DNA of 64,000 nucleotides from Chromera velia. Its lineage: Eukaryota. Numbering within the stretch: the stretch's first letter is position 1; each line of letters opens with the position of its first letter. Below are positions 1 through 64,000 of this stretch, in pieces. The notes under the pieces were generated by a model that was not told the origin of the DNA, made no database searches, and was given only the letters and a program-made list of their open reading frames with translations. The translations under genes were made by a program, and so were the position numbers. The DNA lies in contig JAHBMJ010000488.1 in assembly GCA_018398765.1 (NCBI GenBank), forward strand, positions 62,001 to 126,000, read 5' to 3'.

Positions 1-3000
1 GGATTCGAAGGTCAAAAAACGAAAATGGAGCGAAATCTCCTGAACGAAGACATGAAGAAGAGAGGCACTTGAACCCACTGAATGCTGGCAGAAAAAAACA
101 AATTGAATTAATAAGAGGCTGCTGTTCAACAAAACGAAAACCGGCGGCGCTTCTTTGCTTCTTTCCATGTGATGCACACACCCCATCTGACTGCCTGCCT
201 GGCTGACCGACCTCTCCGGGCAGGTCGATGTCCTTGTCGAGGTTGCACTGCCTGGCGGTAGCAACGATGGAGTTGCAGATGGAGGGTCCTCTTGCTTCGT
301 TCTCTCTGAGGGCCTGGTAGGACTTGACCAACTCGGAAAGCTCCTTCAGACCCTTGTACAGCCCGGCGTTCTCAGCAGGGGGGGTCAGGTAAGAGATCGT
401 GGCGGCGTAGGAGCTGCATTCATTCGTGTTTTCATTCATTCATTCATTCATTGATTCATTCATTCATTCACTCATTCATTCATTCACTCGTTCGTCATTC
501 ATTCACTCGTTCGTCATTCATTCATTCATTCATTCATTCATTCATTCATTCATTCACTCGTTCGTCATTCATTCATTCATCCATCCATACATTCATTCAC
601 TCATCCATTCATCCGTTCCTTCATTCATCCAGTGCTTTCACTTGTTTAGTCAGTTTCGGAGGGAGGGAGGGAGGCAGGGAGGGAGAAAGGGAGATTTCGT
701 GTCAACAGCTGCAGTGAAGCACGTGGAGAGAGACAGATAGGCGCATGCAATGCAAGGGCATGCCTCGAGGAGGAACTCAAGAAGCTGTGTTCCCTTTCTT
801 TTGGGGACAGGACACACACGCACACACGCACACATACACACACGGCCAACAGGCTGCTGACCGTCTCTTGGCGATTGTGGCTTCGGAGGGGTTGTTGGCG
901 GCGTAGTAGTAGAGGTTCGGGGTTGTGCCGATGAGTTTGTCGGGGTAGCATCCTTCGGACATGCCCACCTGCTTGCCGGGCATGAACTCCAGAGAACCGT
1001 GGGTACCGAAGTGGAGGACTGCGTCGGCACCGAAAACCTGCAATTTCAATTCCAATGTAAGTGCGTCCGTTGACGGGGGGCGGGGGCTTCGGGGAAGGCA
1101 CCAAAAAAACACAATACATCAGACGTGCTTGGGGGAAGGAAATTCAGGGTGCACCGAATAACCAATCGGCCTGCGGGGCGTTCAAGACTCAGGGCAGCCG
1201 TCTCTCTTTCTCTTTCTGACTTATGCACGATACACAAGTTGGCAAGAAGGCGATTCGCTCTGTAGATTCATGTATCGGTTCCTCGGTGATTGCTTTTGTT
1301 TGCCTGTATTTACTTTCATACAGAATTCTTTTTCTGGATGAAAGTAAATACAAAAACAATTAAAACGGGTTCCTCGGTGATTGCTTTTGTTTGCCTGCCG
1401 ACCTTCTCGAGATAGGTGTAGTAGGCGGCAAATCCGTGGTGGGGGGAGGCGGACTTTGCGAAGAGGAGTCTCATCGGATCGCCCTCGTACCCGAAGGTCG
1501 GCTGGATGCCAATGAAGACGTTGCCGAACTTGACACCAAGCACCAGCATGTTCTGACCGTCGCTGTTCAAGTTCCCGGGAGCAGGGCCCCAGTTCTCCTC
1601 CAACTCCTGAAAGAAGGAAAATTACATGCGTTTATTTTCATCCAGAAATGAAAAATGAAAATAAAAAATGAATTCTGTATGAAAATAAACGCAAGCAGGG
1701 CCCCAGTTCTCCTCGAGCTCCTGGAAGAAGAAAGAGAGAAAGAAGGAAGGAAAAAGGGCAAGAGATTTCATTCATACTGTGAGTGAAAAGGGAACCAGTC
1801 CAGTTCCTCGGCAGCCACGGGAACGGCGAGGGCGTAGATGGATTAGCAAGAAGGGCAGACAGAGTGTTAGGCAGAAACATCGGAACGGATGCTGACTGAA
1901 GAGAGAGAAGCAGACCGACCGACCGACCGACCTTGTAGTAGGGTGTGAGTTCCTTGTACTCCTTCACGGGCATTTTGTACGCCACGTTGAGTGTGGGGGA
2001 GTCGAACTTGGCCTCCTTGTCATGGAGGACAGAGTTCATCAACGCCTCAGGGGATTCGGGGAGGGTCTCGCCGAGATCGTACCCTCTCTCCTTCAGCTCA
2101 CCCAGAACCTGATCGCGGGAAGCAAATAAACAGAGGCAGATATACAATGAGTTAACGTTATCATACACGCAAAGGTGCTCCAGATCGCTCCTGCTGCGCA
2201 CACCCAGAGCCTGGACACGAAACATGAAAGGGAAGGGCGAACCCAGAGAGCCTTGAGACGTCCGACGGAAGAACTCACTCACGGAGGCAGCAGGAAAGGA
2301 ACACTATGCATGCGCCAAAACAAAAAAACAACAGACAGACAGACAGACCTGATAGATGGAGTTGAACACGTCCAGGTAGGCCGCCGTGCCGACGTTTCCC
2401 TTGTCGGGAGGGAAGGAGAAAACCGTCACTGCAACCTTCTTGTCCTTGTTGGGCTTCCGGCGAAGGGAAGACCACTTGGCAACGCGCTCAGCGAGGAGAG
2501 AAATACGGTCCTGCAGGTGAGTGAGGAGAGGAGATGGATGCATGTTTGTTCGTTCATTCATGAAGATCGATCAAGAAAGTAAACGTCTCCCTCTGTTCAA
2601 CCGGGCTAGGAACCTCCCTCGGTGATGGTAGACAGCGGGAGAGGAACCTTGTGGGCAACTAGGTATGAAAGCCGTTTGCAAAATGGCATGAAGAGACCGA
2701 GACAGAGTCACACACAGAGATCCCAAAAAGAAAGGAAAGGAGCCCTTTCGCCCCCCCCTCTTCTCAACAAAACGACCGACCAACCGCCATCGGGACGTTC
2801 CTTCCAGTCACACCCTCACGTCCAGCGAAGATGAGAGGCTCGATAGCACCATCGATCTCGGGCAGAGAGACCTGAAGGGAACGGAAGGGAAAGGAGAGAG
2901 AGCACAAAAGAGGTGGAGGCCCAAAAAGAAAGAAAGAAAAGACGTCCAAAAAAGAAAGAAAAAAAAGGATGACCCGGGATTTGGGAAAGAAAAGAGCCTC

Positions 3001-6000
3001 GCATCCTTTCTTCTTGCTTTCACGGACCAACTAATGAAAGCCCACTCTGCATGCGTGTACCTGTCTGCCCTGTGCACATCCCCCTCCCCCCCCCCCCCNN
3101 NNNNNNNNNCCCCCCCCCCCCCCCCCGACCTGCAATGCCACTTGCACAGGGTGGAGTCCGAGCTCGCTCTTCTTCCACTCCTCGAAGGTCTGAAACACAA
3201 GAGGCAGAGCGCACAGGTAGGGCCTGTTCAGTTTCTGCAGCACCTTCACGGCCTTCGTATGGTCCTGAGACGCTGGCCCCCCCACGAGTGCGAATCCCGT
3301 CAGGTTCACCACAGAGTCCACAGTCGGCTTCCCGTTTTTGTCGTAAAAAAATTCCTCCAGAGGACCAGAGTAATCGAGACCTGAGAAGAAATCAATAGAG
3401 GGGGGCGGAGGGAGGGAGAACAATCAACATGAAGCCGGGGCCTAACAAAACAAAAGAGACCCCCCCTCCATCTCTTGAGGCAAGTCGGCAGTCAGAACAG
3501 AGGTGTCCTCTTCTCATTCCACCACGCACTCTGATCAATCAAGAACACAAATTGATTGACAGTCCATCCCCGTCACACACTCACTTTCTCCATCCATCCA
3601 TCCCACCCAGCAGACCCACCAGCAGAGTAGATGGTGACCACACGGAGTCCCATCGCCTCCAGCTCTGCGATGAAGGACGTGTAGTGAGCTGCGTCCTTGG
3701 TGTTGATATGGGACTTCTGCACCAGCACGCCCACGGTCGGGGCTCTGTCGACGTCAATGCCTGCCTCGGGGCAGTGCACCTTGTCGTACCACTCCAGATA
3801 GGCCTCCGTGGACTCGAACACCTCATCGGCCACAGGGTGCCAGATTCCCTTGGAGGGAAGGAGGACGGGCTTGGTGATGCCGGAACGGTCAACCAGTTCC
3901 TGGCCGGCAATTCCCTGAAAATAATGGAGGGAAAAGGAGAAAGAGAAAAGAGAAGAGATCAGAGACAGAAGAAGGGAAGGAAAATGAAAGAAAGCGAAGA
4001 CGGGAAGGAGTTTTTCGTTTCACGTTTTCCCTCTCTCTCACCTGACGGTCGTTCTGCAAAGTGTCTGGCTGGTTCTCTTGGAGGAAGCAGAAGCAACAGA
4101 AGGAAAAAGATATCAAACATGAAAGCCGATGTGGCAAAGAGAGGTCAGCGTACAGACATGCAAACTTTGGGTGAACACAAGCCCGCAAGACTTTCTGGCT
4201 GCAGACACTGCGTCATGACGTCAAGGCAGGCCCTTTGTTTGTTTGGGTATCTGTCTGTGTGCATGGTCTTCTTTCTCTTCTAGCTGACTGACCTTGCAGT
4301 AGGAGTCGGCGACGTTCAGCAACAGAGCGCTGAGGTTCTCGGGGGAACCATCAAGCCAGTACTGCAACGAATACACAGACACAGGAGGAATAACCAGTGG
4401 AAGCAGCAGTCTAGAGAGGAGAGAGACGAGCGGAGCGTATGAATTCGTTCAAAGATGCAAATCCAGTCGAAGGCTAAATTAATAAAGAAGACGGAACAAA
4501 CGAGAAAGCTCAGGACAGACACGGACGAACGAAGAAGAAACAAACGGACCTGAAAGGAGGTGATGAAGTTCCGAGCGTCCTTCGCCTTTTCCATCGGGAG
4601 GTACTTCAGGACCTGCATGCAGCATGGGTGGAGAAACGTGAATTGAGAAAGAAAGAAAGAAACAAAGAACTGGACGTCCACGACATACATACATTCAATT
4701 TGACGATGGTTTTCTGAATGACTTCCTATCACATTCCTTAGATTTCTGTCCAGAACGATCCCTTTCACTCCGTGCTCTCACCGACCTCACCAAACTAGAG
4801 GCAGGCATCGGTGCCTCATCGCTTGTTTGTCTGTCTGATGTTGTTGGACCTCCAGCTACCTCGGCGGTTGTGCAGCCACACAAAACGTTTTCTATACAGC
4901 TAACGAACACGCCGAGACGTGCTCATAGACTAGGCTGGGTCAACAAATTCATGACCGGTAAATTTGCGTGCGTTGGTTTCTGTACACACAGAGGGTGGGT
5001 GGGGGCCTAGGGGCCTACCTGAGGGAGCGTGCGGACGAGCTTGAGCATGTCTTCCTCAAATTTGGATCCTCCCTTTGCCTTCATTTTCTTCATGAAGTCG
5101 CCGATGGGGCTCTTCTTCTTCCCGGCGTTGCTCATCGAGAAGTTTCCCACCTGCGTGCACTCACTCGTTCATTAATTGCATGCTTCGCTCGTTAATTCGT
5201 TCAACTAGTTACGAGGAAAGACACTAGTCCTTAGTGAGAGAAGGGGCAGAAGCAGTAGGCTACAAAGTTGTCAACACACAACCGCACACACAAACTTCCA
5301 CACAGGCGAAAGGGAGCCAAGAGCCAAAGAGAAAAAGAGGCGGCCATCACCTGTCGACACAAAAAAGGGGCTCTTTCTTCTTTTCTCATCTCATGCGACC
5401 AGCTCCTTTCATTGACCGGTGTCAGGAGTGCTTTGCTGCCTCTTCCTCCCCCCGTCCCTGCCAACCCAACCCAAACCAAGCCAAACCAAACGAACCTTCT
5501 GCAACCTCATCACCTCAGGAAGGGACGGGAAGATCAGACACGTGTCAAGCTGATCTCTGAAGGGAGTCACTGCCTCAACCACCTTCTCCGCCAGCTCCTG
5601 AATAAAAATCAGGGACCTGCACACACAGCCAGCCCAGAGAGAAGAAACAAGGGGACCATCATGCTCAGTGGACACAAAGCCTCAATCAAGCACGATGCAT
5701 GGATGAACGCAAACGTGAATACTGGCTGAGTCCGAGTCCTAGCAGGAAGGAAGGAGCCGATGGAGGAGGAGAGAGAGGGTAAAAGCGGGGGGTGGTGCGT
5801 GTATGCATGTGAGGGATCGATGAGATGGAGGATCTGAGGACAGAGGGAGCCGTGGGGTGGAAAGTTCAATTTTATCGCTTTCGCATTCACCCTGTTGAAT
5901 CTCTCTCGCGTTTGGAAGGAATGATCTTGGCCTCTCTTTCCGCAAACGCCTGAGACCACCTACCCCGCTCCCCTCCCGCCACCACCTGCGCCCCCACACT

Positions 6001-7025
6001 CCTCTCTTCCCCCTTTCTCATGCCCCCACGCCATTCATCCCTCTGCCCCCTCTTCTCTTTTCCCTTCACGCATGTCCCTCGGGCCCTTCACGCATGTCCA
6101 GCATGTCCCTCGGGCCCTTCCCCTTTCCGGCCGTGGGCTCTTCAGGCGACACACACACCTCCTCCCGTTCCTCCTTCCACGCGAACCCGAAGAAAAGCCG
6201 CTGAGAGACGGATGCGGTCGTCCCGGGCAGTCTGCGACTGAGACCCAGCTCACACCCACCCCCAACGTTCCTCGCTAGCTTCTCCGTGCAGCTTCCTCTC
6301 CACATCCCCTCCGCGACGTAAAAAGGCTGAAAGAAGCCTTGGCGTCTCTCTGCCCGTCTCTGCCCCTGGACTTCAAGTCCAGTCTTCGAAGTGACGTTTC
6401 CCAAGACTTTCATGGGCAGAACAGCTGGAAATGCAAGCCAAGTGACCCCATTCTTTTGCTCTCGTACCAAAATCACATGCGAAATGCAACCAACCACCCA
6501 AGCCTAGAAGGCCAAGAGAAAGGAAAGAAGGACTTACCCGATGAAAACATTGGCATCAGAAAGGTCGGCCTTCAACCTCTCCACGTTCTCAGGATCTCTC
6601 AACTCCTCAAGCAGATAACCAACGCACTCAACAGACACCCCCTTCTGTGAAGCGTTAATCTTCTGGCAAGCCTTGGTGAGGGAAGATTGATACTGAGACT
6701 CGAGAACAATGTAGACGACCTTGAACTTTTGCCTTGTGTCTGTCTCTGCAGGTTTTACCCTTCTTGCCTCCGGAGAAGACTCTGTGAACAGCCCTTTCGA
6801 TGGAGCAAGGCTCAAAGCTTCTTTTTTCTTTCCCTTTCTTTGGGTCTTTTTCTCAAGTACTGAAGTTGCTGCAAGAACAGTCTCCTCAGAGTCCCTTACT
6901 GAGGAAGTTACAGAACGAATCGGAGACAAAGCACTTCGACTGCCACCAAAGTCAACAGGTCGAAAGCGAAAGGCCTCCGATCCTGTAAAGAAGGCACCAG
7001 CCAAAAAGGGTGCGAAGAACCTCAT
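1..7025 (-). CDS. chlH: Magnesium chelatase subunit H, plastid-targeted, multi-exon; 3' part runs off the left edge of the window
   Basis: About 13 GT-AG-bounded exons join into ChlH: 7025-6538 ([19 protein letters not shown]...[15 protein letters not shown]...[10 protein letters not shown]...ANVFIG), 5616-5496 ([12 protein letters not shown]...[10 protein letters not shown]), ~5150-5019, ~4612-4550 ([15 protein letters not shown]), ~4362-4293 ([10 protein letters not shown]), ~3914-3618, ~3380-3130 ([15 protein letters not shown]...[11 protein letters not shown]), ~2871-2785 ([10 protein letters not shown]), ~2511-2349 ([19 protein letters not shown]), ~2109-1933, 1606-1403 ([29 protein letters not shown]), ~1038-862 ([16 protein letters not shown]...[17 protein letters not shown]), ~413-212 ([17 protein letters not shown]). 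These are hallmark ChlH/BchH motifs. Confidence 0.96.
416..630. repeat. (TCAT)n microsatellite in a chlH intron
   Basis: Degenerate tandem TCAT/TCAC/TCGT tetramers; they generate the spurious HSFIHSF ORFs. Confidence 0.9.
1277..1397. mobile_element. Micro-hairpin insertion, copy 1, with 30-bp flanking direct repeat
   Basis: GGTTCCTCGGTGATTGCTTTTGTTTGCCTG occurs at 1277-1306 and 1368-1397. Inverted arms TGTATTTACTTTCAT (1305-1319) and ATGAAAGTAAATACA (1338-1352) surround ACAGAATTCTTTTTCTGG. Confidence 0.7.
1580..1730. mobile_element. Micro-hairpin insertion, copy 2, with ~37-bp direct repeat that duplicates a chlH splice acceptor
   Basis: 1580-1616 and 1694-1730 match with 3 mismatches. Inverted arms TGCGTTTATTTTCAT (1627-1641) and ATGAAAATAAACGCA (1679-1693); GAATTCTGTATGAAA core shared with copy 1 in the opposite orientation. 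Confidence 0.75.
3099..3109. other. Assembly gap (N run) within a poly-C tract
   Basis: N characters; other gaps at 49070-49084 and 63889. Confidence 0.95.
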
Positions 7026-8090
7026 TACAACAAACACGCACAAGCAGAATTAAGCAGCAGGAAAGAAAAACTGCACCGAAAGCGGGCAGAGAAAGAGCTG
7101 CTTTCTGCACTAAGTTTTCGAAGCAGCTTTTCTGAAAGCAGATCAACTACTTCGAAAACGTGGACACGGCACGAAAGGAAAACTGTTCTGCAGTCCGATC
7201 ACAAGACCCTATACGTACGTAGAGCAGTATGAATGTTAGCGCCGGAGCAGTTTCTTCCTACGAAGAGTGGAGGAACAGAGTTTTTAGAACACCTTCAAGA
7301 GACTGGAGCTCAGAAGAGACCACTTTACTTGCAATTAAGGTGAAGCGCGGCCGCGCCGCAAAATCACGGAAAAAAAGGCCTCGGAGCGCAGCTCAACTTC
7401 TTTGTTTGGGCCCCAGAAAAAATTTTCCCGCATAACGAACTCCGACGAAGCTATATATATTTATATATATAATTAATTAATTAATTAATATTAATTAAAG
7501 CATGCCTGCATTTATTAATAATTAATCATGGTCAATTGGATAATCGTCTTTTGAATTTTGTCATTTCGGCACTCACCCCTTCCAAACGCGGTGTATCACG
7601 TCGTCTCGGAGGAGGGGCCCCGCGGCCCCGCGGCATGCATTTCAGTGTGTCTCCCCTAAAAAAAAAAAGTCCTTTTCAGTCGCGGCCGGATCCGTCACGC
7701 ATCAACGCGTGCGCGACACGCGGCATGCGAACGGCACAAAAAACGACCGGCACGTTCATACAAAGAGGAGAAAATCGAAGATTTCAATCTTTGAGGGAGT
7801 TTGGTAGGGTGAAGACAGCTCTCTGTCTTGAGCAAGGGTGCATGAGGAATGCGCGTCGAAGATGGGCTTTAAGTTCCCGCTGTCGGCAGCGTGTGAGTCT
7901 AGTCAGAGGAGAGAGCAGTTGAACCGGACGGCCATCTGCAATCGGGGTTGACTTCGTATGTCTGTCTCAACAATCTCCGATTTGTTGATCGAAACACCCG
8001 ATCAGTTAGCCGCTTGAGCAAGCTTCTTCCATTGCCTTGTCGGCTGTGCTTAACTTAGGCTCTGTTTCTGGTCTCATCTCGCGCGGCAAA

Positions 8091-10154
8091 ATGGCCCACC
8101 AGCAAAAAGGAACTACTTCGACTCCGAATGCTAGTAGGGAGGTGAAATACGCGTTTCTGGAAAAGACCTCCATCTGTCGCCATTACCTTGTGGGCAGATG
8201 TGAGTTTTAGTGCAGCCAGATCGTAGCTTCACTCTCTTATGCGTTCATTCGATCCGTTTGTCGGTTTGTTTTCTGTCCCTTCTCCCTTTTATATCTTTAA
8301 CATCTATCTGTCTCGTCTCCTCGTTTACGTGCATGTGTATTTCGAATATTTGTGTCGGGTGCAGGTCGTATGGGAAGAGTCTGCAGATTCGCTCACACGG
8401 ACACGGAGTTGAGGGACAAACCGAATCTGGAGCGCACAAACCTCTGCTTCTCTGTCACGAAGGTCAGTACGAGCCACTGGCAGTCTCCTCGTGTGTTCTG
8501 AAAAGCAGTTTGCTCCCCGCCTCTCTTTTAGTGTACAACCATCCAAGACTTTTGTGCAAGGACATGCGTACGACTGTTTGAATGAAAAGACCCCTTCGTA
8601 CGACCGTGAAGGAAAACTATTACCAAAATGTAACGCATTTGAATCGATCCTTGATTCAACGTATTTTTGCCACTGACTGCAGGGAATCGCATGCAAGAGG
8701 GGTGAAGAGTGCAAGTACGCCCACTCTACGGATGGTGAGTCAGTCTTCTTTTCTTCTTTTTTGGTCTTCTCTTTTCTTCTTTTTTTGTCTGCTCTGCCTG
8801 TCCGCAAGAAGACAGGTCCATTTCTTTCTCTGTTACCCACTCTTCCTCCCCTCTTCGGCAATTTTGACCCTCCTCTCTTCTCTTGTGCTCCTGTCCCTCT
8901 GTTCGTCTTCTCCTCCTGTCCGTCTGTTCGTCTTTCTTTGCTCCGACGGCACTCTTTCTCCGTCCTTGTTTTGTCATAGAAGGATCGTCGTAGAAGAGTC
9001 GGGTAGTCTTTTCTTTCGATCGTTCTCCCTGTCCCGCTCCATTGCAGAGGCATAAGAGTGCCCGACCGAACATCACTGTTTTGTTTGCGGTCTGTCTACA
9101 TTCAAATCATTCCTTCATCAATCCACCCCTTGGTTCACTGGTCATGTTGGTGAGTGCAGAACTGCAAGAGGGGCGCGACAAGTTGGCAGGCACGAACCCC
9201 GCCCTCCTGTCGCGACTCTCCTCTGCCGCTGGAAGGGAGGAGGAAGAGGGAGACGAACAAGAAGAAGGGAGGGAGGAGACATGGGTTCAAGGAGTGAACG
9301 GGAAGGGGTCACCTGTCGATCCCTCCTCTCTCAAACACGTTCCTTCTTCTTCAACTAGTCCGACAGACACTGTAGACTCTGTCGACGGTCCAGGCTCCGC
9401 TTCCACTTTCATCAGTCGCACGACGAGCAGAGCACCCGAAGAACATCTGTCGAAACAGCAAAAGCAGAAAGATGGCCCGGAAAAGCAAAAGGGCGTGCAT
9501 GCGAAGGGAAAGGTGGAGAAACACCAGAAAAGCTCTCTTTCTTCTCTCATCATCGAGAACCCGGAAAACGTGGTCAACGGGGGTGTTTCCCATCAGTCTT
9601 CCCTTTCTCTCGAAGACACATTTGCTCTCTCTCGAGGTCTGTCCTTCGCAGCTCATCAGCAGCCTCCCGGGGGTTCTGCAAACGATTGGTTCCAGCAAAA
9701 GCAGTGTGTGGAGACGGAAAAGCCGTCCTTCTCAGGACAGCAGAGAGAGGGGACGGGGATGAAAACGGCGGTCCCCTCTGCCTCTGTGACTTCGTCCGAC
9801 GAGAACTCGCCCTCACCTCTGCATGAAGAAAAGATGGGGAGGTTGTGTGATCTTCCTCGAGTTCTGCCGTCCCCTGTGCGGCCTGTTCAGGCAGGAGCAG
9901 GGGAGGTGGGGGGGCGAGGTCAAGGAAAGCCGTCTTGTTCGTCTTCGCCTTCCCCCCATTTGCCTTCAGGATGGCAACGTTTGTTCGGTCCTGCGATTGT
10001 CCTTCCCGAGGGAGTGGACCCCGACAGCGGGTGCCAGAAACAAATCGGGGAGTACCTGGCAGACGCTTTTCTTGCCCAACAAAAGGAAAGCTCGATGAGC
10101 ATGCACAGGACAAACTCACGCACTGCTGGTGGGGAAAGGAAGATAAAGGAGTAA
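8091..10154 (+). CDS. Tandem CCCH zinc-finger (TZF/ZFP36-like) putative RNA-binding protein, 4 exons
   Basis: Exons 8091-8199, 8365-8462, 8683-8734 and 9160-10154 join in frame at GT-AG sites. They give KTSICRHYLVGRCRMGRVCRFAH (C-x7-C-x5-C-x3-H), linker ELRDKPNLERTNL, CFSVTKGIACKRGEECKYAH (C-x8-C-x5-C-x3-H), then a long low-complexity tail. Confidence 0.85.
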
Positions 10155-12665
10155 CGACGGGAAAGGGAAAAAGAAAAAGGGTGACCCTCCTCCCCGTCTC
10201 TAGTGAAGAGAAGAGAAGGGTGGGCGAGTGTCATCGAAGCGATCACGTAGGGTCGGAAGTCAATGAAAATGAAAAGGAGAGATTGAAGAGGACCTGCTTG
10301 CCTGTCTGGTAGGACTCTAGAGGAAGGGGAAGGATTGTTGGTGGATGGACTATGAAGTTGCTTGCTTGCTTGCTTGTTTGAATGAATGAATGATTGAATG
10401 AAAGAGAGAGGGAGAGAGAAACAGAAACCCCCCGCGGGAAAAAGAATAGTCAAGCAGAAGAAAGACAAACCGGGCTCTTGTTCCACTTTTTTCTTTTTCG
10501 TGACGAAGCGCATGGCACAGACACACGCAGAAGAGAAGGAAGAGCGAAAGGCAGAAATGACGAGTGAACAGAGGAGGAGAGGAACGAAGCGTTCCTTGCT
10601 TCCCAGGGGAAGAGAGAAAAGAAAGAAAGCAGGGACGGCAGGGGACCCAAACTATCCACCCATACGCATGAGGGCTTCTTTAATCGAGCATGCATACCTT
10701 AAAAAGGCGAACGTGTCTTTCTTGTCTTCCCGCCTTCCTCCCTTCACTACACAAAGCTCGATGTGGCCATGGAAAGAAAGAGAGTAGGAGGAATACCCGC
10801 GGAGAGAGGGGGAAGGATGGAAAAGATGTCATTTGTAAGGGAGACGAAGGATTGGGAACGGCTGTCTTTTCTTTCTGTCTGTCTGTCTCGGCACGCGGTG
10901 TTGGAGTAAAAGGAAGGAGGAAGAGAAAAAGGAAAAACGGGAGGGCGAACTCAATGTGACTGCAAATAGGAGGGGTAGAGATGTAGGTGAGTGAAGGCAT
11001 CGAGGAAGAGCAAAAGCAGACCACCTCGATCGGAAGAGTGGAAGGTCGAAGGATTGCAAAAAATCAGTTCAGTAGTAGTGGGCGGGAAAAGGGCAGAAAA
11101 AGAGTTGGTGGGTCATGAATCGAAAAGGAGACAGTCGGAAAGAAATGGAAGGAGAAAAAAAGACCAAATAACGTGTGATGACGATCTTGTGTCGATTTTC
11201 TCTCTTTCTTTCCCGCTGCTTTTTTCTTTCCCGTCCCGACTGCCTGCCCCTGTCCCCTCCCCAGGATCCCATTCAGATGATCCGATCCTCGCGAGGCCTT
11301 TCATTCTCGTCTGTGTTCGTCCCTCGCGAGCAGAGTCGGCGAAGGTCGACGCCGACACTGCTTGCGTTGTTGTTGTTGTTTCGACGCTTGCTTTGCTTTG
11401 CTTTGCTTTGCTTTGGTAGTCGTTCTCTCCCTCTCTCCCTCCAACTCCACCTGCATGTATCCATCCATACATTCATGTGAGCTCTTTTTGTCCGTCGGTG
11501 CCACTCTGTAAGTACCTATGCTGATGTGTTAATTTTGTGCATGTGTCGGTGCCGTCGGCTCTGCTCGGCGGTTTTCTTGAAGAGTAACCGAAAAGAGGCA
11601 AGAAAGACGACAAAAAATTCCTGGAGAAGGAAAGGAAGGAGAGGGAGGGCATGCATGCACAAGGAAAGAAAGGAAAAGAAGGAGGGGTTCTTCCTTCCTT
11701 CATTCCAACGATCGATGCATGGGGGAGAATTAAACGGAAGGGGGGGAATGGGGCGTCCTTCTTGATGGCCTGCCTGCTTGCTTGCCTATGATGATTGATA
11801 CAGTGAGTGAGTGAAGAAGTAAACGAAAGAAAGAATGAATGGCAGACTGTGGTTGAGGAAGGAAGAAGAAGTGAGGAGAGGAGAGGAAAGAGGGCGGGGC
11901 ACTTCATTCTGCCTGCAGGCTGATGGTATGGGAATAGGCAGTTGTCTCGTCAGGAAAGCTTCTTCGATTTAAAATGGGCTGGCGTTGCTGCTCTACTTTC
12001 GGTCTGCGGGGAGAAAGAGGTGTTTCCGTTCCTTTCTATTCTTTCTGCCACCGTTTTTTCCTTCCGGTTCCTTCGTACTTTCGTCTTTCCCACCATCCTA
12101 TCTCATCCTTCGTTGAGGTTCTCTTATCGGTTTCAGGCCAGAATGCCGAAGACAGAATCTTCCTCGTTCAGATGCGTCATCTAATCTATTAGTCACTCAC
12201 TCCACCTATTCATTCATTCAGTCATTCATCCTCATGTCAACAGTTGGGTCCGGAGGGGGCAGAGCTCGGGGTGTGCCCGCCCTTTCTACTCTGTCTGCCT
12301 GCGTCCCGGTGCGCGCACGAGGCTGACGGAGAGGACCAGTAGTCTCTCTCTCTCTTCCTTTTTTATCGGTCTGTCTGTCTGACTGTCTTAGCTACCTACG
12401 TCACGATAAATTGATTGATTATTGAGTGATTGATGCGTGTACTCGCGGAAGGATGAGCGAAGGATTCCCCACCCCATTCAACGCCCTAAACAGACACACA
12501 AGCAGGAAGGCACGTACGCACGCAATTAAGCAGGTAGGCGGCAGGCTTGATTGATTGATCAATGGCATCATCCATCATACCAAGTAGTCCTTTTTTTACC
12601 TTACAAAACAAAAAATCCTCGTTTCGTCCTCTTTCTTCTCTTTTTCTTACTGACTAACTTTCTTC

Positions 12666-12696
<31 letters not shown>

Positions 12697-13849
12697 TTCT
12701 TTCTTTCCTTCCTTCCTTCCTCCCTCTCTCTCTTTCTCTCTTTGTGCTTCCTGTAGCTCCACCTCGATCATTCGTCTGCCTGCTTGTCTGGCGGGTGGCT
12801 GCTCTCCCTCTTCATCGACTATCTGCCTGCCTGCCTTTCAACTATGTGTCGTCATGAGTCAACGAACGTGTTTTCTTAACGGTCGTTCGCAACTCTAACC
12901 GTTCTTCCTTTCGTTGGTTTTGATCGAATTTTGGCATTTTTTTCTCCTTTCTTCGTATCTTTTCTGATCCACCTTTGTCCACCTTGTGAGCCCTGTCGGT
13001 CTGTAGTTTGTTCCAGGTTCGGTCATTCACGCAGTCGGCCAACTATTCTCTCAATCTTTTCCTGCTTCCTCATTGCATTCAGTCAAGAAGAGACGCGAGG
13101 GTGAAGAGAAGGGGGAGTGTGTTGGTCGCTGCGTGAGGATGGACAGACTCGTGAGAGACCAATTGATTGATATGACGTGAACGAGATGAATGGACGGACA
13201 AACAAGGAGAGAGAGAGAAGACATCAAGCAAGCAAGAGCCATTACGTCGATGCTATTCCTTTCTTTTCGTTTCGAGGACCTTTTGCTTCACTGCATACTG
13301 CATCTGGTCAGGTGTGTCTCCCTCACTCTTCAATCAAGCAACTGCATCTTGTCGATCGTTTTTTGCAGTTTCCTTCCTTTCTTTCTGTCTGTGGTTCTAC
13401 CTGTAGTCCTGTTCTTCCCCCCTTGAAGAAGCTCAGTGAGCTCTTCCCTTCCCTTTCATGCATGTCGGCCCGCTTTCCTTCCATTCCGGCGAAGGCAACA
13501 CGGGCCTGTAGTAAGCGCAACTGCATCCGTTCCCTTTTGTAGCTTCTTGTGCTTGCAGACAAATGAAATGAAAGACAGGGTGCGAGTCTCTCCGTTCCCC
13601 CTTTCTTCGTTCGTTCGTTCGTTGCTGCATGATGCATGAATTGAATGAAGGGCGTCTGCGTCCTCCCTCATATTTTTGCGTAGTCGGCAGGCTGAAATGA
13701 TGCCATGCCAGGTAGTCTTTTTTTTCAAGCGAAATTAAGATCTGTTCGTACGTCTGTCTCATCTCTTGCATCGTTTTTTGTCTTTCTTTCTTTCTTTCTG
13801 TCTCTTTTGGCTGCCGCTGGCGCGTTGGGCATAAGACACAATGTCTCCC

Positions 13850-13880
<31 letters not shown>

Positions 13881-16207
13881 GTGATTGCATTCTTTCGTCT
13901 GTATGCGCCTTCCTTCGTATCGTGCCTGCCTGCCTTTCAAGCTCGGAAGAAGTTTCTGTCTGGCTTTGCAAGAGACTTTTTCTTTCTGTTTGATCGATCG
14001 AGGGAAAGGAAGCACGGAACGCTCTGGGGTAGAAGAGGTGGAGTGGCTCAGCGAGAGAGGGAGAGAGAACGGCGCCTCGTCTCTGTGTGCGTGTTCATGA
14101 GACAGGACGAAGATATCGATGGTCGTCTGAGTGGATGGATGGGTGGATCCGTTTTTGAAAAGTCTGCCTGCCTGCCTGCCTGCCTGACCTGGCCGAAAGA
14201 CGAAAGAAAGAAGAGGGAAGACAACGGATGGGACGGAGAAGCGGAAGGAAGACTGCAGTTTGTGCATGATTTGACTGGGTTTTCTTATCTTCCTTCCTCA
14301 TTTCGAAGTCGAGAAGTCAATTTGTCCGTCCCTCGGGTCTCCCTTCACGTCGCTCCCCGTCCATTTCTCCCTCTGTTCCCGCTTGTGGCAGAACACTCAG
14401 ATTCACCCACAAGCGGGTAGCGAAGGGAAAGAAAGGACGGGGTTCGATCGATCATCGAGATAGGGGAAAGAATGGTTGCGGCAGGGGGTTGCGGCATAAC
14501 GGCCAAGGGAATAAGGGGGGAAGAAGAGAAAAATGCTGGGCTGGCGTGCGTAAGGTAGGGGAGGAGAAGAAAAAGAAAGATATGAGGACAAGAAATGCGA
14601 GGCGGGCGTGGCCAAGAGGGAAAAAAGGAAAGAGGGCATGAAGTATCGCGTGAGGTAAGGGCTCGACATCCTCCCCTCTCTTCTCTTCTCCGGCTGGATT
14701 CGAATTTCTTCCCAGTGGCTGGCACCCCACCCCTTAATTCCACCATCCATGGTTCAATCGGCCTCATCCACTGTCCGTGTCCTGGTTGGGAAGGAATCAC
14801 TGAAATAAAGCTGGTGGAGTGTTTGTATGCTTTACCGAAGGGCGGAATTCATTATCTGTCTGTGGTTTTGAGTCAATTTGTCCGTCGACATGCAACCAAA
14901 CCCTTTAATTTTCTTCTTGTACTTCTTCTGAGTGGACCGACCGATCGAGGGGGCTTTGGGTGTCCGATTCGGATTAACTTTTTTTTTGTTTTTTTCTTTT
15001 TTGTGTGTGTCGGATCGCTCTCCAAGTCTCTTCAGCATACTCTCTCTCTCTTCTACGTCGGATTCCAAAAAATGGGTCCGTCAGTTCGTGTGGTCTCGAT
15101 CGTCTCTCTCCTGCATGCGGTCTTCTTCATTTTGTTTTTTTGTTCTCACTTTTAGTCTCTGGCAGATGTGCAGGCAGGCAGAGAGAGCCTCATCGAATCG
15201 AGAGATGCAGAGGGAGATACGATCGAAAAGAGAGGAAAGAGAAGGAACGAAAGGCAGAGGTCCATGTGTCGGATCGACTCCGAGCTCCTCAACTGACTGA
15301 CTTACCGCTTTGGGTTGTGATCTTTTCAAGTTCTTGAAGTTTCTTCACCTTTGGATTGAACGAACTAACGCCTTTCTATGGATAATGAGGGACCGATGAA
15401 TCAATCGGATCTCCACCTTAGTAGCAACCGTTTTTGAATCTGGAAACGCTCTGTCTTTCTTTCATTCATTCTTTCTTTCTTCTTTCTTTTCTTTCATTCT
15501 TTTGCTCTCAAGTTGTCGAACAGATGTACGGCCGGCCTAGCGGCCGGCACGGCAGTGGGGCGGGAGCAAGTCTCAGAGCGAAGTCCGATCTAGCAAATTG
15601 CGACAGCAGATTTCACTTTGTTTGTCCAATTCATCCATTAATTGTGCAGGCGTATATCCATGCATGTGTGCGTTGCGAGTCTTGCTTCATGCATGCGTCA
15701 AAGCATCGAACGATGTGGTTGCTTGAGGTGCTTGTCCTTCTAGTTGCCAGTGCAGGGATTCTGGAGTGAGCCAGTGACGTCGGACTATCGTTGGACTTCG
15801 CATTGATGTGCATCTTCAAGATGGCATGCAAAGAGCATTTCGACGATGAAGACATGCAGACGCATTTGGCCAGCCGTGTCTTCTCGAAGTACGCAAAATT
15901 CATCACAAGTTCTTTATGAAATCGATCTTGTTATGGACGGTATCTATATAAATTAATATAATTGGACTTTATATTACTCTGTGTGTCTAGCTATGTTGAA
16001 CGTCTCCATTACTAACAAAAGGGTGAAAGGTATCTTACTACGATAGAATTTATGTTCCCAGTAGTTTTTTTAGGTTTACTATGAGGAAGTTATGAGGAAA
16101 TTTGTATAGAAATGGAATGAATAGTTTTCAGAATAGTTGTAAAACGAAGGTCCTAATATTTAATCTGACAATCTGCTTTACATGTTGTGATCTGCCGAAC
16201 GCTAGAG

Positions 16208-16292
16208 CTGCCGTTGCCGGGGGTGACCTCTACAAAACAAAACAGTGACTGAGCTTAAAGGCATCAATAAATCACTTATCACTTATCTCTTA
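16208..16292 (+). mobile_element. Probable 3' tail of a non-LTR retroelement (LINE/SINE), copy A
   Basis: CTGCCGTTGCCGGGGGTGACCTCTACAA...AAAGGCATCAATAAA followed by (TCACTTA)x2-3; homologous to 59902-60012. Confidence 0.55.
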
Positions 16293-17412
16293 AACCCTTA
16301 GCTAGACGCTTATTATGGGCCGCTGGGCGGCGCTGGCAATGACGTATGATCATGATGATAGATGATGACGATAATCACACTGACAGGCCTCTATGCCCCC
16401 CCAATTCACCAAATTATACACTATAATTTAATGAATATAAACTTGAAGTATGCTTTATAGTGAATATCACTAAATAACAAACAGACAACTCTAGAGGCAA
16501 CTTTCATTTATTTTGTAAATCATCTTTTTTACTTCATGAATTTTCATTGTTTTCATTTTCTGAAACCTCATCAGGAGACGAATCCACCTGGGATTCCACC
16601 GTGTCTCGGACCTACATGGGGCTGTGCATGTTGCTGCATGTGCAATACGAAAGTGTGTATGCTCAACCCCCTCCAGACGTCACGGCTTCTCAAACGTCCA
16701 CCTTCCTTCGTAATCTTTGCACACCTTTTAGTCCTGTGTCATGTCTCTTTTTTTTAAAATTCCTTCGATCACCGGATTTGCCGTTACAATCCCTTGCAGC
16801 TAGACGGATGGACATCCAATTTCGATCCTCCGCGAAGGAGAGAGGGATGCCTGAAAGAACTTGAAGAAAGAAAGTGCGGAGGAAATGACGGTAGGCGCCG
16901 CTACTAGGCGGGACGGCCTCTCCCTTCTCCTCGGTCTCTCTTTCACGTCCGTTGTCTCTTCTCTATTGTTTGACCTATCGATGCTTTCTCAATCAGCCGG
17001 CTGGAAGGAAGTGTTTTCGATTTTTTACTGGAGACGGCAAAAAGGCAGGCAGAAAGGCAGGCATCAGATCGGGTCTCTTGCTTGAAATGCGCTCAGGGAA
17101 GGAGAGCGGACTCACGCAGAAAGAGAAGGAGCAAGATTTGATCAAGGCGATTCTTATTTGTTTTTTCCGTCAACGGACAGAACAGAGGCAGAAACTGGAA
17201 ATAGAGAAGAAAACAGAACGAACCTAGCTTCCTCCCCACTGCCCCTGCTGTTGCCTGCATAGGCCTGTCCTAACTCCTCTCTTGACGCTGCCTTATGATT
17301 CATTTCATTTCATTTGCTTCCCTCCTCCCTCCCCTCGACTCATTCGTTGCAGAAGAGAACTCCTCCGATCCCCAGACAAGCCTTCACACCCACCCGCCCC
17401 GTCTCCTTCCCC

Positions 17413-20400
17413 TCAGCCTCCCTCTCCCTCTTTTTCTTTTTCTTCTTGGGGGGGGACAGGGGGAGCCTCCTGAGAGGACGACGACGCAGCCGCGGCGTCG
17501 GTCGACCCTCTGGCGCTCCCCCTCACATTTTCTTTTTCTGTTAAGGACATGTCTCCCCCTCCCCCCGCATCAACTGTCTGCGATTCTCCACCCGGATCCC
17601 CCTCCGCCCCCGGGGTGCTCTGTGCTGCTGCTGCTCCAGTTTCCCCTCCCCCTCCCCCCCCTCCCCCGAAGAAACTTCCAAAATACCCACTGGCTGCCGC
17701 GACATTCGATCTCGCAGCGTCTCCCGCTGCTGAGGAGATCATCCCGACAGCTGTCTCATTCAACCCCTTTGCCGTTTCGTTCAATCCTTCCTGTGCGTAT
17801 TTGAACATCTCACCCGCATTCTCTGCTGCCTTCTCTTGCAGGAGGGCTGCCTGCTGTTCAAGATACTGCCTCGCTATCTGCCCCTCTGCCACCGCCGTCT
17901 CTACCCACGGGTTGGCAACTGTCATCAACGCAGCCACCTGTGCCTCGCTCCTTTCAACGAAAAGGTCGGCATCATTCCCATCATCTATCAAATGCTGGGC
18001 CTGCAGCTTGGCTGCCTCGACTCGGAGGTTGGCTGAGTCAAGCCCTTCATCGAGCTCTTTGATTTGTTCTTGGAGCTTTTCTTTCTGCTCCGTCAGCACT
18101 GCGACCTCGCAGAAAGCCGCACGGAGGTCTGCTTCTGCGTTATCGGATGCATCTCGGAGGAAAAAAGCACGAACGAGAATCGTGTAAAGGGGGAAACCCA
18201 ATTGGGCATCGTCGGCTCTTTTTGCCCCTTTCATTAACGCAGTCGCGAGACCTTTACTGCTCAACGCCAGGTTCACAACTGTCAAAATGAAGGCAATGAG
18301 AATGGGCAGGAGACTGAGGAAAAAGAGAACGGCATAGAATTCAATGAAACCCCATAAATGCACAGCCTTGCAAGATTGAGCCCGGACAAACAGACTCAAA
18401 TTGATCGGCACACTCCAACCCCCCACAATGACAATGAAGATAGTCAGAAACCACGCCAGGGTGGTCAACCCAGTGCGCATCAAGAGATCGTACTCGTACA
18501 ATGTACGAAACAACCCGCCCAGCGTTCTGCCCCCCATCACCCCCTGAGCCTCGAGGGTTGATTTCACCCTGTGCGACAGGGTGCCTTCTGTCTTCTTCAC
18601 CGTCTCTGCAACCTTCCCGTAGATGCCCGAGATCTTCGCACAAATGATCAGACGGACAACCAACTCCAAAAACAAGAGGGCGGTCATCGTGAGAGCCCAC
18701 GGCCAACCGTACCTGCCAGGGGCATCAGGAAAAAGAAAATGAAAAAGATGAATAAAACAACTTACCGAAAGCCAGTCACAACTCACCTCTCTCTCTTTCT
18801 CTGCCTCTCTCTCACGCACACACTCACTCAGATATGACCAAAAAAAGACAGAAAGAAAGAAAGAAATGAACGAAAGAAAAAAAGAAGAAAAAACAAAAGA
18901 GGCAAACATGCACGCACACAAAAAAAATGAGCAAGCAAGACAGACTGACAGAAAGAAAGAAAAGGAAAAAAGAAACGAACGAACGAGCGAACGAAAGGAA
19001 GAAAGGAAGAAAAAAAAATGAAAGAAGAAAGGGGGGGCGGCAGTGGGGCGTGCGAATAGAAAGAAAGAGAAAGAGAAACAAGGGGCGTGGGATGATCCTT
19101 CCTTCCTGTCTCTTCCTTTCTCCTTCTCTTGTCTGCATTCGAATTCCTCTGTCGATTCTTGATGAATCCCTCTCCTGATCTCTGCTCAGTCCGATCCACA
19201 GCGTGCACCCTTTTCTATCTTGGTAACATATTTCTTTTCTGTCCCTTGTCGTTCCCCTGTCTGCCTGTGCTGTTTTTTGCCAATCGGCACCCCGTCTTTT
19301 GTCGTCTTGCCGTTCTCTTGTCTCCTTTTTTCTTCTTTTTTCTTTCTCCTTCCGGGATTCCCGTTGCCTGCTTCCCCCTCTGTCTCCTCTTCTCTGCATA
19401 GAATGACTGACGGACCTCCCAAAACAGGCAATCACAGATACCAATACGTAACTTGTCTATGGCCTCTCCCATGTAAAGCGTACAATTTTCCTTAAACCGA
19501 AAAAAAAAACCATACACAAAGACACACATTTACACCCAAAAGATAAAGCCAGCCGGACTGACGCACGCACGCACCTTCCACAAGGCTCTGCCCAGTCGAG
19601 CCAGGTGACAGTGGCCAGGCCGAGCATGAGGCAGATGACGATGACGAGGAAGATCTTGTTGGTGGTGTCTGTCATCCTCAGGAAGATGGGAGACGCCAGA
19701 GCGGCAATCATGAGGGTGACTGGAGGGGGACCTGGCTTAATCCCCTCCCCTCCCCCCAACAACTCGTCCACATATTTCTTTGCCTCTCGCCCGTCGACAC
19801 GCTTCCCTGCAACCACCTGCGCATCCACCAGAAGTTGACGGAATTCTCCCGACAACATCTCTCTGGTTGCTTCTTGGAGCTTCTTCCCTCTTTCAACGAG
19901 AAGCAACTCAAGGTGTTTGCGCTTTGCCAACAAGGGAGCCACAATCATGGCTGCCTCGTGGACTTTCTCCTGTGCCATCCTCTCCGTCTCCCTTGCAGCG
20001 GCGGCGGCGGCATCCGCGTCGGGGTCCTCCTCCACTTCTGGTGGGAGGGGGACGGGGGCCTCGGGGGGGGATACACCTACACCCTCTGCAGGCTCTCCCT
20101 CTCTTCCTTCTGCCTCGAGGGCCAGCCCTCCGGCCTCTCCTTCTCCTTCTCTCTCTCCCTCTTCCTTCTCAACCCCCTCTGCTTCTGCTGCTATCGCTGA
20201 TGCTTCTGTGTCCCCCCCTACCACCTCCTGTGTTTCCCCCGCTTTTGCCTTCTCTGCCTCAATCCTTTTTTCAACTTCAAGGAGCTCTTCTCTGAGAACT
20301 TCCATCCGTTGTGTCAGCTCTTCTTCTGACGCTTTGTGGGGGTCAAACTCCTTCGGCTTCCGTTTGAACACACAGAAACCGATGAGCACCCCTATGGTGA

Positions 20401-20668
20401 TCGCACATGAGATGGCCAAGAGGGCAAAAATGTGACGGTTATTGGGGCCGAAGATCATCTCAGGAGATCTGGGGTCTGCCTCTGCCTTCTGATTCTCCTT
20501 CTCATTCTGACGTAAGTCAAGGAGAATGCTCTGCTTGTGAGAGGGGCTGTGGGAGGGGAGGCGGGGACTCCACCCGTGGGCCCCCTGGCGAGACAACCGG
20601 GGCCGCACACGGACCCCGACCACCACAGCCAGGAGCAGAGCACCCAGGATCAGCCTTGGCATCGGCAT
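17413..20668 (-). CDS. Hypothetical secretory-pathway multi-pass membrane protein with acidic and coiled-coil regions, 2 exons
   Basis: Exon 1 20668-19575: signal-like MPMPRLILGALLLAVVVG, TM IFALLAISCAITIGVLIGFCVF, E-rich coil, further TM. Exon 2 18712-17413: several hydrophobic helices, then coiled coil and G/A-rich tail. Junction GGA AG|gtgcgt...ggcag|G TAC is in frame. No family recognised. Confidence 0.75.
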
Positions 20669-21874
20669 GAGGGCAGAACTCTTCGTCGCCGTGAAGGACA
20701 AAGCTCCTTTACCCTACCAGGCACAGGTTGGTATCAGGAAGATACACAGGCCCTGCTCGGGGATCCTGCATGGGTGTCTAGCACTTCTCTTCGGAGGGAT
20801 AAGCTTGTTACCAACAAAAGATGGTCATCGAACGAAATTTGTCAACACATCGTTCTTTGCCTTTCTGTGTGGTCGTCTTGCCGCGGGTCTCTCTCGTTCT
20901 GTTTTTGTGCGTACGTCAAGGACCCTGGCTAGACCCGTCAAGCCCTGCTGCTCTGCTTTCAGAATGTTTTAGCGACGCAATCCACTCCCCCGAAATCTGT
21001 ATGCAAATGTTTGAGCTACACAGGGGCGGAAGCGTTCCATGGCGATCGAGGCCTTTTGATGCCAGTCGCCTATAACTCCGGACGACGACTCTGGCCTTTT
21101 TCTTTGACTTTGTTTGTTGACAACAGACCTGTGTATCGGTCAAACAAATTTCGCGATCGCGCGCATGCATGCATGATCCTGCCAAGCAAAAATTTTGGCA
21201 TCGGGGCCGGCCCTTAATTACCGTGGCCCCCGGCCATGGTATCTGTTAAGGCCCTTAGCCGCACCTATGGAAAAAAAAAAGTCGAATTACCAATAAATCG
21301 GGTTACATTTGCCTTTCGGGACCCGCTTTCCGGCAACTGTATACAGCGCGTGGCGAACATGCATGCACCTTTTGTCTAACCTTGATGTATCAGTACATAT
21401 ATGTAAAAACACACATGGAAAAGAATTGTACGTAGCTAGATTCGATCATCTGTATAGTTTTCGAGGAAGGCGATAAAACACACCGTCTAAGTGAAACTGT
21501 TCTGAATTGCTCCGTTGTTTGACTATGCTACCAAGCTCAGTGGCAAGTTAAGACATGCCAACTTACAGAGTCAGGAGTAAGCCGCACCATGACTGAGTGC
21601 ACTTGACAAAGAGGAAAAACAGTTAATTTGATCTGCAGGAACCTCTTTTTGCCCGTCTTCTTTCTCTCTACTTGGCCTCTCTTATTGTTCTTCAGCACCT
21701 AGTTTTTCGACTTCCTTCTACCTCCACTTGAGGATTTGGGACGCAAAATAACGCAAAATACTGTCTATATATAGTGTGTATCGCTGTGGATCCTGTAGTA
21801 TTTGCTTTGAAATATTGTGGAGAGGCTCACCGCATATGGGTCTAGCGCTTGGTGAGTTCAAGAGGGAGAGATGT

Positions 21875-23230
21875 GAGCAGAAGCCATTTGGGCCTGTGGA
21901 TAAAGCTAGGTAAGTAAATCTATGAACAGAAGCCGTTTGGGGGTGTGGGTGAATGTTTGGGCATGTAGGTGCACAAGCACAGAAAGTGTGTGTGCAGTAA
22001 CAGAATCCGCTTAGGCCTGCAGATGGATGAATGAAGAGAGACAGAGAGAGCGAGCGTGTTTATGAGTATGTATGAGTTTGTGAACAGAAGCCGTTTGGGC
22101 GTGCGGGCAAGACAAGGAGAACAAATATGTGAACAGAAGCTACTTAGGCCCATGGATGAATGAAGAGAGATCAATTGTGTGTCATTGAAGAAAAGCCGCT
22201 TGGGTCGCTGGTTAGGCCTGTGGATGAATGAAGAGAGATCAACTGTGTGAACAGAAACATACAGAAGCTGCTTGGGCCTGTGGATGAGTGAAGAGAGACA
22301 GGGAGAACGAGTGTATGAACAGAAGCCGTTTAGGCGTGTGGGTGAATGAAGGGAGAAAAGGAGATACAAGGAGAGCGAGTGTGTAAATAGAAGCCGTTTG
22401 AGTGTGTGGGTGAATGAAGGGAGACAAGGAGATACAAGGAGAGCGAGTGTGTGAACAGAAGCCGCTTGGGCATGCAGGCAAAGAAAGAGAGATAAGGAGA
22501 ACGAGCATATAAATAGAAGTTAGGAACAGGAGCCGTTTGGGCCCATAGATGAATGAAGAGGGATCAATGGTGTGTTATTGAACAAAAGCCACTCGAGCCT
22601 ATGGCTAGGCCTGTGGATGAATGAAGAGATATCAAGTGCGTAAACAGAAGCCGCTTGGGCCTACTGATGAATTAAGAGAGACAGGGAGAGTGGGTGTGTG
22701 AACAGAAGCCGTTTGGGCATGTGGGTGAATGAAGAGAGACAAGGAGATACAAGGAGAGCGAGTGTGTGAATAGAAGCCGCTTGGGCCTCATGCAGTGAAT
22801 CAATGAAGAATAATGCTAGGAATAATGAAGAGAGACATGGAGAGCGAATGTGTAAACAGAAGCCGTTTTGGGTGTTACGACGGTGTGGGTGAATGAACAC
22901 AGGCAGGGAAAGCGAGTCTGTGAAGCGGTGTGAGCAGGCTAGGTGAAGAGGAGCCGTTTGGGCGTGTGGGTGAATGAAGAGGGATAAGAACTCGCATAAG
23001 CATAATGTTTGCATGGGCGTGTGGGTACCTGAATGAATAGAGACAGCCTGTCACTAGGAGAGAATGAGACTCAGTGTGTAAACAGAACTTCAAGCCGCTA
23101 GGGCCTGAAATAGAAATAAATGAAGAGAGACAAAGAGAGCGAGTGTGTGAACAAAAGCTGTTCGGGCGTATGGATGTGAGAGTATTAATAGAAGCCGTCA
23201 ACTTTGGGCATGTGGGGAAGTGATCGAAGA
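21875..23230. repeat. Diverged minisatellite array (~20 units, ~50-90 bp) with higher-order duplication
   Basis: Approximate consensus GTGAACAGAAGCCGTTTGGGCGTGTGGGTGAATGAAGAGAGACAAGGAGAGCGAGTGT. The block starting ~22148 recurs ~390 bp later, from ~22540. Confidence 0.85.
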
Positions 23231-24495
23231 CAGACAGGGAAAATGAGGGAGTAAGTGAGTGAGTAAGTGAGACAGTGAGTGAGTAAATGAGTGAAGAAAG
23301 CAAGAATGACTCAATGAGTCAGTGACTAAGTATGTTAGTGAGTGAGTAAGTGGGCACAGTCAACTACAGCAACTAATACAGCAAGCGTAGCAAGCATGTA
23401 GTTTTGGTCTTGTATAACGTTGTGTTCAAACATTTTATAGACTAGCTAAGACTAGCTCACAATCTCAGTCACAGATGATTTAAAAGAGCAAGTTGATAAT
23501 AGAAGGCGTATATAATGTTTGGCTACTACTAGAATGATCTATAAATGAAAGTAAATGAAAGATAATGAAAGAAACTTTAAGATTATAGCATGTGTGTCTA
23601 TATGTAAAAGACCTATATATATATTGACTCCATAAATAAAAAATAAAAATGTAAGTAGATTTAAGCGGGGAGCATTGTGATTTTTATTTTATATATTTTT
23701 TATTTTTTTTATATAAGCAAAAATAATTTGTTAAAGATTTATCAATAATGTGTTGGTGCGGTTACAATTTGATGATTGTGGTTTTTGTTATGCATGCCGC
23801 GTCCCCGTGTATGAGGGGTGGATCTAGCCTAGTCTGTTACAAGGTTCCGGTTCGTCCCATCTGTTCTAAATCTAGGAACACTGCTCATTGATCAATTTCA
23901 TTTTCTTTTTCACGCTTATTCACGTTAGCACCATGTGTTAGCGAAGTCCTTGTACGTCATTAATTTTCTTATTAGCAAACATATCTAATAGCAGAGCTCT
24001 TCTTATTTTTTCGATCTTCTCAATCGCCTTGAAGCCCGTCCAGCCGTCTCCGGCCCTCTGCGGCATTTACAGATACCGCGGCTACGCCTTTGCGCGGCCA
24101 ACAACCTATTGCATGTACCACGATTGAATGAGCGCACCTCTCACCCTATCTCACCCATGGGGGCCACGGCATGTCCCGTAGGGACATTACAATGTGCAAT
24201 ATTAGTTGTGCGAACTTTTACGGGCCGCAGAGACGGAGGTGAGTTGAACTGAGCTTAGTGAGGTTGTCCTTCACACTACATTCGCAATCAAGGGGAAGGG
24301 AAGGGTAACCACTGAGTGCAATTCTGTGACTCAAGACTGTGCTACTCCCACAGCTCTCCGCAGTGACGTGTGTTGTCATCAGAGTCCCGAAACCTGCGCA
24401 ACAAGAAACTTAATTGCTTCGGAAGACTTCATGGACATCTTTGTGTGCTCCTGCAACGGCTCGAGTCTTTTGAACGTTTAAAGCGGGGCCACTCT

Positions 24496-27400
24496 ATGAC
24501 GGCTCCTGCTGTGTTTGCCATGTCAAGATGGCTAGTTGTCTTTGGTTGTTTCATGTGTGCCGTTTGTGTGGGAGCAAGTAGACGGGAAGAGGAGACGGCG
24601 GAGACGGAGAATCCAGAGGCGCTGGCAGAGACGGGTAGAAGTGAACAACCACAACCTCTGGACGAAGACCTTGAGCTGTCCCTCAGCCTTCGTGCCAAGG
24701 CCGCAGAAACATTGGAGCCTGGCTCGATCATTGACGGGCGGTTTCGTCTGGTTGAAAAGATTCACGAGTTCGGGGCCTCCCGGCAATTCAAACAACTCCC
24801 TGACCCATTCGACCAATTACACAGCACGTAAGTCGATCAGCCAAGAGAAAAACTGGCTTTGCCTTCGATCAGATGGGTGTGTGGACTCTCCAAGAGTTCA
24901 TTCAGAATCCCACCGACACTCTCTGATCTTGAACGGAAGAGCGTAGCCTCTCCTTTCTGTCATCTCCAGCTGCGGACTGCTGAGCCTCTCTCATTTTAAG
25001 GCCCACAACACTAAGTTCCGCGCCCAATCACACCTTCTAGCCACCCTTTTCCCGTGGCTTTTACAGAGACGTCAGTACAGTGATGACAGAAACATTCGTG
25101 CTGCCTGCAGAGAAGAAGGCCAGTGGCCCCTATGGCCTGCCACCCTGGACTTGAAGGCTCTCCAAGAGAGAGGGAGAGGGTCTGCATCCTTCAACTACCC
25201 CCTCGCCTTCAGAAGAGACAACTACACACCCTATAAGAGACTGGGAAAGGGGGCGTTTGGGGAGGTCCGTCGGTCTGCCTGGAATGTTTGCAGTGGAGCG
25301 CCATGAGTTTGGATGGACTGTGAAGTTGTGAAGTAGTACGTGAGCTGGTGTAGGTCTGCCGTCGAGTTTTAGGCAGGGACTTCAGGGAAAGGGGGGGAGG
25401 AGGGTCCGGTTTCGGGTCTATCGGTCTGGAAAGGTTGCAATCTTCCCTTCTGTTTGGCTTCTTCCTGTCTGTTTTGTTTCGTTTAGGTTTGGCGTGCTGT
25501 GGCTCTGGACGGCGTCCATGGGTACAAGTTGGTGGTCCTGAAGCGGCTGTTGGTGGAAATTGGGGGGGAGAGGGTGCGGCTGTCTGGGGAAAGAGAGGTG
25601 AGGTTGGGCAGTAGGGGGGGAAGAGAAGAGTTTGAATGAGTAAGGGCGATGGATTGGCTGACTGACAGACTGACTGATAGAGAGATAGGGGGATATTGAT
25701 CGATGCATTGATTAATTGAATCTACATATTCTGTCTTTTGTCTTTTTTTGTTCGTCTGCTTCTCCCCCATTGCCTCTATCCTCGACTTTTCTTCCCTTTC
25801 TCCGTCTCATCATGACAGAGACGGGACGTCTGACAGAGCAGAGGGGACCTGTGTGTGTAACCTGACAGACAGGAGGAACAAAGAGGACAAGCCCGGTGGC
25901 TGTGTCCAGTCGTCTCCGTGCCCCCGCCAGGAAAGAGGAAAAAAAAGATGGAAGGAAAAATGGCTGCATAGAAGGAGCGTTCTGCCAGGCCTCTCGCGTT
26001 CCGTCTCAAATCAATCCTGTTGCCAATGACTATTTTTGTTCTCGTTCGTATTTGAAGTGAGAGTCAAACAACTATTCATTCTGATGAGTGGATGCATGGA
26101 TGGATGGATGCAGATCTACTTCGGCGAATTGTTCCGTGGTGCCCCTCACGTCTCTCGTTTTCTGGATTGGTTTGTGAAGCCGGCGAGTGGGCGTTCTTCA
26201 TGGGCAAATGGAAAAGAGAAGAATAAAAAGAAACGGGCAACGGGAAAGAAAACAAAAGGGATGTCAGGAAAGAAAAACCAGCAGGAGAACTCCACAGAAA
26301 ACTTGAGCCTCCAGAGAAGCGACGGTGGCTCGTGGATGAGGTGGATGCCTTCCTTCTCTTTCTCGTTCTCGTTCTCGTTCTCTTCTTTTCTGCCTGTTCC
26401 TTCCGTGCCCTCCCTCCCTGCACTGCCTTCCTTCCCTCGACTTCTTCAACTAGGCCCCTCGTTCTCCTCTTCCTCGGTGCCGGAGTCCATGCTCAGACTT
26501 CTGCCGTTCCGTGAGACCTTCACGGGGCTTGTGCCGGCACCTCTGAAAGCCTGGTGGAATCAACAGAGAGTTGTAAACGGCGGGCATGGGCAAATGATTG
26601 AGAGACGGAGTGGGTGGGCAGCTGAGCGAGAGGGGTGGGGGGCAAATTCAGAAGGCTCCCGAAAGCAAACACCTCCAGGAGACACAGGGTCCCCTTTCGA
26701 AGGGGAGGAGGATGATGACCTCTGGCTTGTGTTTGCTGATGAGGGCAATTCGTTGTATAATCAGATTTTCGTTGCAGAGGAAGCGAAGGGAGGGGCACTA
26801 AGCAGGTCTTCCTTCTGGTGGTCTCTGAAATCAAGTCCCTTCGGACAACAGGTCAGAGACAGACAGACAGAGTAGGGAGGACTCAGGATCAAATTCAATG
26901 CACTTCGCGATCTTCTGTGTTGTTTTCCCATTCAGGACTCTGTGCTGTCCTTTGAAATCCTCTCAGTAGTTGTTTCCAGTCCGTGTGCAGATGCACTGTC
27001 CTGAGTGCACGATGCTATAGCAAGGTGTATGCTCTTCAGTGGTCAAAGACTCTGGCCGTCTCGCCTGATTCAATTTGTTTGCTTCCCTTCCCTTTCCTCC
27101 CTTCCCTTCTGACGCACGCAGGTTTTCCGACAGATCGCCAGGCAGACACTTGAAGGACTCGCGCTCCTCCATTCGCGAAACGTAACGCACCGGGACGTGA
27201 AGCTGGCCAACCTGCTGATCTCCACACCAAAAGGACGCCTCTCGATTCGGCTGGCAGACTTCGGGTCTGCTGTGCAACGGACGAGAGAAGGGCCTGTCAA
27301 TTTACATGTGGCCTCCCTCTACGGACAGGTCTGCCTGCCTGCCTGCCCGCCTCTCCCACGCCCCTCCGCCCCTCCTACGTACCCCGAATCATCTGTACAC

Positions 27401-30400
27401 GGATGCGTGGCCAACACATAAACTTCTTTCGTTTGATACTTTATACACGCAGAGACAAGTGAACCATTTCAAGAATATCTCCAGGTCGAATCGTCGCCGG
27501 ACCGGAGATGGAAGACTTCGAGTGTCGTGTGTGTGAATGTATGTACCTATATCTGTATGCATATCTGTGTGAATGATATGTATGTAGAGACGTGCACCGA
27601 ACGCATTTTGTTTTTTCTGGAATACGTATCTACCTCATGTAATGTGACTCTATGTGCAGGTGGGGCCTTCCGAGGATGAGGAGACGGAAGGGTACCGGAG
27701 TCCGGAGGCACTCTTCCCTGAGTTCTATCTTGGGCAGGGGGGGCAGCATTCGTACTCTTCTGCTTCGTCTTCGTCAGGGGAAGACGGGACGGTGGACGGA
27801 GGAGGTTTTGAGGAGGAGGGAGAGAGTTTCAAAGGGAGAGAGAATGTGATGGGTTCGTTAGAGGAAGAGGAAGAGGGGGGGCACTCTGGGTGGCGGCAGC
27901 CGTCGTATGACTTGTGGTCGCTTGGAGTGGTACTGCTAGAGATTGTCCTGGGAGAAATTGGCGTGTTTGAAATGGGGGACGAGAGGAAACGAGCCAAGGT
28001 AATAGTGACTCACGTAGAGATTTGCCGGATGCTTTGATTTGTAATGTGTGACGGGGGAGGAGGGCAGCTAGGAGACACAGAAGTTATGAAGGCCGAGTTT
28101 GTTGGTTGAGTCTATAGCGGGGACCTATTAAGTTGGTGATGTCTGGGGAAGGGCAGACAGGATGTATGAGAGGAGAGGAGAGGAGAGGAGAGGAGAGGAG
28201 AGAAATGGACAAGCGAGGGAGTGGGAGAACGCTTTCTTTCGGACCTCGTTCTTGTTGTGGAGCCTATTTTTTATTTTTTCTTTCTGGAGACGGAATGAGT
28301 CTTATTGCATTCGTTTTGGTTTGTCTCTGTCGTTCGGAATCGGACGAAGAAGAGTGGGAGTGTGGAGAGAAAGTGCGGGCTGGTTCCTTTGATTGCCTAC
28401 TTGTCCTTTGCTCGTTTTTCTGTTTGACTTTTTGAATGAATGAATGAATGAATGAGTCTGTCAGTCTGTCTGTTGGTCCGTTCGTCAGTCATTCTTCCGC
28501 CCTCTTTGTGTTTTCGTCTGGTCACTCTGTCCTTGCATGCACCAAATTCTTGAACCTTCTATTTGAAATTCTCTGGATAGCGAACGGAGTGGGTCTCTTT
28601 TCTGCCTCTCTCATGTTCTTATTCGCCTCTCTCCTCTCTTCTCCTCTCTGAATTGAGTGTGTGTGTGTGTGTGTGTGTGTCTGTGTGTGTGTGCAGATCG
28701 AAAAACTATTGGAGGATGATGAACGTCTAAGGCAGCACGTTCTCTTCCTTCACGCACTCCAGGGTAAGGTAGACAGATCGAATTAATTATGTTCTCTCAG
28801 ATCGATGCATGCCGTGCTTCTGTTTTCTCGCATTGTTTTTTCTTCTTCTCTTCTCTTCTCTTCTCTTCTCTTCGTTCGTCATTCTTCTTCTTCTTCTTCT
28901 TCTTCTTCTTCTTCTTCCTCTTCTGTTATTCCTCCCTTCTTCCCTACCCCCCTCTCTTCTTCTTTCTGCTGCCTGCAGAGATGTGCCTGGGGCCCCTACC
29001 TGCGATGCCCCTGCATGAGAGACCGCGGTGGAGACAGAGCCGGGACAAGAAGAGAGAGGAAGGAAACAACGGCAACGAGGGGCAACAACAAGAAGGGGGT
29101 CTGGAAAGCGACACAGGGGAGTCATCTCTGTCTCTCTCTCGACGGGCACGGACAGCGGAAAGGGAAGACACCGAGAGCAGCTCAGAGAATGAGAAGTGGG
29201 AGGGAGATGATGGAGATGTGGTGTCATTTGAACCTTCAAAGGACTATAGGGCTTCGAAACAATCGGGTGACTGGGGGGACTTGAATGAAAATGACGAATG
29301 GCCTGCGGCAGGAAAAGAAATCGAATCTTCTCCTGCTGCTGCTTCTGCGTCTTCTACCTCTGTATGTGCTACTGAGGGGCCTGTAAATCGTGTCGGTGAA
29401 GAAAGTCCTGCTCCAACCGAAATGACTGCTGACGAATCTGTTTGTATCTTTCAGGGAGAACCGATGACCATCGCATGGGCTGATCACGGAGGTGATTCTA
29501 ATTCAGGGAATGTTGTAACGATAGTCTCAGCTGAGAGATACGGTAGCGCTCCACAGTGTACAGAGAGAGAAGGATCCGGTTTCCCCGATCCTTCTCTCGT
29601 TGTGTCAGAAACAGACACAGCATTCATGTCCTCGTCATCTGCTCCTGGCCTTACTTTATCATGGCAAGACTTCGAGGAGGAGGATGGAGGTTTGCTTTTT
29701 CTTCCCGACAGCCCCCGAACACAGCATTCCTTTTCCAGTTCGTCCAACACACAACAGTCTGGTAGATCCCGCGGTGAGGGAACGGACGTGACTCCTCTGC
29801 CCCTTTCGGGTCGAAATTTTCGACCTGTGCTTCCTGCGGGGGCTTCTTCCTTTTTGGAAATGAAATCCTCCACATCGATCTCGCCCTCAAAATCCCCCGT
29901 GTCGCTTGATGAAAGCGCTATGAAAGATCCAAAGGAGACAAAAAGATTTGAATTGGAGGGGGGAGAGGAGGACCGAGGCGGACAGGCGGGAGATGAAGGA
30001 GGCACAACAACAAGAGGGAGAGGAGGACCAAAAATGGAAGTCCCAAAACACTGCTCAGACCCCCAGGTGAGGAGAAGGGAAGAGACAAACGAAATTCGAA
30101 ATGGAAGGAGAGACAGGCCTGTCTGCTCAATGACCGTTCTTGTCTGAATGAATCAATCCTCCGGCTTTTGTTTCAACAATAATCTTCGCCGTCATGCAAT
30201 GTGTCTCTTCCCTTTTTCCCTTCATTCTGGGGTGTGTTCGTCCATTCACCCTGTCCTTTTCTCCACCCCAGGGAGCCGGTCCGCCCCTTTGGCCTGCGTC
30301 CCATAAAAGAAAAAGAAAAAAGAAGGGTCCCTCCCTGGAAAAAACAGAAGGGAAGGGAAGACACGCAATCTGATATTCAAATGCAAAGAACAGGAACGGC

Positions 30401-30668
30401 GGAACCTCTTCTGTCCATCTTTTTGTTTTCTATCTCTCCTTTTCGTTCTTTTCAGTTTGCTGAAGCTTTGAGGAGCCGCGATCCCTGAAAAGAATTCTGT
30501 ACGAAAATAAATGCATGCATCTTTTCAGTTTGCTGAAGCTTTGAGGAGCCGCGATCCCTCTGGCGTCGGGCTCCCCGTCTCTCTGGCTCGGGATCTTCTG
30601 AGGAAACTGCTCGAGGTGCAGCCCCAAGTGAGCAGCCAGACAGCGAGTTGCCACAAGCACTCGATTGA

Positions 30669-30700
<32 letters not shown>

Positions 30701-31058
30701 TTTTTCTTTTTTTCTGTTCTATTTTTGCATTCATTGTATCGATATAATTGACTTGTCTGTGGATAATCTATTGTCCTTTATCCCTTGCTTTGGTCGCCCT
30801 GCTTTTGATTTAATCGAGTCTTCGTGTTGTTCCCCTTTTCTTCTTTCCTTTTAGTGATTTTCTCTTTTTGGTCCCAAGTTCGCTCCAGCTGTCTCAGAGA
30901 CTCACCTGACACTTGTGCAGAAACGCATCACGGCCAAGCAGGCGCTCGAGCATCCCTACTTCAGTTTGACTGATGAGGAGGTCGGTTTTCCTTTTTCGCA
31001 GCTTTCTTTTCTTTTCTTACCCTTTCTTTGCCGAGTTGCTTGCCTCTATTGCCTGTGA
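24496..31058 (+). CDS. Ser/Thr protein kinase with N-terminal signal peptide and large low-complexity inserts (resembles the At3g63330-type kinase family), ~10 exons; last exon end uncertain
   Basis: Exons 24496-24827, 25111-25264 (LGKGAFGE), 25487-25597 (VW...VVLKRLLVE...LSGERE), ~26114-26851 (IYFGELF...LWLVFADEG...FWWSLK), ~27122-27328 ([17 protein letters not shown]), ~27660-27998 ([18 protein letters not shown]), ~28697-28763, ~28979-30066, 30529-30627 ([10 protein letters not shown]), 30921- ([13 protein letters not shown]). All main catalytic residues are present. Confidence 0.88.
30447..30559. mobile_element. Micro-hairpin insertion, copy 3 (half element), with perfect 40-bp direct repeat duplicating a kinase splice acceptor
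   Basis: 30447-30486 is identical to 30520-30559. The 33-bp insert GAAAAGAATTCTGTACGAAAATAAATGCATGCA matches one arm of copies 1 and 2. Confidence 0.75.
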
Positions 31059-31874
31059 GTCCGGACACTTTTTTGTTCGGCTGATTTCCTCAGCTGATCG
31101 TTCGACTGACTTCCTCATCTGATCAGTGATCATAGAGCGAGCGATCCGATTCACGGTTGACATTGTGTTTTTTTCTTTGGAGTGTCTGCATGGTTCCCAG
31201 CCCTAAGACTGACGCGTGTCCAAACTTTTGTGCACATGCGAGCTTCTTTGTGGTCAGTATTAGGCAGAGGTGAACAATTGCAGCCGTGCACGAAGTTTTA
31301 CTTACAGTCGTGCAACGGTGTATGTAATTGAATTCGGGCCTAACGCCTTTATAGTTCTGTTAGCTGATCATCTTTGCATCTTTGAATGGGACTGCGAATT
31401 CTTTTTGTCTACTGGATCTTCTCACTTGCTCTGACAATTCATGTCATTGGCTGGCTGCGTGCAGTTGCGTTGGATGGCGTCGGAGGAACTGGCTGTTGCT
31501 CACGCAGCATCCTCGGCATGAAGGGCTACATTCATCAGTGCAGAGAGATGCACAGAAAAAATACTGCATATTACTGCATCCTACCTAGCATCCTACTTCA
31601 CGAAACGGAATATGCGCGAAAGTTTAATAAGTTACTTTATAACCAAGAAGAAAATCGTGATAAAATAAAACATTCAATACCGTATAACAATATAGCATTA
31701 ATTAATGATCCATGTTATTTTCGCGATCCGGCCGGGTAGTCACCCCGTATATAAGTTTTTTTGTGTTTTTCTTTTTTTTTGAATGATATATACCATTATG
31801 TTTTTAAAAACATATTTATGCGGAGAACGGACATGCAGACATCATCATGTTAGTGCACATTACACCATCGCCTC

Positions 31875-34800
31875 TATAACGGGCGTACTATAAGGGCTCA
31901 TAACTTGCACTGCCTTCTAGAGCTAAAGACAATCCTTATGATAACGTCCAGAGAGCTCTCACTATTGGAGGGAGAAGTCCATCGGTAAGTCTGACAGTCT
32001 AACCTCATACGATGACTTTTTGAATCAGGCCCACTCTTATGCTTGATCTATTGATTACATCACTGCGCATGCATGCTCATCTATCGATCAGTCAGTCTAC
32101 GCGCGCGCCCGCGAGCCATTCCGTTCTCACACAGGCCGAGGCCGCCGAACTAAGCGATACCAATTCTAGTTAAGTCACCTTAAGTACCCTACAAGACTCC
32201 TGGCAATCACCTCACACATGCCCGCCCACCAAACCAACGTCCACGCTTGGTTGAAATGCAAGCATGCACCTCACACATGCTCGCTCACAGGGCGGGTGGT
32301 TGGGAAAATCCACACAACAAACAATTTCAGACACTCTGACTCGTAACTCTTACCTGAGAGTCTCCTTGTGCAGTCTCTGAAAAACACACAAGCGAGATCA
32401 AAGATTAATTGATTAAGTGTTCGCATGCAATGCATCGTGAACTTCAAGTCCAAGCACTCATACGTATGACTTGTCTCAGGGGATTCATGTGATTTCTGGC
32501 TGGACCAATACGATTGGATGCACTCTGTTTCTCTCCCTCTTGTTCCAGACTCTTCCCATCAAGGGTCACTGGATGAATGCATTAGGTGCATTATCTAAGC
32601 GATTGAAGAATAAGACTCGAGTCACCCTGGTTCTATGGATCGCGATCTTTCCCTTCCTATGAATAGATACCGAGTAGGTATCATACCATGCAGCCTGTCA
32701 TAAATCTAGAAGGCACACACAATGCGGCCACTACTGTGTACACCCTGGGCACCCCCCCCACGCAGCACACACACACTCGCTGAGAGCATAAAGAAGCTCA
32801 ACTCTGCGCACTCAGAAGACTCGAGACTTTGAAACTCCATAGCCGACTACCTGCTGACTGAGCAAGGCAATCAACTCAGAGGTCAACAAGAACACACTTT
32901 CCAGCCAGACCAAAAGCAGAGAGCAATTCAAGGCACACACATTCAGAACAAAAGCAAACTGGAGTGCTGCGCTGGCTTGCATATGGATATCATTCGCAGG
33001 GTTTGACTCCCTGATACGAATGACCAAAACGCCTTCCACCCGCCGGCCTATAACACATACAACGTGCGCTGCACGCTCACCCCCAATGCTCCTCACAGCG
33101 GCTTCCCGCGATGTGTCAAAACTATCTGAATGACCCTGGTGTTTTCGGCTACCCTGTGATCACCTCTTCCTTTTCTACTTCATACAGCGACCACCTGTCT
33201 CTATACAGAGACAGCCCAACCTCACTGCAGAATCTGTGCCCCAAACTGCACACCAGATTCAAAAACATGAACGCTCGGGCGACTTCCTCAATTGAAATCA
33301 AGGCAACTCAACCAGAGCACAAGTCGACGCGACCGAAATGTACTACACGCATGCTGCTTCAATTGATGCGCAGTCTTCTTCTGCAGCAAGTGCATGAATA
33401 CATCCGATCTCACTCGGGCTTCGACCGTCTCGTTGCATCAACTTGAAGACACCCCATGCTTCGATCACAGTTTCTCATTCAGACAGCTCGATCGATTCTT
33501 CTCTCACATGTGCCCCTTTTATTAGAATGTTTAGCATGTTCTCTTCTCTTCTCAGGAATTAAAGAAAAACTAAAATCCACAGATCGACACACCCAACTTC
33601 CTGGCACCAAACCAAGCTCTCCGTCTGGCGTGAATGGCAATCGCCCGCTGCAATTTGAAGACATGTAGCTCACCGCAGCTTGCCCAACTGCGGGGGCAAA
33701 GAACTGTATACCCTCTTGAGCAGTCTGACCCAACATCCGAACACAGTGCGTGCTACTCTCGAAAACTCTCTAACCAAACATTGGAGATCCGATGTGCCGA
33801 CCTCTCACCCTTCTTTTCCCTTCTCTCCATCTCCTTGTTTTTCAGGGTGTCTGTTTCTCTTTGCTTTGAGTCTCGGAAGTCCATCTCCCCTTAAAGTTCC
33901 CTCTTTCTTTTCTCTGCATTATCCTCCCACACCCAGACGAACAGAGGGAAAGGTCAGAGAACAGATAGAAATAAAACACATTCACCCTCACGACATCACC
34001 TTGCCTCCTGTCTCTCTCCCCTTCTTTCAATTTTTCTTTCATTTTCTTTTCTCTCCAACTATCTTCAACCCCCATTCATCTTTCACAAATAGAGAAAAAA
34101 AACAGTTAGAGAGATTCAGAGAGACACACAAATGAGAGACGATAGACAAATACACCGGCCACCACCAACCATCATCATGAGTCTCACCCCCCACACACCA
34201 CCTCCATCTCCCCTCCAAATAAATTCCTCCAAACACAACAGAAACAGAAAAGTTCTAACAAGTTTCCAAACCTCCAAGAATCTATCTGCAATAATAGCTC
34301 CTATGTCGTGTGCTTCCGTGTGATGCAACCGCCGTGCCCCCATGGCACTTCTGCGCAGTTAGAAGGCGGCTTGAGACTCCTGGTGATGTCCAATAAATCA
34401 GACTGAGCACGAAAGAACTTTTCTCTCAACCAAAAGGTCGCTGTACCTTGATGAAGCTCCTCTGTTTCAATGTGCACAAGAAAAACACTCCTGCACAGTG
34501 GCCAAGAGATCCTGCTTCTCTCCTTGGGGCACTTTCTCCGTGGGCAACAGCGTCTCTGCTTGATGACGTCATCAGGGGTCAAAGTTAGTCTCCTCAATCT
34601 TCTCCCTCACTTCTCCCTACTTCAAGCTCCAAGTTCTCCTTCACTCCTTCTAGCAAGGTTCCATGAATACTGCTCTCCCGCCACAAGCGGCAGAAAGCAG
34701 AAACACCTCTCAGACCTCTTCAGCTCCTCATCTTCCCTCGCAACGCCATAAAATTCATGACAGAATGAAACAACACAACGGAGCTGAAAACTGTCTGAAT

Positions 34801-35268
34801 CGATCAATCCTGCGGCTGTCACTGCATAGTGTACTACTCATTTCATTGAGTGGACAGCCCACGTCTTTACTGAAAGCTCTAATAGATCTCAACAGGCTCC
34901 ATCACACTGTCTGCCCCTGTGCAACCAAAAGCTCTGCTAAACCACATATAAGGGGCGTACTATAAGGGCTCATAACTTGTACTGCCAGAGAGCTCTCACT
35001 GTTGGAGGGAGAAGTCCATCGGTAAGTCTAACAGTCTAACCTTATACGATGACTCTTTGAATCAGGCCATATCAGGCCCACTCTTATGCTTGATCTATTG
35101 ATTACATCACTGCGCATGCATGCTTGTCTATCGATCAGTCAGTCTACGCGTGCGCCCGCGAGCCATTCCGTTCTCACGCAGGCCGAGGCCGCCGAGCTAA
35201 GCAATGCCAATTCTAGTAAAGTCACCTTAAGTGCCCCACAAGCTCAGACTCCTCGCAATCACCTCACA
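31875..35268 (-). mobile_element. Non-autonomous, internally decayed LTR retrotransposon
   Basis: LTRs at 31875-32216 and 34947-35268 (~94-95% identical by eye, plus indels). 5-bp TSD GCCTC at 31870-31874 and 35269-35273. Minus-strand LTRs start TGTGAGG and end TTATA. PBS-like TGGTTTAGCAGAGC just inside the right LTR (resembles tRNA-iMet-type TGGTAGCAGAGC). G-rich PPT-like tract next to the left LTR. No intact ORF; possible frameshifted CFGCGQ zinc-knuckle remnant at ~33690-33750. Confidence 0.9.
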
Positions 35269-36019
35269 GCCTCTAGCATCGTCATCCGTTTGTAGTAGTA
35301 CGCATTAAATATTTAATGTTTGAGGTCAGCCTAGTAGGTAGTATTAGATCGACAGAGTTTAGGAGAGAGTACGTAACAGGACATTCAAAAAGTTTCCAGT
35401 CGGAGAATTTACTAGGCGGGACCGCGGCGCTGGTCCATCTGTATGGTAGTGATTACAATGGTAAACCACACCTATTTCCAATATTAAATCATCAATTTAA
35501 ATACATGCAGCTCTAGATACAGCTAGGCACGCAGTGGTGCAAGAACCATTCACCATATTGATTTAAATTATGAGAAGGCAATGTTTCAAGGCATATGCAC
35601 TAACTGAATTTTATTTATTATTAATTAATCATTGATCGAGTTAGATTGACTGATCGGAGGCCGACTGCCACTACACCTGTCCAAAGTTGTCCTGAAGATC
35701 CATCACGTGATTGAAGGATGCATCATTGTCGGGGTGACAGCGCGCAGCTTGGGCGGGCAACGGCTCTACCTCTCAGAGCTATAGACGAGCACATACAGAC
35801 GAGCATGCATCGATCAAGATAGACGCATGCATCCATTGTTCCTTCCTCTCATCCTCATGTGCCTCCATTTGTGCATGCATGCGTGCGTGCACACACCGTT
35901 CCATTCCTCGCGAGTGACACTCTTCACATGCTCATGCATGCATTGGATTGATATTGCAGTGCGTGTACAAGCATCGTCTATGATAGGCACGCACCCCATT
36001 TTCCACACAAAGTCACACA

Positions 36020-36059
<40 letters not shown>

Positions 36060-36268
36060 AAGGAGGGAGGGAGTACAGGCACATGCACACGATTTCACAA
36101 AGGCAGTCAGGAAAGTCAGTAAAAAGGAAACCGTGTAAACACACAAGAACACCAAGATGCACCTACCTACATTTCCAGCCATGCAGTGACGTGATCAAAC
36201 AGACAACGGATCGACCGATCTAATATACGCACTCCTTTTTACACCTCCCTCCCCCCCTTTCCCCCCTT

Positions 36269-37517
36269 CTACCTGTACCCCAACCACGAGAGATCCAACT
36301 GAAACTGGCGCACTTGTTTGCTGTCCAGTTCTGCAACCATCAACACAGGCTCCTTAGCATTCACCCCCAAATCAATATCGTGCGGCCAACCGTCCTCTTT
36401 TAGCCACTCCCAGGATTTCACCACCGTGCCCGAGTCTGGCCGGCGTGTGACAACAGTGGAGCCCTCTATTGAGAAAAGCAAATCAAAGAAACCACTGTAT
36501 GCCACTGCAGACAGGTGAGCTGGCCACGGTCGTTCTCTGTTCATCCTTGCAGAGGGCGTAACAAACTCAGAAGGCCAAACAGCGACAAGTTCGCCATCTG
36601 TTCGGAACACCTGAATCCTCCCGTTCTCTCTATCTGCAACAAACACCTGCCGACGGTGGGTGTCGAAGGCAACACCATGTACAATATTGAACTCCCCCTC
36701 TTTGGTCCCCCTTCTGCCCCCCCATTCTCTCAAAAACCTCCCCGTCCTCCCATCAAACACAGCAACACGCGAATTCCCGTACCCGTCAGAGATAAACACC
36801 TCCCCCGTCTCTGAGTCCTCTGCAACATCAGTAGGCGCACTGAACAACTCCCCCTCCCCACGTCTCCCTGCCTCCCCCAACCGCAAAACAACCTCCCCCG
36901 TCTGCCCGCTCAGTTTCACGACGACATTCTGACCCGAGTCCGCCACCCACACGTCTCCTTTGCTGTCACAAGTCAACCCGTGGGGCGTCACAAACAGACC
37001 GGCCCCGAACGAACCGACCACACGATTCGTGTGTGCATCGATCTGCAGAAACAAAAGAAGAGATCGAGGAAAGGCCCCGCGGGTGAAAACGGCAAAGGGT
37101 ACTATGAGAATGAGAAACGAAATGAGAGGATTTCGTTGTCGATATGCGAAAGATTTACAGAGCATATATTGTCTTTTTCGCTTCTCCTTCTCCATGCAGC
37201 ATGACAGGCAAGCCGCCGAGTAAGCAGGAAGGCCTAAGCGTACAACCGGACTCACAACAGCGGCACAGAGAGCGAAGACAAACAGGTCACGAGCAAAGCA
37301 AAATTCTCCAAAACAAAATCCGAAGAGACCCTCCCACCACACCCTAATCGAGACGGAAACTTCGACAAGCACGCAGACACAGTATCTATCTCTCAGCCAC
37401 ACCCTTCACGTCTCTCCTCATGTCCACACACACATACATACACACAGTCTACGTACCTTGAAGACATACACACAATCTACATACACAATAATAACAAAAC
37501 TGAAGCTTGTTCTCTTT

Positions 37518-37555
<38 letters not shown>

Positions 37556-39362
37556 ACAGTCTACGTACCTTGAAGACTGTGTCCTCATCAATCACTCCCA
37601 TCGAGTCAAATTCATTTGCCCTTCGCGCCAGCACAAACAGCCACGCGCCATCAACACTCGCTGCCACCGCGCTGACTTGACCGAGAGACTCTGCGGGAGG
37701 CAACCCGACAATTTCCCATGCCCCCCCTCCTGCAGACGCAGGCAAGGCGAATGGGACGAAGTCACGCGGTGGCGGCACGTCTTTGCTGTCCACTGACAGA
37801 CACACAGGCACATACCCCCACTCTTTGACAGTCTCTGGCGTTGAGGGAAAGTGGGGGTGGAACATCAAATACTGATTGCACATCTCCTCCCCCTTCGACA
37901 AGTCGGCCCCTACCGTTGTTGTGAAATTCCGCTCTCTTGTGTCGTACTCACAGTGCAACTGAATCATATCCCCGGCCCTCAACTGAACGCCCTTTGCTGC
38001 TCCCTCATTTATCTGATTGAAAATTTGCGGCTCTTGCACGCTTCTGTCCAGTACTGGACCCGTGTCAAGGCCGTCTCGAAAAACGTGAGTGCGCCACCGT
38101 CGTCCAATCTCGTGGCCGTGATTTCGGTACGCGAAGATCGAGACGTCTCTCGACAACACACACGTGTCAGTGGCCTCCGTCATCTCCTTGCCAGGGGGGA
38201 GCCGGAAGGTGTAGTTCAATAACATTTGAATGGCTATGCCCGCAAGGGGGGGAGGCTCAAGCCCTGCAGGCGGGGGGGGTGCAATCTCGCCTACAGCGAA
38301 TTCCAGCGCCTCGAGTGGGCGCGTGGAATGTTTCTTATGGTGTCTGTGAGGAGACGGGCCCTGGTGGGCGTCTCGCAGCGCCTCTGCGTATCCCCTCCAT
38401 CCGACAGGGATCTTCGGATCCAGGGGCACTGCTGAGACTTCGATGGCGGCTGTGACAAGCTCATTGTTTTGCACAACGGCTTCAGGGACCTCAAAGTGGA
38501 TGTTCAGAATCAGGGACAAGGCGTCTGTGCCAGGGCCCACAAAGAGCCCCAGACCGTGGGGGAAGGCAAAGGGAAGGGCCACGTCATTGCCTGTACGGGC
38601 CCAGGCAAAGACTTCTCCAACGGGTGAGAGCCTCGAGAAAGAGTGGTATTTGGCTTCACTGTCTGTGCTGAGGGATTTGTACACCACAAGGTGATGCACA
38701 TAGGTCATGTTGACGACAGGCAAGATGGACGTGACCAGTCTGGGCTCGTCGTAAACAAACGGACCGAAGAAAACCAAATTTTCGCCTTTTTTAGGTTTCA
38801 TAGGGTCCAGCTTCATCAGCCTCTTCTCATAAACTCGGGCGGACGGGGAGGGGGAGAAAGGGAAAGGGAGCGAGTCGGAATTTTCTGCTTCTTCTTTCGC
38901 AGAGGCGGGAGGGACAGCCGCTGGTGGCTGTATGGAAGCGTCTGCGGTGGCAGAGGTGGGGTCGATGTCAGAGTCCGTCTTCTCTGCTTCTGTTGACGAT
39001 GGGCGAGGAGGAGGATCAACCGGCATCTCCTTCTGTTTAGCTGCAGACGCTCTGACCTGCCCCCTGAGCTCAGGAGAGCCCGAAGCGCTTGCTGATGAAA
39101 GAAGAAATATGACAGAAATGAATACGAAGAGGAAGGCAAGAATTCCAGTGGTCCAGATCATGTATTGTCGGACTGTCTGGGAGTCTTCTGAGGGTTTGAC
39201 TTCAGTCTCATCAGTCAATTTTTGTCTCTCCCCCCCCTTCCTGCCTCTACCTGGGCTCTTCGGACGGCTTGGAGAGGCTCGGGGAGAGGGGTTGCTCCTC
39301 GGGGAGCTGGAGAGGTCAAAGTCGGAGTGCCGCATGGCCTCCTCGTCTCTGTCTCGCCACAT
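36269..39362 (-). CDS. PAM: Bifunctional peptidylglycine alpha-amidating monooxygenase-like protein (PHM copper monooxygenase + PAL NHL-repeat lyase), 2 exons
   Basis: Exon 1 39362-37569 has PHM motifs YVHHLVVY, VFAWAR, LNIHF, AYRNHGHEIG, GEEMCNQYLMF, then GQVSAVA. Exon 2 37042-36269 has PAL motifs PHGLTCDSKGDVWVAD, PTDVAED...FISDGYGNSRV, FNIVHGVA...VADRENGRIQ, WPHDID. Junction TTC AAG|gtacgt...ctgcag|ATC is in frame. Confidence 0.92.
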
Positions 39363-39878
39363 CTGCACGCTCTGTGTGGTTTCAGGAAATTCAGTCAGGA
39401 GGGATGGTCAATTAACAGACGTGTGAAGGGATAATCGTTTTGTTTTTGGAAAAACCCGGATTTCCGTAACTGACTCCAAGAGAATTCAACAGAGACGCCT
39501 TGAATTTGTTGCCGTGAAAGAATTTCGCGGGTCTGACCTTCGTCAGCTATAGGTCGTCCGCGCGGAGCTTTGCGTGCGTCAGTCGTACGCGTGGCGACCG
39601 CAAAGTATGGTGGTCCCGGAAAGGCTTGGCCGTGGCCCCGGAAAGCGACTCAGATACTTTTAGGCATAATGATCGAAGTCCAAACACTGACTTACATTCA
39701 GAGGGTATAAGCAAAGTCCCTCGTACAAGGCGTACATGGTAGGAGCCCCTGGATTTGAAAGCTACAGATGTTTGAGCGCAAAATTTCTGGAGAAATTCGT
39801 GCGCTTGTTTAAGACGGCCGCCCTCCGACCTTCGGTTTGTGTGTCCGTCTCCTCTCTGAGTTCTCCTTCTGATCGATC

Positions 39879-40996
39879 ATGGAGAACCTTCAGACAACTC
39901 TGGCACCCAAGGCGGAGATCACCACTGGGGTGTCAGAACTGGATGACTTCTTTGACTTTGACCTGACAGAAGAGCAGCTTGCAAAGCTCAATGAGAAGTA
40001 TGGGGACAAGGAACACCCTCTGTTCATGGATGAGCTTCCAAGTCAGTCAGCCGTGTGTGTACCCTGTCAGATCATGTGATCGAGCTACCCTCTCACACAC
40101 CCTGCTCTGATCCCGTGCAGCAAACCTGGAGGATTACCCTGAGCTGGAAGCGCTACAGCAGCTCATCTACGCAGAGGGGGAGACGCCTGACTCTATTGCA
40201 GCGAACTTCAAGGTCGGTTAGCCGTCTCCTTTAATCGGCTTTTCTGTCATGCCATTTAGCGGACCGACGACATGGTATCCCTCCCTGCGTGCAGCAACAC
40301 GGCAATGAATTTGTGAAAGAGGGCCCCAAGAAGTACCGAGAAGCGCTTCACTGCTACACACAAGCGCTGGACCAACCAACAACGGATACAAAGTTGAGAT
40401 CGGTTCTGCACTCCAACCGCGCACATGTCCGTCTCCACCTGAAGAACTATCCGGGTGCTGTTGATGACGCACGCCACGCGATTCGGTCAGATGTGTCAAA
40501 TGTGAAAGCCTACTGGCGGGGTGCGAAGGCGAGTACGGAACTCGGACTCTACAAGCAGGTCATTGGATTTTGTGACGCTGGGTTGAAACAGGATGGAGAG
40601 AACGCAGAACTGAAGAAGCTCAAAGCCCAGGCGGCCGAGAGGTTGGAGGAGGCAGAGGTGCAGAAGGAGAAGGTGGCACAAGCAGAGAAGGTTGAGGAGA
40701 AAAAGGTGGGCTGAGTGAATCCGCAGGGCGGCATCCAGCTCACTAGGCTTCATCCTTCCTTCAGATTGAATGAATTAAAGGCTGGAAGAAAAAGGCAATG
40801 AAAAACCGGTCGGGCGAAAGCACTTCAATCAGGCCTCGTCCAATTCACAGAGGACGGAGCGTCTTTCTCTCTTTTGCCCTCGGCACTGTTCGGCGGTGTT
40901 TCGTCTTGTTGTGTCCCAGGTGGTCGTGGGACTGGTGCTGCCTGCTTTCTCTTGCTTTTGTGTTTGTCCTTCGGTTTCTGCTCGTGTGTGTGTGAG

Positions 40997-41058
<62 letters not shown>

Positions 41059-42111
41059 TGTACTTTTGGAGCTCCCGTCGGCATGACGCATGCATCGGTC
41101 TCTTCGCACGCAGAAGGAAACCACTCAGGAGAAGGTTGCTCGGACATTTAAAGAAAGAGGTGGGTGATAGAAAGGAGAAAACACATTGTCATGAGGGAGG
41201 GAGACGAAGCAGCAGCAGGCCTAGAAAGCAGTGAGAGGCGCGTAGTCTGTTTATGGAGAATTGCGTGGATGGATGGGTGAGAGGGTGACAAAGATAAAAA
41301 CAGGGGCAGAAAGACCTTTTTTTCCCCTTCTGCTTCACTGGTTTTTGGACTTATGCATGCAAGCACGATGGTAAAGCCTCCTCTGTAGAGATCAAACCAT
41401 CTCAGCGTCATGTCAAGAGTGAAAATATGGCTCAAAGTCATGTCATTTTTCACAGCCGTGGATGGTGAGAGAAAGTCGCCCTGCTGCTGTATGACTTTGG
41501 GAACACAGATTCCTCACACCAACACATTCCATCCTCCCTCTCTGCAGGCATCCAGGTCGAGGCCCCCCTGTATGACATGGGAGCACGGTACTCTGGGAAG
41601 GCGTCTGTTGACCTGATGGGCAGGTTGAAGATGCCCGTGGCGTTTCTGTACGATGAGAGTCTGCAGTCGGACTTCATAGAGGAGTTTGGAGAGGAGGATC
41701 TGATTGAGGAACACCTGCAGGTAGGTGCGTTGGGGGGTGCATGCATGATGTTCTGTTTAGGTTTCCCGCCTTTTCTCAGGAGGGACGGGAGTCACACAGC
41801 CCGTCTTTTTGGTGCAACAAGGGGTGACCGTGTGACGGCAGACGATTCTACTCCTCTGCTTTTGTGAGTATCAAACATTCTCCCTCTGCATGCAGACCAT
41901 GTTCCCTGGTGACAGATTTGTTGAGTGGGACTCCGAGAAGAAATACGTCTGGGACAAATTGGCTGTTTACTTCGAACCGGGGGGGCCTGAGACGGGTCTG
42001 ATGGTGCGGGTGTCTCGAGACTGGAGTCTCAAACAAGTGCTCTTCAAAAGAAAGAGGACGGCACACATTCCTGTCTTCCACATTCTGGTCAGTCAACCAG
42101 GCAGTCAGTGA
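39879..42111 (+). CDS. TTC4: TPR co-chaperone of the TTC4/Cns1 family, ~6 exons
   Basis: HPLFMDELP, PELEALQQLIYAEGETPDSIAANFK, QHGNE...YREALHCYTQAL...LHSNRAHVRLHLKNY...NVKAYWRGAKA (TPRs). C-terminal Wheel-like PVAFLYDESLQSDFIEEF...HLQTMF...WDSEKKY...IPVFHIL. Confidence 0.88.
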
Positions 42112-43184
42112 GAAGACAGGAAGTCATTGAATGGGAAGTCATTCAATGAACACTAAAGTGAGCTCCCGTGATCCCAGTGACTTGCTTCTCAGGTGGAGTA
42201 CTTCCCCTACCTGAGGCTCTCGTCTGATTTCTTCTCTTCCCTCAAGCAATTACGTGTCTGAGCGGTTTTTTACCAAACTGTGTGTAAGTCTCCTTCTGTT
42301 TAATTGTGTCTCTCCCAGCTGACTTGCATCTTCTCCCTGCCCACTCGCCTTCCATTAAATTACTCATGCAGGCAAAAGATGTTTTGTTCTCTCTTTCTTG
42401 TTGCAGGTAGAAAATTCACCAGCACACAGAGCCTTTTTGGAAGCAAATCACTGCGAAGACGCAATAAGAAAGAAATAAAAGAATTGATCGTTCACAAATT
42501 CAGCGCGCTTGCAACAACTTAAAAAGAGATGCGCATAAAAAGTCATATTGTGTGCAAGTTGTAGGTATATGTTTATGACAGAAATATGAATTTTTATATT
42601 ATTTTTCTTTTCAATTTTTCATTAGCTAGTGAAAGTTTATTGGACTAAATCACTACATCTATTATTTTTCTACCATTTAGCAACTTTTCTAAAATTATCC
42701 TAATCTTTTAGCCTAATCTTATGGAACGGCCCCGTGTTGAATTGAAATCTAGATTGAAATTTGTGTGAAATTATAAATTTAGTACATACACAAAAATATG
42801 GATAAGATGAGGTTTATGTCAAAGCGACGGTCCCGCATGTGTACAAGTATAGGTTTACAAGATAAAATTCATCGAACGTAGCATTGAATACCTTACTTTA
42901 GAAAACAATTATCTACACATTCTATATATGTACAATTATGTTTTCTAGTATATTTTTTTTAGACATGTATAAATCAACTGCTTGTAAAAATATTTTCGTT
43001 GGGAAATGGTTTTGCTAGTGGTTTTACAATTGAAAGCTACCATTAATTAAAAACGATACAAACAGTTACTTTAATAGATAGCGTCTGACAAGTCACACGC
43101 GCGTATGACATGTCCAGGAGGCCGCCTGAGGCGGTCTACGCCGGTGTTTTCTCAGGGCCAGCCGATTGAATTCCAATTTCTAAA

Positions 43185-44282
43185 TCAAATCACTTGAAGC
43201 TCTCTCGAACCGTATCCATACTCTCCTTTGAATGTGTCGAACGTCTCCGTGAGTCTCCTCATGAACTCTGCATGGCATGCCTCAATGAGCTCTTTGGGTG
43301 GCTCCGCTTCTTTCCCCTTACCTCTCCACTTGTCGATGTCAACACCCTCAGCATCCTTCCCCTTCTTCTTGATCCATTCGCGTGCAAATGTAGCGGCATC
43401 CAGAGGGTCCCCAAAGACCACATTCTGGGCAACTTTCTGGCTGTGGATGGGGGACCAGCTGCCCCAAGAGAGGGTGAAGCACATGCGTAGATTCTTCACA
43501 ATCCACGTTCGTAGACCGAGAAGAAAAGTAGTGGTCTCGAAGCAATCGTTCTGACCAAACACGTATTGGGGAATGACTTTGGCCTGAAATTTCAGAGCCA
43601 GTCTGATGAAACCTGTTCTGCGCTTCAGGTACACCGTCTCTTTCCCTTTATGAGTCAACACCTGTTCCATCTCTCCCCCCGGGATCAATTGGATCGAGAA
43701 CCCCTTCCTCAAACAAAACTCCGCTGTATCCCTCGACGCATCCACACAATGGGTGAACAGTGCAACCTCTCGCAAAAAGGGAACGCGAAAGAGAACGGAA
43801 GCCGCAAGAGACCGCCAGGGACCAAGGAACGGCAGTGCACGGTAAAGCAGCCCATCAACCAGCAGACGGTAATTGCACTCCACCCCGTGAGGAAAGGAGG
43901 CAATGATCCATTGCTGTTTTTGGATCTCCCTCCTCTCTTCTTCCGACGCCTTGTGGAACGTTTCTGCAAGATTCCACAGCCCGTCTGTGAGTGTCACCGT
44001 GAGGGGGAAGAATCGCCTTCCCAGTCCGATGAAATAGAAGTTCTCTGTGAACTCTCGCCAAGGTGCACCCTCCTTTGTCGAGTCTGCGTACGCACACGTG
44101 GCTGCAATATACAGCAGCACCAACAAAAATGCATACAGACGAAAGCTAGAAAACGCCAAGCACAGACTACCAAAAATCGCAACGTGGATGGTGCAGTAGA
44201 AGACGATCAACCAGATATCCAATACGATCCGCTCGAAGAGTTTCAGAGGCTTCGAGCACTCAATAACCGTTTTTCCAGGCAT
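43185..44282 (-). CDS. DGAT2: Diacylglycerol/monoacylglycerol acyltransferase, DGAT2 family; apparently intronless
   Basis: Two N-terminal TM helices, RRFFP (YFP-like), IIASFPHGV (HPHG-like), ASVLFRVPFLRE, IPGGEME, RRTGFIRLA...VIPQYVFGQND, VVFGDP. First in-frame ATG is at 44282; the ORF track opens at a TTG at 44309. Confidence 0.9.
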   Translation of the reverse strand: MPGKTVIECSKPLKLFERIVLDIWLIVFYCTIHVAIFGSLCLAFSSFRLYAFLLVLLYIAATCAYADSTKEGAPWREFTENFYFIGLGRRFFPLTVTLTDGLWNLAETFHKASEEERREIQKQQWIIASFPHGVECNYRLLVDGLLYRALPFLGPWRSLAASVLFRVPFLREVALFTHCVDASRDTAEFCLRKGFSIQLIPGGEMEQVLTHKGKETVYLKRRTGFIRLALKFQAKVIPQYVFGQNDCFETTTFLLGLRTWIVKNLRMCFTLSWGSWSPIHSQKVAQNVVFGDPLDAATFAREWIKKKGKDAEGVDIDKWRGKGKEAEPPKELIEACHAEFMRRLTETFDTFKGEYGYGSRELQVI

Positions 44283-45035
44283 TCTTTCAATCAAATGGCC
44301 TTCAATCAAGATAATGTTAATGAAACGACCGAGTAACCCCCTTTCTCAGAGAGCACGGTTTCCCCTTTTTACATGAAAACTTTTCGAGGAGACGAGACGG
44401 CTTATAGAGTGTCAACAAAAAACCTTCGGACTGCTGAATCTTCCGGACAAACTTCTGTCAACGCGCACACTAGTCGTCACTCTACTCCCAAGTTGATTAG
44501 GTAAGGAAACGCTGTTCGGCTTCTGAAATGCTATCACTTTCTGCTGTCAGAGGAAAGTCACGGACTGGAAAGTTTGAGAGGGAAGATCCGATTCAAGATT
44601 GAGACGGGACTCCATCCTCAGTCTGCTGACTCGATCGATCAGTGCGAAATTGCGCGAATCATTGCGAGCCGCCCCCGGAAAGCGAAAACACCAGAAAATG
44701 GCCCCGCAAATTAAATTTCTGAGGCACTTTTCAGGAACAGATCGATCGCGACCCTGCCGCGAACAACAACCTCAAAGTCAGATCTACTAGCTCCACACAG
44801 CTAGCCAAAGTGTCAGACTGTTTTCCGAAACAAAGTGGTCTTTTCGCTCATGGAATTCAATTTGTCAGCCCCATTATCTGTGCACGACAAGCAGACAGCG
44901 TTGGCGTTCAGTAATTAAGTCTTTGTTTGGTCTTTGTTCTTTTACTGGCTTCTTTTTTCTTTTCCTGTGACGACGTCAACGCTTTCGGCTCCCTTCCTCC
45001 TCTTCGGGCAGTCTTGAAGCAATCCTCGAACAAGA

Positions 45036-48000
45036 ATGAAGACAGCAGAAATCGGGCGAGCCCTCTGCACAGGGAACTTGCTTCCTGTTCGTAGAGCTAC
45101 TCTCGGGTGAGTTTCTTTCCCGTTGATCATACGCTTTGATCGATTTCTTCCCTTATTTTCTCTGGGTGTTGTGGGCTGGTATCCTTTTCAAGTGTGGCGT
45201 CTCTTCAACTTTTTTCGTCGCTTTCTTCGCTGCAATCTCACCCTGTTTCTTCCCCCTCTTCTTGACTGTTGTGCAGATACGCGGCTGCTCGGCTTGCGAG
45301 AGACGTAAGTTTCCTCCCTTCTGCCTTCTGTGCCTGCAACATCAGTTTTCTTTCAAGTGACCCACCGACATTTTCAGCTAAACCGACCTCCATCTGCAAG
45401 AGATGTCAGAGTTTTCTCTCCCCTTTCCGCAGTACAGCTCCTTTATTCCACACTTCACAACTGTGATCATTATGCACTTCCTGTACAACGTCATTTCTAA
45501 TCTTCGTTCGGGGCAAGAATGTGCCGATCTCCTCAGTTTCTTTGACTCTCTCCTCCCATCGAGTCTCAATGTGCGAGAAATCAGTGTCGACCCTCACCTC
45601 TTTGAGTGCTTGCACCTCCTCAATACTCCGCATCCTTCCTTCCTTTCTTTGTGCAGTTCTCCCAATGTCCTGCTGGCTGGCGTCCCGTCCAAGTGATCAC
45701 TCGGGGCTCTATCGGGGCGTCTGGGGGAGACGATCACAGAGAGCACTTCCAGTCCGCCTTCCTCGCCAGGGAGTCTCCCTTCGAGAGGGGGTACCAGATC
45801 AAGGCCGTACAGGCAGTCGGAAGCCCCAGGGGAGGCGGGAGCATGCACGCGACCGCCAACCTGACCCTCATGAAGACCTCCTCTGCCTCTGGGGCCTCTG
45901 CTACCGCCACTGCGACCACAGGAGGACACCCAGGCGAGCTCTCTGCCCAGATCCGGGGTATGCTGGACTCTCTTGAGCGCATCTCCCGTCTCTCTACTGG
46001 CCAGGTGCCCGCCACTGTGGAGCGTCTCTCTCAGACGGAGACGGCACTTCGCAGCGCTCTGAAGGAGAAAGGGGACCTTGTGGAGGTCGGTCTGTCTGTC
46101 TGTCTGTTTCATTGTTGCTGCTTTGTTCGTAAGCTTGTTTTTTGAAGTTTCAAGATGTCGATACTGAGGCAAGTGCAGAAGGGACGTGGAGAGCAGGTGC
46201 TTTTTGCTCTCGCATTGACTCGTTTGTCTGTTTTCCCTTTTTTTCCTTTCTGTCAGGAAGCTGTCCTGATTAGGAGTTCAGGTAATGTGTGGAGTCAGCG
46301 CCAAAAAAACGGCTCGCTTAATGATCTTGTCACTTCTTTCGTTTTTGTTTCCCATCGTTTTGCGTTTCCCTGACGTGTTTCCTTGCTTATTTTCTTTGCA
46401 GAGGCTGCACCACCTCGAGAAGAGCAGGAGGGAGCTGCACCACCAGGTGGAGGACCTGAAGGTGAAGCAGGCGCAGGCGCTGTCGAGGCTCCAGGAGGAG
46501 AGGGAGAGACTCGTGAAGGCCCAGAAGGATACCGTCACAAGGCTCCAGTCGGAATTCAACAAAGAGAGAAAGAACCTCGCAGAGAACCTCCAGGGAGTCG
46601 AGGAGGTGAGTGAGTCGGGGGAAAGGCTTTCGAGCTCTCTATGCGTGTGTGCACGTGTGTGTGAAACCACCTTTTTTGTTTGCGTCTCTTTCTCTTTCTT
46701 GTTTGGCCCATCCTTCTCTGTCGATTAGGAAGCCCTCTTGTCGGAACTTTCCCCTCGCTCTGTGGGTCTGGATGTCTGTGTGTGTGTACGTATATGGACA
46801 TGTAAGTGTATGTACATGTATATGTATGTGTGTGAGCATGTGCAGGCGTACGCATCCCAGGCCAAGACAGGACAGCGACTGCAGTCAGAGGTGACCGGGC
46901 TCAAGACGGCACTGCAGGTGTGCCTGCTGCTCTTTCTTTTTGTTCTCTTCTCTTCTATTTTCCTTCTCTTCTCTTCCTTTCTCTTCTCTTCTCTTCTCTT
47001 CCTTTCTCTTCTTCCTTCCTTCCTTCCTTCTTCGTTCGTTGCTTCCCATCTTCCTCCCCCCTCTCCTTCCTGCCTTCGTTTCTTCACATCGCCTTTCGTC
47101 ACATCTTTCTTGATTCCGTTCTGTTCTGTTTTTGCTTCCGATTCCATTGCGTTTGTCCTTCTGACTCCAGTCTGTGGTCTCTCTCGATTTTGTATCCTAG
47201 TCTGAGTGACGCGACTCAACTCAACCCCCTGATTGCAGAAGGAGGGCGAGGAGAAGAGGAAGTATGAGGACAAGGTGAAGGACCTGCAGAAGGTCGGTCT
47301 TTCTGTCTGTCTGTCGTGTGCGTGGGCCTTCTCATTCTCCTTTCCCTTCTTTGCGTTTTGATGTTCCGGTATGCATTCCGGTCCTTGGCCTGCCTGGCTG
47401 TCCTAGCTGTTCCTCCATTTACCGTCTCTATGCCGGGAGGGGAGAGAAGGAAGTGAGGGGGGGAGGGTGGAAGTATATGAAAGTCCGTCTCAGAGCGTTT
47501 TTCTACGCACCACCTTTGTCTCTCTATCCATCCTTCCTTGAGCTCCTTTTCCTTCTGTTTTTCTGCTTGACTGACTCGACGCATGGTTGCTGAATTGTCT
47601 GCACGGCTCCCTCCCTCCCCCTTGTTTCTTCCTTGCTTGTTGCTGTTGCAGCTCCTGAACGAGACCGTCATGGCCGGACAGAAGACTGCGGTGGAATGGA
47701 AGGCGGTGAGTGAGTCAGTCATTCAGTGCCCCCGCCCTCCACACACACACACACACACACACATACACACACACGAAGGGATGGATCTGTGTGTCATAAA
47801 AGCATCAGCAAAAAGCCTAGAAGGGAGGGACAGAGGAGCTTCGAGACCCGTCCTTTTGAGCGACAAGTGACTTTGCTGGGGGGATCTGTTTGACTCTGAC
47901 GTCCTCCGACCATGGATGTCTGAATGTTCTATCCCCTCCCTTGTTTTTCCCGTTTCAGAGAGAGACAAAGATTTTTTTTTCTCTCTTTCCATTCGAATGC

Positions 48001-51000
48001 GTTTTCTCTCCTCTTTGCGTTTCCCACTCCTTCCATGTCTTGCCCGCACTCCGCAACACTCCTAAAAAAGTCTTCTCTTTTCATTTGCATTCATTTATTG
48101 CACCCACACCGGCATGAATGTGTCTCTCTCTTGCTTGAATCTGGGTGTTGCAGAAGTGCGACGAGATCGAGACAGCCAAGAGAGGAGTCGAGAGGGTTCT
48201 GCAGGAGGCACAGAAGGTCAGGCAGCCTGGCAGCAGTCGGTGTGTGTGGCCGGCCGATCTTCGGGCCTCTCTGTCTATGTATGTCCCTTGGACGATTGAA
48301 GGTATCTGTTGTGTTGGTTGACATTTCTATTTCCGTTTCTCTCCTTCTAGGAGGTCCTCTCTTTTGGATGGGTTCTAGCATCATTCGAATGTTTCTTTCT
48401 GCGTACCCTCATTCAACTCACTGCATGGGCGCTGCTTTCCTTCTTTGGTTTGTCTACAGGAACTGATCCACGTGAAGACCGACAACGCCGCTGCAGCACA
48501 GCAGTCCAAGCAGGTTAGGGGGGGAGGCTCCCGCCGTCATTCGGTCCTTTTCTCTTTCCCTTCCGTTTCTGCTGCTGCTATGTTTACTTCCTTCTCTACT
48601 GCTTTGCCCAGAAATGGTCTGCGCTCCACCCCACACCCCCACAGACAAACAGACAGACACACACACACACACACACACACATACAGATGCACGAAGGAAG
48701 GAAACAGGGACACGGCTCAAATTGTTCCGTCTCCGTCTGTCTCGTTCATTGGGTTGTTGATAGGGCGGATGGTCGGTGTGCGTGTGTGTGTTCGCAAAGG
48801 TGTATGCAATTCTGATTGTACCTGTGTGTGTGTGTGTGTGTATTTTCATTAAGATGTATACAATTCTGATTGTACTTGTGAATATGTGTGCAGGCCGTGC
48901 GCTTCCTGAACGACGAGAGAAAGCAGCTCGAGAACAGGGTGCAGTTCCTCGAAGAGGTCAGTCACTATTCTTCTTCTTTGTGTGTCTGTCAGTCTGCCTG
49001 AATATACTTTGCTTCCTATCGGTAGAAGTTTTCCCCTGTGTGTCTCCCTGTCCCCCCCCCCCCCCCCCCNNNNNNNNNNNNNNNCCCCCCCCCTTTCCTT
49101 CCTCTGTCTGAATGTGCGCACGTGCGTGTTTCCAAAGTGTGAGTCTAGCTCACGTAAGAAAACGAGCGCGTCATTTCGGTCTTCGGATGTCTAAATGACA
49201 GACACAAAGACACCAAATGTCCCGCCCCTCTCTCCCTCTTTCTCTTTCTCTTTCTGCCTCTTCCTTCAGGATCTGGCCACGGAGAAGGAGGCGAGAGAGA
49301 AGCTGGTGGACAAGTGCGAAACACTGAACAAGGTCTGTCTGTCGGTGTGACCGTCTTTCTCTTTGTTTGCAAATACCTGTTTTGCTTCCTGTACCGTTTT
49401 TCTTTTTTTGCGTTGTCTTCTGCAGTCCTGTAATTCACCCATTCACTCGCTCTTTGCACCCCTTTTTCTATGTCTGCTCTCCTCCCGTCTCTGTCTCTCT
49501 CTGTCTCTTGTCCCTCTGGATCCCCCCCCCCCTGCGTTTCCCTCCCTGTTTCGCTGTCTTGTTTTCTGCGTACGCCTTAGAGTATTGTTCTTTCCTGCCT
49601 GTGCACTCATTTATGTATTCATTCATTCATTCATTCATTTGTGCGCGCAGTCTCTCCAGTCGAGAGCTCCGGTGTCGGTGGAAGACCACGCAAAGATGGC
49701 AGAGGTCGGTGGAAGGGGGGAAAGCGGGAGGGGAGGGGAGAAGAGAAGGGGTGACATTATGGAAGAATCGAAAAGCTTATCACGAGGAGGATTTCAATGC
49801 CCTCCCTGTCTGCTAAAGCCACCCACCAAGCCAAACGCCTGCCTAACCGTCGAATTTCATTTGTCCATCTATTTTTATATCTCGATTCTGATCGTTTTCT
49901 CTGTTTTGTCTGTCTACCTCTGTCGAAGAACAACAAAGACTTTCTGTCTGTCTGCCTGACTTGCACTTCTGCAGGAACTCGACCGGCTGAAGACAGAGCG
50001 CGACTCTCTCAGAGGAGACATCGGACTCTACAGAAAGGTGGGTCAGTTCATCCCGGGGTGAGGAGAGCTCAGAAGTCTTTGCAGTGCAACGTTGATTCTT
50101 CCCATTTTTGTCTATCTGCCCTGGCTTTTTCGTCTTCCCCAGTGACAGGCGCACTCTGGATCAACTCCTCGAGCAGTCTTGTTTCTTCTTTCTGGCTTCT
50201 ATTTCCCTTCGGACAGTGAAGCCCGCATTTCACAGTTTCAACGATTCTCACGAAACAGTTCTTCCCTCCCCCCCCGGTGTGTGGTGGCTGCTGCCTGGTG
50301 TTCTGCAGGAGACGGGAGACTACAAAGTTCGCATTGCAGAGCTCACGGGAACCTCCAGCCGTCTCCAGAGGGTCGGTTTCTGTTTTTCTTTTCTTTGGGT
50401 TTTCAGAGGGTTGATTGGTTCGCTTGTTGGTTGATAGATTCACGGGTGGGTATTTGCTATTTCGTCGCCGTCTCTCTGCATTGGCTGTTTGTTTCCCCCC
50501 TCAGCTTTCTTTTCGTGTCTACCGGCGTCTTTTGCTCTCTTCTTTCTTGTGAATACTTCCTTCCTGCTTACTCTTGTTCTCTTTGCTCTGCCCACCCTTC
50601 GAGAAATGAATTTTCCAAAAGCAGGGGAGGAGGAAGTCAAAAAGGAACGAGGAAGTACATGCAGGGGGAACGAATGAGCAAATGGACATTTCGACACTGG
50701 GATGAGTGAGCGACAAAATGACTGACTTAAAGATTGAATGAATGAATGAATAAATGAACGAATGAATGTATGGATGACTCAATGAATAGACGAGTGAGTG
50801 AGTGAGTGAGTGAGTGCAGGACTGCGACCTTCTCCAGAAGTCCATGAGTTCCTTCAGAGAGGTGGCCACCAAGTCAAAGGAGAAGGTGGCGGCCCTCGAG
50901 AGTGAGTGCGAACAGCTGCGAAAGGAGAAGGAGCAAGCTGAGGAGGTCAGCAGTGCTCACTGTCTCGTTCTGTTCGTCGTCACTGTCTCTTTGTGGCCGG

Positions 51001-52284
51001 GAGGCCCTCTGTTTCCATACCTCACCCTGGCTTGACGTCTGTAAGCTCCGTGATGATCGTAGAGCTACCTTCTTCCCACGGGACTTCGAGGAAATCCACT
51101 GAGTGTGCCCTATTTTTATCACTCCCGTCTGCCCTGGTTGCTCATTTTTGTTGGCCTGCATCCCTGCCTGCCTGCCTACTCGTCTGTCTGCAGGCCCTGA
51201 AAGAAGTCGAGAGTGAGAAGACCCGCCTTCTCGAATTGAACAACGGCCTCCGAAAGGTGAGGAGAGGAGAGGGTGCACACACACAAACACACGCACTTGC
51301 TTCAGTGGAATGAGGAGAGGAGAGAGGGAAGAAAGGGAATTGCGTGCCTTCCTGTCTTGCTCTCATTGCTCTCCTTCCTTCTTGGGTGTCCTGTCTACAC
51401 TCCGTTCCCTCAAATGTGACTGCACGGAGGAAGCCAAAGACTTCTTTCTGTAACAGTCCAGAAAGATGCATGCGTGAGAACCTTTGTATGAAGTGCATGC
51501 ACCGTTCGATTTTGTCCCCATGTGACCCCCTAGCTCTCTCTCTCTATCAACAGCTCAAAGTTCCAACACGACTTCCCTACCTCTTCTTCTTCGCTCTCTC
51601 CTTACCTGCCTATCTATCTATTCTACAGGATCTCTGCGGATTCCGCGACCGTCTTGACAACTTGGAGCGACAGATCAAGAGCGTCAGTCAGGCAGGCAGG
51701 CAGGCAGGGAGTGAGAGGGGGGGAGGGTACGGGGGAAACTTCTTTTGTGGGTGTACAGTAGCAAGACTGACTCTGGGAACCGCGTGTATTCAAACCAATT
51801 ATTCTGGTGCGAGAGGGCTGTCAGCAGGAAAAGAGCGAGGAAGGAAAGGGATTGGAAGACAGAAAGCATGGAGTTGAAAAGAGTGAAGAAGATTTGAAAG
51901 GGAAAAAGCCAGGCAATTTGGTTGTTGCAACATCATACCTCCTTCTGCCTCTCTCTGTCGTTCCCTTATTTCCTCACCTCTCTCTTTCCCCCCCGTTCTC
52001 TCTCTTGCAGAGTCTCACCCCTCCATCCCCCGACGCGGCGGCACCCTCTTCTTCTTCTTCTACCTCTTCCTCTTCCTCCAAGGAGGCCCCCTCCTCCCTT
52101 CCCCTCTCGGCCGCACAGACCCAAAAGATCACCGACGTCATCAAAAACAGGGGACACAAGGTGCTCTCCTCAGACGCTCCCTCTTCCTCATCCTCATCAG
52201 ACTCCGACCGTGCGAGTCACCAGGCCTCCTGGCAGCACAACTGGAGAGTTTTGGCAGGGGACAAGAAAGCAAAGTTCCACCCTG

Positions 52285-52319
<35 letters not shown>

Positions 52320-53713
52320 GCAGCCGCAAAGACGCGTGAACCTTCGCCGTCTGCGAAGACGCCCGTGAAGGTAGGTGAGTGGGTGTGAGGATTCGATTCT
52401 TCTGTTCTTTTTGTGGTGATGGCCAGAGGTGAAGGCAGAGAGAATGAATGCGTTGTCTCATCTGCATCTCCAGTCGAGAGGGGGGGAGAGAGAACAAAGA
52501 GAGGGAGAACCCCCCTTCAGCTTTGCTGAGACCTGATGAGTCGTTGATGTCTGTCTCTCTTGTTCTCCAAAACTGTCGATTTTCAACAGAACCAGAAAGA
52601 CGTACAGACAGAAAATCTCGGTATTGACTCTCTGGGGTCTTCTTTGCGTCTCTTTATGCTTCGCTTCATGCCAGGATTGCGTTTTCTTCTCTTCCCTTTT
52701 TTCCCTTTCTTTTTCTGTTTTTCTCTCTTCGTGTGTGAGTGTCTCTCTCTGCAGCCCTCTGAGACCTTCCTTCGTCGTCTGTCTCTGTACGGAGACCTCA
52801 GACGTCCCGAGTCCCTCAGCAACGAAGACGCATGGGCCATGATGGTGGATGCGGGTGAGAACGGGAGCGTTGAAGAGCTGCAGTGGCTGAGTGAGACGAG
52901 TGGATTCTCGAGATTCAGGGGCTTCTCTCGTTTCCCTAGAGGGGTCGAGGGGTCTTCTTCGTCTTCCGGGGTTGAAGAGGAGAAGGAGAAAGACGGAGAA
53001 AAGAGAGCACTGAACGCCCTCTTGATCGGGGCCGCGCAGGGCAACAGGGTAGACAACCTTCGTTGGGCTCTCGAGAGGGGTGCACGTGTGTCGTCTTTGG
53101 GTTTGATGTTGATGATCTTGGCGTCTATGCGGGGGCACTTCGGGGTGATCCACTTCTGCCACAAAACGGCCGGCATCAACTGGTACCCCCAGTGTGCGGA
53201 GTATGCAGCCAAGAGGGGACACCTCGAGCTCCTCAAGGTGAGTCAGTGGGTTTTTTTTTTTCCTCTTCCTTTTTTGTTTTTATCTTCACTCCCTTTTTCC
53301 TTTCTTTCTTCCGTGCGTGCACCCGTTCGTTCCTTTCTTCTTGGCTCTCTTTTAGGTTTTCTGAAAGGGCGCGGGCAGGTCTTTTGGAGTTATTTTTGCT
53401 CTACTGTCGATCTTTCTTCACGTCTTTCAGCGTTTCGTGTACGGAGATCCTACAAGACGAACTTTGACCAAGCCCAAATGGGGGCATGCAATATAGGCGC
53501 GCTCTCCTCGTTGCGACATCGATCCTTTTTTTTTCCCTTGCTCGCTTTGTGTAACGCGTCTCTCTGCAGACCCTGAGAGCGAACGGCTACGAGCTCCGTT
53601 TGGATTCGCTTCGTCAGGCAGCGCTCCAAGAAGCAGAGAAGAAGGAGAGAGCGTCAGAGAAGTCGGCCCAGGAGTCCGTTGTGCAGTGGGTGGACAGCCT
53701 CCAGCAGAATTAA
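45036..53713 (+). CDS. Large coiled-coil protein with possible mitochondrial presequence and C-terminal degenerate ankyrin-like repeats, ~18-20 exons
   Basis: Exons 45036-45106, 45277-45304 and 45657-46085 give MKTAEIGRALCTGNLLPVRRATLGYAAARLARDFSQ... Many short heptad-rich exons follow at 46402-51682, then an S/Q-rich exon ~52011-52370, then 52755-53237 (GAAQGNRVDNLRWALERGA...EYAAKRGHLELLK) and a last exon 53570-53713 (TLRANGY...QQN*). It could be two genes. Confidence 0.7.
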
Positions 53714-56700
53714 ATCAAAGCAATCATTTGACGATATCATGTATGAAAGACAGTGCTGAAGCAACGGCACGATTATTCTAATTGAATGAGAAGGATGGGA
53801 TTGTTTGAGAGAGACTGTTCTCTCTTCTCTTTTCTGCTGGGAGGGAAGGGGAGGGAAAAGGGTTCAAATGGTTCGTTCGTTTGTATCTCTCCTTTCTCCC
53901 GTTCCTCCCTCCCTTCTATCTTATGCTTGTTTGCGTGTCTGTCCATGCCGTCATTCCTTCATGTCCGTCCGTCTGTCCGTGCTTTGACTGTTTGTCATAG
54001 GTTCTTGAAGGTGGAGAGGGCTTATAGGAGGGCGTTGGGTGTGCAGGTTGAAAGAAAGAAAGATTGGCGGTCCGTCACGGTGCAAAGCTTCGGCGCCTGT
54101 GCAGATTGAGGTGTGTGGTTGAAAGGAGAGAGAAGGGGAAACTCTCGATACGTGCAACAACTAGTTGCACAATGCCGGAAAGAAGAGAAAAACTTCGGGT
54201 CTTTCACGTGTGTGTGTGTGTGTGTGTGTGTGTCAGTCAACACAAAAGAAGCTAGTAACAAATTCTTAGTGCTCTCTTTCTCTTTCTCTTTCCCTTTTGT
54301 GGGTTGGGGAGGGTAGAGGGAAACGGTGGCGATTTGTCCCTTCCTTCCCTTTCTTCTCTTCTCCAGCCAGGGCTCTTTCCTTTCTGTGATGGTGACGATG
54401 CAGATCGAGGGAGAAGCGAGAGAGAGAGAAAGCAAGAAAGAAAGAAAGGTACAGAGAAGTGGAGAGAAAAGAAAGTCCAGTTGGAACCCTGACTCCTTCC
54501 CTCACGCCTCCGTCCCCCTCACGAATTATTTCGTTCCTTCAACAATTATACTTCCACTCCTTGCGTTGCCAACTTCCTTCAATCGTTCGTTCCCTACCTC
54601 TCCCTCTCTTCTGTAAGTAAAATCGTGCGTGTCCGTGAGTTTGCCTGTGTGTCTGCATAACTGTAAGTGTCCACTGTGCGCGTAGGAAGAAGGAAGAGGT
54701 CGATGCAAAGAGAGAAGAAGAGCTCAACGGAGCCCCACTGCAGCCGTACCGAGGCGTGTGTCCTTGTTGTCCCTCTGTTAATTGTTTGTGTGTACAAGAG
54801 AGAGAAAGAGAAAGTGAGCAGGTTTGTGTTTGTCTACCAGACCTACTTCTAGAAAAAGCTGGCGCCACGATGTACAAGTAAGTGAGTCAAAGGTTGGAGC
54901 GTTCTCGCTCGCTTATGGCTGTCTGTTTGGCACTTCGGTCGGTTAGTTGAGCATAGATCTGTCTGTCTAACCTACAGCCGTCCCATGGGTTTCTTGGGAG
55001 GAGGCATTTTGGCTTGATGCGGTGGCATTGCACGGCTGACACGTTTGTGTGTCATCGTGCTTTGCCGACAGTCTCTCTCTGTCTCTGTCGGGTCGGCTGC
55101 TTGCAGAGAAGGGAAGGATGGAGCAGAGACGAGTAGGCAGGCAAAAGTGATTTGGGGAGTGAAGGTAAGAAGACTGGAGTCCCCCTGTAATGCCGAAAGT
55201 AACTAAAGGAGAAGAAAGGATGCTCGAAAGAATAACTAAATAACTAAATATTAAATAACGAGGAAGGGCGTGTTGAGGAGGTGAGAACAAGCAGAGGAAG
55301 AAAGCTCCAAAAGAGAAGAGAGACGCACAGCAAGGGAAAAGAAGAGCAAGAGAATAACTTCCTCCCTGCCTGTCTGCCTGCCTGTCGGTGTTGTCCTCTT
55401 TGAGACACACGAAAAAGAGAAAAGAACCAACAAGAAAAAAGACATCAGCAGGCAGAGAGACTGACAAGGGGAGAGAAGGCTCTCTCTCTCTCCACACCCC
55501 CTCCTCATCGATGCCTGACCAGACGATAGAGCGGAAGTTTGAGGAGGAAGAAGAGGGAAGAAGGAAAAGAAGAGAGGGCGTGCGAGAAAAGGAAGGAAGG
55601 AAGGAAGAAAGGAAGGCGGGAATGAGGGAAGGAAGGAAAGAACGAGCAAACAACTCAGAGAAAAGCCGAAACAAAAAGGAATGAAATAAATGGAGGCCCG
55701 CAGGTGGGTGTTAGAGATATGCTGGACATCCCTTCCCCTCCAGAACGTCTCGTTAGTTAACTTTCTGTCCGTCTGTCCAGATTTATTTCCCTGCTTCCTT
55801 TCCTTCCTTCCTTCTTCCGCATCGTCCTTTCTTTCTGTCCTTTGAGCCTTCTCTTCTTTTCTTTCTTTTCTCTTCATTCTCTTTTCTGTGAAGTCCCGCG
55901 GGACCTGTACTCATACAAACAAAGCCGTTAATGCATTCACGTGGTGTGTTGCGTGGACAGAGTGAGTGGTGAAGTGGATGCAACTAGAGAGAGAGAACAG
56001 ACGGACAGTAGAGAGCATGTGTGCCAGAGGGAATAACACAGACGCTCAGAGAAGACCAGAAGGGAACGAAAAGCGGGAATTAAGAAAGCCTCTTCCAGGA
56101 AGAGGGAGAAAGGGAGAGGGGTTGCCGATGCCCCCCTTCCCTTCCAACGACTCACTCACTTATTCATTCTCTCTCTCTCACACACACACACACGGACACA
56201 CAGAATTGTGAGAGAGGAAGGGCGCCTCTCTTCTCGTTCCCCTTTGTCCTCTCCCCCCTCAAGCTCGGCTTTATGAAAAATTCGGAAGAAAGGGAGAGGG
56301 GAAGTGCTGGAGGAGAGGTGAAGGTGAGCGTCCTGGAAACAAGGACGGACGGTGCGTGCTCTCTGTCTGTGTTCCCTCTACCTTTCGTCTGTCAGTCTGT
56401 CTGTCTGTCTGCATTGAAGGGTGAGGGATAGCGACAAGAGAAGGTGGGTGGGAAGGATGTAGTGAAGGAAAGGGTTTTTTTCAAATCGAGAGAGCCTCCT
56501 TCGTTCACTTCTTCCTTCCTTGCAAGAGTGGAAGAAAGGAGGTTATACGTGTGCAGAGAGACAGAGAGAGATTCGAAGGAAGGGAGTGCTAGCTGGCTGG
56601 ATGAAAGGAAATCGTTTGTTTTCTTTCTTTCGGGGCGACTTGCAGGTTTGCACTCCTTGAGGTGTCCAGTGTGAAGGGGAGCTCCTCCCAAAACACAACA

Positions 56701-58950
56701 GACACAAAGACAGAGAGAGACACAATGAGCCCTCTTTGTACCATCCACTCAGTCACCTACTTGCCCTGTGTTTGACACGACATGATGTGGCGTGATTGGC
56801 TTTTGGCTGTTTCTTCTCTCTCTCTCTCTTTCTTAGAGCTCTCTATCTCTCTTTTTCATTGTACTTCTAGTTCAGCTTGCTGCAAGAAGGTGTTTTGTGT
56901 CCATTTGTGTGTGCATGTACGTGCCTTTGTGTATCCGTGTGTGTCCGAGTGTTTGTGTCTGACTCAAGAGACAGACAGACCGTCGGTGTGTTAGAAAGAA
57001 AGAAAGAAACCAATCCGGAATTCGGGGTGTGTCTGTCTCCTTTCGAATTTGCCTTCCTTCTTCCTCTGTCCCTTCTAGAAGTCCTCTCTCTTTGCCTCTA
57101 TCTCTCTCTTTCTCTTCTCTTTCTCTGTCTGTCGTTTCGCCTCCATGCAGGCGAAATGGTCTGTTTGGTCTGCCACGAATTTGAATTTGCTCAAATCAGT
57201 CAATCAATCAATGCGTGAAGGCGGGGGTGGGTTGACGAAGTAAATAATGGAGGGTTGACGGTCCTTTCGAGGGTGCGTGGTCGCATGAAGGAAGCCCTGC
57301 CTGTCCGGCAAAGGTATCCATCCATCCATCCATCCAGCTGGCCGCCTCCATGCATCCAGCCGACTGACCAGTGAGAGAAAGGGAGGAAGGAGACAGAGGG
57401 GGGAAAGGACAGGCAGATGGAAAGGAAGGAAGGAAATAAGGACATGCAGCGTCGCGATCGGTGGTCATCCGATATGATCTGTTCGAAGAGGACGATGAGA
57501 GAGAACGAGGAGGAGAGAGAGCGTGCTCCTGCCTGCCTGCCTGTCTGTCTGTTCCTGGCTCTTCGATTTTGATCAATCGATCCATTCCTCCAACCATCCA
57601 AGGGGTGTTTCTTTTCCTTTTCTTCCTCCCTTTCACGGACATCAGCTTGCTTCCCTTTCTCTCCTTCGAACGAAGAAAAGAGAAGAGAGCGCGCCTGACA
57701 CCAGTCCTGCCTTCCTGCCTGCTTGACTGTTTGTCTTACTTGAGAACAAGTTTTGATCGAGTGAAAGGGTCCCTCCCTCCCTCCCTCCCGAAAACGTGGC
57801 ACTGGCAGACAGTGAAAAGAAGGAGGGAGAGACGGATTTTCGCTGTTTTGACTTGACACACTCGGAGATGAAAAGAAACGGAGGAAAGTGTGGAGGGTAA
57901 TGATTCATCCGAAGGAAGAGAAGAGAAGAAGAAGAAGAAGAAGGAGGAGGAGGAGGAGACAGATTGTCATTCTGCACTTCCCCCATGCGCCTGCCTGCAT
58001 TTGAAAACGTCCATCCATACATCCATGCAGCAGTCAGTCTGGCAGTCAGTCCAGGCCGGAACAGAAGAGCCGCAAGAAGAAAGGAAGGAAGGATGCGTTC
58101 TTGCATTGATGGAGTCTTCTGTCTCTCTCATGACCTCGAGGTTGCCTTGCAGCAAGAGAAAGAATACAGGAGTATTCCCCTCTGCTTTCCGCCTCTCTCT
58201 TGTCTGCGACTGGAAGAGGAGAAAAGGTACAAGAAAAAGAATGGCCTGAGGAAGAGGGAAAACATTAGAAGAGAAAATAGAATGGAGAGGAGAGGAGACA
58301 CCGGGGTGTGGTTCTCCCTTCCTTTTCCGCCGGAGGCTCCACCTTCGTCCCTCGATCTCTGTGTGTGTGTCCCTTTCTCAACTGATTTGTGGAGAGACGC
58401 AGGTCCGTCCGAAAAGCGAGAGAGAGCAAGAAGCTGGGGCGGGCAGCTGACTGGCTGGGTGGTTGGGTGGGTGTGCAGAGAGTAGAATGAAAATCTTCCT
58501 TCCTTTCATTCTCTCGCTTGTGCAAAGAACGCAAACGGCTGAAGGTGAACTGAAGGTGGAGCTGAGGCTGATCGAGTCCTTGCATGAAGGACATTGCAGG
58601 TAGGTCGCTTGCTCGATCGAGCAGTCGCTTTAATTGTAAATGGACTCGGATGATTCGGCCCTCTCTTCTCAATTCGATCTTGTCTACTTTCTACCACAGT
58701 CAGCGTTGGAGCAGGCAGGCAGGCGCAGGCAGCAGCTACAGGGATCGGACCCCAGATGAAACCCCGCGAAAGATGAATTAGATGATTGATTAACCCCTAG
58801 ATTAACCCTTAACTGTAGCAGTATTCTGCAGCTACACAAATGTATTACTTCTTTCAGCTAGGCTTTCAGTTTGCACTGCTCTTAACCTAAATTCGAGCTC
58901 TACTTAATCTTATAGCACGCAGCTAATTCATGTATAACTAAGCGTTAGCT

Positions 58951-59192
58951 CTAGGCGACGCACAGTGAAAAAAAAAAAGAGAAAAAAAATCTTGAGAAGC
59001 CTAATCTTTTTTATTTTTATTTTTTATTAGAAGTGCCAAATATATAACAAAAACACATCTAACTACAAAACCTACCTTTACTAAGTTTGCTTGGACCTTT
59101 GATCACCAGACTAAAAAAAAAAAAGAAAGAAAAAAAAAATCTTGACATGCATGTCTATTCTTTTTTTTTTTTTACCACTGTGCATCGCCTAG
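58951..59192. mobile_element. MITE (non-autonomous DNA transposon), 242 bp, with 8-bp TSD
   Basis: TIRs CTAGGCGACGCACAGTG (58951-58967) and CACTGTGCATCGCCTAG (59176-59192), 1 mismatch, extended inward by poly-A/poly-T. TSD CGTTAGCT at 58943-58950 and 59193-59200. AT-rich interior. Confidence 0.85.
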
Positions 59193-59901
59193 CGTTAGCT
59201 ATGTATAAAAAAAGAAAAAAAAACCAATTAAAAAAGCTTTTAAATTATATTTTTTTACTGTTTTTCCCAGTCAAACAATTAACTCTTCTTTGAGTGTTGC
59301 ACAAGTATTATTCATGTGTTGCGCAACTGTTCTTAAGTGTTGTTGATCGAGGAACTATAAATTTAAATAATTCTATAATAGTTCAAAAAAGAAAAAAAAA
59401 TTCTCTGGTTACTCTCATAAATGCTTAATTTAAATACTTTTATTTTTTTCTCCTTCTAGTTCCCCTTCTTTTAATAGCTGACACCTATAGATATATATAA
59501 CTAGTACCAATTTAATTAACTAATCAATCCAATCTATATACCAATCTCTAGATACCATATAGTACCATACAGCAAAATAAAATATTAATAATGGTATACA
59601 CGACTTTTGTTAAGTCAGTAAGAAAGCAACTATATGAAGGGGTTTAAAGAGGTTTTTGATTTTGATCGTACATTAATTAATTGTGATGCGAATAATAATG
59701 AATCGACGATCGTGCCTTTTCTGGTTAAAATTAAAGGAAACGTAATATGTAAAGCACGTCACATACAAAGGTATGCAAAGCCTCAGGCCATGTGCGTACA
59801 AGTTACAACAAATGAGTTGATTGAAAACGGCCTGGAAGAGATTCCAGGTGGGCCACGGCCCACGGGATGTGGTCTAAGCCTCAACAATGGGGCACACACC
59901 C

Positions 59902-60012
59902 CTGCCGTTTGCAGGGACGACCTCTACAACATAAAACGGCGACAACCTAGCCTGAGCTGAATGCTAGCGACACTGCTGAAAGGCACCAATAAATCACTTA
60001 TCACTTATCACT
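59902..60012 (+). mobile_element. Probable 3' tail of a non-LTR retroelement, copy B
   Basis: CTGCCGTTTGCAGGGACGACCTCTACAA...AAAGGCACCAATAAA(TCACTTA)2TCACT; homologous to 16208-16292. Confidence 0.55.
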
Positions 60013-60765
60013 AACGTACTTATATAAGCTTCGGGTAATAACCTCGATCTGTACATCCATATCTAGATCTATGTACTATCCCTCTTAAAATTATATATTG
60101 AACGTTAAGTCCATCTTTCTATACCCCCGTCAGATATAAAAATACAACATCCTAGACAAAATCATGTACAGTATGATCAAATCAGATCGATTGTAATTTG
60201 TAAAAGAAATTTATTTTATGCCAGTTTATGAGTCTATGTTTCTCGTATTCGTTGCCAAATAGTTGGGTAAAGTAGCTGTGCATATAATAGTTTGCTTGAG
60301 ATTTTCTCATTCCTACTATCCACCGACTGATGTATTCATATGTATTCCACTCCATGCTGACAGCTCCTCAACGGAGCGCTAGTGCCAGAGCATGGAGGGA
60401 GAGACAAGGCAATGGCTAGCGATAGATAGAGAGAGGAGACGCAAGGTGAATGAAGTCATAGAAAGGAAATAAGGCCCGGCCAGGGACTGCACCATAAGCG
60501 CCGGTTGCAGTGCAGTCTCCCATCCTGCATAGCAGGAACCTACAGCTACATACTGTCTGTCTGTCGCGTCTGTGATCAGCTTACTAGGCAGAGCTCACAA
60601 CAGAGATGCAGCAGGCTGACACTCATCGATCAATATTTGTTCAGGCGTGCCGGGACGTTGCGTGACGGAATGGTGGGCGCGTCGTGCTCCATATGCGTCC
60701 GTATATAGGCCTGCTGCGGGGCGGTGTGCGCCGCCCGTGCCTCTTTGTGCCCGATCGTGCGTGCG

Positions 60766-62874
60766 TCACGTCGGTGGGACTCTGTGTGCCGCCACTGGCA
60801 CACAACACCGACTCCACTCCTCCATCATCAAGCGCGAGTGTTCTTCCGTTAAGCATTTCAGGATCTCTCTAAGGAGTTTCTTGTTCTTCCTGTTTGGCCC
60901 AGCTTCGTACTGTCCGCCTTTCTCCTTCACCCTCAGATGTAACTTCGCAAGTTGACCCCGTTCTTCTCTGCACCAGGCGCATGTTGTATGAAAATTTCTG
61001 TCTACATCAATAGAATCATGCATAAGAGAGTCGATGCGTATGCGCAAAAAAAATAAAAGATGAATAGAAAAGATGTCCACCAAACTAAGCACCAAAAGAA
61101 CCGCAGGGGAAGATCTTCTCGTCAGGACGCCTGCCCGCGTTGTCATGACACAACAAGAGTAACAGTGAAAATTGGTAGCTAGGAGGACAAGAAATGCATA
61201 TAGCCACATGCATCAGCAGTGGCAATGTGAAAAGCACGAGACGTTGAAAGCAGTTATTTTCTGGACAGATGAGATGAGAGGAGAGGGGAGGAGAGGAGTC
61301 TCAGAGGGGAGAAGCGGATCGATCGAGTGGACAGGAGGCGTAAATGAAAAGAAATAGAAGAGGACACAAAAGACTCGAACAAGAGAAATAGACAAGGAAA
61401 GCAAGACAATCAATCCTAGCAATCAGTCAGAGATTAGGCAGTGACTGCGGAAGTCAAGGACAAGGAAGCGAAAAGGTAGTACCTAACTCACTTCTCACTC
61501 ACTCCGACTCACTCACTCACCGATTCAGCTTCTCGATTATCTGCTGGTACCGAAATCCTGAACTTTCCAGACCGTGGACGAAAGAAGGCCCCTGAAGCAG
61601 ATGGGTGAACTCACACTCATTTGTTCGGATCAACCATTGCACATGAATCTCATCTTTGCCCCCCCCCTTCCCTCCCCCTCCAGATGGACTCAAGGCGGGC
61701 CACCTTGAAGTTCCTGAAAACATATGGGACCACAACGCAAAGAGAGCAACAAGGAAGAACATCAAGCCAAAGCCACAAAACGAACACAAAGGTTCATATG
61801 GCGAATTTCTGAATTGATTTGTAGAAATGTCACCGTGCATTGCAATGTTCTGAATGTCACCGTGGACATAGCCAAACCGTAGCCAAACCATGTGTGCAAA
61901 CAGACAAATACACGCGCAGACCAACTCAGGACAGGAGAAAGAACAGATACCCCCTCCTGACCAGTCTTTTCACCCACCAACCAAGAAAACCCCTCCACTC
62001 ACTCGAATTCATCCAATTTGTTAGAGTGCAGATGATTCCATGCATCAATTCATCAATTCATCCATCCATCCATTCCTTCTCTCTGTCACTTTTCTTACAC
62101 CTCTGCTCCTCTCTTCACCCTCTGCTCGAGTCGACATGATGCGAATGACAGACAGTCAGTCGCTCATTACCTCGCAACCCTTCTGGACGATCTCTGCGCG
62201 TTTGGGAGGGAGTTTTGTCCCGCGATCTTCTTATGAAATCACCCCCTGTCTCCTCCCCCCCACAGAGACAGGGAGAAGAGAATAATCATTAGTTATCATC
62301 TTTGCCCTCCAGGCAGCCAGCTTCATTTCACGCGCGTTCAGGTACGTATTCCCGTCAGAGGCACAAACATGAGAGCGAACGGGAAGACACACAAACGAAC
62401 AATCCTGCACTTCTTCTGCTATTTGCCCCCCCCGTCCCTTTGCTCATCACCTCGGAACCCTCCTGGAGGATCTCTGCGTGTTTGGGCGGGAGTTGTGTCC
62501 CTTGATCTCCTGCAATCAAATGAGCGGAACGGTAAAGTGAAGGTGAAAAAAGAATCCTCACCTCATTACTTCAAATGATGCACCCAGCTGGGTCCAGCAA
62601 GCTTCGTGGTTCGGAATGCGCAAGCATGAAGGACAAAGAAATGACATGACGATGCACTTGCGGGGAAAGGAGGCAAGAAAGGAGGGCGATTCAACAGGGA
62701 AAGGTCAGAAGGAGGATGCTTGCATGATTGAACATCTCAACAAGCATCCCAACTTTCAATGCGCATGACGAATAAACCAATCGACAGAGAAATGCTACAC
62801 ATGTAGAGACAGGCCGAATACACTACTTCCAGCCCACTTACCTGCTTTCTTGTCTTCCGCGCACCTTGAAGTCC
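60766..62874 (-). CDS. 3' exons of an unknown gene or pseudogene; 5' part not identified
   Basis: Phase-compatible GT-AG exons: 62874-62842, then 62509-62451 (or 62229-62171), 61591-61521 (GPSFVHGLESSGFRYQQIIEKLNR) and 60967-60766 (EERGQLAKLHLRVKEKGG...). No family recognised. Confidence 0.45.
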
Positions 62875-63039
62875 CTGAAAACACACGGGACCACAACGCA
62901 AAGAGAGTAACAAGGAACCACATCAAGCCACAAAACCAACACAAAGGTTCATGTGGCGAATTTCTGAATTGATTTGTAGAAATGTCACCGTGCATTGCAA
63001 TTTTCTGAATGTCACCGGAGACATAGCCAAACCATGTGT
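61701..63039. repeat. ~180-195 bp direct repeat pair (61701-61895 / 62862-63039)
   Basis: CACCTTGAAGT(T/C)CCTGAAAACA...GACATAGCCAAACC...ATGTGT in both copies, roughly 90% similar. Confidence 0.85.
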
Positions 63040-63289
63040 TTCTTTCGCATTCTCTCGATCGTTTCTTCTTTCTATGTATGCAGCACAAAGAGAAACAAAG
63101 ACAGACAGACAATGAGAAAAGAAAGAGAGACGAAAAAGAACGACACGGTCAGTCAGACAAATTGAGTGTGGGCAGACAGACTGTATGCAGTGCTTCTATC
63201 CTTTCTTCTTTCTGTCCAGTTACACGATTGTAGACAGACACGCACATAGGCAAACAGACAAATACACGCGCAAAGATGCGTACACACCC

Positions 63290-63445
63290 ATTGCACACAC
63301 ACACACACGCGCGCGCGCGCGCGCACGCACGCACACACACATAGAGAGAGAGAGAGAGAGACATACAAACATACACAGACATACGCACACACACACACAT
63401 ACGCACACATACACACAGACATACATACACACACACGCACGCACA

Positions 63446-63499
<54 letters not shown>

Positions 63500-63576
63500 G
63501 ACAGACAGACAGACACACACACACACACGCACACTCTTACACACACACACACACAAAAACACTCATACCTACGCTT

Positions 63577-63607
<31 letters not shown>

Positions 63608-63623
63608 GTCACACACACACACA

Positions 63624-63655
<32 letters not shown>

Positions 63656-63683
63656 CTCACACACACACACACACATACACACT

Positions 63684-63715
<32 letters not shown>

Positions 63716-63847
63716 CACACACACATAGAGAGAGAGAGAGAGAGACATACAAACATACACAGACATACGCACACACACACACATACGCACACATACACAC
63801 AGACAGACATACACACACACACACACACACATACATACACACGCACA

Positions 63848-63888
<41 letters not shown>

Positions 63889-63892
63889 NACA

Positions 63893-63927
<35 letters not shown>

Positions 63928-64000
63928 TCACACTCACTCACACACACACACACATACACACTCACACACACACGCACATACACACACACACACACACACA
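63290..64000. repeat. Compound (CA)n/(GA)n/(CG)n microsatellite with a block duplication
   Basis: Dinucleotide runs; the block starting GAGACATACAAACATACACAGACATACGCAC appears at ~63358 and ~63742. Confidence 0.95.

What the first reader, a model, noticed from the sequence alone, without database searches (positions are those of the whole stretch)
1277..30559. Family of micro-hairpin insertions with 30-40 bp target duplications that regenerate splice acceptors
Seen: three loci (1277-1397, 1580-1730, 30447-30559) in two unrelated genes share the insert core GAATTCTGTA(T/C)GAAA(A/G)TAAA(C/T)(G/A)CA. Two copies form a perfect 15-bp-arm hairpin; the third is a half arm. Each insert sits between long direct repeats of host sequence (30, ~37 and 40 bp). 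In two cases the repeat spans a 3' splice site plus the first 9-10 codons (chl[10 protein letters not shown]; kinase [10 protein letters not shown]). Using the upstream acceptor hits an in-frame stop (TAA in the chlH insert, TGA at 30486-30488), while the downstream copy restores the intact exon. The third copy sits 3 bp from the GT of a chlH donor. Inference: a tiny non-autonomous element, or a templated DNA-repair product, with unusually long TSDs. It either prefers splice junctions or survives only when the TSD recreates the splice site. This would lengthen introns and leave poison acceptors. It differs from classic introners, which supply their own splice sites, and from MITEs with 2-10 bp TSDs.
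Basis: partly seen in the sequence, partly recalled or inferred. Interest (0 to 1): 0.88.

Follow-up and report, generated by a model that had tools for sequence, protein, structure and literature searches.

The report
Tiny hairpin insert duplicating splice sites
In the alga Chromera velia, a tiny repeated DNA hairpin sits inside introns between two 30-40-base copies of the host sequence, and in the one gene with RNA data the exon is spliced correctly at the second copy, so it is likely an undescribed mobile element that probably enters at staggered DNA nicks and would lengthen introns without breaking genes.

Summary
The window is Chromera velia. Three 33-77 bp inserts share a 24-bp core and lie between host duplications of 30/30, 34/37 and 40/40 bp; two are hairpins with 21-bp arms. 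Contigs of two DNA runs from different studies carry both chlH inserts without a difference, so these are not assembly errors. The same runs hold many other copies: hairpins with variable loops, and apparently tandem forms. Spliced contigs of two studies use the downstream chlH acceptor; the upstream 'poison' acceptor is not among the 15 of 18 joints shown. The inserts lie inside introns bounded by host sequence, so they are not introners; duplication length and the one-armed copy do not fit MITEs. Best reading (about 50%): a minimal non-autonomous retro-type unit copied into nicks 30-40 bp apart, Penelope-like in form; no partner enzyme found. All three copies, and a fourth duplication with other filler, touch splice sites (naive P 0.0002-0.02 for three, in a chosen window), so targeting is possible but unproven. 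No empty site was seen; the kinase locus has no read evidence.

The parts
1277..1306 (-). Locus 1, host duplication copy downstream in the chlH transcript (intronic); last 2 bases shared with the element end
   Evidence: 30 of 30 identical to 1368-1397
1305..1352 (.). Locus 1 hairpin: arms 1305-1325 and 1332-1352 (21 bp, one mismatch), 6-nt loop; core with GAATTC on the minus strand
1353..1367 (.). Locus 1 A-rich filler, 15 nt, not significantly templated from the duplication
   Evidence: p 0.74
1368..1397 (-). Locus 1, host duplication copy starting 3 bp after the GT donor (1402-1401) of the chlH intron 1402-1038
   Evidence: RNA joint 1035-1401 in X3 and X4
1580..1616 (-). Locus 2 live copy: 10 intron bases with the used acceptor AG (1608-1607) plus 27 exon bases (ELEENWGPA, Leu as TTG)
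   Evidence: RNA joint 1605-1931 in X3 and X4; P0001
1617..1693 (+). Locus 2 insert, 77 nt: 10-nt filler, arms 1627-1647 and 1673-1693, 25-nt loop containing an 11-nt re-copy of the arm; holds the TAA (1624-1622, minus) reached from the upstream acceptor
1694..1730 (-). Locus 2 spare copy: unused acceptor AG (1722-1721) plus 27 exon-like bases (Leu as CTC)
   Evidence: 34 of 37 identical to 1580-1616; not among joints shown
30447..30486 (+). Locus 3 upstream copy: 9 intron bases with AG (30454-30455) plus 31 exon-like bases ([10 protein letters not shown]), then TGA at 30486-30488
30487..30519 (+). Locus 3 insert, 33 nt: one arm only, flush with both duplication copies, longest outer end seen in the window (ends in TGCATGCA)
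30520..30559 (+). Locus 3 downstream copy with AG (30527-30528) that keeps the kinase frame open to the end of the domain
   Evidence: 40 of 40; gene model P0043, (a prediction, not RNA evidence)
1..7025 (-). Host gene 1: magnesium chelatase subunit H (chlH), 5' part, runs off the window start
   Evidence: 100% match to P0001, Chromera velia CCMP2878
24520..31001 (+). Host gene 2: 1075-aa protein kinase (approximate extent from tblastn)
   Evidence: P0043
37425..37577 (-). Comparison event without the core: 41-bp duplication (40 of 41) spanning a GT donor, with a filler that re-copies 17 of 19 target bases

Best explanation
The inserts are copies of a dispersed 30-60 bp hairpin-forming repeat of Chromera velia that lie in introns between long host duplications, and they are likely a minimal non-autonomous retro-type element that would be copied into two staggered nicks 30-40 bp apart by an enzyme encoded elsewhere. 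Steps: (1, inferred) a nuclease nicks the two strands 30-40 bp apart; (2, inferred) a freed 3' end primes copying of a short template, helped by partial pairing with the element end (5 of 6 bases at locus 1, 3 of 4 at locus 2, none at locus 3); (3, inferred) copying is sloppy: it can stop at the loop (one-armed copy), re-copy subunits (variable loops, tandem forms) or give the full hairpin; (4, inferred) fill-in duplicates the stretch between the nicks; (5, shown for chlH) when that stretch holds an acceptor plus exon start, the downstream copy is the one spliced and the protein is unchanged, while the upstream copy remains as a spare that would read into a stop. Net effect: introns grow by 70-115 bp per event.
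For: One end is fixed and flush with the duplication in 3 of 3 copies while the other end and the loop vary. A one-armed copy sits between perfect 40-bp repeats; 397 (X1) and 400 (X2) contigs laid on 1861 bp, 238 and 235 only in part; summed depth 3740 and 6985 in the bin over the arm against 15-29 in unique bins; 5 of the 8 pieces shown for each DNA run are other two-armed copies; loose ends in 19-22 contigs per group stop at the same outer end with unrelated flanks (agreement 0.39-0.46); 13-15 contigs go on with a repeated subunit on the inner side; one joint 1334-to-1301 fits a head-to-tail tandem. The locus 2 loop re-copies 11 nt of the arm (p 0.01). Penelope-like elements show truncation, partial tandems, inverted copies and variable duplications (PMC8557442, passages; PMC3846280, passages), and one such enzyme nicks and extends both strands in vitro (PMC11167929, parts 1-2 of 4). 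Long duplications are on record for LINEs (126 bp R9; Dualen median 900 bp; PMC9977147, passages), and Chromera has 5.2 Mb of LINEs (PMC4501334 supplement 11). Spliced contigs use acceptor 1606 in two studies.
Against: No partner enzyme: 0 reverse transcriptase, endonuclease or transposase families among 164 window frames scanned, and the genome could not be searched. No Penelope class is listed for Chromera and no paper holds both terms. Reported rotifer Penelope duplications are 8-10 bp. The same inner mismatch is in loci 1 and 2 and in at least one other copy (X1 record 3, 0 other letters), and the arms covary at 3 of 18 pairs: the hairpin is inherited as a unit, which a DNA element with terminal repeats explains as well. 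No poly(A) tail common to the copies; the template strand cannot be told. No empty site seen. A fourth long duplication has other filler, so the duplication may come from general repair.
Confidence: 0.5

Rival explanations
1. Host break repair makes the duplications (two nearby nicks, fill-in, end joining with templated filler) and merely captures an abundant small hairpin DNA or RNA as filler; the unit has no enzyme of its own.
For: The fourth duplication (41 bp, 37425-37577) has the same form without the core, and its filler re-copies 17 of 19 target bases. The locus 2 loop is a slippage copy. The 3 differences between the locus 2 copies lie within 10 bases, as error-prone fill-in might leave. 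Tandem duplication from paired nicks and polymerase-theta templated inserts are recalled, not read here (one search found no such paper in the library).
Against: 3 of the 4 long local duplications outside the tandem array carry the same core, with a fixed outer end also in other contigs; random capture would not favour one 24-bp sequence with one fixed end. The locus 1 and locus 2 fillers are not copied from the target (p 0.74, 0.69).
Confidence: 0.25
2. A very small MITE-like DNA transposon: the two arms are terminal inverted repeats, moved by a transposase that cuts with an unusually wide stagger, as the Mycoplasma element IS1630 does.
For: Two 21-bp arms that covary between copies at 3 pairs and keep one mismatch; other two-armed copies in the DNA runs; 6.3 Mb of non-autonomous class 2 elements annotated in Chromera; IS1630 makes 19-26 bp duplications (PMC2853133, passages).
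Against: The one-armed copy lies flush between perfect 40-bp repeats; extra filler lies between one arm and the duplication at loci 1 and 2; outer ends are shortened by 4-6 bases where the target resembles them; tandem and re-copied subunits; eukaryotic DNA-element duplications cited are 3-9 bp (PMC9860276) or 10-15 bp (PMC7789003).
Confidence: 0.17
3. Assembly artefact or chance repeats.
For: Locus 3 was not checked against reads; X1 may be the source of the window.
Against: One contig of X2, a different study, spans 1305-2347 with 0 differences and another 849-1331; X3, which differs at 6 listed places, covers 1010-1334. 0 of 100 shuffles give the motif.
Confidence: 0.02

Closest known systems
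Non-autonomous Penelope-like elements (PMC8557442 passages; PMC3846280 passages; PMC11167929 parts 1-2 of 4)
   Same: Truncated, inverted and tandem arrangements of one end; palindrome at the inverted junction; variable duplication length; both strands nicked and extended in vitro.
   Different: Here the whole unit is 33-77 bp, duplications are 30-40 bp against 8-10 bp in the rotifer copies, no hammerhead or other Rfam family reached its cut-off, no partner found, none on record for Chromera in my searches.
LINEs with long target duplications: R9 of rotifers (126 bp), Dualen of Chlamydomonas (median 900 bp) (PMC9977147 passages; the R9 paper itself not read)
   Same: Long host duplication flanking the insert, ascribed to widely spaced nicks.
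   Different: Those are coding elements or their truncated copies; this is a tiny hairpin with no known parent and a narrow 30-40 bp range in 3 of 3 cases.
Introners (PMC9860276 passages; Amoebophrya introners, PMC7789003 passages)
   Same: Repeated, AT-rich, hairpin-forming sequences in introns of an alveolate relative; a splice site can come from the duplication.
   Different: Introners create new introns and have 3-9 bp duplications; these copies lie inside introns whose other end is host sequence (61 of 365, 77 of 325, 33 of 461 bases) and relocate an existing acceptor.
MITEs; IS1630 and 'insertion with long target duplication' in bacteria (PMC2853133 passages)
   Same: Non-coding unit with inverted ends; long variable duplications occur in those bacterial cases.
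   Different: One-armed and tandem copies, filler and sloppy loops; eukaryotic host; the bacterial cases carry genes.
Replitrons (PMC10288648, parts 1-3 of 7 and section 9 part 1 of 2)
   Same: Variable duplications, one fuzzy end and a subterminal hairpin in Replitron-1.
   Different: No short direct terminal repeats here; that paper found none in alveolates.

Membership tests
Introner | The repeated element itself forms a new intron end to end | tested here: not met
   RNA joints give introns 1402-1038 and 1931-1607; inserts are 61 and 77 bp inside them; locus 3 is 33 bp of a 461-bp predicted intron
Introner | Short (3-9 bp) or no target duplication | tested here: not met
   30, 37, 40 bp against PMC9860276
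MITE | Terminal inverted repeats at both ends | tested here: inconclusive
   Present in 2 of 3 copies, absent in locus 3; filler lies outside one arm in both two-armed copies
MITE | Short, family-constant target duplication | tested here: not met
   30, 37, 40 bp
MITE | Cognate transposase-coding element with the same ends | not testable with these tools
   No genome held; none among 164 window frames
Non-autonomous Penelope-like element | Truncated, inverted and partial-tandem arrangements of one end | tested here: met
   One-armed and head-to-head copies in the window; subunit repeats and one tandem-like joint in contigs (short sides of 20-28 letters)
Non-autonomous Penelope-like element | End shared with an element encoding telomerase-like RT and GIY-YIG endonuclease | not testable with these tools
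   No genome held; no paper with both terms
Non-autonomous Penelope-like element | Hammerhead ribozyme in the terminal repeat (absent in Naiad and most Chlamys) | tested here: not met
   29 Rfam matches at E<=5 in 1100-1900, all far below cut-off, none a hammerhead
SINE / truncated LINE end | tRNA-, 5S- or 7SL-derived head | tested here: not met
   No such Rfam match in 1100-1900; inserts only 33-77 bp
SINE / truncated LINE end | 3' tail shared with a resident LINE | not testable with these tools
   Loose ends on the inner side have low agreement (0.47-0.49), so no single long parent dominates the contigs shown; LINE sequences of the genome not available
Replitron | Short direct repeats at both termini | tested here: not met
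   Ends are inverted, not direct; definition from PMC10288648

The most novel reading that the evidence does not exclude
A mobile element aimed at splice junctions: the machinery cuts at a near-fixed offset, 9-10 bases upstream of an exon-intron or intron-exon junction on the gene's sense strand (seen at loci 2 and 3 and at the fourth, core-less duplication), so that the 30-40 bp duplication carries a whole splice site and the insert lands in an intron by design. That would be a safe-haven strategy built on duplication length, and would seed hundreds to thousands of stop-coupled spare acceptors across the genome.
Probability: 0.13. Interest if true: 0.88.

Novelty: new variant of a known kind. 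Interest (0 to 1): 0.57.

Why it matters
If the long duplications are general, this is one of the smallest eukaryotic mobile units, with duplications as long as the element itself, in a free-living relative of apicomplexan parasites whose introns are much longer in total than those of Vitrella (60.2 against 16.4 Mb, PMC4501334 supplement 10). It offers a concrete route to intron lengthening and acceptor replacement without intron gain, and natural tandem acceptor pairs that test how this spliceosome chooses between two identical AGs: at chlH the first AG, with a long pyrimidine tract, is skipped. Repeat pipelines with minimum lengths and short-TSD rules would miss such a family (inference). 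If it proves to be repair filler, it is a modest note on mutation in this alga.

Tried and rejected
No whole genome is held, so no census. Exact-pattern scans: 0 hits in metagenome contigs, 0 in viral contigs; a relaxed pattern gave 1 metagenome hit, L001, with no second arm seen and no flanking repeat of 8 bp or more: taken as chance. No further copies in the window. No Rfam family at its cut-off; the miRNA-type matches only reflect a hairpin. No mobile-element protein family in 22 + 142 window frames (frames under about 95 aa, low-complexity frames and most of the two host genes were not scanned). The idea that the locus 1 filler is a fold-back copy of the target failed (p 0.74). RNA folding does not clearly bury the upstream chlH AG: it is unpaired, with the exon bases after it paired, so structure does not explain its being skipped. 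No run was on record as RNA ('no RNA holder listed'); X3 and X4 are treated as RNA because they skip GT-AG introns exactly. Summed contig depth gives a rough 550-750-fold excess but is not a copy number; window density scales to 1,900-26,500 copies only if the window is typical. Earlier findings on this genome: none. Not-in-print claim rests on searches, over open-access papers only; supplements 13-16 of PMC4501334 were not searched and repeat databases were not available, so a curated consensus may exist.
Full report
Source. An exon at 3621-3914 (minus) matches a magnesium chelatase of Chromera velia CCMP2878 at 100% and Vitrella at 67%; an exon at 28981-29997 matches a 1075-aa C. velia kinase at 100%. 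Both proteins map exon by exon onto the window. No whole genome is held, so everything genome-wide below is indirect.

Observation. The core occurs exactly three times, plus once with 3 mismatches as the second arm of locus 2; 0 in 100 shuffles. A profile of the five arms finds nothing else in the window. The flanking repeats are 30 of 30, 34 of 37 and 40 of 40 identical; inserts are 61, 77 and 33 bp. Loci 1 and 2 fold into 21-bp stems with one mismatch. Between the two loci 3 of 18 predicted pairs change on both sides and none breaks, while the mismatch stays at the same place (two sequences only). Outside the tandem array at 22-23 kb, the window has four local duplications of 30 bp or more, and three of them enclose this core. 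One correction: at locus 1 the duplication begins 3 bp after the donor; the insert begins 35 bases into the intron.

Real DNA, and a family. Nine runs were listed, seven holding the chlH stretch, from four studies. Four were laid on 760-2620. In X1 (possibly the source) and X2 (another study) one contig spans 1305-2347 and another 849-1331/1332, all with 0 differences: locus 2 is bridged whole, locus 1 by two overlapping contigs. 397 and 400 contigs were laid, 238 and 235 only in part; some belong to microsatellites at 1899-1932 and 2331-2348, but summed depth peaks over the arm (3740 and 6985 against 15-29 in unique bins and 434-1009 in the main microsatellite bins). That is a 550-750-fold excess, which the tool warns is no copy number; 'hundreds or more' is the safe reading. 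The tables were cut (32 of 1301 pieces, 24 of 268 loose-end rows, 15 of 18 joints, 12 of 66 between-letter rows). Among those shown: 5 of 8 pieces per DNA run are other two-armed copies, four of them inside 1.1-2.0 kb contigs at single-copy depth; one has 0 other letters and a loop 5 bases shorter; groups of 19-22 contigs stop matching at the same outer end (TGCATG, often with CGG outside it) and go on into unrelated flanks; 13-15 contigs repeat a subunit on the inner side; one joint runs from 1334 back to 1301 with two letters between, as a head-to-tail tandem would. One group of loose ends is only 32-33 letters long (20 and 19 contigs). That is what a flanking repeat of 31 bp or more would cause in an assembly with 31-letter words (word size recalled); it is a hint that long duplications are common, but the other group has long flanks (255, the cap), and other causes of breaks exist.

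Splicing. X3 and X4 are only guessed to be RNA, but both skip three GT-AG introns exactly. Both join 1931 to 1605, i.e. they use the downstream acceptor, and show 0 other letters over 1401-1605, so the transcript carries the TTG copy. No joint to 1720 is among the 15 of 18 shown; contigs drop rare forms and a stop-containing form would be degraded (general knowledge), so poison splicing is neither shown nor excluded. The protein P0001, also held in a transcriptome collection, reads through without the extra peptide. For the kinase only a gene model is at hand; it uses the downstream acceptor, which is the only one that keeps the end of the kinase domain, but this is a prediction. X3 differs from the window at 6 listed places and still covers 1010-1334, so locus 1 is older than that divergence and no empty site was seen. 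CTC is 26 of 66 Leu codons in the chlH pieces counted and TTG 7, so the spare copy at locus 2 may keep the older codon; this is weak.

How it most likely works. Shown: fixed outer end, variable inner end and loop, long flanking repeats, downstream acceptor in use at chlH. Inferred: two nicks 30-40 bp apart, primed copying of a short template, fill-in. The target next to the fixed end resembles the element's last bases at loci 1 (5 of 6) and 2 (3 of 4) but not at locus 3, as priming by partial pairing would leave. The locus 2 loop holds an exact 11-base re-copy of the arm (p 0.01). The one-armed copy, flush between perfect repeats, is hard to get from cut-and-paste and easy from copying that stops at the loop. 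This repertoire resembles Penelope-like elements (PMC8557442, passages; PMC3846280, passages; PMC11167929, parts 1-2 of 4), and long duplications are known from some LINEs (PMC9977147, passages). Against it: no partner was found, none is listed for Chromera (PMC4501334, passages, section 34, supplements 10 and 11), and the inherited mismatch with covarying arms shows that the hairpin travels as a unit. I put this reading at 0.5, repair with captured filler at 0.25, a wide-stagger MITE at 0.17.

Splice sites. All three duplications span or nearly touch a splice site. With intron and intergenic totals and mean intron lengths of 250-500 (20 introns of the two host genes average about 333, approximate ends), a tolerated 35-bp event would touch a site with probability 0.06-0.27, so three of three has P 0.0002-0.02. 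Survival alone therefore does not explain it. But n is 3, two copies flank one exon, and the window was picked for this pattern. A fourth duplication, found here and lacking the core, spans a GT donor; it and loci 2 and 3 all start 9-10 bases upstream of the junction, while locus 1 does not. A taste for pyrimidine tracts or microsatellite edges, which crowd these intron ends, is a simpler cause than true targeting (inference).

Known systems. Not an introner: the inserts are a fraction of introns with host ends and the duplications are far above 3-9 bp (PMC9860276, passages; PMC7789003, passages). Not a standard MITE. Not a Replitron: no direct terminal repeats, none reported in alveolates (PMC10288648). 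Bacterial insertions with long duplications exist (PMC2853133, passages). Ten searches of open-access text found no description of this family. Earlier scan notes describe look-alike cases in prokaryotes and in fish; these are unchecked leads.

Verdict. Real, dispersed, apparently undescribed; a new variant of small non-autonomous insertions, marked by a duplication about as long as itself. Mechanism and splice-site targeting stay open until a genome-wide census. Interest 0.57.

Noticed in passing
window 37425-37577: Fourth long duplication (40 of 41) spanning a GT donor between a copper-monooxygenase exon and an NHL-repeat exon (peptidylglycine alpha-amidating monooxygenase-like layout, name recalled); filler lacks the core and re-copies 17 of 19 target bases.
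   Followed up: partly
window 1010-1334: In X3 an unspliced contig covers this part of the hairpin-bearing intron at depth 30.5 against 289 for the spliced form, while most bins of the next two introns have depth 0; not seen in the shallower X4. Possible retention or slow splicing; contigs cannot show levels.
   Followed up: no
window 1712-1726 vs 1598-1612: The three differences between the locus 2 copies cluster within 10 bases and two of them swap one Leu codon for another (CTC, TTG), while the hairpin arms show no decay.
   Followed up: partly
window 21873-23192: Degenerate tandem array, at least 15 copies of a 46-bp core at spacings of mostly 49-84 bp, upstream of the kinase gene.
   Followed up: no
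window 58946-59197: 40-bp inverted repeat pair (80%) with A/T tracts around an AT-rich 172-bp spacer, in an AT-rich stretch; could be an unrelated small DNA element.
   Followed up: no
window 32208-32288: 22-bp direct repeat (20 of 22) around a 37-bp spacer with a short internal hairpin-like segment; no core.
   Followed up: no
window 6062-6120: Short three-fold tandem duplication inside a chlH intron.
   Followed up: no
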